Positions 1 to 64,000 of a stretch of DNA of 64,000 bases are shown here, one piece after another (the stretch's first letter is position 1; each line of letters opens with the position of its first letter). The stretch spans positions 1-64,000 of IMG/VR virus record IMGVR_UViG_3300028920_000032. One strand, given 5' to 3'. The stretch is from a virus. Made by a program: the position numbers and the translations under genes. The notes beneath the pieces were generated by a model, which was not told the DNA's origin, did no database searches, and saw nothing but the letters and a program-made list of their open reading frames with translations.

Positions 1-284
1 TCTAAAGCATTTCTAAAATCTGTATAATTAACTTCTCTATCAGTAGTGAAATTTCCAGCTAAATCATTTTGAAGATATTGGTTATTCTCTGCAGCTCTTT
101 CTGCAAAACAATTTTCTAAGTTAACAAAATCTGTTTGGTTTTGTGAAGAATCATGAGAAGTACAAAATTCAGGATCAACAAATGAATCGATTTTGTCACG
201 TATTTCTTTTACAATATTAAATTTAATTGCTTTTCTTCGACTTCTCCATTGAAAAACTCCTGGACTACTTGTATTTTTAGCCAT
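1..284 (-). CDS. partial ORF (runs off window start), distant paralogue of 296..760; fibre-associated protein
   Basis: ATG at 284 after GGAG SD; translates MAKNTSSPGVFQWRSRRKAIKFNIVKEIRDKIDSFVDPEFC..., sharing F.W...I..E(I/L)R..ID with the neighbouring ORF. Confidence 0.7.
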   Translation of the reverse strand, partial: MAKNTSSPGVFQWRSRRKAIKFNIVKEIRDKIDSFVDPEFCTSHDSSQNQTDFVNLENCFAERAAENNQYLQNDLAGNFTTDREVNYTDFRNAL

Positions 285-295
285 AATTAACTCCA

Positions 296-760
296 TTATA
301 TATTATCATAATTAGAATCATATCCTTGATCATATCCACTTTTATATGTAGAATTATTGGTAGCATCAATAGTAGAATCTTTAGCACTTTCATATCCAAC
401 TTCTTGTGTATTATCTTCTGTGTTGTGTTCAGTTGCATTGTTAGTTATATACCTATTTGAATCTCTAGATTGTTCTACTGCCCCATAAAAAGTTGAATTA
501 TCACTTTTATACACCAAAGTACAACCAGTAGCGGCGTACTGTCGACAATAATTATTTTGTCTTAAAATGTCTAAATTGTTAATTATTTCTATATATGAAC
601 TTTCTTTAGTTAAGTCATCAATATCACTTTTCCATTGTAACTGCTCATCACTATTTAAAACTTCATGGGCTAATAAATCAATTCGTTTTCTTAATTCAAG
701 AACAACGTCTTTACTAATAACATTGTTGTTTTCTTTTAATGTTTTCCATTTAAAACTCAT
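296..760 (-). CDS. hypothetical protein with short-period polar repeat tail (probable start MSFKW at 760)
   Basis: TAATG stop/start overlap with the upstream gene at 758-762; C-terminal half is a roughly 4-residue periodic D/N/S/T/Y repeat. Confidence 0.7.
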   Translation of the reverse strand: MSFKWKTLKENNNVISKDVVLELRKRIDLLAHEVLNSDEQLQWKSDIDDLTKESSYIEIINNLDILRQNNYCRQYAATGCTLVYKSDNSTFYGAVEQSRDSNRYITNNATEHNTEDNTQEVGYESAKDSTIDATNNSTYKSGYDQGYDSNYDNI

Positions 761-1452
761 TACAAAACTCCATTGAAACAAATGACACTATTTGGATATT
801 TAGATATAATTAGCTTTCTTGTTGTGTTTGTATAAATCATAGTATTGCCATCTTTTTCAAAACCAGATAAAGTTGATATATCATAATTTTTATTTAAACA
901 TATAATTAATAGTTCTTCAACATTTGAATCATCAAAGTAATTTTTTAATCCAGCAATATTTCCATTGAACTGACTCATTTTGTTTGAATTTTCTATAAAG
1001 TATAATACATTCTTAATATCACCCGTGAACGACTTTCTTATGTCATAATAATTATACAAACTATCTACTAACAAATAATAAGAGTCGATTGGTATTTCAG
1101 GATGTATTTCAATATCTAATTTTTTTGTAAATATTCTTATATCGAAATTAAATTTTAAATAATTATAATATTCTTCATTTAATTTTTTCATTTCGCTAAT
1201 TAAATGATCTACAATTTCATTTGTGATTCCATTTAAAAGATAACATGCTCTGAATCCTGTTTGCATCATTTTTTGTATTGTAACTCTCAAGCCTGGTTCA
1301 GTAGCAGCATTAAAATTTTTTAAAAAATCTTTGTCTATATCTTTTATTTTTATTGGATAATTTGTATCTATAGCAATGCAGTTATTTACTGCAATATCTA
1401 AATGATTTTCCCATGTTGCTATCAATAAATCATCAATGTTATTGAATTTCAT
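760..1452 (-). CDS. hypothetical protein
   Basis: 230-aa ORF, AAGGAAG SD, directly downstream of the giant fibre gene. Confidence 0.75.
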   Translation of the reverse strand: MKFNNIDDLLIATWENHLDIAVNNCIAIDTNYPIKIKDIDKDFLKNFNAATEPGLRVTIQKMMQTGFRACYLLNGITNEIVDHLISEMKKLNEEYYNYLKFNFDIRIFTKKLDIEIHPEIPIDSYYLLVDSLYNYYDIRKSFTGDIKNVLYFIENSNKMSQFNGNIAGLKNYFDDSNVEELLIICLNKNYDISTLSGFEKDGNTMIYTNTTRKLIISKYPNSVICFNGVL

Positions 1453-1462
1453 TTTAGCTTCC

Positions 1463-4400
1463 TTAAATTAGAATCCATATTCTCTTTGGTTTATTGTCAT
1501 ATGAAGATTCCAATACTTTACCTATAATTATGCCACGATCTTTTCTTTCTTCTTCTGTCGCTTTAGTTGCAAAACCATCATAATAAGAAACTAACATATC
1601 ACCAATTTCTAATGGTTCAGCAATCCAAACTTTTACTTTGCCAGACAGACCAATTGGTATTCTAGAATCTTTTATTCCTATTCCGCCAGAACCAAGACAA
1701 AATCCATATGTATCAGAGTAGACTCCTACTACTGCTTTGTCGGCTCTCTTCGAAGATAGCTCTATTCCTTGATCAGTCATTACATAAACATATCCAGGTT
1801 TATGGTCAGAGCTAGTTGGGGATATATCAAAACCCTCAGCCAAGTCATTCCATACCGCATTATAAATTCTATGTGCGGCGAATGCTCCTGCGACTCCAAC
1901 TCCATGTATTTTAGAATTTCCACTAGTTCCAGGTGTGGTAACATTGACACTTACTCCAGCATCTCTATCACTTGGTTCTAATATTTCACCTTTATGAGCA
2001 TTAGTTATAGTAATAATATTTGAATTTCTAGTTGCTCCAAAATCTGATAATGCATCTATTTCATCTTTAGTTTTTTCTGCTAGATTGATATTAGTTTCAT
2101 TTTCAATAATAGTTACTTGAATACCAGTTCCAACTGCTGTACCACCAGTACTTGGATTAATACCTTGTTGTGTGACATTGATTGTCCAAGCTAAACTTCC
2201 TCCAGTTGCATCCGTTACATCTGCAGGTGCCGCTGTTTCAGTATACAATGCCGCTCCAACTCTAGTTGCATTAAATTCATACATAGCATCTAATACATCT
2301 TTTGTTTTTTCTGCAACATTATCAGCAGTTTCATTTTCAATTATAACAACTTCTATACCAGATTTGTTTGCAACCTTTGGATCAGTTGAATCATCTACTC
2401 CTGGAGTTGTAACATTTGGTACTGCTACCCATGTTACATCTCCTGAATCAGGATTAGTCACATTTCCATTATAAATCATTGTAACTGTAAATACATCAGA
2501 TACATTACCAGAAGCAAAATCAGTAGAATAATTATCAATTGCTGTAGCTGTCTTAGCAGCCATATTAACTGCTGTTTCTGCATCAACTACTTCTACTCTT
2601 ATTCCATAAGCATCACTTATTTGTGGATCAGTATAAGTATATGATGAATCATCATACCAAACATAATATTTTATTTCTTGACCATTTGCATTGTTTGCAT
2701 AGAATACAAAATATTTACTAAATTGTTGTCCAGCAGCATTATCATCTGGTCTAGCATTAAATATTTCAACATTTCCTAAAATATTATACCATACATAATA
2801 TGTACCAGTCTTTGAGTTGAGCGTCCAATATTTGCCACTATGAGATTTGCTTGAATCAGCAGTACATGAAATTGTTGTCATTTCAACTTGTCCTGCAGTG
2901 CTTGGATCTCCTGGATCATATGATGGTGTTATTCCTTGTTGTGTAACATTAACACTTACTCCAGTTGTTTGATTTGTTGCGTCATCAATATGACCTTTGT
3001 AATTATTAGTAATAGTCACAACAGCTGAAAGGAAACTAGCTGTAAAATCAGCTAATGCTGTAATCGCTGTGGCTGTTTTGTTTGCCACATTAGTTGCTGA
3101 ATCAGTATAAGCTAAATCAACTTTTATACTAGTTCTTCCAGCAACATCTGGATCAACTGATTCATTTAAACCATTTGTAGTAACTGTTACAGAATCAACT
3201 GCTCCATCTCCAATAGAAGCATTTGTTACAGCTCCTTCTGTAATATTAGTTACTGTTATAACATCTGCTCCTGGTGCAGGAACTGAAAATTGTGGAGTTG
3301 CATTCAATATAGTAGCAGTCTGTGTAGCAACTTGACTTGCTGTCCAACCAGCAGTAATTTCAATTCTTATTCCAACTCTGTTTGGTAGCTGTGGGTCTGT
3401 ATAAGTTAATATAGAATCATCATACCATACATAATAATATCCTTCTGGTGCAGAAATTGTCCAATATTTTCCAAATGAATTAGTTGCATCTTTACAATCT
3501 ACTTGAGTTACCTCAGCCACTTCATCAACATGGTACCAAACATAGAATTCGTCATTTGGTGAATTCAAATACCAATATGTTTCAGAAAGTGCTCCGGCCG
3601 TACTTCCTGGACATGTAACTTCTGTTATTTCATATTGTCCGTCATCAATATAATACCATACATAATATTCTTCATTTACAGAACTTAAATTCCAATATTT
3701 ACCAGATAATGATCTAGCCGTGTCAGAAGGACATGAAATTTCAGCAATTTGTGCTACTCCATTTTGTGATTCGTTTGCATAATTTAGTGCATCATCTGTA
3801 TATTCAATTTTAGCATTAGTAAGGTCATCCTCCCAAGCTATATAATTTCCAGTTTTCATTTCTACTGTTGTGTCAACCTCTAGTGTTGTACATACTAGCT
3901 CAACAACATCTAAAGCAGAAATTTTTATATCATCACCTTGAATTATAAAGTTAGTTAATTCTGAAACTATTTCCCAAGTGTCAGATCCATTACCATTACC
4001 AATATAACCAGCTCTGTCGCCTGAATCATTTCTAAATTCAACATAACCATAACTCGCATCATCACCCTGTTGAACTGTTATTGCATGATTAACAACTAAA
4101 TTACCAGCTGTTAGCTCAGTTGTTCCTCTACCTATTAATATTCTATCATCAGCCGCATTAACAAATAACATATATTCTTCATTTTCTGATTCTATTCTAA
4201 AATCATAATCTAATCCATCTTCATTAAATATAGCAATTGTTGGTGTTAGTCGTAACCTTTCTGTGCCATCTGTTCTGTTTTGCGTTCCGTCGCCACTTCC
4301 ACCATCTGTACTTGATCCAGTAGAAAATGTTATTATTCCCGTTCCATTGGCTACTAAATTAAAATCTTGATCACTTTGCCAAGTACCAATATGAGTACCA

Positions 4401-7400
4401 TCAATACTGATATTGTTATTAGTTCCGTCTTTAATTATCCAAGCATCTTGTGATTCATCAAATCTAATTTCAGCATTAGTTTCAGTTCCTCTTTCTACTT
4501 CAAAATAACCATCATTAAATTCTGGTGGAGTTCCAGAAAATCCATAACGAACAGTTATATGATCATCAAATGTTGTCAATGTAGTAGTTGAATCAATTTC
4601 CATTACTGAAGCTTTTATTATTCCATTAATTTCTAAACAACCAGAACCAAATATTGCTAAATCACTACCTTGATGTCTAATAATAAATTTATCATCAAAA
4701 TCATCTGCAATCTCAACTATTAATGATGTATTACCAATGTCATCAACTTCAGTATATATAGTACCTTCATCTGATGCGTCAACTCCTGAAAATGTTATTT
4801 TATTAACTATAACATCACCAACATTATTATTATTAGATCTTAAGAAAGGATTCATTTTTCCTCTAAATATCTCAACTTCTTTTGATGTTATTGGTTCATC
4901 TCCAATTCTTATTAAACTATATAACGATTCAGCTTTTGCTGTACCATCTGGTCTTCCACCAATAAATGTCATAATACTTGGCTTAAAATCTACTAATGAG
5001 GCTGGGCTAAATGAAGCTTCATAAACAGTTTCATCAATATACATAGTTAATAAACCTTCATCAACATCCCAGTTGACTACTATTGTTTTTCTTTCATTTA
5101 GGTCGGTTAGCTTCTTTGTGACATCAGCTACTCCATAAGCTCCTGATTCTACTGATACTGTGTTTCCTGTATTATCTCTTAATAAGAACTTAAAATGATC
5201 GCTAGATGCTTCATAAAATAATTCATGAGTTACATATACTGTACCAGTATCATCAACTGCTCTACCTGCTACCAATGAATGATTGTTACTGTCATTATAT
5301 AAAAATTCAGGAGTAATTCTTAAGAATATATTTCCTTTTTTCTTCATAGACGTTGGATAATATAATAGACTTGTTTCATTAGCATCTATAGATGTTGGCC
5401 AATTGTTTGCTTCTATTTTTACATTATCAATTAAAAATTCATCAATTCTAGAGTCTTCATCACTATTCATTGATTTAATGTGCACATCAACATAACCTGT
5501 GTTATCAACTGTAAAACCAATAGCAAATCTTTTTATTCCATTAAAATTAATTTGTCTAATGTCAATATCTGTTAAGTTGTCATTTTCTGTTTCATGCGAA
5601 TATGTTCCATCTTCATTGAATTGTACTACTATGTCATCATCTAAAGCTGTACCAGTTAATTTCAATTCTATTGTTCCAATCTGTATAAATTGTACTCCGC
5701 TTATATAATGTTTTGAAGAAGAATTAGTTATAGTTGCCCTAGACCATATATCACCTTGTCCATATCCAACTGTAAATTCTCCAATATAATCATCTTCTGT
5801 TGAAAAAGCTTCTACTCTTACATCATCAATATAGAATTTAGATTCACTAGTTGGATTATGACTACCTGATTGACTACCAATAGAAATTTCAACTGGTGTT
5901 CCTAAGGCAGGCATTCCAGCTACTCCAGTTTGGTCAATTACTTCTACTCCATCAACTGCAATTTTATAACCACCATCTAGTGGGTGTATTGCATCAGCTA
6001 AATAAGCAATGTCAATATATTGTTCTACACCATAATTTATAACACTAGTAGCAGTAGTATCAGTTCCTGCAACACTATGTGAAGCTCTTAATTTGAATTT
6101 TCCATCGGCAGTATTGAGTTCTAATTCAACTATTACATTATTTACTCCACCTGGACCAAATTGACAAATTTCTATTCTCTTTGGATCAGATCCTCCGAGA
6201 ACAAAATTGCTATTAATTTTTATATAGAATCTTGCGTAAGTATAAGCATCACCTGAAATACCAGTTTTCTCTAAGTATAAGATAGGACCTGTTCCGTCAT
6301 ATTCAAATTCATAGCCATAATCACCATGCATTGCTGAACCAGCAGTTGCAGATATTGTTCCATCTGTTTGATCATTGCCACTAAACTGTGAAAGATCATT
6401 AGTTTCTGCATTACCTATAAATTCTCCAGTTTCATCAGCAGCTGCTGTATGATTAAATCTTACATGTAATGCATCACCAAATAAAGTCCTAGTTTCATAA
6501 GTTTCAGCAGTGAATTCGTCATAAGTTCCTGTAAAATCTCGGTACCAACCAATTGGTAATTCATTTTCTGAATTTACTAACCATCCTTCGCTATCTGTGT
6601 CTACTGCTCCAATTAATGTTAATTCATTTGTTATATATGAAGTACCTAATGCAAATGATAAAAAGTTCTTTTCTATAAAACTTCTAATATTGTCTGATTG
6701 ATTTAATTTAATTCCGTTTCCATCAAAAATACTATATGTTATTTCTTTTGAAGTATCATCTTGATTGACAAACATTATATTGCTACCTGGAACTAATCTC
6801 ATGTCATCAGTTCTGCTTTCTGGTGCATTAGTTGTAAATATACTCTCATTTGAAATGATGTCTTTTCCTTCTACCGTTTTAATTGAAAAATTAATTGGTG
6901 AATCTGTTCCAGCATTATAATCTTTCCATTTAATTACAAAATTACCATTGGGAAGTACTAGTGCTTGTAAATCTGTTGGTGTTTGAGATGATATAAGAGT
7001 ATCATGGCTTAATATTACTGTAGATAAATTAGAAGAATACATTGTGTAATTTAAATTATTAGAAGGATCTACAGTATAAAATATAGTGTATGTTTCATTA
7101 CCATTTTGATCTGTTGTTTCTGCAATTGCAACATAAGAAATATCATCTCCATCGCTTATTGCAGTTTTTGCATGTACATCAACCCCAGTTGTTATATTCA
7201 TTACTTTTGCATAGCCTTGATTTGCGATTGAATCGTGAAACGCAAAAGCAGCATAATCATTATCGTGTCCTCTACAAGCATACACATGATCAGCTGTATT
7301 AGAATCAATCGCATATTCTGAAGAAATTGCATGACCAGTAATTGCTATTGTTCTGAAGTAAGCTTTATTGTCTGAAGATTTAATATAAGTTATTATAACA

Positions 7401-10400
7401 TAAGATCCATATACTGCTAACCATCCTTCAAGTAGTGTATCAGAAGCAACAATCATTGTTGAGTCAGAGACAGCATATGTTGTGTAATTTACAAACTCTA
7501 CATAAACATTTCCATCGCGTTCTAATAAAACTATTACTAATTCATTAGTTGGGTCAGCTGTTGATATTGCCGGTTCGGCGTCCCATATTTTACTAACTAC
7601 TTGTCCAACAGAAGACCATTGGTGTGCTTCTCTTCTATCATACCAAGTATCAGAATCAAATTTTCCATAAGTTAATAGGTTAGTATGTTGATCTTCAATT
7701 GCAATTGCATGATTTTCTAATCCTTCGTAATAACGAGCATTAATTTTGTAATCTCTAAATGGTTCTACTCCATTATCAGAATATGGATGAGAATTATTAC
7801 ATTGTACTATTAATGTAGAATTTTTATCATCTAATCTTGGTACATTATAGTTTGTTTCTTTTATATCGATTATTGTTTTTGTACCAAATTCTTTGACAAT
7901 ATTAACTGGAATCAAATCTCTAGAAACTATTAATTTATCAACTAACATGCTGTATGTAGATGGTGTCCATGTTGACCATTCGTATCCAGAAATAGTTTGA
8001 GTCCAAGTAGATGTCCATCCACCACCCAAATTGAAATGAGTACTTAATATATTTCCTAAATGCCAATTGCTTGTTGTTATATCTGATCCTGCACTATCTT
8101 CAAATAAATTATTTTTTGGTGCATAAACTCTGTCTATATCTCTATCCCAAACAGTATATATTATTGTTTGTATTCTATTATAATCTCCTGCTCCATCACT
8201 TATGTCAACATAATCATATTTTGGATTATAAGTTTTACTTTGTTCTAATACAACTCCTAATTCATGCCATTGAGCATATTCAAAATTGTTGCTAGAATTA
8301 AAATATGGTCCAATTACTGATATTGTAGTTGTTAAACTGTTACTTATTATTAATTTAAAACAATAATTATCAGATGATAAATAATTTGTTCCATATGTTT
8401 TATTATCATATACTATTTGTATAAAATCAGCTCCATTCAAATTGAATGTACTTGTATCAGAATCATAATCTAAGCTATAACGTGAGTCAAATAAAATTCC
8501 AGATGTTTGATAAGAATCAGCTGGTTTAAAACGTAACCAATATGTAAAGTGATCAGAAACTAAATCACTTCTATATTCAATTCTTTGATCATCAAGTTTT
8601 AATATTGATTCTTCAGAAGAGTTCTCTTCATAGTTTTCAATACCTCTCTCAAATCTTTTCTCTATAAAAGCTCCGGCGTCATTTACTCTATCTACATATT
8701 TAAGAGCCAGTGAGTCAGCTGAATCACCTCTTGCTATTGATACAGAAGCTCCATTAGCATGTATATCTATTTCATCATTAGTTCCAAGTACTATAGTTGA
8801 ATCATTATTTACTATAGATCCTGTCCCAGCATTGTTTACTAAATAAAGCAATGATCTAGTTATTGTCACTATTGCATCACTATCAAACAATGTTTCATTT
8901 GCCGTTGGATCATATGGCAGTATAGAGTCAACAATTGAAATAGTTAGAGATGTTGAATATGGAGTAATTATTACTTTACGTCCACTTCCTAGTGTTGAAG
9001 TTTTTGCGTTAGTAATATTTGTGAATGTAAAAGTATTTGTTGCTGTCGTGTCATATGAATTTGGATTAAAATTTAATAATTGAGCATCATCACTTATATA
9101 TACATTATTAAAAGCTACTGATATTGCCCCATTAATATCATGAGTACCAGCATTACTTACTAATAAACCTTCTTGTTCAATAATAGAATTATCAACTCTT
9201 ACTATAATATTATCTAAAGCAACAGTAGTGTCTGTTATTATTTTTTTAAACTGACAATATTTTGCATTCAAATTATGATTGTTTGCTAATTTTAAATGAG
9301 TTGTAATTTTTATTCCTTGTAAATATACCTCACTACCAAGAGTTAATTGATCTATAATTGCAACATGTTCTGCAATTAATCGAATCCCAAATGTTTCGCT
9401 TATAGTTGCATTTGCTAATGTTGGAATAGTGAGATTAATATTTTTTATTATGACTATGTTTGGTCTAATTGCACTACATAATGTAAGAGCTTGTGCTAAA
9501 GTTTTTACTGGTGTTGATCTTGTTAAACCATCGCTAATGTCACTACCATTTACTGAGTCTAAGAAAATACATTCTGAATAATCTAAATTAGAATATTCTT
9601 GATTTCTTTTCCTATAATCATTTACTCCAACTGGATCTAATATTTTTACTAATTCATAGTCAGCATTTACTACTTCTTTTTTAGTTACTTCAATATCTTT
9701 TAATGGTGTCAAACCTCTTGTAGAAATTAATTCATTTTCTGATTTAAAATAATGAATATTACCATCTAAATATATTCTTCCTTTTTCGAATTCATCTGAG
9801 GAATAATATGGTGCTCTAGATATATTGTTTTGATTATAATCTTGAGAATTAACAAATATTGTATATAAAAAATTGTATTGATCTTGATCAAGTAAAGGTA
9901 AATTCACATATGGCAAATCTGGATCAGGTGCACCCTTTAATATATCAATTCTATTTCCTAAATCATTTATATTTTTATTAACTCTTACTAAGTCAATTCT
10001 TGGTAAAAAGAAAGAATAATCAGTTGTTATAGGATCGGTAGTATCTGTTGACCACAATGCTATGCCATAGTGCAATGCACCAATTCTTGCTAATGGTCTT
10101 GATAGTGATATTTCACTATTTGATAAGTTTTGTGGTTGACTTGCATGAAATTCATCACTTAATTCTGTTTGAGTTGTTGGTACTATAGTTCCCAAATCAA
10201 CTTTTTTTAAGACTTTTTCAGTTTTAATGTCAACAAAATATATATCTTCTGGAGTGATTGTATTAGGTGTATCTTTTACAACTATTCTTTTCCCTTCTAT
10301 TTCATATGTCCATTCTCCAGTTAGTGGTAAATTATCAGCTCCACCAACTTTAGCAGCGACTTTAGCAAGCATTTTCCACATCCAAAAATCTAGCCATATA

Positions 10401-13400
10401 GTATCACCAGTGTCTACTCTAGTTGTACCATTAGGGATATAAATTCTGAAGTCATGACTAGTTGGGTGATATGGTACTAAGAAATAATCTGCATTTTCCC
10501 ATGTAAACCCAAATGTTTGTGTTCCTTCTGTAACTAATGTTGTTGAACCTGGTATGGGTGTGTTTAGTATAATATCTAATCCATCTCTACTAAATAAATA
10601 AGTTCCAGATGAATCTTCTTCAATAAGTACTGATGAATCATCACCAGTTGTTGCTGAAGTAATTACTATATCACAATATTCAGCAGTTGCACCAATTGTT
10701 TGTAGTGAAGCTGTTCCACCTGTAAGATCTGTATTAATTGCTGATAATAAATCAGTCATAGTTTGTGCAGCTGAACCAGCAAAAGAAACATTATCAACAA
10801 CTGGTGTTCCACCAGCATCAAATGTTACTTTAAAAGTAAAAGTTGTTGAATCATTTGGTAATCCAGTTGCAGTAGATCCTGAAATAATTTGTCCTCTACC
10901 CTGTGAAAAACCTAATTCATTAGTAGAGTTTGTTTTTATTCTTAAACTTCCAGCAAGTATCTGATAACCTGTAGAAACTGCTGAATTAATAGATACATAT
11001 GTATTTCCGCCAAAACTAAAACTGCTTGAAGAAACTCTTCTTAGTTGATAACATTCAGCGCTATTCCAATCTAATAATTGTAAATTAGCTTCAGCATAAT
11101 CACCAATATCCATTTCTATTGTTCCGACACCAGTACCTAAAATGCTAGTTCCTTGTGTTGGGTTTAACAATTTAATTGCACAGTCTGTTTGTGTAGTTTC
11201 TTGAGTATTTGTGTGACCACTTCCTTCACCTGGATCAGCAGTCTTACTTTCAATTATTATTTTTTTAGTATTGTCTGAATAAGTGTCACCAAATTTTTCA
11301 TAATCAGTTATTGCTCTTGCTCTTATAACTGGTGTTAAGTCTACTTGTATACCAGAACCTTCTCTATATGCTGTTTTAAAACCATCTGCATTTATATCAT
11401 CACCATTGATCGCATCTACTACATCTTGTATTGTAGCTGCTGCTGATGCATCAAATACTATATTATATCCGCCAGAATCAGCATCTATGTCTCCATCATC
11501 ATAATCAACACCACCAACGTTAAATCCTTGAAGTATAATTCTAAATGATGAGTCACTATATAAATTAAATTGAAGTATACCTGACTTACTAGCTAATTGA
11601 CACCTTCCATCATCTAATTCTTCACTTACTTTTAAAATACATGGATCAGAATTTGCCAATGCTCCATTAGAAATTGTTGCATATAAAACATCTGCCGAAC
11701 TATCATAATAAGCACTATATGCATCTCTCTTAAAATATTTTTGTAATTTATTTAATGCATAGCTATAAAAACCACCATAAATAGTTGATGAGCTTCTAGT
11801 GCCACCTATGAAAATTCTATTATCAAATGCTTCAATATAATTTAATGTTGATATGTTGTCATCTATTTCTAAATGATCATTAGAATTTTCATAATTTGCT
11901 TCAACCCAACTAAATCTGGCAAATCTATCATCTCCTCCACCACCAATATCAGTATCATTATTTTGTGAATTACCAGTCCATATTTCTGGGCCATTTGCAT
12001 TATTTGTTATAAAAAGTTGGTATGTTTGTTCAGGATCTTCCCATCCATTATGTTTTACTATAGATTTTATATTATCAATTTGTGTCTTTTTATAAATTTC
12101 ATCTGCATACCAATCAAATGTTTGAGTACTATCATCATATAGTGCATATAATATAGGTGCATATATCCAATCAGTATATAAATTAGTAGTACTATCTCCA
12201 ACAAATATTAAATATTTGTTTGAAACCGATCCGCTTACATTAGCTTGCCAATCAATTGCATCATTAATTTGTGTAAACATTCGGTGAGTTAAATTAGTAA
12301 CCACTCCACCACTTTCACATTTTACTTCTGAAAAAACTGTTCCAGCCGCTAAGCCACTCCATACATCAGCAAAAAATATTCTATATGTGCTCATTATAAA
12401 TAAAAATCGTTTAGTATTAGCAACATCTTCATAAATAAAGAAATTATTAATTTGTTCACAGTTATTTAAGCTAGCATCAGTTAATTTCGTAAAAACTGTG
12501 TCTATATCTAAATCATCATTATATAAATTATTTGTGTCATCTGTAAAAAATAATTCACCTTCATTGTTTCCTATAATTAAATGTTCTTTTGAATTTGTTG
12601 TGAATGAATAGATTTTAGTAATATAAGCATCAGCTGTCCAACCTGAAGCATGTCCACTAAAATCTAATTGTATAACTCTGTCATGATGTGTTGACCATCT
12701 ATTATCACTTGTGTCAGATTTATAAGCATGTTCAGTATCTATATAATCTCTTATATCAGTTTCAGTGTCTGGAGTTATATATAATATATCATCACTATGT
12801 GAATAATAAGCTCTTTCTTTTTCTGAATCAGTATATATGGCAAATGTATTAATTTGTCTAGCTCTGGCAGTAATTGTATTACCAGTTCCTGCTACTGGTG
12901 AGGAGTGTGAAACGACTGGAGGAAAGCCAGCTGCTGGATATGCCGCACCAAATAAATTAGTTCCTGTTACTCCATCTCCTGTTTGTATAGAAGATTGTGG
13001 TCCATAAGAATCTGATACAAACTTTAAATCATTAGTTCCTGTAAATTCAAAATGAGCTTTACCTGATAATGCTGAATTAATTGCATTTACTACAGCAGCA
13101 TATGAAGTATCTGTAGAAGTCGTAAAATTAAATTCTTCTGCAGCTGCTCCATCTATTGTTAATTTAAAATAATAAGTACTTAATTGATTTAATCCTGAAT
13201 CATTATATGTAAATGGAATAGTTATTCCTAATTCTTGATATCCTTGAGTACTACTATTTGACATCACATATAATTCACAAGTATGATTATCATCTAATGT
13301 ATTATTTAATCCAACAGTAAAATTTCTAAAACCAGCATTAAACATTGCTTCAGTTAATTGTCGTCCTATTGTCTCAGCTTCAAAGTTAGATGTTGTAATT

Positions 13401-15034
13401 GAAGAACCATTAACTATTTCTTGATGATCTCCTGCTGAACTTGGATCTTGATATATAGGCCACTCACTGAATTCCCATCGAGTCTCTGCCCAAGTTGCGG
13501 CATCAACAGGAGTTTCAAAAGATGTACTAAGTGCTGTTTCTAAATAACCATTTGAAATATCAGTGTCATCAATTGCTATTTTTGAATAAGTACCACTAGA
13601 CTTTGAATATATTCTCATTTCCCAATTGCCACCATCATCAAATGTTCTAGTCCAAGCATAAACATCATTACTTGTAAATTCTGCATTTATCAAATCTCTT
13701 AGTTGATTCAATGTAGTAGTTCCAGTTACTGTAACTGTTATTATAACAGGAGTTCTATCTGGAGGATTTGTAGAATCGTTATTTAATATAATTCTAAAAT
13801 CATAATCATTTGCTGCTAAGCCTAAAGCAGCATCTGGATCTGCTACTGTTAAACCAAAGTCAATATATCCTCTAGTCTCTGGTGAATCAAATTCAATAAT
13901 TTTAAATGCTCCGCCAAATTGATCTGATTTTGCAATTTCAAATGAATAAGTTTGACTACCTAAAAAATCTCTATTGTCATATATAGGTAACAATATACTT
14001 AACGTAGTTTTGTGGTCATCAAAATATATTCTAGAAGTTTCATTATATTTTTTTAAACCGCCAATTACCCTTATAAAGTTAGTGTCGTTTTCTATTCTGT
14101 TAAAGTTAGTAGATTTTTGTTCTCTGAATACATCTGATTTTAGTTCAGCATGATATACTCCAGATTCTGCAAAAAAATCTGAAGCTAATAATTTATGACC
14201 AACTCTTCGTAAATTTTTAATTGTTTTAGTATCTTCACCAACTTCTAAAATTCCTAAATTGTTTGCTAATAATTGTACATATGAATCTGGATAGTGATTA
14301 TAACCTGGATATTCTACATCTTCACTAGTAAAATCAGTGGTTTCATCGTTTATGTCAAAAATAGAAGAAGAATATGGTACTACAAATTCATCACTTGAAT
14401 ATATTGGGAAATTATAAGAATCACTATCTGTATTAATTTGTCTGACGGTTATTATATATTCTTCATAATTAGCAGGTATTGAACTTTCGGAGACATCAGT
14501 ATAGATAGCTCTATAATATCCAGTATATGTTCCACTCGGATCATCTAATATAGGTGTAGTATCATAATTCCACGCATGTTCATCTGTCCATAAAGTAGTT
14601 CCATCATCTCTTTTAAAACCAATAATTTGTTTAAAATTACTAGTTATTGTTCCCTGTGTTTTGCTTAAAGCAATTCCTTTGCTTATTTTTAATGGTGTCA
14701 CGTCGATTACATTATAAAAATCTTCAGGATCTGTATAAGACTCTTCTGTACCTACTGTTAATTTCCAATCATCTTGAGTATTCTTTAATACAGCATTTAA
14801 ACCTTTATCAATATTTATTCCATTTATTGTATTGTTAACAACTTCATCATTAGATAAAAGGTTTATAATAGGTCTATTGTCATCCCAAGCACGTACTATA
14901 TCTTCATTTAAGTAGCCTTCAATACCGGGATCCCCATCAACATCTAATCCATAAGTATTAACATGATCAGTGCCTATATGTTCTGGGTGTGAATTCCCTA
15001 ATCGACCTGTACTCCATTTTTTCAAATCTGCCAT
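1463..15034 (-). CDS. giant (4523 aa) tail fibre/adhesin with LamG-like, beta-helix and propeller-like segments, nested repeats and a C-terminal intramolecular chaperone (Peptidase_G2-like)
   Basis: C-terminus DLAEGF...KPGYV...VVGVYSD...IPIGLSGKVKV...IGDMLVS..G.A...IIGKVLE is the typical IMC autocleavage domain; FLDSVNGSD..DGLT...PVKTLAQAL beta-helix cap; fibre motifs GYFEVERG and FNEDGLDYDFRIES; AGGAG SD. Confidence 0.85.
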   Translation of the reverse strand: MADLKKWSTGRLGNSHPEHIGTDHVNTYGLDVDGDPGIEGYLNEDIVRAWDDNRPIINLLSNDEVVNNTINGINIDKGLNAVLKNTQDDWKLTVGTEESYTDPEDFYNVIDVTPLKISKGIALSKTQGTITSNFKQIIGFKRDDGTTLWTDEHAWNYDTTPILDDPSGTYTGYYRAIYTDVSESSIPANYEEYIITVRQINTDSDSYNFPIYSSDEFVVPYSSSIFDINDETTDFTSEDVEYPGYNHYPDSYVQLLANNLGILEVGEDTKTIKNLRRVGHKLLASDFFAESGVYHAELKSDVFREQKSTNFNRIENDTNFIRVIGGLKKYNETSRIYFDDHKTTLSILLPIYDNRDFLGSQTYSFEIAKSDQFGGAFKIIEFDSPETRGYIDFGLTVADPDAALGLAANDYDFRIILNNDSTNPPDRTPVIITVTVTGTTTLNQLRDLINAEFTSNDVYAWTRTFDDGGNWEMRIYSKSSGTYSKIAIDDTDISNGYLETALSTSFETPVDAATWAETRWEFSEWPIYQDPSSAGDHQEIVNGSSITTSNFEAETIGRQLTEAMFNAGFRNFTVGLNNTLDDNHTCELYVMSNSSTQGYQELGITIPFTYNDSGLNQLSTYYFKLTIDGAAAEEFNFTTSTDTSYAAVVNAINSALSGKAHFEFTGTNDLKFVSDSYGPQSSIQTGDGVTGTNLFGAAYPAAGFPPVVSHSSPVAGTGNTITARARQINTFAIYTDSEKERAYYSHSDDILYITPDTETDIRDYIDTEHAYKSDTSDNRWSTHHDRVIQLDFSGHASGWTADAYITKIYSFTTNSKEHLIIGNNEGELFFTDDTNNLYNDDLDIDTVFTKLTDASLNNCEQINNFFIYEDVANTKRFLFIMSTYRIFFADVWSGLAAGTVFSEVKCESGGVVTNLTHRMFTQINDAIDWQANVSGSVSNKYLIFVGDSTTNLYTDWIYAPILYALYDDSTQTFDWYADEIYKKTQIDNIKSIVKHNGWEDPEQTYQLFITNNANGPEIWTGNSQNNDTDIGGGGDDRFARFSWVEANYENSNDHLEIDDNISTLNYIEAFDNRIFIGGTRSSSTIYGGFYSYALNKLQKYFKRDAYSAYYDSSADVLYATISNGALANSDPCILKVSEELDDGRCQLASKSGILQFNLYSDSSFRIILQGFNVGGVDYDDGDIDADSGGYNIVFDASAAATIQDVVDAINGDDINADGFKTAYREGSGIQVDLTPVIRARAITDYEKFGDTYSDNTKKIIIESKTADPGEGSGHTNTQETTQTDCAIKLLNPTQGTSILGTGVGTIEMDIGDYAEANLQLLDWNSAECYQLRRVSSSSFSFGGNTYVSINSAVSTGYQILAGSLRIKTNSTNELGFSQGRGQIISGSTATGLPNDSTTFTFKVTFDAGGTPVVDNVSFAGSAAQTMTDLLSAINTDLTGGTASLQTIGATAEYCDIVITSATTGDDSSVLIEEDSSGTYLFSRDGLDIILNTPIPGSTTLVTEGTQTFGFTWENADYFLVPYHPTSHDFRIYIPNGTTRVDTGDTIWLDFWMWKMLAKVAAKVGGADNLPLTGEWTYEIEGKRIVVKDTPNTITPEDIYFVDIKTEKVLKKVDLGTIVPTTQTELSDEFHASQPQNLSNSEISLSRPLARIGALHYGIALWSTDTTDPITTDYSFFLPRIDLVRVNKNINDLGNRIDILKGAPDPDLPYVNLPLLDQDQYNFLYTIFVNSQDYNQNNISRAPYYSSDEFEKGRIYLDGNIHYFKSENELISTRGLTPLKDIEVTKKEVVNADYELVKILDPVGVNDYRKRNQEYSNLDYSECIFLDSVNGSDISDGLTRSTPVKTLAQALTLCSAIRPNIVIIKNINLTIPTLANATISETFGIRLIAEHVAIIDQLTLGSEVYLQGIKITTHLKLANNHNLNAKYCQFKKIITDTTVALDNIIVRVDNSIIEQEGLLVSNAGTHDINGAISVAFNNVYISDDAQLLNFNPNSYDTTATNTFTFTNITNAKTSTLGSGRKVIITPYSTSLTISIVDSILPYDPTANETLFDSDAIVTITRSLLYLVNNAGTGSIVNNDSTIVLGTNDEIDIHANGASVSIARGDSADSLALKYVDRVNDAGAFIEKRFERGIENYEENSSEESILKLDDQRIEYRSDLVSDHFTYWLRFKPADSYQTSGILFDSRYSLDYDSDTSTFNLNGADFIQIVYDNKTYGTNYLSSDNYCFKLIISNSLTTTISVIGPYFNSSNNFEYAQWHELGVVLEQSKTYNPKYDYVDISDGAGDYNRIQTIIYTVWDRDIDRVYAPKNNLFEDSAGSDITTSNWHLGNILSTHFNLGGGWTSTWTQTISGYEWSTWTPSTYSMLVDKLIVSRDLIPVNIVKEFGTKTIIDIKETNYNVPRLDDKNSTLIVQCNNSHPYSDNGVEPFRDYKINARYYEGLENHAIAIEDQHTNLLTYGKFDSDTWYDRREAHQWSSVGQVVSKIWDAEPAISTADPTNELVIVLLERDGNVYVEFVNYTTYAVSDSTMIVASDTLLEGWLAVYGSYVIITYIKSSDNKAYFRTIAITGHAISSEYAIDSNTADHVYACRGHDNDYAAFAFHDSIANQGYAKVMNITTGVDVHAKTAISDGDDISYVAIAETTDQNGNETYTIFYTVDPSNNLNYTMYSSNLSTVILSHDTLISSQTPTDLQALVLPNGNFVIKWKDYNAGTDSPINFSIKTVEGKDIISNESIFTTNAPESRTDDMRLVPGSNIMFVNQDDTSKEITYSIFDGNGIKLNQSDNIRSFIEKNFLSFALGTSYITNELTLIGAVDTDSEGWLVNSENELPIGWYRDFTGTYDEFTAETYETRTLFGDALHVRFNHTAAADETGEFIGNAETNDLSQFSGNDQTDGTISATAGSAMHGDYGYEFEYDGTGPILYLEKTGISGDAYTYARFYIKINSNFVLGGSDPKRIEICQFGPGGVNNVIVELELNTADGKFKLRASHSVAGTDTTATSVINYGVEQYIDIAYLADAIHPLDGGYKIAVDGVEVIDQTGVAGMPALGTPVEISIGSQSGSHNPTSESKFYIDDVRVEAFSTEDDYIGEFTVGYGQGDIWSRATITNSSSKHYISGVQFIQIGTIELKLTGTALDDDIVVQFNEDGTYSHETENDNLTDIDIRQINFNGIKRFAIGFTVDNTGYVDVHIKSMNSDEDSRIDEFLIDNVKIEANNWPTSIDANETSLLYYPTSMKKKGNIFLRITPEFLYNDSNNHSLVAGRAVDDTGTVYVTHELFYEASSDHFKFLLRDNTGNTVSVESGAYGVADVTKKLTDLNERKTIVVNWDVDEGLLTMYIDETVYEASFSPASLVDFKPSIMTFIGGRPDGTAKAESLYSLIRIGDEPITSKEVEIFRGKMNPFLRSNNNNVGDVIVNKITFSGVDASDEGTIYTEVDDIGNTSLIVEIADDFDDKFIIRHQGSDLAIFGSGCLEINGIIKASVMEIDSTTTLTTFDDHITVRYGFSGTPPEFNDGYFEVERGTETNAEIRFDESQDAWIIKDGTNNNISIDGTHIGTWQSDQDFNLVANGTGIITFSTGSSTDGGSGDGTQNRTDGTERLRLTPTIAIFNEDGLDYDFRIESENEEYMLFVNAADDRILIGRGTTELTAGNLVVNHAITVQQGDDASYGYVEFRNDSGDRAGYIGNGNGSDTWEIVSELTNFIIQGDDIKISALDVVELVCTTLEVDTTVEMKTGNYIAWEDDLTNAKIEYTDDALNYANESQNGVAQIAEISCPSDTARSLSGKYWNLSSVNEEYYVWYYIDDGQYEITEVTCPGSTAGALSETYWYLNSPNDEFYVWYHVDEVAEVTQVDCKDATNSFGKYWTISAPEGYYYVWYDDSILTYTDPQLPNRVGIRIEITAGWTASQVATQTATILNATPQFSVPAPGADVITVTNITEGAVTNASIGDGAVDSVTVTTNGLNESVDPDVAGRTSIKVDLAYTDSATNVANKTATAITALADFTASFLSAVVTITNNYKGHIDDATNQTTGVSVNVTQQGITPSYDPGDPSTAGQVEMTTISCTADSSKSHSGKYWTLNSKTGTYYVWYNILGNVEIFNARPDDNAAGQQFSKYFVFYANNANGQEIKYYVWYDDSSYTYTDPQISDAYGIRVEVVDAETAVNMAAKTATAIDNYSTDFASGNVSDVFTVTMIYNGNVTNPDSGDVTWVAVPNVTTPGVDDSTDPKVANKSGIEVVIIENETADNVAEKTKDVLDAMYEFNATRVGAALYTETAAPADVTDATGGSLAWTINVTQQGINPSTGGTAVGTGIQVTIIENETNINLAEKTKDEIDALSDFGATRNSNIITITNAHKGEILEPSDRDAGVSVNVTTPGTSGNSKIHGVGVAGAFAAHRIYNAVWNDLAEGFDISPTSSDHKPGYVYVMTDQGIELSSKRADKAVVGVYSDTYGFCLGSGGIGIKDSRIPIGLSGKVKVWIAEPLEIGDMLVSYYDGFATKATEEERKDRGIIIGKVLESSYDNKPKRIWILI

Positions 15035-15063
15035 TTTTATGCTCCTATATTATTGTCATATAT

Positions 15064-15148
15064 TTTATCTTGATTGTGGAAAATAAAACTTTAACTTTTC
15101 AAAAGAGAAAACAAGATAAATCTATAAAATTTGACTAAAAAAGATAAA
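15064..15148. promoter_or_regulatory. AAGATAAA motifs upstream of the giant fibre gene (-) and the GIY-YIG gene (+)
   Basis: 15064-15071 (-), 15113-15120 (+), 15141-15148 (+). Confidence 0.5.
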
Positions 15149-15158
15149 AGGATAAGTT

Positions 15159-15668
15159 ATGAATGGCGTATATGTTATTAAAAATATTAAAGAAAACAAA
15201 TTGTATGTTGGATCTTCAATGTATCCAGATTATAGAATACATACTCACTTTAAACAATTGAATGAAAAAACACACGTTAATAAAGAACTTCAAAACGATT
15301 ATAATAGACTTGGAAAAACTAACTTTTCATTTGAAATAATTATTGATGATTTAGAATATTCTGAATTAAAATCTAAAGAACAAGAATATATTGATTCTCT
15401 TAATTCTATAAATGAAGGCTATAATCAAAATAAAGCTAAAGGTTGCAGATTATATAAAAAGAAAAATAGTGAAAATTTTAAAAATGTAAAAATTGATTTT
15501 GATTTACATCATAAAATTAAAGAGATATCATTGAAAACTGGAATTAGCGTTGGGAAACTCATCAGTATGGGTGCTATTAAAATAATTGAAGAATTTCGAA
15601 ATGGAGAATTTGATAAACTAATAACAGTACAAAAAAAGATACGTCGAGATGGTACTATTATTCGCTAG
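15159..15668 (+). CDS. GIY-YIG endonuclease with C-terminal ribbon-helix-helix-like domain
   Basis: GVYVI...LYVGSS...R...H and NEGYN motifs; KNVKIDFDLHHKIKEIS is RHH-like. Confidence 0.8.
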   Translation: MNGVYVIKNIKENKLYVGSSMYPDYRIHTHFKQLNEKTHVNKELQNDYNRLGKTNFSFEIIIDDLEYSELKSKEQEYIDSLNSINEGYNQNKAKGCRLYKKKNSENFKNVKIDFDLHHKIKEISLKTGISVGKLISMGAIKIIEEFRNGEFDKLITVQKKIRRDGTIIR

Positions 15669-16684
15669 TTTTCTTTTTTCTCAAATATTTTCTCTATAAC
15701 AATATGATATGCGTCACTGCGACTTAATTCTTCATCTGGTTCAATTTTAAACTTATTGAACTTTTCCATAAAATTTTTCAATCTCTTATCATGCATTTCT
15801 TTTAATGGTATTAAAGATTTTTTTGAATAATCTTTTGAGTTACCAGATTCAATATCAATAAAAAAACCATCGTCATTACCCATTATGCCCATTCTAATAA
15901 TAAAATAATTATTTGCCACTAGTCTTGTGTCTAACAATTTTAAGAATTTTTTTGCTTCTTCAACTTGATATCTATATCTTATTTTTTTTTGGAAATCTTC
16001 TAACTCACTCAATATCAATAACATTGATCTAGTTTGCTGGAATGGCTTAATTAAATAATTTGTAAAATGTAAAGTCAAATAATATCTATCTTCATTACTA
16101 TATGAGCCATCAATTTTAAAATGATATTTTTCTGCTATTCTTTTTAATTTATTAAATATTTTTGGCTCTTCTTTGTGCAGTTTTTTTGAAAATTCTCTTC
16201 CTTTTTCATATTCTTCTCTATTTCTACCATATCTTTTACCAAGTTTTTTTGCTTCTGCAAGTTCTTCTATTATATTATCAAAAACAGTATTCAATGAAAT
16301 ATTAGTTAGTTTAATTGGTTTTGTTTCAGTAGTACCAACTCTAACTGGTCCAGCCATAAATCCCCAATATAATTTATTCTTTTTAACTTGAAATTCTATT
16401 TCTACTGGTTCTTTATTTTTTGCTAAATCAAATTCAATTTCAAATATGTTTGTAGAAAACATAGGATTATGTGGTCCTAATGAATCAGTCACTGATCTTC
16501 TTAAGCGATCTATTATTTTTTCTATATTGTTCTTGTTAACTTCTAATCCTACCTGTTTTAATTTACGAAAGAGTAATTTTATTGATTCTATTGGAAATTC
16601 TGCTAGTACATCAAGTGCATTTTCATTACCTAATTTTTCGAGTGATTTACTTCTAGCTTCTAACAATTGTTTTAGTTTAAACAT
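15665..16684 (-). CDS. hypothetical protein, possible internal head protein
   Basis: 339-aa ORF; N-terminal MFKLKQLLE; C-terminal HIVIEKIF motif. Confidence 0.7.
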   Translation of the reverse strand: MFKLKQLLEARSKSLEKLGNENALDVLAEFPIESIKLLFRKLKQVGLEVNKNNIEKIIDRLRRSVTDSLGPHNPMFSTNIFEIEFDLAKNKEPVEIEFQVKKNKLYWGFMAGPVRVGTTETKPIKLTNISLNTVFDNIIEELAEAKKLGKRYGRNREEYEKGREFSKKLHKEEPKIFNKLKRIAEKYHFKIDGSYSNEDRYYLTLHFTNYLIKPFQQTRSMLLILSELEDFQKKIRYRYQVEEAKKFLKLLDTRLVANNYFIIRMGIMGNDDGFFIDIESGNSKDYSKKSLIPLKEMHDKRLKNFMEKFNKFKIEPDEELSRSDAYHIVIEKIFEKKEN

Positions 16685-16692
16685 TAAATCCT

Positions 16693-17151
16693 TTATAATT
16701 TCCCCATTATTATATTAACATTATCACATACTTTTTTCTTTATTGATTCATCTAAAAGATCTATGTGTCTCATTGCAAACTCGTTTAATATACCCCATTT
16801 GTATGACTGGTATACATTGCCAATTGGCCAAACTCCCAATAGATATTCATAAGCATTTTCATTCTCTTCCCAGTCTGTCAATACTTTTCCATAAGCGTCT
16901 ACGTCTGTAAAATAATATGGGCTGGAATAATCTACCCAATCACCCCAATGTCCAGGTCCTATGTCACTAATATTATCTTCTAAAATTTTTCTACTCCATT
17001 TTTTAACAACTGCTAACTTTGCAAGGCTAAATATTTCATCCATATATTCTGGGCCTTCATCATTTGTAATTCTAAATTTCTTATTTCTAGTTGAGACATC
17101 ATTTTTTGTAATTGCTTTAAAAATGATTTTGATTAGTATGTGACTATCCAT
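16693..17151 (-). CDS. hypothetical protein
   Basis: 152-aa ORF preceded by AAGATAAA motif; N-terminal HILIKIIF. Confidence 0.7.
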   Translation of the reverse strand: MDSHILIKIIFKAITKNDVSTRNKKFRITNDEGPEYMDEIFSLAKLAVVKKWSRKILEDNISDIGPGHWGDWVDYSSPYYFTDVDAYGKVLTDWEENENAYEYLLGVWPIGNVYQSYKWGILNEFAMRHIDLLDESIKKKVCDNVNIIMGKL

Positions 17152-17157
17152 CTTAGA

Positions 17158-17183
17158 TTTATCTTGCCTTAGAGAAAGATAAA
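17158..17183. promoter_or_regulatory. back-to-back AAGATAAA motifs, putative divergent phage promoters
   Basis: 17158-17165 (-) lies 6 nt before the 17151 ATG and 17176-17183 (+) lies 3 nt before the 17187 ATG; motif recurs before other genes. Confidence 0.55.
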
Positions 17184-17186
17184 TGT

Positions 17187-17426
17187 ATGAAGCTAGATAA
17201 AGTATTAGACTTGATAAAAGAAAAGAAATCCTCAGACAGTGGGTACAAAGCCATGGCGACTAGTGCAGGTGTAAAAGAATGGCCAAAAGTTAAAAAATAT
17301 CTTAAAAGCAAAAAAACTAAAGAGACTATGAAAGATGTCAAAAAAAGGGCTAAGAAAGCTAAAGATCCAGAAGCTTATGCTGCAGCTGTCGAAAGGAAAA
17401 TGGTATCAGGACATTTTAAAAAATGA
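17187..17426 (+). CDS. small basic protein, possible capsid internal protein
   Basis: MKLDKVLDLIKE N-terminus, K-rich, AKDPEAYAAA motif; ATGA overlap with next gene. Confidence 0.7.
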   Translation: MKLDKVLDLIKEKKSSDSGYKAMATSAGVKEWPKVKKYLKSKKTKETMKDVKKRAKKAKDPEAYAAAVERKMVSGHFKK

Positions 17427-17770
17427 AATTACATGAAGTTTTAGAAATGGGTGGATGGCGAAACATGGTTCATCCTTCAACATTTATAAAAACGCAAGTT
17501 GTTCAACCAATTACTCACCAAACTAATGAACCAGAGCAGACTGACTTTAACAAAGCAGCTAGAAAAAAGAAAGAGCAAGAACGAATAGATTGGACTGAAT
17601 ATAATAAAAAAAGTGAAGAACAATTAAAAAATTATTTTGACAATATACAAGATGCTGATTATGCTGATGAAAAGTTAGCCGCCATGGTTAAGAAATTAGA
17701 GAAGAATCAAGAACTCAACAAAAAGAGTGACTATCAAAAGTATACTAAAAAAATAAATAGAAAAATATAA
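17423..17770 (+). CDS. hypothetical protein, possible capsid internal protein
   Basis: MKLHEVLE N-terminus; translationally coupled to 17187..17426. Confidence 0.7.
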   Translation: MKLHEVLEMGGWRNMVHPSTFIKTQVVQPITHQTNEPEQTDFNKAARKKKEQERIDWTEYNKKSEEQLKNYFDNIQDADYADEKLAAMVKKLEKNQELNKKSDYQKYTKKINRKI

Positions 17771-17806
17771 TAAAGCCAAATAAATTATATTTATGCCATC
17801 TTACAA

Positions 17807-18028
17807 CTATAGATGGCGATTTTGATGCAATAGTTTATATTCTTCAATTTGATGGAGATTATAATACTTGGGAAATAATATTTTACCATCTTTAGTACAA
17901 TCACCTCTTTTTTCGAACGATTCTTTATGCCATGATCTAACTGGTCTTGGTAAAATGCCTCTTTTTAATATAGAATTTCTATTATAAATAGGACTAATAT
18001 GATATACATTCATCATTTCCATATACAA
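17807..18028 (-). pseudogene. truncated ADP-ribosyltransferase/Tpt1-fold-like fragment
   Basis: VYHISP..NRNSILKRGILP resembles the LYH.T...N..SI...GL.P start of ART-fold phage proteins, but the ORF is only about 70 aa. Confidence 0.45.
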
Positions 18029-18047
18029 ATATATGCACTAAGAAATC

Positions 18048-18115
18048 CCTGAGCCCGCAAAATTCCCGTCCGCGTACCCGCAAAATTCGGGTAGGGTACC
18101 CGAAAATTTACCGCC
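18048..18115. repeat. GC-rich repeat/hairpin island (three CCCG(C)AAAATT copies, overlapping inverted repeats)
   Basis: gagcccgcaaaattcccgtccgcgtacccgcaaaattcgggtagggtacccgaaaatttaccgcc; stems TACCCG/CGGGTA and TTCGGGTA-ggg-TACCCGAA. Confidence 0.8.
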
Positions 18116-18168
18116 TATAAATAACATATATAAATAACACTATATAAGATTATTAATGCTTTTGTGGT

Positions 18169-18882
18169 TTAAGATTTGATTTCTCTCATTGACCATTTTT
18201 TCCAACGGCCATTATTAATATTGTGATCTTTATCCATTAGATAATTAGCTAAGCAATATTTAAAAACTCTAAAATCCATGCGAGTAATTTTAGATAAATT
18301 AGTATACATCCATTTTAGTACTTCTTCTTTAAATTCAAGTGGCACTCTTGGTAAATAATCTGGGAGTACTTCTTTTATTCTATCTAGAGTTTGTTTTATT
18401 GTTAAATCTATTTTTATTACTTTTGATCTACTTTTAATAGCAGGATCGATTCTCATTTTGTTTGTAATAAATATAACTCCAGAAGTAAATTGAAAACGTT
18501 CTGGTATTTCATCTTTTTTTCTTTTTCTTGTTGTGTCAACCCATGAAATTATTCTTTTTCTCTCATCTTGTAATGCTGTCATTAACAAATTCACTTGTGA
18601 TCTTGTTCTGCCAGCATTATCTATATCATCAAACACAATAATTATATTTTTTCTATGCTTATAGAGGATTTTTGCTAATTCATAACTTCCTTTTATACCA
18701 CCAGAATAAATTACATGTTTAAGATTATTTTTTTTCAAACAATCAATTACTACTCTTGTTTTACCTAAACCAGCTCGGCCATAAACTATAATCGAATTGA
18801 TAAGACTGCGTCCCATAACACTGATATAATTTTCGAGCATTTTAAATTGTTCTTGGTATGGTATTCTTGGAGTCTGAGCCAC
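18169..18882 (-). CDS. AAA+/P-loop ATPase (probable GTG start at 18882)
   Basis: Walker A GRAGLGKT, Walker B IIVFDDID, sensor FITN, arginine finger IKSRS; AGGAGGAG SD before the GTG. Confidence 0.85.
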   Translation of the reverse strand: MAQTPRIPYQEQFKMLENYISVMGRSLINSIIVYGRAGLGKTRVVIDCLKKNNLKHVIYSGGIKGSYELAKILYKHRKNIIIVFDDIDNAGRTRSQVNLLMTALQDERKRIISWVDTTRKRKKDEIPERFQFTSGVIFITNKMRIDPAIKSRSKVIKIDLTIKQTLDRIKEVLPDYLPRVPLEFKEEVLKWMYTNLSKITRMDFRVFKYCLANYLMDKDHNINNGRWKKWSMREIKS

Positions 18883-19039
18883 ATCTCCTCCTAGATATAT
18901 TATATGGCGCACACGAAACTTTATTTTAGAAGCGTAATATAAATATTACTTCTAATAGTTCACTCAAATTCATTCAATAATTTAATATTAAAACCATGAA
19001 ATATTAAAATTTAGTATATTTTTTAGTAACTATTTCATA

Positions 19040-19258
19040 TTATGTTTTGCAAATTTCATCTATTATTTTGTGAAAATTGTTTTTTCCAATCATTGCAACA
19101 ATATCACGAATTGTTGCTGTTGAAAGTTTTCCAATTATTTCATTATCTTTTTTGTTTTGCACATAAAAATATGAAATAAAAGTATGTGGGTCAGTAATAT
19201 AACCAATATTGTGAAATGGGTGTTCTTTATTAATTTTTTCACATGTAGTTATTTTCAT
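19040..19258 (-). CDS. hypothetical protein
   Basis: 72 aa, AGGAG SD. Confidence 0.6.
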   Translation of the reverse strand: MKITTCEKINKEHPFHNIGYITDPHTFISYFYVQNKKDNEIIGKLSTATIRDIVAMIGKNNFHKIIDEICKT

Positions 19259-19314
19259 ATTATTCTCCTACTAAATTTTATACATATAAATATGCTATTC
19301 TGAATTATATACAT

Positions 19315-19584
19315 TTAATGTTTGCCAAATATAAATATTATTGTTTTATGTTTTAATCTGTTAGGAAATGGCATCTTAAGTTTAATGATTTCTCTATCAG
19401 CAACGAATGTATATGCTGCAGAAATAGTATGCATATACATTTCACCTGTTTTAAAATTTATATCAAATGTTGCAACTAATTTCTTCCCATCAACTTGTTT
19501 TATATCTAAGATTTTAAAAATGCTATGTGGTAAACCAACTTCAGGTTTCCACTGGTACCATTTTCCTACTTCTTTTTTTGCCAT
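19315..19584 (-). CDS. hypothetical protein with C-terminal HKTIIFIF motif
   Basis: 89-aa ORF on the coding strand. Confidence 0.65.
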   Translation of the reverse strand: MAKKEVGKWYQWKPEVGLPHSIFKILDIKQVDGKKLVATFDINFKTGEMYMHTISAAYTFVADREIIKLKMPFPNRLKHKTIIFIFGKH

Positions 19585-19681
19585 ATAATTAACTTAGCTC
19601 TTTTTCAGTCCACACTTCAAATATTATATTATGTTTTTCTTGTCAATTTGCAGTGAAATATTGGATATATTCAGCTTTGTG

Positions 19682-20638
19682 TCATTTCACCAGGCTCCAT
19701 TGCCAGTTTATACTTATTGTGTTTGTTTTCTGGATAGGGCTAAAATATCTTTTGGCCAGTAACATTCCATTAGCTTGATCATATAAACCACCAGTAGTAC
19801 CTGTAAAAGCTACATCATTAAATAGTCCAGCTTCATTCAATTGTTTCCCATCATAAATATATGAAGTTGCTGAAGCTGGCATTGTAACTTGGTATACTGT
19901 GATATTTTTGAATACAGAACCATAATCTGCATAGTATCCACTAGGAGATGATGTACTATATCCAGTAGTTGTAAAAGCTATATGTTGTGTTCGACTTATC
20001 ATTATAAAATTATTTTTAGTTACTGTTCCATGTTCACCGGCGCCTTGAGAATCGGTGTCTTCAAGTTCAATTTCTGAAGGATCAATTGGAGTAGTTATAT
20101 CAGTTGGACCTTGAGTTCCAAATCTCATTTTTGTTGGAAAAAATGGATATAATAAAGTGTTATTTGCAATATCTGTATTTATTGCTAAATCATCTTCAGA
20201 AGAATCCCAGGCATGTGTTGAATAAATATATTCACCACCTGAAAATAAATATTTCCACCCTACTGGCATCGATGTTTCATCTTCAGTACTTTCGCTTCCG
20301 TCTATGTAACCCATATGTTCGCCAGAATCAGAAAAGAATACTCCACTTTCTAACATGGCATATGCATGTTTTAACCAATACATTATTTGGTTTGGGCCAC
20401 CATTTTCATATATTTTTTTCCCACCTGAAATAATTAATTCATTGCTTTTTGGTTTTATTTGTTTGCTGTGATCAAAAGCAGTTATTTTTAAATATCCATG
20501 TGGTTTGTTTATTTTATCAATAAGTACATTATCTAGCCATTTTTTTGGAAATGGCATTTTATTCCAATTTATATCATTATAGAGCAAAAATCCCTTTCTT
20601 TTAGGTTTTATGATTCTTCCCATCTGTGAATCCTCCAA
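19682..20638 (-). CDS. baseplate/tail-collar structural protein
   Basis: C-terminal LNEAGLF...MLLAKRYFSPIQKT...INWQW motif typical of tail-collar/fibre-attachment proteins; position in tail module. Confidence 0.7.
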   Translation of the reverse strand: MEDSQMGRIIKPKRKGFLLYNDINWNKMPFPKKWLDNVLIDKINKPHGYLKITAFDHSKQIKPKSNELIISGGKKIYENGGPNQIMYWLKHAYAMLESGVFFSDSGEHMGYIDGSESTEDETSMPVGWKYLFSGGEYIYSTHAWDSSEDDLAINTDIANNTLLYPFFPTKMRFGTQGPTDITTPIDPSEIELEDTDSQGAGEHGTVTKNNFIMISRTQHIAFTTTGYSTSSPSGYYADYGSVFKNITVYQVTMPASATSYIYDGKQLNEAGLFNDVAFTGTTGGLYDQANGMLLAKRYFSPIQKTNTISINWQWSLVK

Positions 20639-20681
20639 TGTTATAATTAACTTGATATTACCACTTTCTTTTTACAGTTAT

Positions 20682-23600
20682 TTATGTTTCATATTCAGTA
20701 TCGGCTGCACCACTAATTATTAATTTTGGTGCTGCACTTGTAATAGAAAATTTGTCAATATATAATTTTGTGTTTAATGGTTCTGCAGTTGCTATATAAA
20801 CTTGTATACTAATTGCTGTTGCCGCGGCATCAATTGAAAACTCGATATTACTAAAATATTGCCATGAATTTACAATTGTTGAACTAATTGTTGCTGCTAT
20901 ATTCCATCCTTCAATATATTCTAATACATAAATTTTTGCATTAGTAGGAGTTGAAGCATTTGAATTCATTGCTACTGATAGTAAATATGTAGTATTAGCT
21001 TCTAAACCATGCATATCGCTTGTGTTTAAATTATCAGTAAGATATACAATTGCTGATCCTGCACCAGGTAGTGAATCTTTATTTAATTCCCAACTGTAAT
21101 TTCCTTCATAAACTCTATCTGTTGATCTAGTCCAGGTCGCATTTTCTGCATTACTATATCCACCATCAAGAGTAGGACTATTAATAGATTCACAATCACT
21201 ATGTTCTATGAAATTATATCTCATTATATCAAAACTATCTAAGTCAACATTTCCATCAATTGTCATACTAGCTGGTACAATTGGTATATAAAAATCATCA
21301 TCATCTGTTTGCATATGATGTATTGAACAGCCTGATATTAACATTGTTTCTGGTATAATATCTGTTATTAAATCTAATGGAGATTCACCAAATACTATAT
21401 CATTTACATTTGTTATTGTTAATTCATCAATATATATTTTTTTGCCACTTAGTTCATTTGTATGCATCCAAACATTTATTGAAAATCCTGTTGTGTTAGA
21501 GCCTATTGTAAATGTACCAGTAAAATGTGTCCAATCAGATGTTGACACTGTCCTAGCTACTGGTATTGTCCATTCTGAAGAATATTCTAAAATTTGAAAT
21601 TTAGCATTACTTAATGTATCAACATCAGTTTTAAACCATAAACTATAATAATATTCTTCTCCTGCTATGAATCCATGCATATCACTTGGATTAAATGTAT
21701 CAGACATTGCATTATATGCATATCCTCCCCCAGCTCCAGTTGTTTTAGTTAGTAACCAACTATAAACTCCATCATGTTTATCATTTGATGTTCTTCCCCA
21801 GGTAGCTCCAGTAAGCACACTATATCCATTATCAATTGTAGGAGAATTTGTAGATTCACAATCTCCATACTCAACATGTTCAGTACCAGAATATATCACA
21901 TTAGATATTTCAGGTTGTCCAATTATACCCGAGGTTATTATTGTATTTAGTATAATATCTGGTGTTAAATCTAATAATGTATCACCAATAGTTCCTGATA
22001 GAGGCATTTTAATTAAGCTCAAACTATCAATCCATAATTTTTTATTTGATAAACTGGTATAGCCCTCTAGTGATATATTTATACCAGTTGTAGACGGATT
22101 AATATAATAAATTTTTGTAAAAGTTTCCCAAGAATTTGGGTTATTTACTCTACATCTATCATTTTCTGTAGCATGCCAAGCTCCATCATAATACTGTTGA
22201 AATTCAAGAAACATTAATTCTGTAAAGTTTTCTTCGTCTGTTCTTAATGCAACATTTAGTTCATAATAACAGCTTGTTTCTAATCCATGCATATCACTTT
22301 CGTTTTTAGTATCAACTAAATCAATTTTAGCATTATTTACACTAGTAATAACATTAAATTCCCAACTATATATACCATTATAAACTTGGCCAGTTGTTCT
22401 TTCCCAAGTTGCATTTTCTAAATTACTATATCCACTATCAAGTGTGGGGCTGTTAGTAGATTCACAATCTCCATATTCTATTTCTTCAATTGTTGGCAAA
22501 ATAGAATCATATAAAAAACAACATAAACATTCATATTCTGTAGCTCCATTAATTAGCATAGTTGTTGGTATTATTTCTCTGTTTATTTCAAACATGTCGC
22601 TTCCATCGCCAGTTGTTCCAGAAGTCGTTAATGATCCACTTCCATCTCTCGCGATTTCAAAATTTAAATCAGCTAATCCAGTTGTAGTCACTTGTTCAAG
22701 TTCAATTGGTATATAGAAATCGTCATCATCTGTTTGCATATGATGTATGGCATATCCAGAAACAACAGTAGATCCTATAACTTCTCTTGTAAATTCTGTT
22801 TGATTTTCTGATGTTCCAGAAGTTGTTGCAAATCCTGTTGCTAACGCTATATATTCTGGTGCGGCTAAACTAGCTCCTCCAGATGTAATAGCACCATAAC
22901 TTCCTTCTCTCTCAATTTCAATTTCATATAGTCCGTCGCCACTTGTGACTAATGTATCAACAGCAACTTCTGTTATGCATTCTATTTGTTCACTTACTAT
23001 ACCACTTGATATTAATGCACCGTTACCTTCATAATCATGATCATCAGATTCAACTCCAGTTACTATATCGCCACCACTTAATACCATTCCACCACTAATA
23101 GTATCATTCGTATAGCTTCTTTCATTAGCTATGACTTCTCCACTAACTGTAGCTTGTCCATTATTAGTAGCAAAAAGATCTAATTCTATTTCACCAATAT
23201 AGCTTATGCTAAAATCATCTATATATACTTTTGTACCAACAGCTTCTGTAATAGGAGTAAATAATTTAATAAAAAATCCAGTAGTAGAAGCATTAATAGT
23301 ATGATCAGTACTTAAAATTTGCCAAGTGTCAGATGCACTAGGATGTAAATCTGTTGCGTGCCAACTACTGCTATAATATTCATATATTCTGAAATAACAA
23401 TTACTTGGTGTGACTACTGTTGTATAAATAGCTACTCGTATTTGATATATTTTACCTGGTATTATACCATGCAAATCAGTTGTAGATTCAGAATCGGCTA
23501 AAGTAACAAATGATTGTGCGCCAGAAATTTTTGTCATCACCCAACTATACGAATCGTTATAAACTTGGTCAGTTGTCCTCTCCCAGCTGGCACCTGATAG

Positions 23601-24011
23601 ATTTGTATATCCACCATCAAGAGTTGGGCTGTTTGTAGATTCACAATCACCATATTCTACTTCTTCAATTCTGCGGCTTAATTCTCCACTTATTTCAGCT
23701 CTACCTCTACTATCATAATCATGATCATCAGATTCAACTCCAGTTACTACATCTCCACCACTAATTATCATTCCACCGATGCCATCATAATCGCCTATTG
23801 CTTTTGTTATATTTCCAGATAATATTATAGCAGAATCACCAGTAGCTTCATAAGAAAAAATTGGATGTTCATATATTCCTTTACCTGTTGTATATATTAT
23901 ACCACCAATTGTTGGATAAAATGTATGTTCTTCCCAGATACTAGATGCTGTACCAGAAAGTATAACTGGATTTTCTTTTAATTCATTATATTTATACCAT
24001 TTTTTAATCAT
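20682..24011 (-). CDS. virion protein with four carbohydrate-binding-module-like (galactose-binding fold) repeats
   Basis: four copies of EYGDCESTNSPTLD.GY...A.W.R....Y.G.YSW...D(M/L)HG...YID.(F/L)SI separated by G/S/T-rich spacers. Confidence 0.75.
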   Translation of the reverse strand: MIKKWYKYNELKENPVILSGTASSIWEEHTFYPTIGGIIYTTGKGIYEHPIFSYEATGDSAIILSGNITKAIGDYDGIGGMIISGGDVVTGVESDDHDYDSRGRAEISGELSRRIEEVEYGDCESTNSPTLDGGYTNLSGASWERTTDQVYNDSYSWVMTKISGAQSFVTLADSESTTDLHGIIPGKIYQIRVAIYTTVVTPSNCYFRIYEYYSSSWHATDLHPSASDTWQILSTDHTINASTTGFFIKLFTPITEAVGTKVYIDDFSISYIGEIELDLFATNNGQATVSGEVIANERSYTNDTISGGMVLSGGDIVTGVESDDHDYEGNGALISSGIVSEQIECITEVAVDTLVTSGDGLYEIEIEREGSYGAITSGGASLAAPEYIALATGFATTSGTSENQTEFTREVIGSTVVSGYAIHHMQTDDDDFYIPIELEQVTTTGLADLNFEIARDGSGSLTTSGTTGDGSDMFEINREIIPTTMLINGATEYECLCCFLYDSILPTIEEIEYGDCESTNSPTLDSGYSNLENATWERTTGQVYNGIYSWEFNVITSVNNAKIDLVDTKNESDMHGLETSCYYELNVALRTDEENFTELMFLEFQQYYDGAWHATENDRCRVNNPNSWETFTKIYYINPSTTGINISLEGYTSLSNKKLWIDSLSLIKMPLSGTIGDTLLDLTPDIILNTIITSGIIGQPEISNVIYSGTEHVEYGDCESTNSPTIDNGYSVLTGATWGRTSNDKHDGVYSWLLTKTTGAGGGYAYNAMSDTFNPSDMHGFIAGEEYYYSLWFKTDVDTLSNAKFQILEYSSEWTIPVARTVSTSDWTHFTGTFTIGSNTTGFSINVWMHTNELSGKKIYIDELTITNVNDIVFGESPLDLITDIIPETMLISGCSIHHMQTDDDDFYIPIVPASMTIDGNVDLDSFDIMRYNFIEHSDCESINSPTLDGGYSNAENATWTRSTDRVYEGNYSWELNKDSLPGAGSAIVYLTDNLNTSDMHGLEANTTYLLSVAMNSNASTPTNAKIYVLEYIEGWNIAATISSTIVNSWQYFSNIEFSIDAAATAISIQVYIATAEPLNTKLYIDKFSITSAAPKLIISGAADTEYET

Positions 24012-27000
24012 CGACTGTACCCCATAATGCTACTCTTCCTGAACCACCAGCAACTATTAAATCATCTTCATATGCTACTAAAGAATATATTGGTTCATTT
24101 CCAATTGCTGTCATATTGTCAAATGGCCCAATTCCACTTCCTGAGCCATCATAATTTTTCCAATTAGCTCCGTCATATGAAGCAAGCCTACCATTGTCAC
24201 TTCCGAATACTAAATAATTAGTGTATATTTCTACAGCTTGTATAGTAACCCCCGCTCCTAGTAAATTAGTTGAAGAGTTATATATACCTGTGCCAGTTCC
24301 AGATCCGTTATATAATCTCCAGTTAGTACCATCGTATGAAGATATTCTATTATATGGTCCAGCAACTATTAATAATGTGTTGAATTGTATTAATTCCCAT
24401 ATTCTTTCACTAGTACCAAGTACATTCTGTCCATATGGACCTGTTCCGCTTCCTGTTCCGTCTGAATTCTTCCAGTTTGTACCATCATATGAAAATATTT
24501 GACCTAATATTGTACCAAATATAATCATATTATTATATATTGTAATTGCTGTTATAATATCATTACTACATGTTGCACCACCGTCATTATATGGTCCAGT
24601 ACCAGTTCCCGATCCATCATAATACTTCCAATTAGTACCATCATATGATGAAACTCTACCATCATAACCAGCAACAATCAATATATTATTATAATCTATT
24701 GCAACTGTTATAATATTACTACCAAGAGTTGCTGAATTATATGGACCTGTGCCACTTCCTGAACCATCATAATTTTTCCAGTTAGTGCCATCATATGAAG
24801 CAAGCCTACTGTTATAACCTGCTACTATTAAGAAATCTGAAATCCCATCTGAATACTTAATTACTGGATATATCCTACCTGATCCAATCGCAGCACTATT
24901 ACTATATGGTCCTGTTCCGCTTCCTGTTCCATCATATTTTTTCCAATTGTTACTATCATATGAAGCAACTCTCCCACTCTCTCCACCTACAACATAAATC
25001 CCATTGTAGTCAGTAGCTCTCCATATAGTAGTATTTATTGTATTTGATCCATTATCATAAATAGAATTTTCTTCTTCAGCTCCAGAATAACTATAACCAG
25101 CAAGTAAAATCATTTCAACATCATCTGGTTGGGCAACTCCTGTTGTATATATTGAACCATATCCACTTCTAACAATTTCAGTCTCAACATCTGAACTACC
25201 AGTTGTTGTTAGTGTACCAGTTACTAAATGTTTTTCTATAGAAGTTAATGCAGCTCCACCAACAATTGCTGAACCTTCTGCATCATATGGTTCTTCATAA
25301 TGTACTTGTGGCTGGAAATAATCTAAAGCCATATTCCATGTTGACCAATCATCATCTGTTGTGTTCTCATTATTATAACTTGGCCAATTAATTTCTTTTT
25401 TTACTCTGTCTGAATCTGTTCTCAAGGCTTCACTAAAATCTTGATGTCTTGTATATTTTGACATATGACCATTTCTAGTAAGATCTTCACCTTCTTGTGC
25501 TCTGCTTATATAACCATTTCTTTGTATATAAAAATTTGCTCTATCAACAGATTCTACAGGATTATTTGTAACACTAACTAATATTGTAAATATTGTATTT
25601 AGTGTATCTTCAATTATTGGAATTACATCATCATTTGGTGTAATTGAAAAAAATGTATTAAATGCATTTCTTTCTCTAGTAAACATTTTATCTTCAAATG
25701 TTCTATAATAATTTGAATAATTGTCAAATTCATATTCAGTACCATCAATGGTAAATTTGTGACCTAAATCTGTAGTTTCTGCATAATTTTCGACATTATC
25801 ATCCCAAGTTGCTCCAGCTTCAATACTTTCGATTCGCAAATAACTGTTTGTAGTTAATGAAGCTACATCACCAAGATGATTATAATTCAAAAACACTCCT
25901 TTATTTGGGACTATTAAAGTTATTATCATATCAGAAGTAGATAGTATTTCTAAGCTAACTTCTGTAGCTGTCGTACTATCATATAATAGAAATTCTTTTT
26001 TTGCTAATGTCCCATCTGTTTTTCGTATTTGACAACATACTTCATCATCAGTAATTTTGTGGTATACAAGAATTATATTTTCATTAGTTGTTTCAATAGT
26101 TGCTAATACATTAATATCTTCAATAAATACTGAACTACTTACAATTTCATTTCCGCTAGCATCCCAAACTTCATAATATCCCTTATTATCATTTGTATCT
26201 CTCCAGGCAAGATATATTTCATTTGCTGAAGTTTCTACTAAGTTTGTTTCTACTATTGTAGTGCTAACATCAAAACCTTTTGTGGAATTAGTCATATTAC
26301 CAAATAAATAAGTTCCATCATTTTTCATATATACTAAAACACCACCAGATCCACCGACAGCACTTATTACTAAATCATCAGAAAGTGTAGTAACATCAAA
26401 TTGTGTTAAGCTAGAAGTTTGCCATTGATAGCCTGTGCCAACTTCTACTTCTCCATCTAAATCAAATATTTTCATATAACTATCTGACGAACGATCGTAT
26501 ATAATTACTACTCTATTATTTGTTAATGTAATAGATTGAATATCAGTTAATGAAGAGCCTTCACCTGGATCAGTTTCAATAGTATTTGAAGTGGTGAGTT
26601 TGTCTCCATCGTAATTAAAAATTAACCATTTTACATTATTAATATCTTTTTCCCTATATGCTACTAAAAACTTCTTAATTGTATCATTATTGCTTGATAC
26701 TACTGTTACTAAATCAACATCTACTAAACTAAAATTGATTCCTGATTTATATATCGTCCCATTTGGATTCATTATTATAATTCTTCCAGCCCCACTACTA
26801 ACATCACGATATACTATTACAATTTTATCATTTGTTAATCTTGCAGAATCTAAATATTGACAAGTAGTTGAAATTGCAAAGTTTGTGTTTACTGTTAAAT
26901 CATAATGATTATTAATTGCATCAATTATTTGTTGACCAGTTGTAGATGATATTGTTTCTCCTGACACATCTACTTCAGAAAAATCAGTATCATCTAAATT

Positions 27001-29205
27001 CATATAAAAACTATAATCATGAGCAAGTGTTAAGCTAGTAGAATCAGTTGGATCTGTAAAAGTTGCAAAATCTTGATAACCTTTAGTAGAAAAATTACCA
27101 TCTATGGGTGCTAAAGGTGACACACTTAAACTTGTAAATAAATCATCTACAATACCATTTGCCATATATACTTTAGATGACATACTTAAAGTGTCTGAAT
27201 ACACTCTTACTGTATATGTTTGTGGAGGTGGAAACAAAGTTGGGTCAGGATATATAGTAGCTGTTGCATCAATTGAATTTGCTACAAATTGAACATTGAT
27301 TGCATCTACTAAATCTTCAAAAGTTTGTGCATCTGTACCATTTACTGTTATTTTTGTACCTCGACCTTCATCAACTTTTAAATTAATTAAATTTGAATTT
27401 GTTAAATCACTTGGTGTACTTAAATCTATGCTTCCAGTAATAGTTATACCATGTGTTGGATTTCCAAATATTACAGGCATTGCTGAGTCTGACGTTCCAT
27501 TAAAATCTAAATCTTGTGTACCATTTATTGCAACAATAACTGCATCATCTGATGCTGGCATTAAATTTAATGGTATATAATCTCTTAATGTTACAAATAT
27601 AAATGGTAATAATATATCTACCCAATTAGGATCACCTGGATCTCCTTCAAGAGTTACTTCAGCAGCTTCGGGATTATAGTTTTCAAACTCTTCCTCCCAA
27701 GGTGTGGTGACAACATCAATAAAAGCTGATACATATATAGGTGTCAAGAATTTAACATATTTTAATATTGTGTCTGTATCTTTCGCTGTCAAATCTTGTT
27801 TGGTATAGAATTGTGTTAATCTAAAATTAATATAATTACTTTTAAAATAAGTAAATTTATCTTCATCAGTTATCTCAGATTTTTTAAATCCTAATATTTC
27901 CGACAAAGAATAAGTAGATTGTAAATCATCAAAATATCTCAGGTCTTTAGATTCTGTCCACAATTTTGGATCGATAGGTTGTTGTGCTCCAGAATTTGAC
28001 ATGTCACTTAGTTGATCACGATGTCTTGTTCTTGGATTTTGAGTAGTTAAATAATATAGAATATTAGTAGAATCAATAGCAGCAAATCCTTCTGGGTTTT
28101 GTGCATCCCTATCCCAATAATATTCTCTGACTTCTGCATCAAATCCCAATAATTTAAAAAATAATTGAAATGAATATTCTGTACCTTTCCTTTTATATAT
28201 TTCTGTAAGATTTTTAATTAATTCTCGGAATGAAATATTTTCAATTGAAAAGTCTTCTTTTTGATAACCTAATAAATGTGCCATATATTTTAAGAGGTTC
28301 TCATCAATTTCATCTATATTAGATAAAGTATTTAAATCTGTTATTTTTTGGTCAATTGTGTCTAATAATATTCCAAGACCATCAAAATATATTTTTAAAT
28401 TAGTTGTTGAACTAATAATTTCATTATCATAATTGGGTACATATGAATTTAACAAATTATGGAAAAAGAATTGTTCTTCATTAAAAAATTTGTAGCAATA
28501 ATATAACCATTTTAATAAGTAAATATATAATGTTCCTTCTGAAGAAGTATAAGTTCTATAATTGTCTTTATGTGGTGCAGCTATATTTCCTGGATATAAA
28601 CCAAGTACTGTTGAAACTTCTTCATTTAAAGCAGCAATAGATAATGTTGGTTCTAGACCCTGTTCAGTTATTTCAATTGTAAATCCAGTGGGTATAGAAC
28701 CATCACTGGCATCATCTACTTCACCATCAGAATCATTTGTAATTATGACTACTTCATCACTTACTGTTGCGCCTAAACCTGTTATAGCATCTACTGCAGA
28801 TTGCATTGCTGCAGCAACAGTATTTGCTGGATCATTGCTACTGATAGCAACTTCAATTGCAACGCGACCAACTGGAGAAGGATCTACACCAGCACCTGTA
28901 TTAAACCATATATAGTAATCAGTGATTGGTGTAGATAAATTAAAATATGAACCATTTAAAGAATGACCAACATCTCCTACACAAGTGATAGTAGTAATTT
29001 CAGCATTACCAATTACCTCATCTGGATCTTCTGCTAAATTATATACTGTATTTGCTTGAATTAGATCATCAAATTTAAATAATACATCATCTACTAATGT
29101 TCTTACTAAACTATCAAAATCTATATCAAACTCTACTAATAAATCTTGTAAAATAGTGTTAGAACTAAGAATGTTTATAAATTTTTGCAGATTTGATTTA
29201 ACCAT
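24004..29205 (-). CDS. baseplate wedge protein (gp7/tail protein I-like) with inserted domains and C-terminal propeller repeats
   Basis: IDEIDENLLKYMAHLLGY...RELIKNLTEIYKRKGTEYSFQLFFKLLG motif; downstream of the gp6-like gene. Confidence 0.8.
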   Translation of the reverse strand: MVKSNLQKFINILSSNTILQDLLVEFDIDFDSLVRTLVDDVLFKFDDLIQANTVYNLAEDPDEVIGNAEITTITCVGDVGHSLNGSYFNLSTPITDYYIWFNTGAGVDPSPVGRVAIEVAISSNDPANTVAAAMQSAVDAITGLGATVSDEVVIITNDSDGEVDDASDGSIPTGFTIEITEQGLEPTLSIAALNEEVSTVLGLYPGNIAAPHKDNYRTYTSSEGTLYIYLLKWLYYCYKFFNEEQFFFHNLLNSYVPNYDNEIISSTTNLKIYFDGLGILLDTIDQKITDLNTLSNIDEIDENLLKYMAHLLGYQKEDFSIENISFRELIKNLTEIYKRKGTEYSFQLFFKLLGFDAEVREYYWDRDAQNPEGFAAIDSTNILYYLTTQNPRTRHRDQLSDMSNSGAQQPIDPKLWTESKDLRYFDDLQSTYSLSEILGFKKSEITDEDKFTYFKSNYINFRLTQFYTKQDLTAKDTDTILKYVKFLTPIYVSAFIDVVTTPWEEEFENYNPEAAEVTLEGDPGDPNWVDILLPFIFVTLRDYIPLNLMPASDDAVIVAINGTQDLDFNGTSDSAMPVIFGNPTHGITITGSIDLSTPSDLTNSNLINLKVDEGRGTKITVNGTDAQTFEDLVDAINVQFVANSIDATATIYPDPTLFPPPQTYTVRVYSDTLSMSSKVYMANGIVDDLFTSLSVSPLAPIDGNFSTKGYQDFATFTDPTDSTSLTLAHDYSFYMNLDDTDFSEVDVSGETISSTTGQQIIDAINNHYDLTVNTNFAISTTCQYLDSARLTNDKIVIVYRDVSSGAGRIIIMNPNGTIYKSGINFSLVDVDLVTVVSSNNDTIKKFLVAYREKDINNVKWLIFNYDGDKLTTSNTIETDPGEGSSLTDIQSITLTNNRVVIIYDRSSDSYMKIFDLDGEVEVGTGYQWQTSSLTQFDVTTLSDDLVISAVGGSGGVLVYMKNDGTYLFGNMTNSTKGFDVSTTIVETNLVETSANEIYLAWRDTNDNKGYYEVWDASGNEIVSSSVFIEDINVLATIETTNENIILVYHKITDDEVCCQIRKTDGTLAKKEFLLYDSTTATEVSLEILSTSDMIITLIVPNKGVFLNYNHLGDVASLTTNSYLRIESIEAGATWDDNVENYAETTDLGHKFTIDGTEYEFDNYSNYYRTFEDKMFTRERNAFNTFFSITPNDDVIPIIEDTLNTIFTILVSVTNNPVESVDRANFYIQRNGYISRAQEGEDLTRNGHMSKYTRHQDFSEALRTDSDRVKKEINWPSYNNENTTDDDWSTWNMALDYFQPQVHYEEPYDAEGSAIVGGAALTSIEKHLVTGTLTTTGSSDVETEIVRSGYGSIYTTGVAQPDDVEMILLAGYSYSGAEEENSIYDNGSNTINTTIWRATDYNGIYVVGGESGRVASYDSNNWKKYDGTGSGTGPYSNSAAIGSGRIYPVIKYSDGISDFLIVAGYNSRLASYDGTNWKNYDGSGSGTGPYNSATLGSNIITVAIDYNNILIVAGYDGRVSSYDGTNWKYYDGSGTGTGPYNDGGATCSNDIITAITIYNNMIIFGTILGQIFSYDGTNWKNSDGTGSGTGPYGQNVLGTSERIWELIQFNTLLIVAGPYNRISSYDGTNWRLYNGSGTGTGIYNSSTNLLGAGVTIQAVEIYTNYLVFGSDNGRLASYDGANWKNYDGSGSGIGPFDNMTAIGNEPIYSLVAYEDDLIVAGGSGRVALWGTVDD
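24030..25030 (-). repeat. six roughly 60-aa repeats (GR.ASYDGTNWKNYDGSGSGTGPY), probable beta-propeller blades
   Basis: directly visible in the translation. Confidence 0.85.
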
Positions 29206-29207
29206 AT

Positions 29208-32200
29208 TTATTGTCCCACTTCCACATATGTAAATATTATTCCATGTAATTGAGAAGAAATAAGAGTGCTAGTACCATAGAAATAATCATTACTTAAATA
29301 TATAATTTCATTATATTTGGCTGGTATTTCAACTCTATAATTATATATATCTTCTTTATCGGCTAATGTTGGTTCATCTGGAGTTCCATATTCAGTTATA
29401 GGACTTCCAATATTTAATGTTCCATTAACTGCATCAGTTAAACAATCTGTATATCCCGCTGTTCCATCAACTGCTGTATCTGCACTAGTAAGTAATGCCA
29501 ATAAATTATTTGCTCCACCAGCTGTTATGTCTATTGTTGAAGAATATCCACCAAGTAATGAAGTAATTCTTATTTTCCCTTCATTATCAATTCCAGCAAG
29601 AGCAGTAGCTGGTAACTGAGCTTCAAGAAGATCAGCTATTTGATATAATGGCCAATCTCCAGATGCTGGTGAAGTAATTGTATATTCGGCTCCACCATCA
29701 CCATCTATTTCAACTGTTATTTTATAACTTGCACTTTTTGTATATTCTGTTTCTAAAATTAATGAAGTTCTAGTAAAAGTTTGATATCCTTTTGTTAGTA
29801 TTTGACCAGGTGACTCTAATTTAATCATTACACTTTGACCTTCATTAATAGTTGTAAATTTAAAAATTCCAGATGAATGACTAACTATTATTGCATTAGT
29901 AAGATCAGCAATTCCTTTACCCATTGCTAAATTAGTTGCATGTTGTAAACCACCTGTACTTCCATCTCCATGTTGTATGTAATCTAATAAGCTATCATAA
30001 TCTCTATCTGTCCATCCATTTCCAATTGTTACTAAATATTCGCCATCATAATTAACTCCACCAACAGTACATCCATCAAGTGTAATTTTAAAAGAAGAAT
30101 TTGATTCCCATCTTGTTTTTACATATTCAGCCGGAAGTGTTCCTTCTATAATTGCCGGTTTATCGTTGTCAATATATTTCTTATATAATTGGTAATCTTT
30201 ACCTAAATAACTAATTATTAATGAATCTATACCCTCAGTTTCTTTTACAACATCAATAATTGATGAAGATGTTAAATTTTCTGAAAACTCTCTTTCACTA
30301 ATTAAAAAAGCTGCTTCTAAATTAGCAATAACTTGGCTTTTTATAGTATCCGGATCAAAACCTTTTTCTAAATATACAGTACCCACTACATCAAAAGGTG
30401 TAAATGTTGGATCTTGAATTATATAATCTTGATGTATCAACCTGTTATCTACTAAATAATTAACTATTGAAGTTGATTCAGACGTGTCAGAATCTGCATC
30501 AGAAATATAATCACCATTGTAGTGTAAAATTATTGTTGAATGGTCTGACATTTTTCTTCCAATAGTAAAACCTAAAATGTCAATACATTTTTTATTTATT
30601 GTGGCATCATCATTATCATTAATTTCAACATCAGGTGGATTAGAAGCACTAGTGTCATAACTTATTAATCTGAATCTTATTTTATTTTCTCCTTCAACTT
30701 TTTCACATATTAATCTATCTGATATATCTGTTGGTGAACCACTTTTGTCAGCTGTAGTAAGAGCTGTATTAATTGCTACTACTAAAGAATCAATATTATA
30801 TGTCGCCGCTGGAATAGTTATTATATAATCACCATCACCTTCTGGTATACTTGTTATAGTTAAATTAAATCTATCATCTGTGTCTAAAGAAAATGTATAA
30901 GAACCATCTCCAATTAGATCTTTTTCACTCATTATTGTATTAGCTAAAATACCAGTACCATATGAAACTTGATCGTCTCCTAATTGCATAAGATCTAATG
31001 TGTTATTGTGAATTGCATTATTTGCTTTTACTTGGATTTTTGCTGTCGCACCAAATGCACCATATAATTTAAATCTTAAATAGTGATTGTTAACCATATC
31101 TGAATTTGGACTAACTTTTATTTCAACCAGATTATCATCATTAGTAGTTTGACCATCGCCAAACCTTAAAATATGAAGTCCACCAATAGTTCCATCAGCT
31201 GCTACCTCTTCAACCTTTATAGTTGGTGTTGAAGTCCAATCTACATCTAATAGTCTAAAACCTATTCTATAGTATCCATCTTCTGTTCTTAGCCATATGG
31301 CTTCGACTACTCCTGATCCATTAAATCCATTGCTAGCATCAGCTAGATCTAAATTCATATATTTAATTAGATCCATTCTGTCTTGTATATCTCTTAAGTC
31401 ATATGGTTCATAAGTCTCTACATTTGCAAATAGAACTTCTTTAGTAACATTATGAGATTGTGTACCTGATAAAGTAAATTTTACTTTTCTACCTATTGTA
31501 CTATTCATGTGAAAATCTGTATAGTCATATATATTTGCTCTAGAATATATTTCTGGATATTCAGCTGAACCTGAAACTATTTCTTGTCCTGTATATCCAT
31601 CACATAATCCTAATACATTTAAGACTGATCTGCATCTTGTTGCTAACTCAACAATACTAATATCTTCACCAAAATTATCTTGGTCATCTGAATCTAAATC
31701 CATAAATGATAAACTAAATAAGTTAGTTCCAGTAGTACCATCTGCTAATTGAATTCTAGAAGTTATTCCCGAAGTTTTTGACATAAATGTAAGTTTGGGA
31801 CTACTTGGATAATGCCAATAGTCAGCAAATAATTCTACAGTTGAAGTTGGAAATGCTGGAGAACATGCTAATATTTCAGTATATAAATCTGTCGCTGCAC
31901 TTTTGTCGCGAATTGGAACAGGATCATCTATTCCTCCAACATATGTAAAACTATATTCAACATAATCTCCACTGTCTACTGCCATTTTAAAAGAATATGT
32001 GATACCATTACTCATAGTTATATTTGAACCAGTGCCTGCTGCTGACCAGCCATTAAATGCCCCAAATTTAAAATCATGATCAGCATTTAATACTTCTCTG
32101 TTCAACCCATCAAATGAAATTATTAATTCATCATTTATTGCGCCTTTTACATTGATACTAGCTGTACTATTACTATATGGAAATGTTCCAACATCAGCTG

Positions 32201-33965
32201 CTTCATATAAAGTAAATTTGCTATCAATATAAGGATATACACTATTCCTTGTGATTGTGCCATTTAAATAGTCTATTATATAATCATTATTTGGATAATT
32301 ATAATCATTTGTTGATAGTGTATTTTCTTCATATGTGGCTCTAGTATCTAATGACCAAGCATAAGTTCTTTCACCTGGATATACTGGAGCTTGAGGTATG
32401 GATTGTTCATCTCCTGTCGCAAAATTGATTTGTACATATTCTTCTTGATTTGAATCTTCATAATATTGTACAAGAACAGTGTCAGTTGCCGCAATATTGC
32501 CACCAGTTAATCTAACTATAGTTCTTGATTCTAGATCAATAACAAAATCATTTCCAGGTGAATATAGTGTACCATGCATTAAATCACTTACTCTTAAGTT
32601 TGAATAATCATTATGATGTGCATTATCTTTTAATTTTGTTAATTCAATTTGTTGTTCACCAGACTGAAATGTAATAAACTCTTTGTCTCTTGGTCCATAA
32701 GGTTGGTATGGTCTACCAATTCTCATTGAGATTGGATAACTATATGTTTCAAAAGATTCCCATCCTAATTTATTTATTACTGGATATATCCAAGATTCAA
32801 ATGGAGGTATGTGATAACCAAAATCATCATATATTTCATCTGGCTCATTACTTTTCCCATATGTTATACTATTCATTATAGTTGAATTGTCTTGAAGTAA
32901 CACTACAAAATCTGTTGGGTTAACTGTTTTTTCAACAGTAGTCAAACTTAGTGGACCATACCTTCTAGCATGTTCTGTAGTTTCTGATTCAGATCCACCA
33001 CTACCAGATGTTAAATTGACAAAACTTATCTGTAGAGTATTGCCCGCGGCAGTAATATTTGTAGTATAATTTATAGAATTCAATGTAATATTTCCAACTG
33101 ATCCACTAGTAACTCTATACCAAACCATTATTTCATCTAAACCATTTGGGTTAAATGTTGCTACTACTGCTGATTCCCCAAAAACTAAATAAGCACTGTT
33201 TTCTTCAGTATTTTGTATTTTACATGGTGGCAAATCAATATCACTAGCGTCTTGCGCTTCGGGACTTATAAAAGATGTTACTATAGTTAATTCTTTTTTA
33301 GAAATTATATTACCATCACCATCTCTTGAAACTTTCCATACTCTGATTGATCCTTCTTCAATGCCAACTTTAGAAAGTTTTATATATTCATTATCAATAC
33401 CTGACATAGTGAAGAATTCACGATAACTTCTTCCTTCATAAAAAACTAAATCGCTATGAAACAGTGTTGGTGAAACTTGATAACCTGTATCAAATTCATA
33501 GGAACTACTTGTTCCTTCATATATATATTTATTGTTATCGTCTTTATTTAATAATTCAAAATATACTCTACTCCCATCTAAATCAGTTGCCGGAACTGTA
33601 TATCTCGCTGGAATAGCAAATGGATCTACCCAGCTATTTATTGTTGCTTTTACAGTACATGCTGCTGTTGTGGGAAGAGTCAATCTATAATTTATTAATT
33701 TTAGTATATTCATTAAATTAGTTTTTTGAGTTGCTGTCGGTTCAAAATTTTCATTAGCAACCCAATCAATTCTATCTGCTAATATAGACATTACAAATGC
33801 AACTACTTCAATTGTTACTCTGCCAGCATTACTGCTTAAAAAGTCATCTACATTGGAAAAATAGTCTGGATGATTTGTAATTAAATCACTAACTAATGAA
33901 ATTATACTATCATAATCGAGGCTAGTATAATCAATACGAGCTAATTCTGGTAATCTTACGCTCAT
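29208..33965 (-). CDS. baseplate wedge subunit, T4 gp6-like / baseplate J family, with large insertions
   Basis: N-terminal IDYTSLDYDSI...NVDDFLSSNAG...IEVVAF...ANENF..TA; YRVTSGS.GN and GGSESET..H.R..GP motifs. Confidence 0.85.
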   Translation of the reverse strand: MSVRLPELARIDYTSLDYDSIISLVSDLITNHPDYFSNVDDFLSSNAGRVTIEVVAFVMSILADRIDWVANENFEPTATQKTNLMNILKLINYRLTLPTTAACTVKATINSWVDPFAIPARYTVPATDLDGSRVYFELLNKDDNNKYIYEGTSSSYEFDTGYQVSPTLFHSDLVFYEGRSYREFFTMSGIDNEYIKLSKVGIEEGSIRVWKVSRDGDGNIISKKELTIVTSFISPEAQDASDIDLPPCKIQNTEENSAYLVFGESAVVATFNPNGLDEIMVWYRVTSGSVGNITLNSINYTTNITAAGNTLQISFVNLTSGSGGSESETTEHARRYGPLSLTTVEKTVNPTDFVVLLQDNSTIMNSITYGKSNEPDEIYDDFGYHIPPFESWIYPVINKLGWESFETYSYPISMRIGRPYQPYGPRDKEFITFQSGEQQIELTKLKDNAHHNDYSNLRVSDLMHGTLYSPGNDFVIDLESRTIVRLTGGNIAATDTVLVQYYEDSNQEEYVQINFATGDEQSIPQAPVYPGERTYAWSLDTRATYEENTLSTNDYNYPNNDYIIDYLNGTITRNSVYPYIDSKFTLYEAADVGTFPYSNSTASINVKGAINDELIISFDGLNREVLNADHDFKFGAFNGWSAAGTGSNITMSNGITYSFKMAVDSGDYVEYSFTYVGGIDDPVPIRDKSAATDLYTEILACSPAFPTSTVELFADYWHYPSSPKLTFMSKTSGITSRIQLADGTTGTNLFSLSFMDLDSDDQDNFGEDISIVELATRCRSVLNVLGLCDGYTGQEIVSGSAEYPEIYSRANIYDYTDFHMNSTIGRKVKFTLSGTQSHNVTKEVLFANVETYEPYDLRDIQDRMDLIKYMNLDLADASNGFNGSGVVEAIWLRTEDGYYRIGFRLLDVDWTSTPTIKVEEVAADGTIGGLHILRFGDGQTTNDDNLVEIKVSPNSDMVNNHYLRFKLYGAFGATAKIQVKANNAIHNNTLDLMQLGDDQVSYGTGILANTIMSEKDLIGDGSYTFSLDTDDRFNLTITSIPEGDGDYIITIPAATYNIDSLVVAINTALTTADKSGSPTDISDRLICEKVEGENKIRFRLISYDTSASNPPDVEINDNDDATINKKCIDILGFTIGRKMSDHSTIILHYNGDYISDADSDTSESTSIVNYLVDNRLIHQDYIIQDPTFTPFDVVGTVYLEKGFDPDTIKSQVIANLEAAFLISEREFSENLTSSSIIDVVKETEGIDSLIISYLGKDYQLYKKYIDNDKPAIIEGTLPAEYVKTRWESNSSFKITLDGCTVGGVNYDGEYLVTIGNGWTDRDYDSLLDYIQHGDGSTGGLQHATNLAMGKGIADLTNAIIVSHSSGIFKFTTINEGQSVMIKLESPGQILTKGYQTFTRTSLILETEYTKSASYKITVEIDGDGGAEYTITSPASGDWPLYQIADLLEAQLPATALAGIDNEGKIRITSLLGGYSSTIDITAGGANNLLALLTSADTAVDGTAGYTDCLTDAVNGTLNIGSPITEYGTPDEPTLADKEDIYNYRVEIPAKYNEIIYLSNDYFYGTSTLISSQLHGIIFTYVEVGQ

Positions 33966-33994
33966 TTATTTGTTCCCTCACCATTAAAAAATAT

Positions 33995-34321
33995 TTATAA
34001 ATTCTTAAAGAATGTTATTATGAATTCATGTTTATTTTTAAATAAATTATTTAATTTATTTTTATTTAATTTAAATAATCCTGAAAATGGACTTTTTTGA
34101 TCACATTTTATAAAAGTTCCGTTCACTCCCATAGTATACCTATTGTTAAAATAATTATTTTCACTAAATATATATGTAAAATTATAATGTGGTATCAGAG
34201 GACCATACCCATCCTCCCTTGCGTCTATTATACCATTGTATCTCATAATTGTTATAGTGCCTCTACTGCGTCCGCCATCATAAAAATAATATAATTCACC
34301 TTTTTTAATATCTTTGATCAT
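33995..34321 (-). CDS. hypothetical protein with C-terminal HEFIITFF motif
   Basis: 108 aa, GAGGAAG SD. Confidence 0.65.
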   Translation of the reverse strand: MIKDIKKGELYYFYDGGRSRGTITIMRYNGIIDAREDGYGPLIPHYNFTYIFSENNYFNNRYTMGVNGTFIKCDQKSPFSGLFKLNKNKLNNLFKNKHEFIITFFKNL

Positions 34322-34339
34322 ATTATTCTTCCTCTCATT

Positions 34340-34816
34340 TTATTCAAATATACTCTTTATCAATTTATAATAATCTTTATGTTCAATAGGCCAACCATTT
34401 GTATTTATATAAAATTCAAAATTATTTATTCTAGCTAAAGCTCTGCCTTCTTTGAAATTGCCAACATCATCATAAATTATAGGCGTTGTCACTTTGCCAT
34501 TTAGATCAATATGGCCATATTTACCATTTTTCTGCTGGACCCAAGCTCTGCCTTCAGAGAAATAGCCAACATCATCATAAATTATTGGCGTTGTTATATT
34601 GCCATTTAGATCAACATGACCACATTTGCCATTTTTCTTAACCCAAGCTCTGCCTTCTTGGAAATAGCCAACACTATCATAAACTATAGGCGTTGTCACT
34701 TTACCATTTAGATCAACATGACCCTCTTTACCATTTTTCTGGACCCAAGCTCTGCCTTCATTGAAATAACCAATGTTATCTAAATTTAATTTTTTCTTTA
34801 TTTGTTCTTTAGTCAT
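34340..34816 (-). CDS. WG-repeat protein
   Basis: 35-aa repeats F.EGRAWV.KNGK.GHVDLNGKVTTPI.YD. Confidence 0.85.
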   Translation of the reverse strand: MTKEQIKKKLNLDNIGYFNEGRAWVQKNGKEGHVDLNGKVTTPIVYDSVGYFQEGRAWVKKNGKCGHVDLNGNITTPIIYDDVGYFSEGRAWVQQKNGKYGHIDLNGKVTTPIIYDDVGNFKEGRALARINNFEFYINTNGWPIEHKDYYKLIKSIFE

Positions 34817-35184
34817 TTAAACAAACCTTTTATCAATTTATAAAAATCTTTGTGTTCAATAGGCCAACCATTTGTATTTATATAAAATTCAAAATCATTT
34901 ATTCTAACCCAAGTTCTGCCTTTATAGAAATTGCCAACATCATCATAAATTATTGGCGTTGTCATTTTACCATTTAGATCAACATGACCCTCTTTACCAT
35001 TTTTTTCAACATAAGCTCTGCCTTCATAGAAATCGCCAACATCATCATAAACTATAGGTGTTGTCACTTTACCATTTAGATCAACATGACCATATTTGCC
35101 ATTTTTTACAACTATTGCTCTGCCTTCTTGGAAAGAGCCAACGCCATCTAAATTTAATTTTTTCTTTATTTGTTCTTTGGTCAA
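34813..35184 (-). CDS. WG-repeat protein (TTG start)
   Basis: same repeat; paralogue of 34340..34816. Confidence 0.85.
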   Translation of the reverse strand: MTKEQIKKKLNLDGVGSFQEGRAIVVKNGKYGHVDLNGKVTTPIVYDDVGDFYEGRAYVEKNGKEGHVDLNGKMTTPIIYDDVGNFYKGRTWVRINDFEFYINTNGWPIEHKDFYKLIKGLFK

Positions 35185-35189
35185 ATCTC

Positions 35190-35555
35190 TTACATACCTT
35201 CTGGAATATCATAATTTAAAGTTATTTCTTCAGTTTCAGTGTTATCAATTCTTTGAGTATATAGATGTATTCTTAAAGCATGGTCTTCTTCTATATATTC
35301 AGTTTGAACTTCAATAATTTTTATTCTAGTTTCTATTTCAGCTAATTTACTATGTATTTCTACTGCTAAATCTTGTAAAGTATCTGCAGTTATTGGCATA
35401 AAGACTTTGTTTCTCATTCCTACACCAAATGTTGGCCTCATTACACGTTCACCTGGAGTAGTCATAAGTATTCTTATTATTGATTCATAAATTAAATCTT
35501 TGCCTTGTTTAATAGAAAACCAATTTTTGTTATAGAAGCCAATGCCCCTAGCCAT
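35190..35555 (-). CDS. baseplate wedge/sheath initiator, GPW/gp25 family
   Basis: ESI.RILMTTPGERVMRPTFG motif. Confidence 0.9.
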   Translation of the reverse strand: MARGIGFYNKNWFSIKQGKDLIYESIIRILMTTPGERVMRPTFGVGMRNKVFMPITADTLQDLAVEIHSKLAEIETRIKIIEVQTEYIEEDHALRIHLYTQRIDNTETEEITLNYDIPEGM

Positions 35556-35568
35556 TTTATCTTCCTTG

Positions 35569-35586
35569 AGAGTACAATTGTACTCT
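35569..35586. promoter_or_regulatory. perfect 18-bp palindrome AGAGTACAATTGTACTCT upstream of gp25-like gene
   Basis: direct reading; lies between an AAGATAAT motif and the RBS. Confidence 0.55.
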
Positions 35587-35633
35587 ACAATCAGTTTTAA
35601 TTATCTTTGAAGTTATTATAAATAGGTTTGTTT

Positions 35634-38600
35634 TTATGTCGGTAAATCTACTGGTCTTATCCCTTCAACTATATTAGAATATTCGCTTTCTCTAACAATT
35701 CTTCCAGCTACAACTTCTACGGCTTTTACTTTATAATATTCTGGAACTCCAATAAGAGCTCCAGTGCCAGAAGCTGCTTTTGCTAAGCCATCAGTGAATA
35801 AATCTAGCCAATTTGTACCAAATGTACCTTTTGTAATACTTATTGTTGCCCTTTCACCCTTAGCATTGCTAGTAAATTTAATTCGATAAAATATACCATC
35901 ATGAGGATGTTCTAATTCAACTAGTTCACAAGTTAGATTATTTAAACCATTTCCAAAAGCTGTATTAAGACTATTTACCATGTTTTGACAAGTCCATGTC
36001 CCCGATGCTGGTGATGTAATATAATATTGATAAATAGTTGGCAAATATGTATCTTCTGCTGTAACCATAACAATTAAATAATATCTTATATTTGCTGTAT
36101 AATCAGTATCAGCAATTCCATCGCTTGTTGAAGAAAAAGAATCTAATAAATATTGTTCAGCAGGATATTGATCTATAAAAGTTATATTAGTTTCTATATA
36201 TTCATTTCCATCATCCTGTGAAACATAACTAAATGGGGAAGTTTCAGCAGGAGCTTTATATATTACATAACCATTTGCGCCAGATAAAGAATTCCAATTT
36301 AGTGTAACTTTTTCTTTATCTGTTGTTGTAGCTGTTAATGTAATAGTTTGCCACAATCTTTTACCATTTGAATTTTCAGTTATTTCTGACATTTCTGATT
36401 CATATTCTATAGTTAAATTATTTGAATCATCATAGTATTCATATTCACTTGAATCAGCAACGGCTGTAATTCTATACCAGTATGCTAATCCTGGGAGAGC
36501 ATTTGTATCTTCATAATAAGTATTTGTCGTATTATCAATTAAAATATATCCACTAGTTCTTAATGTTGATCTATAAATATAATATTTAGATGCATTAACA
36601 GCAGCATCCCATTCTATTCTAGCATGTAAACTACTTGGGGTTACGCCATTATCGTGTATTCCGCCAACTTTTATATTTTCTGGAGGATTCCAAAGTATAG
36701 CTCCAGTTTCACCATGAGTTGTTTTATCTCCACTATATTCTTCACTATGCCACTGTGACATACTATCCCAATCTTTGTCATTTATTGTACCACCACCAAG
36801 TGTAACATCACCACTGGCACTCCATCCATTATCAACTTGTATACGATAATAATAAATTTTACCTTCTTCTAAATTAGTGACACCAGCAACTGCACTGTCT
36901 GGCGTTGTACTTAATGCTGTAAATAGATCAATTCCTACTGTACCAGCTGTTAATGCGATGGATGAGGAGCTTCCATATGTGTTGGATGTAATTCTTATAT
37001 CAGTACTTTCAATAGTCGAACTAAATCCATATTCTTCTTCTTCAGCAAGTTCATTTATTATATTTGCTAATGCTTCCCAAGATTGACAATCAGCTCCAAT
37101 CAATACTATTTCAATTGCACTAGCTCCATCAACTGAAACTTTAAAACTATATTGCGTCATATTATTATTAAGCGGAGGAGTAGCATTAAGATCTGCAAAA
37201 TTTAACCCAAATTCTTGATAACCTTGATAAGCCGCTATGTCTTCTAATATATTTCTAGGATTTTGGAAGAAATCATAATTTGGTGGATCACCTGGATCAG
37301 TATAATCATATTGTGATGAATTACCATAAGGAGTTGTAAATGTATTCCATGATCCATTTTGACCTTCTTTTCTTTCAATTCTATAGCTAGAAGCAGAAAC
37401 TACAGAATCCCACTCTAAAATAATCCTGTCTGATTCCGTCGTAGATATTGTTATATTTAATGGAGATATGTCATAAGTTTTAGCATTGGTTATTACATTA
37501 TCCATTAAATCTTCTAAATCTTGAATTTCATTATCTGGAGTTGTTCGTATTGCAGATACATAAGCATCATAATAACCACGATATGCCATAGATAGTGATC
37601 CACTAGTTCTATTTAATCTTTGATTAACAAAATACCATTTCCAATAGTATAATTTACTACCATAAAGTGTGCCAGAATTATTTTCATTAGCTGCTGAATT
37701 TGTTGTTGGTTTCCAAGATTCACTTGAACCAAGTTGGTACCAAGTATCATTTGTAGCATGTTTTCCAAGTAGTTGATATATTTCTTCTCTTCTGTCTGGT
37801 ATGTCCCCAGATTGTGCACCACTATATGAGCTTCCAGAGAAAGCAATTAAAGCATTTAAATGAGTTGTTATTAATGCATCTAAATCATCATCATCCCATC
37901 TTGAATCATTTTCATCCCAGTCATTTGTGGCGGGATCACCTACTGCTGATTTCCAGTTACTTAACCAAGAAGACCAACTTGTATTCATTGTATTTGCTGC
38001 ACTTTTTCCAGGATCTGTTAAGTTTGTTTTCTCGTTTATAACTTCATAATTATATCCAATAATATCATTTAAATCTGATTGAATTGTTGATATAAGGGAG
38101 CTAATTGCATCTATTCTAGTTTCAAATTCTTCATGATATTGACTATATACTGAGCTCCAAATATTTTCACGACCGTCAGAAGCTGTTCCTTTTTTAACTG
38201 TGTCAATCATTGTTGGGTTTTTTATGAATTCTCTTTCAGCATCAAGATCTTCATCACTAAGATCTCCATCACCAGGAGTTGGCCAATAAGCATCAGTATA
38301 TGTATAATTCCACTGATATGGACTAATTCCACTATATGATGCACTATCAATATATATTATCCACCCTTCATCTGTAGCAGATGCGTCATATACTGCATAC
38401 CACCCTTCTCCAGCTAAAGGGTCTGGATCTCCCGCTCCACATGATATATGAAAAGATCCAGTAGTTGTACCTGAATGACCGGCAATTATCTCTGTATATT
38501 CTGAAGATGTTCCATTACCTGTTCCCCAATATGTATATCTCATTCTTTCAAATGGACTTGGGCTAGTTTCTGGCGCGCCAGCATCAATATCATCTATACC

Positions 38601-39296
38601 ATAATCTCCTAATGTTGAATCTAATCTAGTAAAGCCTGCATCTACATGAGTTGTATATGAATCTATTAAAATATTTGTTCTATAAACCCATCTACCATCA
38701 TATATAATTTTTCCCCAAAGTAAATTATTCTCGTCACCATAATGTTCTAATGGTTCTTTCATAGTAAAGTTCGAACCTGTTTCAAATGGGTTGGCTGCAT
38801 TTGTATATACTGTGCTTGGTTCAGCATTAATCCAAGCTACATCATCATCTGAGCCTAAGCTACTATATTTTTGATTTAGCAATACAAATGGATGTCTTTG
38901 GTATGGAACTTCTTTAGCATTAAATCTCATATATTCATAAGTGCTTAAAGTAGATATGTCAGTAAAAAAGAATTCTTCTTGTTGTCTTGATGCATCTGCA
39001 TTTTGCCACCATGTATTTGTTGGTGGTATATTAGGAGGATCATTAGTTTCACTTGGAGATAAATTAGCGGCTGAATCATAAACATAACCAATCATATGTT
39101 TAAGTTCATCATAGTGTTCAACTATTAAATCATTTATATGTTTATAGCAAGCTTCTAACAAATATGTTTCTGGTTGTCCAGTTGAAATAGTTCCATCTCC
39201 GTCTATGATATCTGTATAATATTCATAATTAGTGATTCCATTATAATATTTTTGTATTAAGTTTGCGCGTTGTTCTTTTTGACTTTCAGCTTCCAT
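35634..39296 (-). CDS. virion structural protein with fibronectin type III domains
   Basis: IILEWDSV..ASSYRIER; IEWDAA..ASKYYIYRS...YYEDT...GLAYWYRITAV FN3 signatures. Confidence 0.8.
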   Translation of the reverse strand: MEAESQKEQRANLIQKYYNGITNYEYYTDIIDGDGTISTGQPETYLLEACYKHINDLIVEHYDELKHMIGYVYDSAANLSPSETNDPPNIPPTNTWWQNADASRQQEEFFFTDISTLSTYEYMRFNAKEVPYQRHPFVLLNQKYSSLGSDDDVAWINAEPSTVYTNAANPFETGSNFTMKEPLEHYGDENNLLWGKIIYDGRWVYRTNILIDSYTTHVDAGFTRLDSTLGDYGIDDIDAGAPETSPSPFERMRYTYWGTGNGTSSEYTEIIAGHSGTTTGSFHISCGAGDPDPLAGEGWYAVYDASATDEGWIIYIDSASYSGISPYQWNYTYTDAYWPTPGDGDLSDEDLDAEREFIKNPTMIDTVKKGTASDGRENIWSSVYSQYHEEFETRIDAISSLISTIQSDLNDIIGYNYEVINEKTNLTDPGKSAANTMNTSWSSWLSNWKSAVGDPATNDWDENDSRWDDDDLDALITTHLNALIAFSGSSYSGAQSGDIPDRREEIYQLLGKHATNDTWYQLGSSESWKPTTNSAANENNSGTLYGSKLYYWKWYFVNQRLNRTSGSLSMAYRGYYDAYVSAIRTTPDNEIQDLEDLMDNVITNAKTYDISPLNITISTTESDRIILEWDSVVSASSYRIERKEGQNGSWNTFTTPYGNSSQYDYTDPGDPPNYDFFQNPRNILEDIAAYQGYQEFGLNFADLNATPPLNNNMTQYSFKVSVDGASAIEIVLIGADCQSWEALANIINELAEEEEYGFSSTIESTDIRITSNTYGSSSSIALTAGTVGIDLFTALSTTPDSAVAGVTNLEEGKIYYYRIQVDNGWSASGDVTLGGGTINDKDWDSMSQWHSEEYSGDKTTHGETGAILWNPPENIKVGGIHDNGVTPSSLHARIEWDAAVNASKYYIYRSTLRTSGYILIDNTTNTYYEDTNALPGLAYWYRITAVADSSEYEYYDDSNNLTIEYESEMSEITENSNGKRLWQTITLTATTTDKEKVTLNWNSLSGANGYVIYKAPAETSPFSYVSQDDGNEYIETNITFIDQYPAEQYLLDSFSSTSDGIADTDYTANIRYYLIVMVTAEDTYLPTIYQYYITSPASGTWTCQNMVNSLNTAFGNGLNNLTCELVELEHPHDGIFYRIKFTSNAKGERATISITKGTFGTNWLDLFTDGLAKAASGTGALIGVPEYYKVKAVEVVAGRIVRESEYSNIVEGIRPVDLPT

Positions 39297-39307
39297 ATAT
39301 TATTTCC

Positions 39308-39772
39308 TTAAGAAGTTTTTACTTTATCTGAAGCAGTTGTAATTTTTCCTTTTACTTTTGTTGGAAGTAAAGGTTTAAGTGCACCGAATAATGCCGCAAC
39401 TACTGGGCTTGGTGCATTTGGCGGATGTGGAGTAGCTAAGTTTGTTTGAAGTGTACTAACTAAAGCTTCCATAAAAGACATGAATTGAGAATCTGTAGTC
39501 ATATCAATTGTTATCTCATCATCTTTTCTTGCAATGCCTTTTAATTGTCCGCCACAGTTTAATTTAATTTCGGGTGCTTTTATTTCTGCAGTCTTTGAAT
39601 TATCTTTAACTAATATATCATTAATGACAATTGCTATAGCTTCTAATAATTCTATGATAGTAGGCGCGTTTTTAGCCATCTCATTTCTTACTGGATTCAT
39701 GTTGAAACCTTTCTTCTCAGCTTCATCTTTTAATTTACTAAAAATGACATCTTTATCAAATATTTTAGCCAT
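39308..39772 (-). CDS. baseplate spike-associated protein
   Basis: IARKDD...GKITTASDKVK resembles the spike C-terminal motif; downstream of gp5-like gene. Confidence 0.55.
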   Translation of the reverse strand: MAKIFDKDVIFSKLKDEAEKKGFNMNPVRNEMAKNAPTIIELLEAIAIVINDILVKDNSKTAEIKAPEIKLNCGGQLKGIARKDDEITIDMTTDSQFMSFMEALVSTLQTNLATPHPPNAPSPVVAALFGALKPLLPTKVKGKITTASDKVKTS

Positions 39773-39784
39773 TATATTTTCTCC

Positions 39785-40705
39785 TTAATACTCACTCTCT
39801 ACTGAATCTAAAGCTTCCATTGCAGTTGATATACTATCAAGTGGAGTTGCCGCCACTGGGTAACCACCAAAGAAATCATAGACCGTACTACCAAATGCAG
39901 CCGGACCTAGTTTTTCTAACATGAATGATAAAAGTAACATTCCATATTTTACTGATGCTTCTTCAGGATTAGATACAAATTCTTGTAATATAGTTACTAT
40001 CAATGTTATCTGATCAACCTGTGGTTGAACACTAGCTAATTTTGTTGCTATGTCTGCTAACGCACTTTGTACTATAGGTGAATTAGGACCTAGAAATTTT
40101 GACAATATTGCTTTTGGTGTAGCAGCAATTGCTGATGGTAATTTAATAAGTGTCTCAATTAAATAACTAGCCATATCAATTAATGCAGTAGTAATAGCAC
40201 CAGTTTCTGTACCATTAAACCAGTATGCTAAAATGGTATCAGGTGTCATTGATTGTCTAGTCATTGAAAACGAATAAGCCCAAACATCATCCATATTTAT
40301 TGTTGTCACAGCAGTTGAACTTTTTCTACCCGATTCAGTAGTAGCTGACATTGTTACTTCTACTGGTGTTTCATCTTCAGTGTCATCTCTATCTGCCCAA
40401 CCATGTACTTGAGTAATTTCTGTTAGTGGAAACTTTTCATTATATATTTTATATGACATGCCATCAATTGTAGAGGTAGTCTTAAAATTATTCTCTTTAA
40501 TAAATCTAAATTCATAAACTCTTTCTGCAGGGTTATTAAGAGCGTTAGCAACTAGTTGTTGAACTCTTGGATCATTTCTTTCTAATGCTTCCATTTCTTC
40601 TGTTGGCGTATATCCTTTAATAACAAGTGTTAATCGGTCTGGAAATTGTTCTTCAGGAATTCGAATTATTAATTTTTTAAATTTATTTGTATTAACATTA
40701 GCCAT
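39785..40705 (-). CDS. hypothetical baseplate-cluster protein
   Basis: 306-aa ORF coupled within the tail operon. Confidence 0.7.
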   Translation of the reverse strand: MANVNTNKFKKLIIRIPEEQFPDRLTLVIKGYTPTEEMEALERNDPRVQQLVANALNNPAERVYEFRFIKENNFKTTSTIDGMSYKIYNEKFPLTEITQVHGWADRDDTEDETPVEVTMSATTESGRKSSTAVTTINMDDVWAYSFSMTRQSMTPDTILAYWFNGTETGAITTALIDMASYLIETLIKLPSAIAATPKAILSKFLGPNSPIVQSALADIATKLASVQPQVDQITLIVTILQEFVSNPEEASVKYGMLLLSFMLEKLGPAAFGSTVYDFFGGYPVAATPLDSISTAMEALDSVESEY

Positions 40706-40711
40706 TAAACA

Positions 40712-41620
40712 TTAACCCCCAACAATAGTCTTTGTAGATCCTACATGTGTTTGCATGCATGTGAATGGACATATACAATTTGATGTTACTACACCGGCAG
40801 CTCCAAATTCACCAGGAGGCCCAACTACTAATGTTTCTCCATCGATTTTTACAACTAATCCATTTATATTAATTGATCCATTTTCTAAACTTTGAATATT
40901 TATTTGACACTTATCAGAACCTTTTATATTTATAAATCCTTCTTTAACTGATAACTCATCTCCCAATGCAGATTTCATTGTTATTCCACTGTCATCTATT
41001 GTGATCTCATGCACTCTTCCATCAGCTGTTCTAACTCCTAAAACAAGTGCACCATCTCTTAATGATACATATGAAGAAGATGATGTTGAAGTAGTAATTC
41101 CGAATGGTTCATACTCATAATCTAATTGATTTTTGTGGATGAGTTCCATCTTTGATTCATTTATAACAATTAAATTTTCTACCGAATTACTATCAGATTG
41201 AGTATCTGGATTGTCAATAGAAGGATACTGTGTTTTTAATATTATAGTTGTTGGATCGTTATTTGCTTCAGCAGGTATACTAGGTACTGTTTCAACAACA
41301 GGATATCCAACTGAATCACTTGCTTCTTCATTTATCTTTTTTAATGGTGCAAATGGATAAGCTCCAATCCATACTGGGAAATTAGAATTTCCATTTTCAA
41401 ATATAACATAACCATCAGCATGAATAGGTGGAAGCATGAAAAAACCCATACCAGACAAGCCACCATATGGTGTCAATACGGGACACCATGTATGTGATTC
41501 TTCGTTATAATTGAGTACACCATCTCTTTGATATATATGCACTAATATTTTATTCATTCCCGTTGGGTCATTGTTATCTAAACATTTTGCTCTATATATA
41601 CCAAACAATTTATTTTCCAT
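40712..41620 (-). CDS. central spike, gp5/gpV OB-fold protein without lysozyme domain
   Basis: GIYRAKCLDNNDP...W......YGG..GMGFFMLPP......V.FENGN...PVWIG; C-terminal CICPFTCMQTH putative metal-binding tip. Confidence 0.85.
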   Translation of the reverse strand: MENKLFGIYRAKCLDNNDPTGMNKILVHIYQRDGVLNYNEESHTWCPVLTPYGGLSGMGFFMLPPIHADGYVIFENGNSNFPVWIGAYPFAPLKKINEEASDSVGYPVVETVPSIPAEANNDPTTIILKTQYPSIDNPDTQSDSNSVENLIVINESKMELIHKNQLDYEYEPFGITTSTSSSSYVSLRDGALVLGVRTADGRVHEITIDDSGITMKSALGDELSVKEGFINIKGSDKCQINIQSLENGSININGLVVKIDGETLVVGPPGEFGAAGVVTSNCICPFTCMQTHVGSTKTIVGG

Positions 41621-41631
41621 ATTAACTATCC

Positions 41632-41964
41632 TTATATTAATATTCCTATTAAAGTATTATAATCTGGTATTAAAATTGACCTATCAACATAGAAATCTTT
41701 AGGATGCCACAAATAATTATATCCCATTATTACCCAAAATAAATATGGTGTACCATAATGAAGATTTGAGATATTGTCAGGCCTATATTCATATTTTGCT
41801 TCTATTTTCCAAGCTTCAGAAGCGACATTCGATCTTATACGATTTAGTAGTGTAAAATTCTTTTTACCAAGTCGCATTACTTTTATGTCACTATCATAGA
41901 TAGTAAAATATTGTCTTAATCTAGAATATATATTATTAGTAGGTACTTCGCCTTCTTTAGCCAT
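41632..41964 (-). CDS. baseplate wedge protein, gp53/LysM-like
   Basis: EYRPDNISNLHYGTPYLFWVIMGYN motif. Confidence 0.85.
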   Translation of the reverse strand: MAKEGEVPTNNIYSRLRQYFTIYDSDIKVMRLGKKNFTLLNRIRSNVASEAWKIEAKYEYRPDNISNLHYGTPYLFWVIMGYNYLWHPKDFYVDRSILIPDYNTLIGILI

Positions 41965-41982
41965 CTTTTACTCCTTGTTATA

Positions 41983-44520
41983 TTATTGTGGTGCCCATAA
42001 TAATACTTCATTATCTGTAACCGCTGGACCGATTTCAATAAGAGAAACTGAAATTACAATATTAGAATAATGTCTTTCATTTGCACCTATTATCCCACCC
42101 TTGTATTCAAAGCTAACGTTTTCACATAGCCACAATGATCTCATAGAATGAAATTTATAACCACCACTACTTAGTGAAAACCAATTTGTTCTGAATGTTG
42201 GATGTGATTCATTCAATTGACTATTATTTGAATCTTCAATCATTCCCGTAGAAGATCCTGTAGTATTCTCTAATCCTCCATACCAAACTTGTACAATTGG
42301 CGTCCCAAGTTTATATTTTGGATCTGACATGTTTGGTAATACCAAATTGCGAAAATTTCTTATTAGATAATTATAAATATATTCTTCAGTCCAATTTTTC
42401 ATTCCCATTGAGCTTATTGAATTACCAGATTCACCTAAATGATTATTGCCTGTTACTAGATATTCTAATTCTAAACCAATCTTTCTTTCATTACTATATT
42501 TATATACTTGAGCGGGAGTACTTCTTGCTAATGTAGAAATAGCAGAATAAGAAGCACCTTTGCTTTCTCCACTTATTTTAGGCTCAAACTGAAACGGTAA
42601 ATAGCAAATCTCATTTTGAGATGTTTGAAATTTCATACTTCTTTTAGTATATATTTTTAAATATCCAACATTTTCTGGATGATTAGATATACTTAAGTAA
42701 CTTCTATTTGAGTGATAATCACTTCTTTGATTTTCTCTATTTTTTTCTAAATCTGTTGTTTCTATTTTATTAGAATCTCTTTTATAATAATCAGATCTTC
42801 TATTTGATTCTGCTGTATTTAAAGCATCAGCAAGTTGAGCATTGGGTCTATCTGCTTCAAACGAATTGAAATCTTCTTTATTATACTGAGAGAAGTCTTT
42901 GTATGTTTCAACCATAGATAATTTATTTTGTAATTGTGCTCCGATATATTTTGTGGCAAATTCTTTTGCATATCTAAATGATTTAGCCGCTGAAAATAAA
43001 ATATCAACTATGGCACTTACAAGTGGCACATTTGGAGTATCGCCAATTACTCGTGAAATTATATTTGATGGTTTTACCTGAGTGACTATATTTTTTTCTG
43101 TTTTATTTATTTCTATGCCAACATCAATTTGATCTTTATTTACTTTTTCAGAAGGATTGTCTGATATTTGTATGATAGAAGAAGCTTCTTCAGGATCAGC
43201 AGTATTTATTTCGCCAGGCTCTTTAAAAACAGTTGGATTTAAAACTCCTGTTGATTTTGAGCTTTTGTCAATATCTGTATTGATGCTTGATCTAGTCTTT
43301 TCAGTCTTTTCGTCTGGTGAATCTAATTCGTTTATAAATTTCTCAACTACATCTTCAGCTGATTCAATATTATTAATATTCTTTTCATTTTTGTTTGCTG
43401 TTTCTTCTAAATTATTTATTAATTTAGAAGACTCTTGATCAGTTATGTCTAATTCTATTTGTTGCTTTGTTTCTTCAATTGCTGCTGTAGTAATTTCGTT
43501 TGGTGTTTTTTCATCACCTTTATCAGCAAGACTTATATTATTAACTAATTTATCATCTGTGTCTACTGAATCAATATTATTTCGTTCTTTTTCAGATTTA
43601 TTCAATTGGTTTTCTAAGACTTTGTTTTCATCTACATTTTTTCTGTTAATTAGTGAAGTATCATAACTATCGATTTTTGAAGCTTCATCATCCTTTAATT
43701 TTTTATTTACAATTGAAGATTCAATGTGTTCATTAATACTATCACTAGATTTATTAATGAAATCAGGAAATTCCCCTATTCCATAAACTCTTTTATCTGT
43801 TTTATCTTCAGATTCAGGGACGCTGCTTATATTCTTCTCATCTTTCTCAACTAATGTATCAACTGCTTGTTCACTCTTTCTTGTAGTAATATTTAGTTCT
43901 GCGATAGTTTGTGATTCTTTTTCATCTATAATAGTAGACGGTATAGATTCTATGTTTTTCTTTTGACTTAATGGTGTAATATCAATTTCTTGAGTACCTT
44001 TTTCTACTCTATCAGGGAAAATAAAATAATAATATTCTTTTAGTTGTTTTGCTAATAAAGAGAAAATAATATCAGTCATTATTTTTCTTGATGCGTCATT
44101 TGGCATATCAATTTGGTCGGATATTTTTTCTGTCCCTTTAATAACACTAATTGAATCATTAAGTAATTTAATTGTTTTGTCTAAGTTTTGATTACTTATT
44201 TCATTTATTTTTTTTCTGCTTATGTCTCCATAGTCTTGTGTTCTACTTGGAGTCTGTATGTTTAAAGATTCACCAGCTGCACTTGCTATAATACTACTAG
44301 CTTTTTCAATTTTATTAGACACATCATTGAATAAATATACAGAAGTTGTTTTATCAGCTTTACGTAAAGTATATAAAAGATTGCGTATTTCTGTTAAAGT
44401 TTTTATATTTGCTTGTTGTGGTGTGATAACAGCATCTGCAATTTTTTCTAATAAATTGTTTACAGTTGAGTTTACATCAATTATTTCTTTTGATTTAGTT
44501 GGTTCTTTTTTAATATCCAT
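41983..44520 (-). CDS. tail tube initiator/hub-proximal protein with long acidic low-complexity N-terminal region
   Basis: C-terminal LPFQFEP.ISGESKGASY.......RSTP..VY..S.ER.I.LEL resembles contractile tube-initiator domains; lies between tape measure and LysM genes. Confidence 0.65.
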   Translation of the reverse strand: MDIKKEPTKSKEIIDVNSTVNNLLEKIADAVITPQQANIKTLTEIRNLLYTLRKADKTTSVYLFNDVSNKIEKASSIIASAAGESLNIQTPSRTQDYGDISRKKINEISNQNLDKTIKLLNDSISVIKGTEKISDQIDMPNDASRKIMTDIIFSLLAKQLKEYYYFIFPDRVEKGTQEIDITPLSQKKNIESIPSTIIDEKESQTIAELNITTRKSEQAVDTLVEKDEKNISSVPESEDKTDKRVYGIGEFPDFINKSSDSINEHIESSIVNKKLKDDEASKIDSYDTSLINRKNVDENKVLENQLNKSEKERNNIDSVDTDDKLVNNISLADKGDEKTPNEITTAAIEETKQQIELDITDQESSKLINNLEETANKNEKNINNIESAEDVVEKFINELDSPDEKTEKTRSSINTDIDKSSKSTGVLNPTVFKEPGEINTADPEEASSIIQISDNPSEKVNKDQIDVGIEINKTEKNIVTQVKPSNIISRVIGDTPNVPLVSAIVDILFSAAKSFRYAKEFATKYIGAQLQNKLSMVETYKDFSQYNKEDFNSFEADRPNAQLADALNTAESNRRSDYYKRDSNKIETTDLEKNRENQRSDYHSNRSYLSISNHPENVGYLKIYTKRSMKFQTSQNEICYLPFQFEPKISGESKGASYSAISTLARSTPAQVYKYSNERKIGLELEYLVTGNNHLGESGNSISSMGMKNWTEEYIYNYLIRNFRNLVLPNMSDPKYKLGTPIVQVWYGGLENTTGSSTGMIEDSNNSQLNESHPTFRTNWFSLSSGGYKFHSMRSLWLCENVSFEYKGGIIGANERHYSNIVISVSLIEIGPAVTDNEVLLWAPQ

Positions 44521-44534
44521 TTAATATACCTCAA

Positions 44535-47500
44535 CTATTTTTGTTTAACAAGAATTCCATTTCCAAGTGCAAGGTTTTTAATATTCTTTATGTATGACTC
44601 AGTTCTTGAAGATGCAGATTCTATAACTTGTAAATGCCCTTCTAATGCACTTAATTTATTCATTAATCTGTCTACTTCTTTTGCAAATGATTCTTGAATT
44701 GCAACATTTAATGATCTAGCTATAGACAGCTCTTCTTTTTTTTCTCCAAGTTCAGCATTGAATTCACTTTTTTTGCTTATAAGTCTAATAGGTTTAGCAT
44801 CTTCCATTTGTTTCATGAGTTTTGAAAATTGTTTAGCTGCACTACTTGCTTCACCATTAAATCCAACTAATACGGAAGTAATTGCAGCCATATCAACTGC
44901 AAGTTCAGAAAGTCTTGGAATAGTACTTGGTAATCTAGATAGTGATGTAAATAGTTGTGATAATCCTTGTCCAGCTTTTTGTATTGCACTACCTTTATAC
45001 ATACTCTTCATTATGATTAACAATGGTTCTTTGATATCATTAAGATTTTTTGCAACTGTTATTAAATCTGTTTTCCCGAGAATATATAATCCTATTGCTA
45101 ATTCACTGAAGCCTTGGCCCAAAGCAACTAATATTTTAGGATCCATTGAATACATACCCTCTTGTGCTTTAAGCATTTCAGATAAGAATTTTCCAATACC
45201 CTCAGCTGATTTTGACATAGTTCCGCTTAAACTTTCTAGTTGGTCAGCAGATTGTTGCAATACATATATACCAATTGCTAAAGCTTGAAATCCTTCACCC
45301 GTTCTTTGAATATTTTCAAACCAGCCTGTATGTGCTTTTAATGCTTCTAATAGTCCACTTACAAAATTAACAATTGGAATAAATCTTGAACCAGAAAAAG
45401 ACTCAATCATTCTAGTAAGATCTTCACTTGCTAATGTTTTTATACCTTCTGCTAATGCTTTAAACCCTTCTCCTGCATTTTTCATATTACCAATAAATGG
45501 CCCAACACTTATTGCTTCAATAGCTTTTTTAAGACCATCAAAACTAGCAGAGATTGCAGATGTTCTTTGAACTTCACTAAGAGTTTTTACAGCTTCTGAC
45601 AATATATAAAAACCTATTGCTAGATCTGTTAAATTTTGAGAAAACAATTTGAATTTACTTTTGTCTTTTACTGCACTTAACATTTCATTAATTGCTTCTC
45701 CAAATTCTTGAAGTGGTTTAATTAGTCCCACAAATTTAGTTTTTATTGTATCAGCAATTTCAGCAAAGAAAGCTAATCCTTTCCCCATTTCCATTATGTT
45801 GTCTGCTATTAACATAAATCCTAAACCAATTGCCGCTATTGCAATTCCTAAAACCAATAAAACACCTGCCATTGCTGCCATTCCTGCTAGTGCAATTGCA
45901 CCTACTGGTGTCATAAAGAAATAGCCTAATGCAACTAATCCTGCAACAAATATTGCAAGTATTGCAGCTGCTATTAATATTTGTTGCCATGGTTGTGAAG
46001 CTAAAAATCCAATACCAGTTGCAATTAAAAATATAGCAGCTCCTACTGCTAACATTACTAAAGCAGCACCAGCCATTTGTAGAAACATTTTTAAACCTGC
46101 GCCTACAGATTGAGTAAATGTTCCCATACCAGCAGCTGCTCCTCCGGCTACATTTCCCACGTTTGCAATTTTACTTGCTAAATTTCCAAGAAATCCAAGA
46201 ATTGGAGGTCCCAATTTCCATACAACTAAGAAAGCAATTATATATGGCACTGCTTTTTGTAAGAAGCTTATAACATTGCCAATTCCTTCACCTACGCTTT
46301 TGAAAAAATTGATTATCTTTTCTGGAGTCAAATTTCTAAAAAATTCCTGAAAACCTCTTGTTGCATTATCAAAAAATGCATCTATTGAATCAGCATTCTT
46401 TAGCCACCATTCGTTTAGCATTTCTAATATATCTGTTATAAATCCAATTATACCAGCAAGACGTTTCCCAAAGAATGCTCCTATCGTATTCATTAGTCTT
46501 TCTAGAGATCCTGACATAGTGGCCATACCTTCAGCAGCCTGCTTTTCAAAAGCTGCTTCACCACTGTCAATCTTTGCAAGCTGTTCACGTCCTTTTTTTG
46601 CTAATCTTAATGCTTCTTGCGCATTATTAAATCCCATCTGTTGAGCTCTAACATTTGCTGCGACGATATTTCCACCTTGTTCAAGAATTCTATTTATTTC
46701 ATCAGCGGCAGTAATCAACCCCTCTGTTAATTTTCGTAGATCAACAGGACCTCCACGTAACATGTCAAGATATTCATGCATATTCATTCCCATCTTCGCG
46801 ACTAATAATGCATTTTCTCCGATTCGTGATGCATCAAATAATTTTTCCATTATTTCATTAGCTCTTCCAGCTGTAAGTCCTAATGCTCCAAACATACCTG
46901 TTAATTTTGCAGTAGCCTCTGTCATGGCTACTATGTCTTGTTCGGCTGCGCCGAATGCTGACATTAGAAGAGTTAATTTACTGACTGTACCAATCATTGC
47001 ACTCATTTCTTGTTCAGTTAATCCAACTGCATCTTGGACTTTAGAAAATGTTCTTAATATACCGCCTGCTCCAACAATTAGTTCTTTACTAACTCCTCCC
47101 ATAACTCTTAGTCTAGCTATCATATCTGTTAATTGTTCTTGGTTGGCACCTAATGCTTTAGCTCCTAAGATTGCATATTTACTCAATTGCTTTAAATCAT
47201 CAAATGGTACTCTCTGTTGAGCTAAAGAAATATATTGGTCTTTTACTGTTTTAATACTTGCAGTAGTTTCAAATGCGACTTCATTTATATCAGACAATGC
47301 TTTAGCCACACGAGTGCCCATACTTTCTGCTTTACCCTCAGCACTTGCAAAACTGCTACTCATCATAGAAAACATGCGCACTAAATCTTTCTGCACGTCA
47401 AACACCATTTCTTTTATGTTCTTCCAGATAGATGCAAATATACCTATTATAGGTATAGCAGCTGCACCAAAAGCATCTTTCATTCTTGCAGCAGTCGTTT

Positions 47501-47723
47501 CAACTATGTTTCGTATACTTTCTATAGGTCTAGTCCAGTCCATTTCTTTTATAGCTTGTTGTATACTTTTTATCTGGTTGATAGCAGCATCGGCACCAGC
47601 TATGGCACCTTTCTCAAATGATTCTCTAATGCCTTTATCAATGCCTTTGGAAGCTTGCTTTAAAGCAGTAGGAGCAAGTTTTTCGAATTGTAATTTTATA
47701 TTTAAAATATGTTCACTAGCCAT
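44535..47723 (-). CDS. tail tape measure protein
   Basis: 1062 aa, helical, A/G-rich, central hydrophobic segments and repeats; position in tail module. Confidence 0.85.
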   Translation of the reverse strand: MASEHILNIKLQFEKLAPTALKQASKGIDKGIRESFEKGAIAGADAAINQIKSIQQAIKEMDWTRPIESIRNIVETTAARMKDAFGAAAIPIIGIFASIWKNIKEMVFDVQKDLVRMFSMMSSSFASAEGKAESMGTRVAKALSDINEVAFETTASIKTVKDQYISLAQQRVPFDDLKQLSKYAILGAKALGANQEQLTDMIARLRVMGGVSKELIVGAGGILRTFSKVQDAVGLTEQEMSAMIGTVSKLTLLMSAFGAAEQDIVAMTEATAKLTGMFGALGLTAGRANEIMEKLFDASRIGENALLVAKMGMNMHEYLDMLRGGPVDLRKLTEGLITAADEINRILEQGGNIVAANVRAQQMGFNNAQEALRLAKKGREQLAKIDSGEAAFEKQAAEGMATMSGSLERLMNTIGAFFGKRLAGIIGFITDILEMLNEWWLKNADSIDAFFDNATRGFQEFFRNLTPEKIINFFKSVGEGIGNVISFLQKAVPYIIAFLVVWKLGPPILGFLGNLASKIANVGNVAGGAAAGMGTFTQSVGAGLKMFLQMAGAALVMLAVGAAIFLIATGIGFLASQPWQQILIAAAILAIFVAGLVALGYFFMTPVGAIALAGMAAMAGVLLVLGIAIAAIGLGFMLIADNIMEMGKGLAFFAEIADTIKTKFVGLIKPLQEFGEAINEMLSAVKDKSKFKLFSQNLTDLAIGFYILSEAVKTLSEVQRTSAISASFDGLKKAIEAISVGPFIGNMKNAGEGFKALAEGIKTLASEDLTRMIESFSGSRFIPIVNFVSGLLEALKAHTGWFENIQRTGEGFQALAIGIYVLQQSADQLESLSGTMSKSAEGIGKFLSEMLKAQEGMYSMDPKILVALGQGFSELAIGLYILGKTDLITVAKNLNDIKEPLLIIMKSMYKGSAIQKAGQGLSQLFTSLSRLPSTIPRLSELAVDMAAITSVLVGFNGEASSAAKQFSKLMKQMEDAKPIRLISKKSEFNAELGEKKEELSIARSLNVAIQESFAKEVDRLMNKLSALEGHLQVIESASSRTESYIKNIKNLALGNGILVKQK

Positions 47724-47726
47724 AGT

Positions 47727-49679
47727 TTACCAAGCTTTAATTAATTTTAACGATGTTGTATATTCACCATCTGATATATTGTGACTACAACCTTTTATAC
47801 ATAGATAGTTGCCAGTAATTATATTACTTATTGCATTCTGATTATTTGGCAAAGGTCGATGTATAGTTATCTTAAAATAAGAGTTATATAAATTCACTAA
47901 ATAATCTTGATTTCTGAAATTATTTTGTCCATGAACATTCCATATTGAATTATCTAACCATGGATCTCCTGAAATACTAATACTTACATCAAATATTTCT
48001 TTAGCAAATTTATTCCATACATTTATAACTAATCTTCTACCATCATTTTCTATATCAACTTCATTCCCACCTCTAGAATCATAATTAAATTCTACCTCAT
48101 ATCCTCCGCTAATTCCATCTACATTTTTAACATAATTACCAGCACTTTCTGTTGGTAATGCATCTAAAGCTGTGTTTAAATCAGAGTATTTGGCGGTTAG
48201 TTTATTAGTTTTTGTGTTTTCTCCTTTTACACTGGGATCTGGAGTAGTACCCATACTCCATTTGAGTAGCTCAGAGCTGCTCAAATTTTCTTGGGCCTTT
48301 TTAGCTTCACTTGCTGCATCACCTGTGGACATGTAATATATACTTTTCTTTTCATCATCTGTAGTTTTTTCAAATTCAGTAGCTGTCGATATTACTTTTA
48401 GTTTACCTTCATTAGTAATTGTTATGGCATAAATTTGTGGCAGCCCAAACATATAATATCCTTTTGAAGACCATTCATATGATAAACTATTTATCATAGT
48501 TTGACCTTTAGCTATTTCTTCTTTATTTCCAGGACGATATATAAATGTTCTAGCTAGCCTAAATTTATCTTGAGCTTCTTTATCATCTATAGGTTTTGTT
48601 GGTGGCACTGGCTGCCAACCAAATACCATCCCTGGTTCTTTTGGATATACTCCGTCTCTACCCTCTAATCTAACACCAGCAATCATTACTGCTCTATATC
48701 CTTCTAATTCTAACATGCTAAGAAGTTTTTCTACAACTGATCTAATACCTTCTTTTGCTCCTATAACATATTTATCTTTTGTTTCTTGGTTTATAGGTCC
48801 ACCAATTTTAGTTCCTTCAATTGTTTCATCCCATGTTACTTTTAAATCTTCATTATTATTGTTTTTTGCCCACCATTTTCTTAATACAGTTCTTAACATA
48901 TACCATGGTGTTCTATTATAGAATACATTTTCAATTTCAATATCTGGCTCTGTAGTTGTGCTTTCATTGCTTGAAGCATCTTCAACATAAAAGCCTTTTT
49001 CTCCTAATGTGGTACCGACTGCAGTACCAGCTTTTAAGTCATCATAAAATGGATCTCCAGGTTTTTGACCAAACAATTTTTTTAGTGTTTCATCTAACAC
49101 ATCTTGTTTGGTTATAGTTTTTAATCCGCCTGACGATTGGTTTGCAGGCGGTGTATCTCTTAAATTTAAATTTCCAATTGATGGATCTGGTTCATTATGA
49201 CGACCATTGAATAAGCCTTCTCCTAAATCAATTAGTTCAAATGTAACTTTCAATTCTACTTCATCTAAATCATATCTTAGATCTTTTAATAAATAAGCAT
49301 GTATTCCAGAGTGTTTACCTTGCCCCTTTCCTCCATCGTGAAAATCCACTTGACGTCCATAATATGTCCATCCCCAAAATACTCTACAAAACCAATAACC
49401 ATTTGTTTTTGAAGTTCTATTGGCAATTACTTGAGCTTTAGCAAAGAAAGCTTCTAAATTTACAAAATCTGGATCTACTAAAGTAATTGAAGCTGTTGAA
49501 GATCCGGCATCACTTAATACTTCAAAATTTGCATTTCCAACATAAATTCTATTAGTTGGATTTGGGAAAGTATGTATATATGTAGACCCTCTAAATTGTA
49601 TAGATATAAATGGAGTCATTGGAGAACCAATGTTCTGCCAATCTAGAGTTTTATAAGGCCCAGTTGGTTTATTTGGCAT
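47727..49679 (-). CDS. baseplate hub protein (gp27/gp44-like)
   Basis: ASITLVDPDF...V.WGW; C-terminal ISISGDPWL...TGNYL......HNIS.GEYTTSLKL. Confidence 0.75.
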   Translation of the reverse strand: MPNKPTGPYKTLDWQNIGSPMTPFISIQFRGSTYIHTFPNPTNRIYVGNANFEVLSDAGSSTASITLVDPDFVNLEAFFAKAQVIANRTSKTNGYWFCRVFWGWTYYGRQVDFHDGGKGQGKHSGIHAYLLKDLRYDLDEVELKVTFELIDLGEGLFNGRHNEPDPSIGNLNLRDTPPANQSSGGLKTITKQDVLDETLKKLFGQKPGDPFYDDLKAGTAVGTTLGEKGFYVEDASSNESTTTEPDIEIENVFYNRTPWYMLRTVLRKWWAKNNNNEDLKVTWDETIEGTKIGGPINQETKDKYVIGAKEGIRSVVEKLLSMLELEGYRAVMIAGVRLEGRDGVYPKEPGMVFGWQPVPPTKPIDDKEAQDKFRLARTFIYRPGNKEEIAKGQTMINSLSYEWSSKGYYMFGLPQIYAITITNEGKLKVISTATEFEKTTDDEKKSIYYMSTGDAASEAKKAQENLSSSELLKWSMGTTPDPSVKGENTKTNKLTAKYSDLNTALDALPTESAGNYVKNVDGISGGYEVEFNYDSRGGNEVDIENDGRRLVINVWNKFAKEIFDVSISISGDPWLDNSIWNVHGQNNFRNQDYLVNLYNSYFKITIHRPLPNNQNAISNIITGNYLCIKGCSHNISDGEYTTSLKLIKAW

Positions 49680-50046
49680 TAAATATTTCCTTTATCAATT
49701 TATAAAAATCCTTATGCTCAATTGGTATACCATTTTTGTTTATATGAAATTCTACTTTGTTAATTCTAACACAAGCTCTTCCTACTTCGAAATCAAAAAC
49801 ATCATCATAAATTATAGGCGTTGTAACGTTGCCATTTAGATCAACATGACCCCACTTGTTGCCTTTTATAACCCAAGCTCTGCCTTCATTGAAAAATCCA
49901 ACACCATCATAAATTATAGGCGTTGTTACTTTACCATTTAGATCAACATGACCATATTTATTGTTTTTTAAAACTCGAGCCCTGTTTTCTGAGAAGTTGG
50001 CAATACCGTCTAAATCTAACTTTTTCTTTATTTGTTCACTAGTCAT
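49669..50046 (-). CDS. WG-repeat protein
   Basis: same 35-aa repeat family. Confidence 0.85.
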   Translation of the reverse strand: MTSEQIKKKLDLDGIANFSENRARVLKNNKYGHVDLNGKVTTPIIYDGVGFFNEGRAWVIKGNKWGHVDLNGNVTTPIIYDDVFDFEVGRACVRINKVEFHINKNGIPIEHKDFYKLIKEIFNAK

Positions 50047-50413
50047 TAAATATCTCTTTTATCAACTTATAATAATCTTTATGTTCAATGGGATAACCAT
50101 TTATATTTATATCAAATCCAAAATTTTTGATTTCAACCCAAGCCCTACCTTCATGGAAATTGCCAATATTATCATAAATTATAGGCGTTGTTACTTTACC
50201 ATTTAGGTCAACATGACCCTCTTTGCCATTTTTCTCAACATAAGCTCTGCCTTCATAGAAATTGCCGGCATCATCATAAATTATTGGTGTTGTTACTTTA
50301 CCATTTAGATCAACATGACCATACTTATTGTTTTTTAAAACTCGAGCCCTGTTTTCTGAGAAGTTTGCAATCCTGTCTAAATTTAACTTTTTCTTTATTT
50401 GTTCACTAGTCAT
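50039..50413 (-). CDS. WG-repeat protein (probable start MTSEQ at 50413)
   Basis: 5' end nearly identical to 49669..50046. Confidence 0.85.
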   Translation of the reverse strand: MTSEQIKKKLNLDRIANFSENRARVLKNNKYGHVDLNGKVTTPIIYDDAGNFYEGRAYVEKNGKEGHVDLNGKVTTPIIYDNIGNFHEGRAWVEIKNFGFDININGYPIEHKDYYKLIKEIFND

Positions 50414-50426
50414 ATGAATATACCAA

Positions 50427-51218
50427 TTATTTAGCAAGATCCCAATCATTACTAATTATATATTTAATAATACTATGATATCTTTGATGTTTGTTTCTTC
50501 CTTCAACAATATGTCCAGTAAGAGTATCAAATTTAATTTCTACATACAGATTATTAAATCTTTCATATCTCGAAAATTTTATTTTATCATCTCTTGTATA
50601 AACACATTCGTTAAAAAAATTAGTCTCAATAATCACTTTACCTTTTTTATCAATTAAGCCATAAAAACGTTGCCAATGTGCATATGCATGTCCTAATTCT
50701 TTAGTGATAACTGCAGTACCATTATAAAATTCTCCAATTTCGTCAAATTGTAAAGGTATTACTAATTTACCATTAAGATTGACACATCCTGTCTTACCAT
50801 CTTTTTTTACCTGTGCCAACCCTTCTTTAAATTCAGATGCAACTGAATCATAAATAAGAGGAGTAGTTACTTTACCATTTCTATCTACATGGCCTTCTTT
50901 TCCATCCTTCTCAACCCTTGCTCTGTCATACGAATAGAATTCACCAACATCATCATAAATTATAGGTGTAATTATTTCTTTAGTTTTTTTAATACAATGT
51001 CCATATTTCTTACCTTTTTGGACTATAGCTATACCATTTTTAGATCTGCCAATACTATCACCTTCACCTTCTATTTTCTTTATTAATTCTTTTTTACTAA
51101 TAGGATCAACTTGTTTCCATTTACGACTCTTACCGGGATTTCTGTTAGGACTCTTAGCTTCATTAATATATAAAATTTCACTTAAATTTAGTTTTTTCTT
51201 TATTTGTTCTCTATTCAT
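50427..51218 (-). CDS. divergent, longer WG-repeat protein
   Basis: MNREQIKKKLNL N-terminus, KYGH, FKEGLAQVKKDGK.G.V repeats. Confidence 0.8.
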   Translation of the reverse strand: MNREQIKKKLNLSEILYINEAKSPNRNPGKSRKWKQVDPISKKELIKKIEGEGDSIGRSKNGIAIVQKGKKYGHCIKKTKEIITPIIYDDVGEFYSYDRARVEKDGKEGHVDRNGKVTTPLIYDSVASEFKEGLAQVKKDGKTGCVNLNGKLVIPLQFDEIGEFYNGTAVITKELGHAYAHWQRFYGLIDKKGKVIIETNFFNECVYTRDDKIKFSRYERFNNLYVEIKFDTLTGHIVEGRNKHQRYHSIIKYIISNDWDLAK

Positions 51219-51587
51219 TTAAAATATACTCCTTATCAATTTATAAAAATTTTCATGTTTTAATGGATAGCCATCTTTATTTATATAAAATTCAAAATTA
51301 TTTATTTTAGCCCAAGCTCTACCCTTATAGAAATGTTCAACATCATCATAAATTATAGGTACTACTACTTTACCATTTAGATCAACATGACCCTCTTTTC
51401 CATTTTTCCTAACCCAAGCTCTGCCTTCCTGGAAAGAGCCAACAACACCATAAACTATTGGTGTTGTTACTTTGCCATTTTTATCAACATGACCCATTTT
51501 ATCATTTTTCTGGATCCAAGCTCTGCCTTCATAGAAATTGCCAATACCGTCTAAATTTAACTTTTTCTTTATTTGTTCTTTGGTCAT
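51219..51587 (-). CDS. WG-repeat protein
   Basis: same family as 34340..35184 paralogues. Confidence 0.85.
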   Translation of the reverse strand: MTKEQIKKKLNLDGIGNFYEGRAWIQKNDKMGHVDKNGKVTTPIVYGVVGSFQEGRAWVRKNGKEGHVDLNGKVVVPIIYDDVEHFYKGRAWAKINNFEFYINKDGYPLKHENFYKLIRSIF

Positions 51588-52208
51588 TTATTCACCCATT
51601 TTTCGTCTAATAGTAATTTGATCGGCTCTATTAGTTGCTTCATTCATTTCATTAGTTAATCTGTCTGATTCGGCTTGAGAAAGAGTAACTTTGTTAATTA
51701 CTCTTGGTCTTATTAATTTATTTAATGCATGTACAAATGGTTCACCAATAAATAATGCTTTACCAGGTAGAGGAATTTGGCTTACACCATCTGAAACTAA
51801 TTTCCCATTCAAAAATTTAGTAAAATATTTTCTATATGAAACTTTGGGTATACCTGGTGCTCTCATCTTTAAAAACTGATACATTATCATGCCTGTCAAT
51901 GGTTTATTTGATTTTCTCATATTAATAATCATTCTCATCATAGTATGTTGAAATGCGCCCAAGTAATGAATATTCAGTGCATGAGTATAAAATGCATCAC
52001 TTGACAAGATAAATACAAGAGGTTTTGGATCATGTTTCCAGTTTCTATATATAGTTTTGTAAATCCTGCCAGGAGCAAACGGAATAGAAAATTCTGGAGC
52101 AGGCTGCATTGCATTTGCTTTAGCTTGTTGATGTGTCATTTTTCTAACTATTGGTATACCAGGAATTTTGCGTATGCGATTAATTATGGCTTGATACAAA
52201 CTGTTCAT
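51588..52208 (-). CDS. DNA end protector protein, T4 gp2-like (probable start MNSLY at 52208)
   Basis: PGRIY...Y....HDPKPLVFIL.......ALNIHYL and YRKY motifs; AAGATAAT motif just before this ATG. Confidence 0.6.
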   Translation of the reverse strand: MNSLYQAIINRIRKIPGIPIVRKMTHQQAKANAMQPAPEFSIPFAPGRIYKTIYRNWKHDPKPLVFILSSDAFYTHALNIHYLGAFQHTMMRMIINMRKSNKPLTGMIMYQFLKMRAPGIPKVSYRKYFTKFLNGKLVSDGVSQIPLPGKALFIGEPFVHALNKLIRPRVINKVTLSQAESDRLTNEMNEATNRADQITIRRKMGE

Positions 52209-52249
52209 AGTATTATCTTTATTGCATATATAATTATTGGGAGGTTTTT

Positions 52250-52540
52250 GTGGTAATATCAATTATAACAAAGAAAAATAAAAAAGAGATATTAGTCAAA
52301 TCATATAAAATTATAAATAAAAAAATTATTATAAATGGTGATTATACAATCAAACGAATGGACTATATTAAATATGAATGCAAAAAGTGTAAAAATATAA
52401 CAAAAGAAAAATTTAAGTTAAAAGTGAACTTTCTTGATGAGTTGTATATTTGCTCAAGCTGTAAAAGGAAGCTGTAAAAGGAAGCTGACTTGTATATCTA
52501 AATATGGTACAGATAGTATTAACAAAGTAACTGCAATTAT
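52250..52540 (+). pseudogene. Zn-ribbon protein frameshifted by a 13-bp duplication (homing-endonuclease-like remnant)
   Basis: GGAGG SD plus GTG; CKKC...CSSC; AAGCTGTAAAAGG duplicated at 52456-52481 creates the stop; removing one copy gives ...CKRKLTCISKYGTDS. Confidence 0.6.
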
Positions 52541-52920
52541 TCACTCTTATTCTCATTTAATTGTTTCCTAATTTGTGCTTTCTTTTCAATAAGAAACCTA
52601 TAAGTCATTCTTACAATATCTCTTCTATGCATTCCTTCTTTAAGCATCTTTAATGCCTTTTGTTCTAGTTTAATGTGGCACTCATCACATAAAGTAATAA
52701 GATTACGATCATTGTTTGTTTGACTTATTCTCAATAAAATAATATGATGCGCATTAAGCTTCTTAACTTGTGATTTATGTCTGCCACATGCTCTGCATCT
52801 ATAACCATCTCTTTTATAGACTAATTCACGTATATCATCCCAACGCGGACCATATCTTTTCTTTCTGTTTAAACGTTCCCAGCGCTTTTTTTGTTTGTTA
52901 GATACACGTTTCTTGTTCAT
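52537..52920 (-). CDS. HNH endonuclease
   Basis: RDGYRCRACG...LNAHHI......N...NLITLCDECH. Confidence 0.9.
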   Translation of the reverse strand: MNKKRVSNKQKKRWERLNRKKRYGPRWDDIRELVYKRDGYRCRACGRHKSQVKKLNAHHIILLRISQTNNDRNLITLCDECHIKLEQKALKMLKEGMHRRDIVRMTYRFLIEKKAQIRKQLNENKSE

Positions 52921-52959
52921 TATTATTATCTTTAAGGTAAGTTGTTTATTTTAGAAGTT

Positions 52960-53385
52960 TTAGTACCACCAACCTTTTGGGTTTGCTTTCCAAAAAACAT
53001 TTTGTATTATAAGTTGTGGGTTCTTAGTTCTAAAAAAATGTTTTAATACTTTCTCACGAATTTCATTAAAAACTACAATATTATCTAAATTAAAATTTAA
53101 GACAATTTGAACTTTATATTTGTTATAAAATATGAAATTCAAATCTTTAATATCTTTTTTGTTGACTTTAATTTTTGTGTCACAAAGCTTGATTGACATA
53201 TATTTATGTTCCCAGTTTGAAAATTTATTTTTCCCTAAAAATATTTCAAACTGGCCAGTAATATATTCATCATCTATACAATATATATTACTATTTGGAC
53301 TAAATACAACATCACCAATTTTTGGTCTTTTTTTATTGCGTTCTCTTATACTATTATGTAGCTTTATTATTTGATCTCTTGTCAT
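52960..53385 (-). CDS. hypothetical protein
   Basis: 141-aa ORF in a tightly packed run. Confidence 0.65.
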   Translation of the reverse strand: MTRDQIIKLHNSIRERNKKRPKIGDVVFSPNSNIYCIDDEYITGQFEIFLGKNKFSNWEHKYMSIKLCDTKIKVNKKDIKDLNFIFYNKYKVQIVLNFNLDNIVVFNEIREKVLKHFFRTKNPQLIIQNVFWKANPKGWWY

Positions 53386-53386
53386 G

Positions 53387-53605
53387 TTATTTTTCTTGAT
53401 ATTTAAAAAATAATTTTATTATCTTTCTCCTGTCTCTTATGACGTGATTATCTGCAATTTTGATGCGCTCAACACTTGAAAACTTACTTTCATAATATTT
53501 TTTCTTTATTTTAAAAAACACACTACCAATTAAATTAGAATAACCAACATCTAATTGAAACTCTCCTATTATTAAACGACTAGAAACTTCAACTGCACCT
53601 ATCAT
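53387..53605 (-). CDS. hypothetical protein
   Basis: 72 aa, ATGA coupling, C-terminal RKIIKLFF. Confidence 0.6.
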   Translation of the reverse strand: MIGAVEVSSRLIIGEFQLDVGYSNLIGSVFFKIKKKYYESKFSSVERIKIADNHVIRDRRKIIKLFFKYQEK

Positions 53606-54207
53606 TCTTCAACCTCATTAAATGCAACATAAATCATTGCATGTTTGATAAAATCTATAAAATCTTTTATTTCTTCTTCTATTTTATCTAAATTAGTTAA
53701 ATATTTATTAAATTTATATTTGAATTCATGCTCATCTCTCCACTCCCATTGTTTAGCATCTTTTACAGCATCAAATAATTCACTATAATATTCATCTTCC
53801 CATAACATATTCCAATGAAGTTGTGATTCATCTTCCCAGTTTGCATAGTATTGTTTTGAATCTCTGAATTCTTCCCAGTCTTTAAATTCTTTAAATTTAC
53901 CTTCAGCCTTTTCTTCTTCAAACCATTCTTTTACACTAGCTTCAATATAATCATCTATATTAGCAGCATGTTTTAACAAATCACTTATAACTTTTTTGCA
54001 TTTATTTATTCTAGCTTGATGTTCTTTTAACATTTTAGTAAAATTGGGAGGCACCGCTGGATTCTTTGGTAATCCAAATGTATTTAAAAATGATTGCGCG
54101 ACAGGATATTGCTCATACAGACAATCTGAATCCAAATAATTATACTCTTCTTCCATATAACTAAGAGGATCTTCATAATCTTCCCAGTCATTATAAGGTT
54201 CATACAT
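53602..54207 (-). CDS. hypothetical acidic protein
   Basis: 201 aa, C-terminal HAMIYVAF. Confidence 0.7.
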   Translation of the reverse strand: MYEPYNDWEDYEDPLSYMEEEYNYLDSDCLYEQYPVAQSFLNTFGLPKNPAVPPNFTKMLKEHQARINKCKKVISDLLKHAANIDDYIEASVKEWFEEEKAEGKFKEFKDWEEFRDSKQYYANWEDESQLHWNMLWEDEYYSELFDAVKDAKQWEWRDEHEFKYKFNKYLTNLDKIEEEIKDFIDFIKHAMIYVAFNEVEE

Positions 54208-54551
54208 TATTTAACATCCATGTCATAATTAGTAATTACTCCGCCTTTGTCTAATTTGACAAATAACATAATATTATCACTAGTTTCTTTATCAGCACCT
54301 ATGAACTGAATGCTAATCACTTCATCTTTTTTTATAAAAATTTCAGCCCACTTAAACATATCAGTTGCACTTTTGATATTATCTAGAAATATATCTTGAC
54401 CGGTTTGATTCATATGGTCTTCTATCTTTACTTGAATAACTTTTTGCATTTCTGCTGACAATTGATCAGAAGCAATCATAACATTTTTGTTTTCTTTAGT
54501 CTCGCCTTTTTTATTAAATACAATGTCTATAATTTCATGTCTAAGATCCAT
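54207..54551 (-). CDS. hypothetical protein
   Basis: 114 aa, N-terminal HEIIDIVF. Confidence 0.7.
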   Translation of the reverse strand: MDLRHEIIDIVFNKKGETKENKNVMIASDQLSAEMQKVIQVKIEDHMNQTGQDIFLDNIKSATDMFKWAEIFIKKDEVISIQFIGADKETSDNIMLFVKLDKGGVITNYDMDVK

Positions 54552-54561
54552 AAAATTTCCT

Positions 54562-54957
54562 TTAAAATATTTTATCTAATAATTCTTCTTTTACAGAATT
54601 AATCTTGTCTTCTAATTCTCCAAATTCTTCAAAAGTTATGTCACTCCACTTCTTGCCTTGGCAATACCAAACAAGGTATATTATTTTTATACTATTCAAG
54701 TAATTTCTAAATGGTTTAGAATTCTTTTTAATCCAGTTGCTAATTTCTTTAGTGTCTTGTAAAGACAATCCATGATTTAATAAATGTTCATGAATTTCAT
54801 GTATTTGAATTTCATTATCTATTTCAACACTATCTTCATGATGTATGAAAGCTTGAATATATTTTTTAAAGTATTCAAAAGTTTTTCTATCTTTTTCTAA
54901 TTCACAGAAAAGCATAGTTAACCTCCAGAAATATAATTTTCTATATTTCCTCCGCAA
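54562..54957 (-). CDS. hypothetical protein (start may be the internal Met after GGAGG)
   Basis: ORF track; SD GGAGG before MLFCE. Confidence 0.65.
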   Translation of the reverse strand: MRRKYRKLYFWRLTMLFCELEKDRKTFEYFKKYIQAFIHHEDSVEIDNEIQIHEIHEHLLNHGLSLQDTKEISNWIKKNSKPFRNYLNSIKIIYLVWYCQGKKWSDITFEEFGELEDKINSVKEELLDKIF

Positions 54958-54965
54958 AAAATATA

Positions 54966-55151
54966 TTATTCTGGTTTCTTTTTCTTAACTTTTTTCTTTT
55001 TATTCATCTTTCGTTTTTTATATTTAAAGTTTTTTCTGATTTCAGAATCTTCTTTACTTTTCAGCCAAAACTTTGAAACATGTCTTTTTGCAAAATGAGG
55101 GTCTAATTGTGTTAACATTTCAGTCAATTTAATTGCTTCATTTAACTTCAT
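54966..55151 (-). CDS. small lysine-rich protein, possible capsid internal protein
   Basis: MKLNEAIKLTE N-terminus, poly-K C-terminus. Confidence 0.6.
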   Translation of the reverse strand: MKLNEAIKLTEMLTQLDPHFAKRHVSKFWLKSKEDSEIRKNFKYKKRKMNKKKKVKKKKPE

Positions 55152-55302
55152 CTTTTTTCTTTTTCCTTTTTTTCTTTTTCGTGCTTTTAATAGCCGTATA
55201 TCCAGCTGGTACTTTTCTTCTAACTATTGGACTAACTCTTTTTTTGATACCTTCTACATCTGCTGCTTGTGTTGCTATTTCAAGCGCTTCCTGAAATTTC
55301 AT
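55138..55302 (-). CDS. small lysine-rich protein not in the ORF track (54 aa)
   Basis: MKFQEALEIATQAADVEGIKKRVSPIVRRKVPAGYTAIKSTKKKKRKKKKDEVK; AAGGAG SD; ATGA overlap with 55299..56600. Confidence 0.65.
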   Translation of the reverse strand: MKFQEALEIATQAADVEGIKKRVSPIVRRKVPAGYTAIKSTKKKKRKKKKDEVK

Positions 55303-56600
55303 TTTTTTACTCCTTTCAATTTTGTTTGTTGCGTACCAAACTTTCTCCTTATTGCACCGTACTTTCTTTGTAGAAAGAATTTACCAGGAACATCATGGAC
55401 TCTGAATGTCCATGTGTCTAATTTTCTATTCAGCTCTCCAACTCTAGCATCAAACCAAGCTTCACCAACCATCCTTAGTTTACCAGATATAAGAACTTCA
55501 TTATCTTTTGATGATGTTATGTCGACTATTTCGAAATTTGCTTTTCTTGTTGCAAAGAACTCTAATACCGTTCCTTCGAATATTCTATTTGCTGTACTAC
55601 AAGTTATACCTTTTTCTCTGAACAGAGCTTTCATTCCTGTTGAATTTATATCTTTAGTTAATTGAATTGCCAATTCATCTTCAGGTATTTCTAACTCTTC
55701 ACCTTTTTCACTTTTTGGATATTTGTGAGCTGCTTTTTCTTTTTTAATCTCAACTAATAAAGTTTTTAAATATTTTTGTAAGTTTAATTCTTCAAATTTT
55801 CCTTTTTCAAAATCTCGGAAATGTTTTAGAGTTAATCTAGCCAATTGTTCATCACTTGTAATTTTATAATTATCTAATAACCATTTAGCAAATTTTGTAG
55901 CAATTCCTTTTTTAGCTTCGAATTTGTCTTGAACTATTTGTACTATATCAGCCTGACGTTTAAAGTTTTCTTCAGCTCCAGCTTCTAAAGTTTTTATATC
56001 ACTTAATGCATCAACAACTTCTTCATCAGTGGCTACTTTAAAACTAGTTTTTTTGTTTTTAAGACGAGTGTCACTAGCTTTTAATGTTATTTCCCCAGCA
56101 TATGGAGTACTTACGTCAAATTTATCAACGTTAAATCTTATATCGTTGTTGCTTTCTTTCATCTTTATTCTGAATGTAGTATCTGCCGTCAGTGTTCCAT
56201 GCAATATAACTCTAAATTGAAATGGTCTATATCTAGCTGCACCATGATGTGCATCAGCTGTTAATTTAAATGATTTACCCATAGACTTAGCTAGGTCATT
56301 CATTATCCTTCCATCCATCAATGGAAGTAACCATACTTTCTTATCTTTTTCTTGCGGCCAGTCAGCACTGTCAACTGGAGGTTTCATATAATACATAACA
56401 TTAGTTGCAAGATATTGTATCTTTTTTGTAGTTTGAACATCATCAGCGGCAATATTTTGTGTTGGTACTTGTTGCTGCACTTGTTGTGGTTGCTGCGCTA
56501 CATTAGTAGGAGGCGTTGGTGTTTCTTCTGGAGGCTCTTGTTCAATTAATAAATCAAGCATCTTTTTGACTCTATTTTCAAACTTCTTTTTTCTAATCAT
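55299..56600 (-). CDS. hypothetical protein, possible processed head protein
   Basis: 433 aa; KMLDLLIEQE followed by a P/Q-rich linker. Confidence 0.75.
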   Translation of the reverse strand: MIRKKKFENRVKKMLDLLIEQEPPEETPTPPTNVAQQPQQVQQQVPTQNIAADDVQTTKKIQYLATNVMYYMKPPVDSADWPQEKDKKVWLLPLMDGRIMNDLAKSMGKSFKLTADAHHGAARYRPFQFRVILHGTLTADTTFRIKMKESNNDIRFNVDKFDVSTPYAGEITLKASDTRLKNKKTSFKVATDEEVVDALSDIKTLEAGAEENFKRQADIVQIVQDKFEAKKGIATKFAKWLLDNYKITSDEQLARLTLKHFRDFEKGKFEELNLQKYLKTLLVEIKKEKAAHKYPKSEKGEELEIPEDELAIQLTKDINSTGMKALFREKGITCSTANRIFEGTVLEFFATRKANFEIVDITSSKDNEVLISGKLRMVGEAWFDARVGELNRKLDTWTFRVHDVPGKFFLQRKYGAIRRKFGTQQTKLKGVKK

Positions 56601-56603
56601 TCT

Positions 56604-57194
56604 TTATTTCCTTTTTGTTATCGATTTATAGACTAAAGAACCAGCTCCAGCTAACGCTATCATAATGGAATATTTCATTTTAACAATGAATTTATTATAT
56701 TGCATATCAGCTTCATAGATAAACCAATTATAATTAACTTTTTTTAAAATTTTAAATTTATCTTTAAATAAAGTTTTTTGATTTTCTTTTAAGAATTTTT
56801 TAAATTTTTTTTCTATAAAACTTTTAAATGTTGCATGCGGAACTTTATTTGTTATAACAAGAGGCAATGATTTTTTCCATTTCCACTCTAATGTTCTTGG
56901 AAACTCATAGGAAACTTTTGGATTTTTTAGAAAATTATCTTTTAGCCATCGCATTGCTCTAAATGCCACTGTAATCCTACGACTTGTTATTTCTTTTACA
57001 AAAATATAGTCTTTCTTTATGTCATCACTGATAGTTTCTTCAATTTCTTTCTTTAACTCTTTTTCACTTATTTTGTCTTCACTCTTTGCAGTTACTGGCC
57101 AAATAGGGTTGACATAGAGAAGAAATTCATTTTTGTGTGATTCGTAATTATACCAATCAAAACTTTTAGGTTTGATTTTGTCTTTCTTCCCCAT
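56604..57194 (-). CDS. hypothetical protein with C-terminal hydrophobic anchor (probable start MGKKD)
   Basis: C-terminal IMIALAGAGSLVY followed by basic residues. Confidence 0.65.
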   Translation of the reverse strand: MGKKDKIKPKSFDWYNYESHKNEFLLYVNPIWPVTAKSEDKISEKELKKEIEETISDDIKKDYIFVKEITSRRITVAFRAMRWLKDNFLKNPKVSYEFPRTLEWKWKKSLPLVITNKVPHATFKSFIEKKFKKFLKENQKTLFKDKFKILKKVNYNWFIYEADMQYNKFIVKMKYSIMIALAGAGSLVYKSITKRK

Positions 57195-57591
57195 TTTTAA
57201 ATCTTTCTCTTGTAACAGTTTTTTCATAACTTAAATCAAAAATTCTTCTATATTTGAAATCTGAAAAGAATCCTTCACCAGCAATATTGCGTGAAGTAAA
57301 TATTATTGTCGGTTCTCGACCGCGTATGGCTGAAATTTCGTTAATAATAAATACACATGCAATAGGAAGTCCAGGTAGATTTACCACAAACGGCTGATCG
57401 CTTAATATATACTTCTTTTGCTTTACTACTATATCATGACATTGTAAATATGGATTCTTTGACAAGTCTAGATTTACTTTAACCATGATCTGTTCACATG
57501 TCTTTGCGTCGACTTCTTCTTCGATGCTTTTTAACACTTCGTCTCTTAATTTCGCTCCGAAATTAAGTAAATATACTTTTTCATGAGACAC
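57166..57591 (-). CDS. Csx15-like protein (CRISPR type III-associated family)
   Basis: LLNF...L....L..IE...V.V..DL......Q...IV.......PFVVNLPGL......I.EI....G..PTII...R.......F....I.DL......R matches the Csx15 pattern as I recall it; same size (about 140 aa); GTG start with GAAGGTGG SD. Confidence 0.65.
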   Translation of the reverse strand: MSHEKVYLLNFGAKLRDEVLKSIEEEVDAKTCEQIMVKVNLDLSKNPYLQCHDIVVKQKKYILSDQPFVVNLPGLPIACVFIINEISAIRGREPTIIFTSRNIAGEGFFSDFKYRRIFDLSYEKTVTRERFKNGEERQNQT

Positions 57592-57643
57592 AACTTACCA
57601 CCTTCATAAATAATATTTTAATTATCTTGATAAATTGCGTTAA

Positions 57644-58321
57644 TTACTCATAATATGCCCAATGATATTTCCCTGCTCTTTTATATTGTCCTCTACAACA
57701 TAAACAAATACTCGTATAATTAGTTTTTGTAATAATTGATGCTTCTTTCATGCTTTCAAAAATTTGGCCAGTGTCTAAATTTATAACTGATTTTGATAAG
57801 TTCTTTTTATGCTTTTCAGAAAGATGTTTACCATAATTAGGATGATTCTTACCCTTATTAGATTTAGATATCTTTCTCTTTGTTTTTTCAGAGCGACATT
57901 TTCCTTTAAGTGAATTGGATATTTTTTCTCTTGTTTCTGCAGAAGGATTTTTATTTGCATCTGATATTTTTTTCTTATGTTCATCAGAAAGTTTTACTCC
58001 CTTCTTAGCTTTGGACATCTTTTCTCTTGATTCTTTAGAATAATATTTATTTTTATTACCACCAGAATCTAGATTATAACCTTTAGGATGCATTGCATCT
58101 AATCTTTTTATCATTTCTTTTTCAAAATAATCAAGTAATTCTTCTGGTACTACAAAAACAAATATGCTAAAATTTTTAATACCATATTTTCTTAGCGCTC
58201 TATTAATTATTTGTTTTTTATTTCTTAAGTGGCTTTTTAAACGAATTGTAAAAGTTCGAGTCGTTTGACCTACATAACATTTATTGTTTATTTTATTTTC
58301 TAAAATATATATTTGAGGCAT
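57644..58321 (-). CDS. GIY-YIG homing endonuclease with NUMOD3 repeats and NUMOD1/IENR1 HTH
   Basis: IYILENKINNKCYVGQT; GYNLDSGG; SxEx(R/K)xKISx repeats; FESMKEAS...ICLCCRG..KRAGKYHW. Confidence 0.9.
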   Translation of the reverse strand: MPQIYILENKINNKCYVGQTTRTFTIRLKSHLRNKKQIINRALRKYGIKNFSIFVFVVPEELLDYFEKEMIKRLDAMHPKGYNLDSGGNKNKYYSKESREKMSKAKKGVKLSDEHKKKISDANKNPSAETREKISNSLKGKCRSEKTKRKISKSNKGKNHPNYGKHLSEKHKKNLSKSVINLDTGQIFESMKEASIITKTNYTSICLCCRGQYKRAGKYHWAYYE

Positions 58322-58340
58322 ATATACTTAGCTTTATAAT

Positions 58341-59339
58341 CTAGCTGAAAATTGCAGAAATTGTTGCAAACTCTTCTAATAAAGATAATAATTTATGTTT
58401 GAAATAGAATTTTTGGATTTCTTTCAGGTTGATTTTATCAACATCTACAAACAAAGATTTGTTAATAGTTAAATTTTTTAAGATTGGATTGTTGCTAATT
58501 TTGATAAGTGTCAAATTTCTTTTAATTATTTCTAAATTTTCTTTAACAATATTTAATTTATTTGATACATCTTTCTTTGTTTTCTTTGGAATAGCATTCT
58601 CTATTACATTAAGAATTTCTATGCCACTGGCTATCTCACGAGCTGCTTTAAGTGCTTTCTTTTCGCCAAAACCTGGAACACCTCCTATATCATCTGTTTT
58701 GTCACCCTTAAATGCTTTGTATATGACTACGTCATAATCTTTTGGTATGTTTACATAAATGTCTTTGATTGGGTGATATACTTTTACATTCTTAAATTCT
58801 TGAGCGATTTGTACAAGATCACTGTCAGATGAAACAATAATTACTGTATTATGTTTGCTTAAAAATTTAGAATATAAATATATAATGTCATCAGCTTCTA
58901 AGCCTTCGACACCAATTTGTGACATAGGATAATAATTTAAAACATTCTTAATTTCATTAATATTGTTAAAGAGAATTTCCCATATGGGATCATGTTCATA
59001 ATCGCGACGACATTTATAATCGGGATAAACTTGTTTTCTCCACTCATGTGAGTTTGGATTGTCCCAAGTCATTATAAATGTTCCTGTAAATTTTTTAAAA
59101 TGTTTGTGTAGCTTTCTAAAAAAAACTAGAAGCATCATCCCGCTAATTGCTTTATAATCTTCTTTTTCAATTTGAACATTTTGTTTTGCTTCTTTTTCTG
59201 CAACCCATACTGTCTTGCCTTTCTTTGTAAGAGACTCTACATATTGTTTAATTTTGTTTTTTAAGATTATTGATTTAGCTCTGTGAAATGCAATATGTGC
59301 AAGATTATTTCCATCTAATAATATATACTTTTCATCCAT
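58341..59339 (-). CDS. rnh: 5'-3' exonuclease/flap endonuclease, T4 RNase H-like
   Basis: LLDGNN, WD....WRK..YPDYK..R, GLEADD, VSSDSDL.Q, GDKTDDI.GVPGFGEKKA. Confidence 0.9.
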   Translation of the reverse strand: MDEKYILLDGNNLAHIAFHRAKSIILKNKIKQYVESLTKKGKTVWVAEKEAKQNVQIEKEDYKAISGMMLLVFFRKLHKHFKKFTGTFIMTWDNPNSHEWRKQVYPDYKCRRDYEHDPIWEILFNNINEIKNVLNYYPMSQIGVEGLEADDIIYLYSKFLSKHNTVIIVSSDSDLVQIAQEFKNVKVYHPIKDIYVNIPKDYDVVIYKAFKGDKTDDIGGVPGFGEKKALKAAREIASGIEILNVIENAIPKKTKKDVSNKLNIVKENLEIIKRNLTLIKISNNPILKNLTINKSLFVDVDKINLKEIQKFYFKHKLLSLLEEFATISAIFS

Positions 59340-59370
59340 AATATTATATATGCTAGAAAAATTTTAATAA

Positions 59371-59529
59371 TTAGTCGTTTAATACTTGCAATTCATTGTT
59401 TAAATATTTCTTTGAGACTTCTTCTTCGCTACCATAAGCCTCTAATAAATATTCAACAGTAGTTCCTAATTGTTTGGCAACATACTCTATATTTAATGTT
59501 ACTTCTTTTTGGTTATTGCTACTTGTCAT
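59371..59529 (-). CDS. small HTH-like protein not in the ORF track (52 aa)
   Basis: MTSSNNQKEVTLNIEYVAKQLGTTVEYLLEAYGSEEEVSKKYLNNELQVLND; GGAGG SD; TAATG overlap. Confidence 0.6.
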   Translation of the reverse strand: MTSSNNQKEVTLNIEYVAKQLGTTVEYLLEAYGSEEEVSKKYLNNELQVLND

Positions 59530-60341
59530 TATTTTCCTCCACTAACTATTTCATAAGTTTCTTTATTCGTAGTCTCAATTGTTTCAATTAAATAGCATTG
59601 ATCATCAATTTTTGGACTTACAAATAAACTTGCATCTATATAAAGCTCATTTTCTTTTTTAGAAATAAACATAGGTGCTACTACAACTGGTGCATTAAAT
59701 AAACATGCTTTTGTGTCCCAAGTTAATAAATATCTTGTTTTTTCTTTAGTTGTTTGTCTAACTACTATATTAGAGCCAAATGCACAACCTTTCATTTTTA
59801 CAAAAATATCATTTGCTCCATCTATCATTATTCTTTTTAATATGTCGCGTAAAAGACCTTTAGTTGTGTCTTTTCTTCCAAGTGTTTTTGATGGTTTTAT
59901 TTTGGAAAATATTAGTCTGTTGTGAATCAACCACATATCACCTAATTTATAATGTTGATTTTTAGTTATAGTTATAGTTGCGGCCTTAATTGAAACCATC
60001 ATTTCTGGTATACCATTACTTGTCATATTTTTTGATAAGTCATAATCTAAATAAAACACTTGGCCCGCAGAAGTTTTTGGAATTGGTTGCAATGAAAAAT
60101 ATATTGGACGAGCTGAATGCATTGCAATTAATTGATTTAAGTCATATTCATTTAATTCAAAAGTAGCACAATTTATAAGCAACAATAAATCTTCTTCGAT
60201 TTCTGTTGCTTTTTTATATTTTTGTTTTAGTATTGGTTGATTTTCACAAACCTCATCAAAATATTTTTCTTTATTAAATTTTCCCACTATCATCTCTAGC
60301 TCTTCCTCTGGCAAATGCTTCTTCAATTTTTTTGTTATCAT
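59529..60341 (-). CDS. degenerate gp23-like major capsid protein paralogue
   Basis: FSLQPIPKTSAGQVFYLDY resembles the gp23 VQPM..P.G.(I/V)F.L motif; LFNAPVV resembles the ..YAPY. motif; only 270 aa. Confidence 0.5.
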   Translation of the reverse strand: MITKKLKKHLPEEELEMIVGKFNKEKYFDEVCENQPILKQKYKKATEIEEDLLLLINCATFELNEYDLNQLIAMHSARPIYFSLQPIPKTSAGQVFYLDYDLSKNMTSNGIPEMMVSIKAATITITKNQHYKLGDMWLIHNRLIFSKIKPSKTLGRKDTTKGLLRDILKRIMIDGANDIFVKMKGCAFGSNIVVRQTTKEKTRYLLTWDTKACLFNAPVVVAPMFISKKENELYIDASLFVSPKIDDQCYLIETIETTNKETYEIVSGGK

Positions 60342-60804
60342 ATTGATCCATCAAAGGAAGCACTTTGCCATAATAGGTAATTAATAAATCGTCTAAATAC
60401 TCTCGATCAATATGTAGTCTATACATATTCTCAAGTTGAGTAGTAAAGAAATCTGGAACAGGACTTTTATCTTCAATGTTTTTTATATCATTGCCAACAA
60501 TAATTTTCTCTGCAGCTTGTGTGATTTCATTATTTTCTAATTCTAATTTCTTAATTTTTTCTTGAGTTTCTGGTTTAAGTAAGTTATATGTTTGTTTTGC
60601 TCTTTCTTTGTCACCATTTAGAAAAAAATCAGCACCTCTTACATGTATATATAATAACATCTGAGAATCTTCCATACTATAACCAAGATCATCGCATATT
60701 GCTCTTATTTTTAAACCAGCTTGTAAATATTGTTCAAATAATCTTTGTTGATCTAGCAAAATATCTTCATTCATATTATATTCCTTTTTGTTTAAAGTCA
60801 TCAC
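60274..60804 (-). CDS. hypothetical protein
   Basis: ORF in coupled run; probable start MNEDI. Confidence 0.65.
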   Translation of the reverse strand: MMTLNKKEYNMNEDILLDQQRLFEQYLQAGLKIRAICDDLGYSMEDSQMLLYIHVRGADFFLNGDKERAKQTYNLLKPETQEKIKKLELENNEITQAAEKIIVGNDIKNIEDKSPVPDFFTTQLENMYRLHIDREYLDDLLITYYGKVLPLMDQYDNKKIEEAFARGRARDDSGKI

Positions 60805-61264
60805 AATTCTTTTTTATTTTAATCCCAATTTCTCTAGAATACATACATATTCTATTTTTCTTTCTAAAATATTCACAACTGATGCAACCATTATTCATAG
60901 GTATATCAGTTGTTATATCAAAATTCTTTTCAGAATTGTCATATTCTATAGGATTTAATCTTTCATACATTATAACAACAAGATTGTTGAATATTGTCTT
61001 TTTTCGGAAAACAATATTTTCACCATCACCTATATAATACTTTTCCAGCTCTGAGTTTAAAGCATGATAACCAACATACTTGTCGTCTGTAAAATATTTT
61101 AGTAGAGTGCTATTACTTGTTACTAAACGGAAATTCTGGTAGATATTATTATAATCTTCTTGAGTTTCCAAGTATACTCTTATTTTGGCCTTTATAATTC
61201 CCTGAGTTCCGTTGTTCTCTTTCGAATTCTTCTGTTTCAAATGCTTCAGTATCATATTTCTCAA
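60776..61264 (-). CDS. hypothetical protein with C-terminal Cys motif
   Basis: CISCEYF.....IC...........NCDDF. Confidence 0.65.
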   Translation of the reverse strand: MRNMILKHLKQKNSKENNGTQGIIKAKIRVYLETQEDYNNIYQNFRLVTSNSTLLKYFTDDKYVGYHALNSELEKYYIGDGENIVFRKKTIFNNLVVIMYERLNPIEYDNSEKNFDITTDIPMNNGCISCEYFRKKNRICMYSREIGIKIKKNCDDFKQKGI

Positions 61265-61364
61265 ATAACCTTACTTGTTTTTCAATTAAAAATATGCTTT
61301 TTTCTAACAACTTTTTGATATCACACAATAAATTTATTAATTGTTCTTCTCTTTTTTCATCCAT
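61149..61364 (-). CDS. hypothetical coiled-coil protein
   Basis: 71 aa, AGGA SD. Confidence 0.55.
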   Translation of the reverse strand: MDEKREEQLINLLCDIKKLLEKSIFLIEKQVRLFEKYDTEAFETEEFEREQRNSGNYKGQNKSILGNSRRL

Positions 61365-61366
61365 TT

Positions 61367-61741
61367 TTAAATCCTGTCAATAATATTTTTTAATGCTTTA
61401 ACTTGCTCTTTTAACAAATTAATAATCGAAGCCTCGACATCTGCATATTCAAAATAATTATCGTCTCCTATTTGAGTACTATTTTGTGACATAGGTGCTG
61501 GACTCGGACAATTGTCTATACCATGTCTAGACATATTTATAGTGTTTCTAATATCATCACAAATACGATTGATTTTTGGTGCCACGTCTTCTAAATAAAG
61601 ATCAGATTCAATATCATCTCCTTGTACTGTTTGTTGAACGGCTTGATCTAATTCTTTATGTAAACTAGACATAGCGTCGTCTACATCAGATGTTTTGATA
61701 ATTTCAATTTCATCTTCTTTTACCATTTTTTTATTTAACAT
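61367..61741 (-). CDS. hypothetical protein
   Basis: 124-aa ORF. Confidence 0.65.
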   Translation of the reverse strand: MLNKKMVKEDEIEIIKTSDVDDAMSSLHKELDQAVQQTVQGDDIESDLYLEDVAPKINRICDDIRNTINMSRHGIDNCPSPAPMSQNSTQIGDDNYFEYADVEASIINLLKEQVKALKNIIDRI

Positions 61742-62015
61742 CTTCTACTCCATACTTTATTCTAGTTAGTATTGCATTCACTCTGTGAGCAATATATATG
61801 TATAATATATCTTCTTCTTTTTCATCTAAATCTTCAACTTTTTTATCACGCCAATTTACTGTTAATTGTTGGTCATTAAAGAAAACATAATATAAATCAC
61901 TTATTTTTTTAATTTCAAATTTGTTACCAGGAAATTCTTTATTCAGTCTGTCTAATAACATCATCCATACTCTCTTGAATTGACTGGATTGCATCAGCAT
62001 CTTCACGAAGTTCAT
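61731..62015 (-). CDS. hypothetical protein
   Basis: ORF in coupled run. Confidence 0.55.
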   Translation of the reverse strand: MNFVKMLMQSSQFKRVWMMLLDRLNKEFPGNKFEIKKISDLYYVFFNDQQLTVNWRDKKVEDLDEKEEDILYIYIAHRVNAILTRIKYGVEDVK

Positions 62016-62244
62016 CAGGAGTTATTTTCTTTTTAAAGTATACAAAAAGTTTTCTTATATCTTTTTTAGATATATCTGGAATTTTTCCTGCGACAACTTT
62101 AATTTGTTCTCTCTGAGCTATTCTTGTTTCTTTGATTTCTTTTTCATAACCAAGATATGTTTTTAAGCCATCTAAGAAATCTCTTTGCTCATCAGAATTA
62201 AATAATTCAAATTTTTTTGTTATATCAGACATTGCCACCTCCAA
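61939..62244 (-). CDS. T4 DsbA-like double-stranded DNA-binding protein
   Basis: about 95-aa helical protein with ISKKDIRKLF.YFKK pattern similar to DsbA; near rnh as in T4. Confidence 0.45.
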   Translation of the reverse strand: MEVAMSDITKKFELFNSDEQRDFLDGLKTYLGYEKEIKETRIAQREQIKVVAGKIPDISKKDIRKLFVYFKKKITPDELREDADAIQSIQESMDDVIRQTE

Positions 62245-62959
62245 TTATATTAGCCCATGTTTTTAATTTTAACTTAAACATAGGATCATAAATATTATAC
62301 TTATTAATAAAGTATGCCATTTCATCTTCAAAAATAATATTAGCTTTTTTATGCTCAATAGCGATATTATTACTATCAACAATATAATATTCATAAGGAC
62401 CAGCTTCTATATCAACAAAGCATACTTTCGTTGTTTTTACACCTTCTTCTGTAGAAGAGAGTTTGATTTTTCGTCGTCTCTTTGGTGTAACAGCAATCTT
62501 ATGCATACGTTTCCAGTAACTCCATTTTTTACATTCTTTCATAATTTTTACATAAGTATTTAAATATCTGAATGGTTTAAATATTAAATCATTTTTTTCT
62601 TTTGAATATGAACACAAAAATAATCCTTGCTGATCTCTTCTATGTACACTATTAAAAACACTAAAAAAGCGTACATCTATTTGACCTTCTGGGTGTCTTG
62701 AAGAAGTTTGTCGACTTTCTTGTGGCACTAAACAAAAATGTAATTTTTTAATTTGCATTCTAGTTTTTTTATATGGTTCTGGAACATTGATGAATACTGT
62801 ATATGTAGCTTCTGACCACTTAAGATCTAAATGAGAAATATTAGAAACTAATGGATCGTTGTATAAATAAAGTGCTTTATTGTCTTTTAAAAATTTTTCT
62901 AATCTTTCTCTAGCTTCTGTCAATATACCACTATTTGTCATTTTAGTCACTGAATCCAA
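62225..62959 (-). CDS. hypothetical protein
   Basis: 244-aa ORF. Confidence 0.7.
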   Translation of the reverse strand: MDSVTKMTNSGILTEARERLEKFLKDNKALYLYNDPLVSNISHLDLKWSEATYTVFINVPEPYKKTRMQIKKLHFCLVPQESRQTSSRHPEGQIDVRFFSVFNSVHRRDQQGLFLCSYSKEKNDLIFKPFRYLNTYVKIMKECKKWSYWKRMHKIAVTPKRRRKIKLSSTEEGVKTTKVCFVDIEAGPYEYYIVDSNNIAIEHKKANIIFEDEMAYFINKYNIYDPMFKLKLKTWANIIGGGNV

Positions 62960-63191
62960 ATATAGCTTTAATTGTTTTGTTTATAACTTTTGATAATTGA
63001 CAAAAGTCATCTTCTGGCATTTGTATTGTAACATTGTTATACATTAAGAATATAACATCATCTTCTCTCCATGTATATATTTTTAAATTCTTATCTTCAA
63101 TACCTGCAAGAATTGCCGTTGTGTTTGCTTCATCGTTGGGGACGTTATCAAAATTTTCATCCATCATTTCTATTTCAGCATCTTTGCTCAT
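62943..63191 (-). CDS. hypothetical protein
   Basis: 82 aa, C-terminal NKTIKAIF. Confidence 0.65.
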   Translation of the reverse strand: MSKDAEIEMMDENFDNVPNDEANTTAILAGIEDKNLKIYTWREDDVIFLMYNNVTIQMPEDDFCQLSKVINKTIKAIFGFSD

Positions 63192-63743
63192 ATTATTCTA
63201 CCCTTCTATTGTGATTTTTTGTTAGTCATTTTTCTCCAGTTCGTTAGGATGATTTTCATCCATCCATTTATTAAATTCATCAGATCCGGTAGTTTCTGTA
63301 AGAGATGTTCCGGTGAAAACAAATGTTCTCTTTTCTTTCCAATATTGTTTTAATATAGGGATAAAAGATTCTTTTATATTACAATAAGGATATTTATTTT
63401 CTTTTTCCTGTTCCGGTGATCCCCATTTTAGTTGGTATGCAGTGCCACAAATAAGACATACTCCTTCTCCTGAATAATCTGTCCATCTGCATCTTAACGG
63501 ATTTCCACAGATGATACATACTTCAGTTCCCTTCAACTCTCTATTTGCTTCTAAATCATAATCAAATTTTATTCCTGCTTTTATCATTTGTTTACCTCCA
63601 AATAATTTAGGCTGTATATATTGTTTTTACAAACAATACCTATCTTTATCTCCTCCTGATATAGCTAAACATGAATTCTCCTTATCTATTATGGCGTTGG
63701 CAAAATTTTCATCCATCATTTCTATTTCAGCATCTTTGCTCAT
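63149..63743. repeat. 43-bp exact direct repeat (63149-63191 and 63701-63743)
   Basis: caaaattttcatccatcatttctatttcagcatctttgctcat occurs twice, 552 bp apart. Confidence 0.9.
63222..63587 (-). CDS. Zn-finger protein
   Basis: CIICG...CLICG; GGAGG SD. Confidence 0.75.
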   Translation of the reverse strand: MIKAGIKFDYDLEANRELKGTEVCIICGNPLRCRWTDYSGEGVCLICGTAYQLKWGSPEQEKENKYPYCNIKESFIPILKQYWKEKRTFVFTGTSLTETTGSDEFNKWMDENHPNELEKND

Positions 63744-63884
63744 GCTATTTCTCCTTTCTATTATGTTGTTCTTTAAGAAAATGTTTATAATATCCATCGT
63801 TACCAGCAATAACATGGCCTAAATATGTAAAACATGAGTTCCCATTACCTGGTAATTTTCTGCCACATATGCAGCAGTTATAAC

Positions 63885-64000
63885 TCATAATATTTCCCCT
63901 TCAAATATTTCTTTTGCAAAATTATATGCATATTCATTTATTCTCAATTGAACTCTAAAATTTTCAAGTTCTTTAGGGGTAATAATCTCACATTTAATAT
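63885..64000 (-). CDS. partial ORF (3' end only)
   Basis: open frame ...NEYAYNFAKEIFEGEIL* overlapping the next ATG. Confidence 0.5.
   Translation of the reverse strand, partial: IKCEIITPKELENFRVQLRINEYAYNFAKEIFEGEIL

Follow-up and report, generated by a model that had tools for sequence, protein, structure and literature searches.

The stretch of viral DNA analysed here (64,000 nucleotides; hereafter the window) encodes a giant protein, and halves of a ~120-aa module occur near its C-terminal end in an order resembling balanced brackets. The original prediction explained this order by successive insertions of the module, each at the same loop of another copy, which would produce a branched domain tree instead of a tandem array. 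Does the chain fold in this way, and what kind of structure would such a tree be?

Half-modules of the giant protein and their order

The DNA of the window is low in GC (~30%), and its long ORFs lie nearly all on the minus strand. The reading frame of the giant protein, P0001, is uninterrupted over 4,523 codons. None of the family models in Pfam and PHROGs covers this protein; from its gene neighbourhood, it is presumed to be a tail or baseplate fibre. The same-orientation genes located upstream include a gp6-like baseplate-wedge gene, a gene for a CBM_4_9-containing protein of 1,109 aa, and a gene for a 1,733-aa protein. The latter matches PF09684 (Tail_P2_I) at aa 282-375 (E 5e-8; 33.3 bits versus the curated cut-off of 20.6), which assigns it, at the level of sequence, to the baseplate wedge proteins of the P2 gpI/T4 gp7 type.

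The module-bearing region of P0001 was cut by eye, the pieces were aligned, and local profile HMMs were built for the N-half and C-half types. These were run against every stop-to-stop frame of the window, in all six reading frames. P0001 contains five halves of each type and no others, all at aa 3762-4373, with independent E-values of 1e-16 to 1e-33 each. The N-half comprises three strands and terminates in YYVWY or FYVWY, while the C-half carries a DP motif near its start and one helix inside. The order along P0001 is N1 N2 N3 C3 C2, an 11-aa linker, and N4 N5 C5 C4 C1. The features are as follows:

29208-33965, same orientation as the giant ORF and upstream of it: gp6-like baseplate-wedge gene (phrog_219 match)
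24004-29205, minus strand, upstream of the giant ORF: Tail_P2_I/gp7-like baseplate protein of 1,733 aa (PF09684)
28645..29007, minus strand: single intact module with contiguous N- and C-halves, aa ~67-187 of the 1,733-aa protein (HMM)
1463..15034, minus strand: giant ORF (P0001), 4,523 aa, 3' of the baseplate genes; presumed tail/baseplate fibre
3644..3751, minus strand: N1, strands b1-b3 of the outermost module, ends in YYVWY, aa 3762-3797 (HMM, independent E-value 1e-20)
3521..3643, minus strand: N2, aa 3798-3838 (HMM; residues 1-41 of the AF2 model, pLDDT 96-98)
3158..3520, minus strand: module 3, intact, within the predicted b3-b4 loop of module 2 (HMM; model residues 42-162)
aa 3839-3873, minus strand: N3, part of module 3 (HMM)
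aa 3874-3959, minus strand: C3, part of module 3 (HMM)
2921..3157, minus strand: C2, b4-helix-b5-b6-b7, aa 3960-4038 (HMM; model residues 163-241)
2888..2920, minus strand: 11-aa linker between the two inner branches, aa 4039-4049 (read from the sequence)
2774..2887, minus strand: N4, aa 4050-4087 (HMM)
2387..2773, minus strand: module 5, intact, predicted to be inserted in module 4 (HMM)
aa 4088-4129, minus strand: N5, with a 5-aa extra loop, part of module 5 (HMM)
aa 4130-4216, minus strand: C5, part of module 5 (HMM)
2150..2386, minus strand: C4, aa 4217-4295 (HMM)
1916..2149, minus strand: C1, outermost module, closing the predicted tree, aa 4296-4373 (HMM)
1466..1915, minus strand: C-terminal domain, aa 4374-4523 (58% identity in the array-free homologue P0005)

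Elsewhere in the window, the six-frame search found a single further copy of the module, the intact one in the 1,733-aa protein. The original prediction had described this intact copy as well as the five N-halves and five C-halves in bracket order, and the profile HMMs confirmed both. The half-domain alignment proposed there as a check recovered the same halves, and the nucleotide positions given there were correct to within a few bases.

At the DNA level, the copies are diverged, the longest direct repeat being 101 nt at 75% identity. The same word of N- and C-halves was found in three other, independent assemblies, with protein identities of 91%, 57%, and 53%; therefore, misassembly does not explain it. 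The search of the array region against a phage collection with blastn gave no match.

Structure model of the inner nest and probable closure of the array

For structure modelling of N2[N3C3]C2, an alignment of 42 rows was assembled from nested relatives, and its register was inspected row by row. Proteins with a single module were left out, and an 81-row set containing them was dropped, because their unrelated flanks aligned onto the outer halves. A 51-row version was also dropped for register errors. The AF2 model obtained with the 42 rows has a mean pLDDT of 97.3 and a pTM of 0.88, and all five models reached at least 97.0. Both copies in the model show three strands, followed by strand-helix-strand-strand-strand.

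The pairing of halves in the model was taken from the first and last aligned residues and the aligned length in structure searches, not from a contact map. These searches resolved two compact domains: residues ~42-162 make up the inner one, and the outer one combines residues 1-41 with 163-241. Single-module viral proteins from the ESM-Atlas superpose on model residues 39-176, that is, on the inner copy. With VIA-align, about 40 solved chains placed one contiguous domain of 95-115 aa on residues ~1..241 while aligning only 82-99 residues (rmsd 2.0-3.3 A), and further chains matched residues 40..160 only. Fewer than 100 aligned residues thus span the model from ~3 to ~235, and residues 1-41 and 163-241 therefore form one domain of the model. 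The ranges 1-162 or 42-241, expected under crossed pairing, were not seen in the VIA-align results. The three-stranded N2 had a pLDDT of 96-98 in the presence of its partner, as compared to 33-41 for the chain-1 side in co-fold controls. In the model, therefore, a complete copy of the module lies between two distant halves that fold into one domain. The nested insertion that had been proposed for this part of the array is thus supported by the AF2 confidence and by the aligned ranges in the structure searches.

The modelling of the entire array, suggested earlier for residues ~3760-4370, was uninformative. With only four rows in the alignment, AF2 of aa 3755-4381 yielded a pLDDT of 31.7 and a pTM of 0.18, and the pairing could not be read from this model, which speaks neither for nor against nesting. 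Evidence on the outermost module was provided by the 4,002-aa homologue P0005. This protein aligns to aa 3301-3759 of P0001 (41% identity) and to aa 4372-4523 (58% identity) without anything in between, so that 612 aa (3760-4371) are missing as one clean indel. The indel boundaries coincide with the start of N1 and the end of C1. Judging from this comparison, the tree may be present or absent without affecting its flanks, as is expected if the chain returns to its starting point.

N1 (39 aa) and C1 (80 aa) were also co-folded as separate chains with their own alignments of 40 rows each. The ipSAE was 0.56 (0.57, 0.55, and 0.56 in individual runs), while the best of three controls scored 0.00; the partner pLDDT was at least 74 and the contact agreement between runs at least 98%. 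In calibration, 58 of 80 solved complexes passed the mark applied, as did 2 of 110 mismatched pairs; these counts hold only roughly here, since alignments made for this analysis were supplied. Passing values of 0.60 or under comprised only 7 of the 80 solved complexes plus both mismatches. The co-fold thus lends weak support to the predicted pairing, as a mild addition to a prior that was already high from the bracket logic and the indel. The conclusion that N1 pairs with C1 is less direct than that for the inner nest and comes from the indel, the bracket order, and this weak co-fold.

The C-terminal domain that follows C1 had no match in Pfam at E <= 1, and the PDB sequence search with it retrieved nothing meaningful. 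Its neighbours in the ESM-Atlas score 0.96-0.97, and PF11962 (Peptidase_G2) occurs in 12-17% of their members. Peptidase_G2 is an autocleaving intramolecular chaperone of phage spikes. As a lead only, aa 4374-4523 could possibly be a chaperone of this kind; if the domain is removed on maturation, the domain tree would form the distal tip of the fibre.

Distribution, nesting, and fold of the module family

A profile built from three intact modules was used to define the family (E <= 1e-3). As a result, 2,823 representative proteins (clusters) were retrieved. No Pfam model matched the module, and the family is thus defined by its own profile rather than by a curated model. By sequence, the highest profile scores were obtained for giant flagellins that have Flagellin_N and Flagellin_C at their ends (P0006, 531 bits); the module is also found in hook (FlgE-type) proteins and in proteins resembling FlgL. 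The flagellins carry it in tandem, not nested. The nested proteins are without Pfam annotation, and their contexts are phage-like.

The relatives were written as words of N and C, and proteins with at least two of each were considered in an equal-count test. Balanced, non-crossing words were present in 107 of 109 equal-count proteins, versus 29.4 expected under random order. Among the words containing NN, 33 of 59 were balanced (shuffles: mean 8, maximum 16). The junctions are flush, with a median gap of 5 aa between adjacent N-halves and 3 aa between adjacent C-halves. Within a set of 249 proteins, balanced words had a depth of 1 in 159 cases, 2 in 17, 3 in 9, and 4 in 5; single proteins reached depths of 5, 6, and 7, and two proteins a depth of 8. 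The comparison of nesting depth in homologues, which had also been proposed, thus revealed nests of two to eight levels; pure nests range from N2C2 to N8C8. Forked words resembling that of P0001 occur in five other lineages. About one third of the family words are unbalanced; in these, divergent halves may have been missed, the proteins may be fragments, or some halves may be true orphans.

In close relatives, the two halves of a split module differ together. P0165 (N4C4) and P0166 (N3C3), which share 69% identity, differ by N#3 and C#6, while N#1 and C#8 distinguish P0165 from P0031; each time, the two halves concerned are nested partners. All 16 N/C deletion combinations were scored and the above choices were the best, with margins of 16-24 points for three of the four halves and of 89 points for C#6. 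As judged from these two pairs and from P0001/P0005, relatives gain or lose whole modules, with both halves affected jointly.

In deep nests, the distance matrices of N-halves and C-halves also correlate when halves are paired in nested fashion but not when paired in the same order, with correlations of 0.74 versus 0.14 in P0042, 0.77 versus -0.16 in P0155, and 0.73 versus 0.03 in P0159. Covariation between halves, trained only on contiguous modules of other proteins, ranked the nested partner as the top C for 61 of 145 split halves versus 30.9 expected (p = 2e-8). Covariation is strongest between column 35 of the N-half and column 30 of the C-half (Y-T versus F-I/L/V). For P0001 alone, coupling scores and the HMM-based mirror-distance test did not discriminate partners. 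In the mirror-distance test averaged over orthologues, nested pairing ranks 1 of 120, a result driven by the similarity of N1 to N2 and of C1 to C2. These are the closest pairs in the orthologue-averaged distances, and the origin of the two branches from one block duplication, [2[3]] to [4[5]], is thus unsupported. Taken together, the family-wide sequence comparisons indicate that the module is not peculiar to P0001 and that nesting is habitual in the large family to which it belongs.

The best structural matches of the module are the protruding inserts of myophage sheath proteins, led by that of cyanophage A-1(L) (8kee, residues 91-186; Z 9.7-9.8, rmsd 2.0-2.2, 88-90 residues aligned of ~95). 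Other VIA-align matches are the sheaths of Milano (8foy, Z 9.2) and PhiTE (Z 8.8), those of Sf14, Mu, XM1, and E217, the P-SCSP1u nozzle (Z 8.8), the T7-like gp12 nozzle (residues ~145-248), and T4 gp11 (residues 80-189); Z values of 8-10 are modestly above the background of this tool. The flagellin D2 of P. aeruginosa, S. maltophilia, and V. cholerae (4nx9 FliC, Z 7.4-7.9) and FliD D2-D3 (Z 5-6.8) also match, but these middling values fall in the background range, below about 8, and are weaker on structure alone. The modelled module accordingly matches the fold of the insertion domains of sheath protrusions, flagellin D2, and FliD D2. BFVD hits included sheath and baseplate-J proteins. A weak link by sequence to the sheath family phrog_165 (E 6e-4) was the only match in PHROGs. 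The Foldseek search of the PDB with the N2[N3C3]C2 model gave no match at E <= 0.001. Antibody VH chains retrieved in the PDB sequence search with the module profile (E >= 0.003) were judged to be due to chance or composition.

In all matches to sheath, nozzle, and flagellar proteins, the module is a contiguous insert of a larger chain. Therefore, it is a natural insertion domain, and self-insertion at its own b3-b4 loop is a special case.

Proposed architecture and known systems

Residues 3760-4371 of P0001 probably constitute one self-contained ornament of five nested ~120-aa modules, M1[ M2[M3] - linker - M4[M5] ]. Each module would be an alpha/beta insertion domain with the strand order b1-b2-b3 | b4-helix-b5-b6-b7, and copies would sit in the b3-b4 loop of other copies. 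Each split copy would then be built from two stretches of the chain located 121 to about 500 residues apart. In each copy, the entry and exit points of the chain presumably coincide, so that a whole copy could fit into the surface loop of another one without disturbing it. Likewise, the fibre shaft and the C-terminal domain would remain adjacent with the entire tree inserted between them. Duplication of whole modules and their subsequent insertion into one permissive loop may have produced this arrangement. Tentatively, the tree can be viewed as a compact and branched group of exposed domains for decoration or adhesion, close to the distal fibre end; a trimeric fibre would carry three such trees. 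The idea of repeated self-insertion into a branched tree is supported for the inner nest, for the array as one indel unit, and in the family statistics, while closure of the tree by N1 and C1 is suggested by the bracket order, the indel, and the weak co-fold.

Several other readings of the array were considered. M2[M3] and M4[M5] might be real nests while N1 and C1 are orphans or degenerate and pack elsewhere, for instance against the shaft or the C-terminal domain. The low confidence of the whole-array model, which spans N1 and C1 (pLDDT 31.7), the weak pass of their co-fold, and the occurrence of unbalanced words in the family agree with this. However, N1 and C1 score as well with the profiles as the other halves, the P0005 indel opens exactly at N1 and closes at C1, the co-fold controls scored 0.00, and the closest relatives of N1 and C1 are N2 and C2, as one duplicated module predicts; we consider such a partial nest unlikely. 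Phage fibres are usually trimers, and the long separation of the halves could favour swapping, in which the predicted partners would pair between the chains of an oligomeric fibre. This is quite unlikely given the fully confident monomer model with intramolecular pairing, the flush junctions of 3-5 aa, which suit a hairpin-like return of the same chain, and the occurrence of the module in monomer-decorating positions of sheaths and flagellins.

The absence of any nesting is less probable still. If N- and C-halves were two different small domains, each folding by itself, separate tandem duplications could in principle have produced a series of N-halves and, behind it, a series of C-halves. Against this speak the balance of words (107 of 109), the paired indels at mirrored positions, the covariation between halves, the single domain formed by the outer halves in the AF2 model, and the confident folding of the N-half only with its partner (pLDDT 96-98 versus 33-41 in controls). 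An artefact of assembly or annotation might be suspected in a region that is repetitive at the protein level, but its probability is negligible in view of the DNA divergence of the copies (at most 75% identity over 101 nt), the frame open for 4,523 codons, and the same order in three other assemblies at 53-91% identity. The nested tree closed by N1 and C1 thus remains the preferred reading.

The principle of self-insertion is already known; new here are the module family and its occurrence in a phage fibre, together with the fork and the nesting depth of relatives. With 2,823 clusters, nests of two to eight levels, and forks, this family is a well-populated addition to the few documented cases of recursive self-insertion. 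Close relatives that differ by exactly one split module represent natural 'experiments', and the family is suited to studying the folding of discontinuous domains, the origin of such trees at the DNA level, and nesting in phages versus tandem arrangement in flagellins. An unannotated module is now linked to sheath protrusions, T7 gp12, T4 gp11, and outer domains of flagellar proteins, and in annotation, consecutive half-domains of giant phage proteins are to be interpreted as brackets. It is conceivable, although we lean slightly towards doubt, that this Pfam-less family serves as a general self-nesting block of phage tail and baseplate proteins, forming out-and-back trees of at least eight levels. 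Nesting, as opposed to the tandem arrangement in flagellins, might then be selected in a context-dependent manner as a means of enlarging the exposed binding surface while the fibre is neither lengthened nor interrupted.

In flagellin, FliD, and the T4 gp18 sheath protein, the chain runs out and back through nested domains, D0>D1>D2>D3 (in part, PMC9230969). As in the predicted tree of P0001, the outer domains are inserted in the inner ones; however, the nested domains of these proteins differ in fold (D0, D1), whereas P0001 would reuse one module at every level. Sheath protrusions, T7-like gp12, and T4 gp11 display the same module fold (Z 7.4-9.8, rmsd 2.0-3.0 A, 85-99 residues) as a contiguous insert, but they possess a single copy inside a different host domain, while in P0001 the copy is placed inside itself. 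Another parallel is the flagellin of Geovibrio thiophilus, in which a FliD-D2-like domain is inserted into itself: a loop of D4 holds D5, its duplicate (PMC11532411). As described there, this is also a surface domain self-inserted in an axial filament protein. Only one level is described for that flagellin, while three levels and a fork are predicted for the phage tail protein P0001, and the nests of its relatives reach eight levels. The module of P0001 is likened to D4/D5 by description, its structural matches being to FliD D2-D3 and flagellin D2 (Z 5-8). The module-bearing flagellins of our family have tandem copies, unlike both the nested phage proteins and D4/D5.

A further counterpart is Si3 of the cyanobacterial RNA polymerase beta' subunit (RpoC2), in which SBHM/hybrid-motif domains are recursively nested over six levels with bifurcating nodes (PMC10895346, PMC13114784). 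Si3 and the P0001 array both appear to consist of one domain type recursively inserted into itself, with discontinuous domains and bifurcating nodes. The fold is unrelated, and Si3 is a mobile part of an enzyme, while the P0001 module is an alpha/beta decoration domain of virion and flagellar surfaces. With regard to depth, the six levels of Si3 compare with pure nests of up to eight levels among the relatives of P0001.

C-terminal end of the giant protein and a DNA repeat within its array

The nested tree of the giant protein (4,523 aa; presumed tail or baseplate fibre) is followed by a C-terminal domain:

1466-1915, minus strand: last 150 aa of the giant protein, 58% conserved in the array-less homologue

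A Pfam search with these 150 residues gave no match. ESM-Atlas clusters in which some of the members contain Peptidase_G2, an intramolecular chaperone, resemble them. If this region were cleaved off, the nested tree would form the mature tip of the giant protein.

Within the array, the longest repeat at DNA level comprises 101 nt with 75% identity (window 2027-2127 versus 2261-2361). It links C1 and C4, the C-halves of outermost module 1 and of module 4, which are adjacent in sequence and belong to different nesting levels. Local gene conversion may be the source of this repeat.

Neighbouring genes and further repeats

Several other features were recognized within and around the giant gene:

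15159-15668, plus strand: GIY-YIG homing-endonuclease-like gene, 169 aa (PF01541, E 1e-9)
20682-24011, minus strand: 1,109-aa protein with a CBM_4_9 carbohydrate-binding domain (E 1.5e-6)
~24007-25200, minus strand: last ~390 aa of the Tail_P2_I protein, made up of at least seven SYDG-NWK-YDGSGSGTGPY repeats
~10800-13800 and ~26900-27400, minus strand: second small repeated module (translations only)

The starts of the GIY-YIG gene and of the giant gene lie head-to-head, and a GIY-YIG gene occupies the same position in relatives (L001, 4854-5330, and the P0003 contig). The CBM_4_9 protein, encoded between the giant and Tail_P2_I genes, is a candidate receptor-binding protein. The SYDG-NWK-YDGSGSGTGPY repeats look propeller-like; their region had no Pfam match. 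In translations, the second small module has a strand-strand-helix order and closes with a T..DL..AIN-like motif. Copies of it recur in the giant protein, within its N-terminal third, and also in the Tail_P2_I protein.

Module placement in related proteins

P0005, a 4,002-aa homologue of the giant protein without the distal tree, carries one intact module far upstream in the shaft (aa 1400-1523), a position at which the window's giant protein has none. The module seems to shift position between otherwise homologous giants. Three other relatives (P0006, P0008, and P0164) are giant flagellin or FlgL-like proteins of 1,500-1,800 aa with FG-GAP repeats. Their 7-9 module copies are strictly tandem, whereas those in phage-context proteins are nested.

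Follow-up and report, generated by a model that had tools for sequence, protein, structure and literature searches.

The window analysed here, a stretch of 64,000 nucleotides, belongs to the genome of an uncultured phage of 158,329 bp (~158 kb; contig estimated to be 70% complete), for which our own gene calls gave 214 proteins. Within this window a series of proteins carry near one end an eight-residue motif, either in the strict form [HY]xxIxx[ILVMFAC]F, counted as terminal when it starts within the last 16 residues, or in a looser form (Table 1), with the helix consensus [H/Y, less often R/K/N/Q]-x-hydrophobic-I-[K/I]-x-hydrophobic-F. Copies are found at both N- and C-termini, and the carrier genes lie in very different modules (baseplate operon, replication module, ORFan clusters). 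The five to six WG-repeat paralogues pass the Pfam threshold for WG_beta_rep (PF14903; E 1e-36 and 7e-33). The next gene but one downstream of the 108-aa carrier (24004..29205) carries Tail_P2_I, and the 89-aa carrier belongs to no Pfam or PHROG family. The exonuclease matches Pfam 5_3_exonuc, with T4 RNase H as its closest solved structure (phmmer against PDB 1tfr/3h8s, E 5e-9), and has a gp32-like SSB gene nearby (64622..65479; phrog_224 / PF08804). The start of ORF 16693..17151 is uncertain: a weak SD precedes position 17151, and the ATG at 17043 has a better one upstream.

Table 1. Proteins of the window that carry the terminal motif, together with the AAA+ gene that lies among them
Motif or feature	Positions	Strand	Protein and context
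HIVIEKIF, strict	15683..15706	-	339-aa protein 15665..16684, 5 residues from end
HILIKIIF, residues 4-11	17119..17142	-	ORF 16693..17151, if ATG at 17151 is the start
AAA+ ATPase, T4 NrdC.10 homologue	18169..18882	-	Pfam AAA; phrog_1250 at 7e-25
HKIIDEIC, loose (Cys for Phe)	19049..19072	-	72-aa protein 19040..19258
HKTIIFIF, strict	19327..19350	-	89-aa protein 19315..19584, 3 residues from end
HEFIITFF, strict	34007..34030	-	108-aa protein 33995..34321, baseplate operon, 3 residues from end
YKLIKSIF, strict	34346..34369	-	WG-repeat paralogue 34340..34816; PF14903 at 1e-36
YKLIKGLF	34819..34842	-	WG-repeat paralogue 34813..35184; AF2-modelled
YKLIKEIF, strict	49681..49704	-	WG-repeat paralogue 49669..50046
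YKLIKEIF, strict	50048..50071	-	WG-repeat paralogue 50039..50449
HSIIKYII, loose	50454..50477	-	long WG paralogue 50427..51218
YKLIRSIF, strict	51222..51245	-	WG-repeat paralogue 51219..51587; codons overlap next gene's SD
QLIIQNVF, loose	52993..53016	-	protein 52960..53385, 10 residues from end
RKIIKLFF, loose	53405..53428	-	72-aa protein 53387..53605; hidden superfamily by iterated HMM
HAMIYVAF, strict	53620..53643	-	201-aa protein 53602..54207, 5 residues from end
HEIIDIVF, strict, N-terminal residues 5-12	54516..54539	-	114-aa protein 54207..54551
FATISAIF, loose	58347..58370	-	T4 RNase H-like 5'-3' exonuclease 58341..59339, 1 residue from end
NKTIKAIF, loose	62958..62981	-	82-aa protein 62943..63191; NKTIKVIF in orthologue
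YNFAKEIF, loose (Ala for Ile)	63903..63926	-	226-aa protein 63885..64565, adjoins gp32-like SSB gene

A shared terminal motif on about 15 small proteins had been reported in a sequence-only reading of the window; the observation is confirmed, and every peptide it quoted was recovered at its gene. The position is best described as near-terminal, since strict C-terminal copies end 0-7 residues before the stop, the loose copies at 50427 and 52960 end 8-10 residues before it, and N-terminal copies begin 3-4 residues after the start codon. Across the genome the strict pattern is terminal in 11 of the 214 proteins, which make up 7 families when the five WG paralogues are collapsed to one, and N-terminal in 2 proteins (or 3, should translation begin at the ATG at 17151), as against a single match in ~41,000 internal positions. 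The 7 families compare with 0.22 expected from shuffles of whole proteins and 0.19 from shuffles confined to the last 30 residues, and 7 terminal matches were attained in 0/2000 shuffles of either kind. Genes beyond the window account for 2 terminal matches against 0.15-0.18 expected (18-28 of 2000 shuffles); these two could not have been seen by the sequence-only reading. Terminal strict matches number 0 in the 428 proteins of an AT-rich bacterial MAG, 2 in the 1,508 proteins of 71 loci from other phages and 0 in the 552 proteins of the low-GC subset of those loci (26 loci). The motif is a protein-level feature, almost absent from protein interiors, other phages and the AT-rich bacterium, and it is restricted to one phage clade.

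The enrichment is tied to particular residues: His/Tyr at position 1, Ile at 4 and Phe at 8. Once positions 1, 7 and 8 are held fixed, Ile at position 4 gives 7 terminal matches while Leu and Val give 0 each; the corresponding counts at position 8 are 7 for Phe, 1 for Leu and 0 for Ile. A generic hydrophobic-x-x-hydrophobic-x-x-hydrophobic-hydrophobic pattern shows only a 1.2-fold enrichment at termini.

The motif lies in a predicted helix. The AF2 model of the WG paralogue 34813..35184, built from a 20-sequence alignment, has a pLDDT of 96.7 and propeller-like blades, with the motif within helix 111-121 (pLDDT 90-95), and the model of the 339-aa protein ends in a C-terminal helix at residues 322-338 (pLDDT ~90). 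In both families the motif is a confident last helix of the fold rather than a floppy extension, which goes against the earlier notion of a portable add-on tag. Conservation of the motif is seen within three families (WG, 339-aa, exonuclease). Seventeen homologues of the 339-aa protein, with identity down to 20%, retain a C-terminal helix of the form [RKHQ]-x-hydrophobic-[IVM]-K-x-hydrophobic-[FL], the distant ones replacing His by R/K/Q, Ile by V/M and Phe by L, as ordinary core helices do. The exonuclease has a conserved C-terminal extension beyond its H3TH domain, with homology to T4 RNase H, and the tail F[DE]SV[IV]SIF stands at the end of about 30 homologues; ISAIF shows four synonymous changes and positions 2-3 do change. 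HAMIYVAF is unchanged in an orthologue of the 201-aa protein with 85% overall identity, and an orthologue of the 114-aa protein (40% identity) reads MDLKHEIFGLLF. The helix had also been described as amphipathic, which holds for only about half of the carriers: the hydrophobic moment ranges from 0.2 to 0.8 across strict carriers, whose terminal 16 residues have net charges between -3 and +4. Variants such as YKLIKSIF, RKIIKLFF and HEIIKKIF combine positive charge with strong amphipathicity (moment 0.6-0.8 vs a background of 0.30), whereas several helices (HKTIIFIF, HEFIITFF, HAMIYVAF) have low moments of 0.2-0.3.

Close relatives of the phage carry the motif on further proteins. When relatives are pooled there are 7 strict matches vs 0.21 expected; small proteins of relative L041 carry HEVIKLIF, HRIIKKIF and HEIIKKIF, and a distant 117-kb relative carries HQAIKKAF. 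Relative L044, whose exonuclease is 45% identical, has no strict match in 21 kb. The rest of the carriers had been thought unrelated outside the WG family, and BLAST and phmmer among them indeed find no similarity there; however, an iterated HMM unites the protein at 131289 and that at 53387 with tiny proteins of L041, L037 and the 117-kb relative, recruiting no control protein. A 172-aa zinc-finger protein of relative L007 has the gene end of a WG gene (19 identical nt plus ATGACT), and in that relative the helix was copied by retention of this end. The carriers gained the helix by more than one route: the WG and 339-aa families have it as their native last helix, and some of the tiny proteins share it by descent. 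Because of the hidden paralogues and the one tail that carries the last 19 nt of WG gene ends, there are fewer independent origins than first apparent, and the original count of about 15 cases shrinks accordingly, although several families stand. The helix is found in at least 7 protein families without detectable sequence similarity.

The reading that we favour, with a probability of roughly 0.45, is that the motif is a shared docking helix for one putative common partner. A common hub protein, of the phage or of the host, would meet one and the same His/Ile/Phe face on every carrier, and the shared contact helix might act much as PIP-box or T4 clamp-interaction motifs do. That there is a single partner is inferred; no partner of the motif helix was found, and no sliding clamp was detected. 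The very different modules in which the carriers sit, and the lack of a strict match in L044, also weigh against this reading. A single hub has a precedent in T4, where one hub reads short terminal motifs on several proteins (PMC3012046). The motif may mark proteins that bind one shared partner. The interpretation offered by the sequence-only reading is partly supported.

The main rival, which we consider less likely than the favoured reading, dispenses with a common partner: the motif would be an ordinary end-cap helix at the C-terminus, packed against a beta-sheet of the carrier itself. It would recur through hidden common ancestry of fast-evolving small proteins, through conserved helices particular to a family (WG, 339-aa, exonuclease) and through recombination in which gene ends are retained. 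An intramolecular packing helix fits equally well with the WG and 339-aa families, because AF2 is highly confident in their last helix, and the substitutions in the 339-aa family are core-like (I/V/M at position 4, F/L at position 8). The hidden homology among tiny proteins, the layout common to many of them (a beta-rich body, then the helix) and the WG gene end on the zinc-finger protein point the same way. However, this account leaves unexplained why His/Tyr, Ile and Phe are chosen alike across propeller blades, tandem alpha/beta modules, tiny proteins and a 201-aa acidic protein, why internal helices are nearly free of the pattern, and why it is nearly absent in other phages.

It is improbable that the motif is of the PIP-box type and binds a sliding clamp, whether a diverged one of the phage or that of the host. 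The PIP box is Q-x-x-[ILM]-x-x-aromatic-aromatic, and T4 gp43, gp33 and RNase H bear terminal motifs for interaction with the gp45 clamp (PMC3012046); the gp43 and gp33 tails were inspected as examples. PIP box and phage motif have identical spacing (positions 1, 4, 7, 8) and lie near N- or C-termini, basic residues often follow the phage motif, one loose match has Gln at position 1 (QLIIQNVF), the carriers include a flap endonuclease, and the AAA+ protein matches a clamp-loader family (phrog_168) weakly. Nevertheless, neither the clamp profiles PF00712, TIGR00663, PF09116 and PF00705 nor phmmer queries with T4 gp45/44/62 detected a clamp in this contig, estimated at 70% completeness. Two 230-aa clamp candidates appear unrelated to clamps. 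The motif is on neither of the DnaE halves, and the N-terminal clamp motif of T4 RNase H is missing from the exonuclease, whose tail occupies instead the position where T4 RNase H binds gp32. WG proteins of a baseplate operon are improbable clamp clients, and the motif helix is predicted to be ordered, unlike a disordered clamp-binding tail. The bacterial beta-clamp-binding motif is QL[SD]LF or QLxLxL; no carrier has QLxLF at its terminus, the carriers ending instead in I-x-x-hydrophobic-F.

There is a slim chance that the motif is a membrane-targeting amphipathic helix placing peripheral proteins on the cell membrane, in the way of MinD, FtsA and SepF, whose membrane-targeting sequences are short terminal helices and portable modules. 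The phage helix is likewise short and terminal, and the cationic, strongly amphipathic carriers would suit this role. However, the span of net charge and the several low-moment helices depart from the MinD/FtsA type, membrane helices tolerate any bulky hydrophobic residue whereas here Ile and Phe in particular are enriched, and the models place the helix within the fold.

Short terminal tags are commonly read by AAA+ unfoldases, and the sequence-only reading had named the AAA+ gene in Table 1 as a possible partner. A recognition tag (degron or loading signal) for this NrdC.10-like ATPase, or for a host unfoldase or protease, seems very improbable to us. Three or four carriers flank the gene (15665, 16693, 19040, 19315), but nothing links it to the motif. 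By tblastn it matches 1,261 phages, mostly T4-like and annotated as nrdC.10 or hypothetical, so that the family is present in >1,200 T4-like phages while the motif is limited to a narrow clade. On the contig of the 117-kb relative no homologue was found; the assembly has it only on different contigs.

That the motif merely reflects AT-rich composition or a DNA-level signal (SD, promoter or gene-boundary sequence) is largely refuted, for although the motif codons of the five WG paralogues overlap the SD or start of the next gene and one relative's tail is a retained WG junction, composition-preserving shuffles and AT-rich controls (0 matches) do not reproduce the motif, TATAAATA on the coding strand is not over-represented (22 observed vs 42 expected), the next gene's SD comes after the motif of the 201-aa protein and not within it, and both the codons and the distance to the next gene (-4 to +630 nt) differ between families.

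Encapsulin and bacterial microcompartment cargo peptides are terminal, sit on unrelated cargo and are read by one shell protein, and resemble the phage motif as terminal peptides or helices common to unrelated proteins; however, no shell or compartment gene is seen in the phage, and those peptides are on flexible linkers whereas the phage helix is modelled within the fold. Core strings of the MinD/FtsA/SepF sequences, such as I-K-S-F-F, resemble the phage IKSIF, but the phage motif is not uniform in charge or amphipathicity and its choice of residues is far more specific. The C-terminal end of T4 RNase H contacts gp32 (PMC3012046), and the phage exonuclease may be compared with this gp32-binding cap through its homology, its conserved tail and the nearby SSB gene, a parallel that covers a single carrier, which has Phe and not His/Tyr at position 1. 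Set beside the PIP box, the 7 strict families have His (5) or Tyr (2) at position 1 and never Gln, with R/K/N in looser matches. Position 4 is Ile in every strict match, a residue that the PIP box allows. Position 8 is Phe, but position 7 is aliphatic more often than aromatic (Ile 4, Phe 2, Ala 1), so that a pair of aromatics is not the rule. The phage motif is moreover predicted to form an ordered alpha-helix belonging to the fold, and the polymerase is without it. Nevertheless, PIP-box and T4/RB69 gp45 motifs are likewise eight residues long, near a terminus and borne by several unrelated proteins that share one hub (PMC3012046).

The strict pattern [HY]xxIxx[ILVMFAC]F, counted across the 214 genes called on the whole genome, starts within the last 16 residues of 11 proteins and is found at the N-terminus of 2 or 3, with a single internal match among ~41,000 positions. 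With the five WG-repeat (WG) paralogues counted once, seven families carry the motif C-terminally, against 0.22 matches expected from whole-protein shuffles and 0.19 when only the last 30 residues are shuffled; seven was reached in 0 of 2000 shuffles. Every terminal peptide quoted in the sequence-only reading was found at its gene, and the enrichment at protein ends that it had claimed stands, although the motif is near-terminal rather than strictly terminal. As the pattern had been fitted to the window, the fair test is provided by the 160 genes outside it, which contain two C-terminal matches (131289 and 132023; here and below, genes are named by coordinate) against 0.15-0.18 expected (p ~0.01). 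The terminal signal depends on particular residues. When a single position is varied, position 4 yields seven terminal matches for Ile and none for Leu or Val, position 8 yields seven for Phe, one for Leu and none for Ile, and a generic hydrophobic pattern of equal spacing is enriched only 1.2-fold. I..IF, IK..F and H..I...F were among the top patterns in a three-residue motif scan, which also yields the heterogeneous K.V.S and whose p-values are not relied on.

Amino-acid composition was ruled out as the cause by the shuffles and two control proteomes. An AT-rich bacterial assembly (400 kb, 33-36% GC, 428 proteins of similar amino-acid composition) gave no terminal and five internal matches, while 71 loci of other phages, gathered via the exonuclease family and encoding 1,508 proteins, gave two terminal matches, each lying 8 residues before the protein end; none came from the 552 proteins of the 26 low-GC loci in this set. 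Because these counts are near zero, the enrichment is not general to AT-rich proteomes or to small phage proteins. A signal at the DNA or SD level was also rejected as the cause, since codons and distance to the next gene vary between families. In the WG paralogues the motif codons overlap the SD or start of the next gene; the non-WG families use other codons, with the next gene -4 to +630 nt away, and at 53602 the SD of the downstream gene comes after the motif. Terminal enrichment thus exceeds the AT-rich background and extends beyond sites that overlap a downstream SD. Codon-level comparison with a relative of 85-95% identity was limited to the exonuclease tail and read by eye, the sequences being too similar. 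A T4-type late promoter was discarded as well: the coding strand has 22 copies of TATAAATA, which the YKLI codons resemble, where 42 were expected. Shuffles, residue specificity and controls together bear out a real, protein-level motif in several families.

Related phages also carry the motif, with seven strict terminal matches in the pooled relatives against 0.21 expected (seven being reached in 0 of 2000 shuffles). The near-identical phage L007, which runs past the window start, encodes further WG paralogues and a 172-aa zinc-finger protein ending HNMIKSIF. In L041, whose exonuclease is 59% identical, three small proteins end HEVIKLIF, HRIIKKIF and HEIIKKIF, and in a distant 117-kb relative three WG paralogues end [HQ]YDLIIG[VA]FK and a 133-aa protein ends HQAIKKAFTEM. 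There is no match in L044, whose exonuclease is 45% identical, and the motif therefore marks a narrow clade. Single-protein scans and cultured phages gave no matches for 53602, 15665 (the 339-aa protein) or the exonuclease. The distant relative (G001:C1, loci L010-L015; 117,045 bp) comes from a bacterial assembly of 2.6 Mb in which no contig is longer. Besides its WG paralogues it encodes giant proteins of 3,055 and 3,615 aa, and it may be either a prophage or a phage contig binned there in error.

The carriers had been taken to be independent and unrelated. Several such families remain, but fewer than claimed, owing to hidden homology and a retained WG junction. BLAST and phmmer detected similarity only within the WG family and between 132893 and 133204. 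Starting from two L041 proteins, an iterated HMM draws in 131289 and 53387, together with tiny proteins of L041, the related locus L037 and the 117-kb relative, and 0 of the 428 control proteins. In many tiny carriers the helix comes after a beta-rich body, a layout that they share, and the small carriers match no Pfam or PHROGs family. The last 19 nt of the L007 zinc-finger gene and the following ATGACT are identical to the WG gene ends, so that its tail is a retained WG junction. This gene sits inside the WG tandem array, apparently as a foreign insertion that kept the WG 3' junction including the SD of the next gene. After correction, the apparently separate carriers are WG, the 339-aa family, 19315, 33995, 53602, 132023 and the 131289/53387 group, as well as the N-terminal cases 54207 and 155608 and the looser exonuclease, 62943 and 63885; this count of apparently separate carriers is still far above expectation.

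The uncultured phage contig (158,329 bp, of which the window is the first 64 kb; GC ~30%; estimated completeness ~70%) carries nearly all of its genes on the minus strand. A contractile-tail baseplate and fibre module occupies 1-52 kb and includes a 4,523-aa fibre protein, a P2 gpI-like protein and a carbohydrate-binding-domain protein. T4-style replication accessory genes start at ~52 kb, comprising a T4 RNase H-like 5'-3' exonuclease, a gp32-like SSB and nucleotide-metabolism genes, and are accompanied by a DnaE-type polymerase. In the 64-kb region and in locus L001, the order of the SSB and exonuclease genes and three others marked in the table resembles the T4 32-59-33-dsbA-rnh block. From its gene position, the 226-aa protein beside the SSB gene could be a helicase-loader analogue; identification as gp59 by synteny was set aside, being without Pfam support.

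Coordinates of motif carriers and neighbouring features in the phage contig and its relatives
Feature	Position	Strand	Observation
GIY-YIG homing-endonuclease gene	15159..15668	+	On the other strand, flanked by the 339-aa gene and the giant fibre gene
339-aa protein	15665..16684		
AAA+ gene	18169..18882		Homologue of T4 NrdC.10, function unassigned; family in >1,200 mostly T4-like phages
72-aa gene	19040..19258		Ends HKIIDEICKT; just upstream of AAA+ gene
WG paralogues	34340..35184 and 49669..51587		
Exonuclease (T4-like block order)	58341..59339		
Gene 62943 (T4-like block order)	62943..63191		
Gene 63222 (T4-like block order)	63222..63587		
226-aa protein (T4-like block order)	63885..64565		Adjoins SSB gene; position kept in three relatives
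gp32-like SSB (T4-like block order)	64622..65479		
Gene 131289	131289		HDVIKFFF; C-terminal, outside window, strict match
Gene 132023	132023		YDLIKHIF; C-terminal, outside window, strict match
Zinc-finger gene, L007	L007:9482-10000		
339-aa family, L037	L037:2145-4156		Tandem pair of paralogues (331 and 339 aa), each ending in the K-variant of the motif
GIY-YIG gene, L037	L037:4854-5330		Same position as in the phage, though 339-aa proteins only 34% identical

Structural models place the motif within the carriers' folds. The AlphaFold2 (AF2) model of a WG paralogue (20-sequence alignment, pLDDT 96.7) runs from a short N-terminal helix through propeller-like blades to a C-terminal helix (111-121) with the motif at pLDDT 90-95, and that of the 339-aa protein (18 sequences, pLDDT 87.8) consists of tandem beta-hairpin plus helix modules, the motif lying in the final helix (322-338). 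As modelled, the motif helix looks like part of the fold in both proteins and like no tag on a linker, which speaks against the portable tag proposed in the sequence-only reading. Fold searches returned only generic propeller blades for the WG model and only generic alpha/beta matches (Z up to 7.5) for the 339-aa protein. The WG N-terminal helix reads MTKEQIKKKLNLD, and since AF2 models both end helices with high confidence, its motif might pair with the C-terminal one.

WG homologues keep L-I-x-x-x-F down to 46% identity. The 339-aa family, which adjoins the giant fibre gene in a relative also, ends in its 17 homologues (down to 20% identity) with [RKHQ]-x-hydrophobic-[IVM]-K-x-hydrophobic-[FL] and then a short charged tail, Phe being replaced by Leu in the more distant ones. 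In one homologue, P0021 (89% identical), the last 13 residues (VSYCHRKNI...) read like a one-base frameshift of the motif region, whether through a sequencing error or because the helix was naturally lost. In the main rival explanation, the motif would be an ordinary end-cap helix, its shared look coming from hidden homology and family-specific conservation. This explanation is favoured by the AF2 confidence in the motif helix and by core-like substitutions that the 339-aa family shows in its distant homologues; we nonetheless consider it rather unlikely.

A shared docking helix, with the motif on different carriers read by one common partner protein, ranks first among the explanations, at a probability of about 0.45. 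It is placed there because four constrained positions, residue specificity including the rare His, location no more than ~7 residues from the terminus, occurrence at both ends and on different folds, and restriction to one clade form the combination expected from a motif read by one partner. Of the docking interpretation put forward earlier, the real, protein-level motif in several families survives, but no partner was found, the helix as modelled is no free tag and the independent cases are fewer.

Candidate readers can be set against the carriers individually. Among proteins of solved structure, the one nearest to the exonuclease is T4 RNase H, in which a C-terminal helical cap contacts gp32 and the clamp (PIP) motif is N-terminal (T4 replisome review, PMC3012046). 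The phage exonuclease is without the N-terminal extension that holds the clamp motif in T4 RNase H, and ~30 homologues (42-59% identity) end F[DE]SV[IV]SIF plus one or two residues. For this carrier only, the most plausible partner would be the gp32-like SSB. A sliding clamp as reader of the motif fared poorly: none was found with four family models or T4 gp45/44/62, in Pfam/PHROG scans of ~40 replication-region proteins or with ESM Atlas on two 230-aa candidates, and the DnaE halves are without the motif. The AAA+ protein fared poorly in the same role, only proximity connecting its gene to the motif. That protein aligns only to positions 86-313 of a 327-position PHROG family, and the 72-aa gene might be its split-off N-terminal part. 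Charge (-3 to +4) and amphipathicity (0.2-0.8) are spread too widely across the carriers to fit a membrane-targeting helix.

A further step, tentative and rather doubtful, would be that large uncultured phages of this narrow clade have a dedicated code, written in the terminal helix, for docking varied proteins of their own on a single hub, amounting to a phage-internal recruitment or sorting system undescribed so far. Its cargo would comprise the baseplate-operon WG binders, the fibre-linked 339-aa protein, replication accessory proteins and many tiny ORFans. If the motif is a docking code, it gives more than a dozen unannotated proteins a shared functional handle, and one pull-down could reveal the hub. 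Should it turn out to be no more than a structural end-cap, it still serves as a useful warning that a statistically solid cross-family motif can stem from hidden paralogy, family-specific helices and retained gene ends.

Both cells and T4 offer well-known examples of short motifs by which many proteins are directed to one hub, the hub in T4 being the clamp. To our knowledge such motifs have rarely been recognised in uncultured phages, whose small proteins are otherwise unannotated. The logic of the PIP box and of the T4 clamp-interaction motifs is alike, but the phage motif would have a different reader. It departs from the PIP definition at positions 1 and 7 and no clamp was detected, and for these reasons it is not filed as a PIP box; the most fitting description is a terminal helix motif specific to one clade.

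Follow-up and report, generated by a model that had tools for sequence, protein, structure and literature searches.

The source is an IMG/VR virus record of 158,329 bp with 30% G+C, whose completeness is put at 70%; its first 64,000 bases (1-64000), called the window below, contain the gene considered here. The gene is a minus-strand coding sequence of 141 amino acids (57166..57591), assigned on the strength of its GTG start, family profiles, fold and conservation, and its product is referred to as the Csx15-like protein. The start codon lies 6 bases 3' of a ribosome-binding site, AAGGTGG. Directly downstream on the same strand, and overlapping it by 62 nt, is a second gene of 207 amino acids (56604..57227), here called the partner. 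On the upstream side, a GIY-YIG homing endonuclease with NUMOD3 (57644-58321, minus; PHROG 314, E 7e-40) sits between the gene for a 5'-3' exonuclease and the Csx15-like gene. The homing endonuclease looks like a recent insertion, since the corresponding spot in related phages (L002, L016, L018 and L019) holds an unrelated 160-aa ORF or nothing at all.

The region between the homing-endonuclease gene and the Csx15-like gene (57592..57643, minus) is the sole gap of at least 25 nt between that endonuclease gene and the block downstream, and contains the Shine-Dalgarno sequence AAGGTGG (57598-57604) together with the promoter-like CAAGATAAT. An earlier reading of the DNA, made from the sequence only, had given the gene an upstream motif of its own, and AAGATAAT is indeed present at 57621-57628 (minus), 29 nt 5' of the start; across the window, however, it is not enriched, and with 15 matches against 13 +/- 3.2 expected it was rejected as a window-wide enriched motif. 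It occurs in three short intergenic gaps just 5' of genes, and in a looser form in 5 of 17 gaps. Elements of the form CAAGATAA(T/A) were seen at 35600-35607, 52925-52932 and 57621-57628, all on the minus strand and each in a short gap directly 5' of a minus-strand gene, with looser copies 5' of the genes ending at 15034 and 17151. Because elements of the CAAGATAA type recur in this way just 5' of several genes, a promoter role is plausible, and they are candidates for a phage promoter motif.

The peptide motifs quoted in the sequence-only reading are all found in the protein: LLNF at residues 8-11, NFGAK at 10-14, PFVVNLPGL at 67-75 and GREPTIIFTSR at 91-101. Its C-terminal signature, I.DL.....R.R, is there too, as IFDL and then R128-E-R130, although the spacing given before R.R was two residues short.

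Phage setting and the conserved partner gene

The supposed phage setting was borne out, the IMG/VR record carrying tail, baseplate, homing-endonuclease and DnaE replication genes. Among its products are a Tail_P2_I baseplate domain, a carbohydrate-binding tail-fibre-like protein and a tail PHROG match, as well as the GIY-YIG/NUMOD3 homing endonuclease, the FEN-type 5'-3' exonuclease and a split DnaE. In the last of these, DNA_pol3_alpha (PF07733) is divided over ORFs of 428 and 762 aa that lie about 6 kb apart, outside the window (G000:C1 82744-83055 and 89146-89628), with profile positions 2-100 in one ORF and 100-260 in the other. A single ORF of 4,523 aa (window 1463-15034, minus) gave no Pfam match at E <= 0.001, and the ORFs of 1,733, 1,585 and 1,109 aa beside it contain between them only the Tail_P2_I and carbohydrate-binding domains. 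A search for Terminase_6N returned nothing in the 70%-complete record.

The absence of cas genes and of a CRISPR array, first remarked for the window, holds for the whole 158,329-bp record, in which we found no regularly spaced CRISPR-like repeat array, no Csm1 or Cmr2 (Cas10) match, no AcrIII-1 homologue and no tyrosine integrase. That neither Cas10 nor an array accompanies the Csx15-like gene is as expected for a viral copy. No other anti-defence genes were found near it. The distant members of the family also have phage-like contexts, several of them amid genes for gp32, UvsX, DnaB, DnaE, primase and endonuclease V, and none adjoins cas genes. A search for sister phages based on the exonuclease returned only distant loci, without the Csx15-like gene.

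In the close clade the position of the gene is fixed, just 3' of the 5'-3' exonuclease gene and 5' of the partner, and the order exonuclease, Csx15-like protein, partner and a protein of about 500 aa is kept in L002, L016, L018 and L019. L003 and L004 share no further gene within 6 kb, and their Csx15-like proteins have just 44% identity, yet a homologue of the partner follows directly 3' there as well; at L013, where the identity is 41%, the match to the partner is weak (E 2.7e-4). The two genes overlap by 11-62 nt in most loci, and the members of the partner family are about 200-250 aa in length (L002 6362-7024; L003 6465-7211; L013 6356-6997). The more distant Csx15-like genes of L005, L006 and L009 are without the partner. 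We found no description of this pairing in the published Csx15 work cited here.

The AF2 model of the partner is confident (pLDDT 84.5). The protein matched no Pfam or PHROG family and gave no ESM Atlas lead, and its predicted structure had no match in the PDB (best Z 5.5) or in BFVD; judging from the model, the family may represent a new fold. Its C-terminal helix (residues 186-206) is hydrophobic or amphipathic, with lysines inside it in several homologues, and since its hydropathy is borderline, anchoring of the partner in a membrane by way of this helix is a candidate only and unproven.

Evidence for a Csx15 relationship

The relationship to Csx15 proposed in the sequence-only reading is supported from four sides: the NCBIfam profile, the sequences of solved Csx15 proteins, the predicted fold and language-model features. 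The HMMER comparison that it had suggested gave a match to NCBIfam CAS_Csx15 (NF040560) at E 1.7e-6 over profile positions 1-123 of 125, with a score of 28.2 bits that lies below the curated cut-off of 35 bits. The same profile is matched at E <= 0.01 by all 30 relatives compared, the best of them at E 3.6e-8. A profile built from the 50%-identity representatives reached the solved Csx15 entry 9teu_A (E 8.3e-7, full length), the Csx15 domain of CbCash (9ylu_A, 1.6e-5) and 9tet_A (8e-5), and an alignment of the wider family reproduced the matches to 9teu, 9tet and 9ylu. These solved entries were reached only by profiles that took in distant relatives; neither the single sequence nor a profile of the close clade found them. 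The PADLOC Csx15 profile matched weakly (E 0.017), Pfam gave no match even at E 10, and PHROGs gave none.

The AF2 model (pLDDT 78, pTM 0.70) has a Rossmann-like core with the predicted topology beta1-alpha1-beta2-alpha2-beta3-alpha3-beta4-beta5-alpha4. The proposed structural check was made against the ESM Atlas and the PDB. In the Atlas the best three matches of the model are Csx15-type clusters, two named Csx15 and one unnamed, with TM 0.74-0.75 by query and 0.82-0.83 by target over 123-124 residues (rmsd 2.2-2.4 A), and the next rows stand at 0.56-0.60; Foldseek against the PDB returned nothing at E <= 0.001. The nearest PDB folds are those of SAVED Cap5 (7rwk; Z 6.8, rmsd 3.6, 107 aa), TIR-SAVED (7qqk; Z 6.7) and the CARF domain of Csx1-Crn2 (Z 6.5), all PDB matches falling under the guide value of Z 8. 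SAVED proteins and CARF ring nucleases are the neighbours published for Csx15 too (PMC12409355). Language-model features place a Csx15 cluster at 0.91, the top score of 0.92 going to an unnamed cluster of similar size and taxa. Also among the structural neighbours in the ESM Atlas (TM 0.53-0.66) are Pam3 gp32-like clusters (PF23992) and MJ1673/Csx20 (PF27247), and the Pam3 gp32-like family recurs among the feature neighbours with a score of 0.90; these hint that related Rossmann-like folds occur in other small phage proteins.

A search of 5.8 billion proteins gave 68 clusters at 61-100% identity to the Csx15-like protein, all of them metagenomic and unnamed, so that the clade comprises at least 68 clusters at 90% identity, with 17 representatives at 50%. 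When 1.84 billion representatives were scanned exhaustively with HMMER, only 17 clusters reached E < 1e-3, and tblastn and blastn searches of GenBank phages found no relatives. Constraint on the gene shows in 42 residues that are the same in all of 30 relatives with 59-84% identity, among them N10, F11, G12, A13, Q50, H52, the NLPGLP loop, E85, R101, F112, R116, L120, R128 and K132. The residues treated as key in what follows are N10, F11, G12, A13, Q50, H52, L75, E85, S87, P94, R101, F112, R116, L120, K124, R128 and K132. That the frame at 57166..57591 is a chance ORF or a misannotation is next to inconceivable in the face of 68 homologues under strong constraint, a conserved start with a Shine-Dalgarno sequence and a confident fold, and conservation refutes it.

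Homology to the Csx15 fold is thus very probable, and we regard the protein as a divergent, phage-specific member of that fold, whose Rossmann-like relatives are CARF and SAVED. It resembles CliCsx15 (9teu), PfCsx15 (9tet), HaCsx15 and CsCsx15 in being a stand-alone protein of about 125-140 aa with a Rossmann-like fold, collinear with them over its full length. With Csx15 it has in common an N-terminal LNF, the N.PG loop, an E-x-x-x-x-x-G-x-x-P segment, an aromatic residue before the last helix, L120 and a basic C-terminal helix. In contrast to Csx15, it has Ala for the catalytic His, Ser for the central His and Leu for one stacking aromatic; its score is below the curated cut-off, and its gene is without Cas10 or a CRISPR array and is paired with a conserved gene of no known family. 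The idea of a captured Csx15 is not borne out: rather than a recent copy of a cellular gene, the protein is a member of a divergent clade seen only in phage-like contexts.

Lost histidines, retained ligand contacts and possible functions

Csx15 was characterised only in 2026, when both sponges and ring nucleases of this family were published (10.64898/2026.01.21.700848; 10.64898/2026.10.26.761840). Its dimers form head-to-tail filaments on cA4. The N-terminal His is needed for cleavage, HaCsx15 H8A and CliCsx15 H13A being inactive, and both of these variants still multimerise on cA4, and there are contributions from a triad of C-terminal arginines and from a central His (Pf H82, Cli H90) (10.64898/2026.01.21.700848; 10.64898/2026.10.26.761840). 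PfCsx15 is a cA4 sponge, the only Csx15 sponge demonstrated, and its H11A variant neither binds cA4 nor multimerises (10.64898/2026.01.21.700848). In CbCash, the Csx15 domain senses cA4 and thereby activates the effector fused to it (PMC13462974); in our HMM alignment it has Gln at both His positions, and it binds cA4 nonetheless (PMC13462974).

In the phage protein, the missing N-terminal His is confirmed. NFGAK places Ala13 opposite the catalytic residue of the NFSGH motif (H8 in Ha and Cs, H13 in Cli, H11 in Pf) in HMM alignments; an alternative placement of the gap would put Lys14 there instead. Ala13 is invariant in all 30 close relatives. Ser87 aligns with the central His of the ELHG motif (Pf H82, Cli H90), at a position where the clade has S, A, T, C or E. 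The wider family has His at the catalytic position (NFGH) in only 3 of 32 members (P0079, P0084 and P0085), and two of the 32 keep the central His, as ELH or YLH (P0073 and P0084). Since a few members retain these residues, the viral family, judged by alignment, spans forms that could plausibly cut and others that probably cannot.

Other residues of the site have been retained. Phe112 aligns with the adenine-stacking residues Cli Y113, Pf F106 and CbCash F275; it is invariant in the close clade, and 29 of the 32 wider members have F or Y there. The second stacking residue (F241 in CbCash, Tyr in 9teu) is Leu75 in the phage protein. Of the C-terminal triad that contacts phosphates (Ha R118/R122/R125; Pf R116/R120/R123), the first two arginines correspond to K/R124 and R128. 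Opposite the third stands F131, between K/R130 and the invariant K132, leaving no clean equivalent; K/R124, R128 and K132 are conserved, and with them a basic C-terminal helix. His52, in a QCHD motif, does not vary within the close clade; the wider family has V, I, L or R at this position.

The loss of both histidines used for cutting makes trapping or sensing of a ligand likelier than cleavage. The best reading of the Csx15-like protein, to which we would give a little less than an even chance, is that of a non-cleaving binder of cyclic oligonucleotides, that is, a sponge. It is suggested by the His-to-Ala variants of HaCsx15 and CliCsx15, which multimerise on cA4, by PfCsx15, itself a sponge, and by the cA4-binding domain of CbCash; it is suggested further by the kept Phe112 and basic helix, which match the ligand-contact residues of solved Csx15. 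The gene would be expressed from its own promoter-like element inside the replication-gene block, and the protein would bind a host cyclic oligonucleotide and leave it intact. The prime candidate for the ligand is cA4 made by Cas10 of type III CRISPR systems, with the trinucleotides of CBASS also possible. By analogy with PfCsx15, the signal would be sequestered between stacked dimers, and CARF or SAVED effectors would stay inactive as a result. What the analysis shows is the homology to Csx15, the fold, the substituted residues, the conservation and the phage context; that the protein binds a ligand, forms oligomers or counters host defence is what we infer. The same literature can be read the other way, since the failure of PfCsx15 H11A to bind cA4 means that the natural Ala13 could signify a complete lack of binding. 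Leu75, the lack of a clean third Arg and the NCBIfam score below cut-off also count against a sponge, as does the fixed position in a replication block with a coupled partner, which is unlike a typical mobile accessory anti-defence gene; such synteny and coupling fit a plain accessory anti-CRISPR, the role first proposed for the gene, less well.

These features of the locus would suit a fold that has been reused apart from immune signals, in the phage replication module, by a protein that binds nucleotides or nucleic acids or acts as a scaffold. The close-clade position between the exonuclease and partner genes, the distant relatives amid gp32, UvsX, DnaB, DnaE and primase genes, the loss of both signature histidines and one stacking residue, and the finding of no other anti-defence gene nearby are all consistent with such reuse. 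We nevertheless consider it rather unlikely, as the invariant N10, F11 and F112 and the basic helix are ligand contacts in solved Csx15 structures, and the papers cited here give Csx15 domains no role apart from binding, cleavage or sensing of cyclic nucleotides. Sensing itself offers another, unlikely alternative to a sponge, in which the His-less protein binds a cyclic nucleotide and then controls its co-translated partner, the two genes, with their overlap of 11-62 nt, forming a module that reads host immune signalling, for example for lysis timing or membrane action. The pairing persists at identities of just 41-44% between the Csx15-like proteins, in phages with nothing else in common within +/-6 kb, and CbCash, the one characterised His-less Csx15 domain, is a cA4 sensor driving a fused effector (PMC13462974). 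Fusions of Csx15 to transmembrane helices exist (10.64898/2026.10.26.761840), and the partner, with its confident model of no known fold, ends in a hydrophobic helix. On the other side, the distant members at L005, L006 and L009 do without the partner, its helix is of borderline hydropathy and contains lysines in several homologues, gene overlap is common in phage genomes, and contact between the two proteins is conjecture. The fuller version of this proposal, a sensor and output pair by which the phage would read the cyclic-oligoadenylate alarm and alter lysis or replication timing or act on the membrane, rather than merely soaking the signal up, we regard as more doubtful still.

Cleavage might also have been preserved by substitute residues, with the clade-invariant His52 of QCHD, Lys14 or Arg101 as candidates, and the invariance of His52, Gln50, Arg101 and Arg116 in the close clade is in keeping with a ring nuclease of this kind. 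So are the canonical histidines of distant viral relatives (NFGH in P0079, P0084 and P0085; ELH or YLH in P0073 and P0084) and the proposal of viral Csx15 proteins as ring nucleases, AcrIII-3 (10.64898/2026.10.26.761840). This reading we think distinctly improbable: neither of the enzymes tested still cleaved once its N-terminal His had been replaced by Ala (HaCsx15 H8A, CliCsx15 H13A), and His52 gives way to V, I, L or R in the wider family.

Comparison with known systems

The bacterial sponge PfCsx15 has both histidines, H11 and H82, and does not bind cA4 without H11 (10.64898/2026.01.21.700848). The phage protein lacks both, and in this respect it is like the Csx15 domain of CbCash (9ylu; PMC13462974), where both His positions have likewise been replaced in nature and F275 corresponds to F112. 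That domain, however, works in host defence and is joined to a Schlafen tRNase, whereas the Csx15-like protein is free-standing and phage-encoded.

Viral Csx15 proteins were proposed as ring nucleases under the name 'AcrIII-3' in an October 2026 preprint (10.64898/2026.10.26.761840), which found just over 20 viral homologues by BLAST and described them as rare and mostly prophage-borne (10.64898/2026.10.26.761840). Our clade is like AcrIII-3 in being a Csx15-fold protein on viral genomes that is known only from metagenomes. The AcrIII-3 sequences were found with canonical Csx15 queries, however, and the phage clade is too divergent for single-sequence search against solved Csx15; unlike that set, it is without the catalytic His, occurs in large DnaE-encoding phages and comprises at least 68 clusters at 90% identity. 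Viral Csx15 as such having already been proposed in 2026, what differs here from the published viral set is the divergent His-less clade and its conserved partner. In the outcome proposed for a sponge, the protein would resemble the phage cyclic-nucleotide sponges Acb2 and Tad1/Tad2 and the viral ring nucleases AcrIII-1 and AcrIII-2 (vSAVED), each a small, abundant phage protein that removes a host second messenger; the folds of Acb2, Tad1/Tad2 and AcrIII-1 are unrelated to that of the Csx15-like protein, vSAVED being the exception in that it resembles a tandem Csx15.

Where viral copies of Csx15 have been described as rare, mostly prophage-borne and presumed nucleases, the clade reported here is sizeable, every context examined is phage-like, several are among replication genes, and the close relatives have uniformly lost the catalytic His while keeping ligand-contact residues. 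Should cA4 or CBASS signals prove to be its ligands, the protein would be a natural sponge of viruses with the Csx15 fold, and the use of this fold by phages would be wider than is apparent from sequence searches. Through the partner gene one can ask directly whether the phage goes beyond quenching the host alarm and senses it.

Within the wider family, P0075 (283 aa; L010 4496-5347) consists of tandem viral Csx15-like domains, neither half of which has His at the catalytic position. Its architecture resembles the duplicated-Csx15/SAVED-like group and vSAVED (AcrIII-2) (10.64898/2026.10.26.761840).
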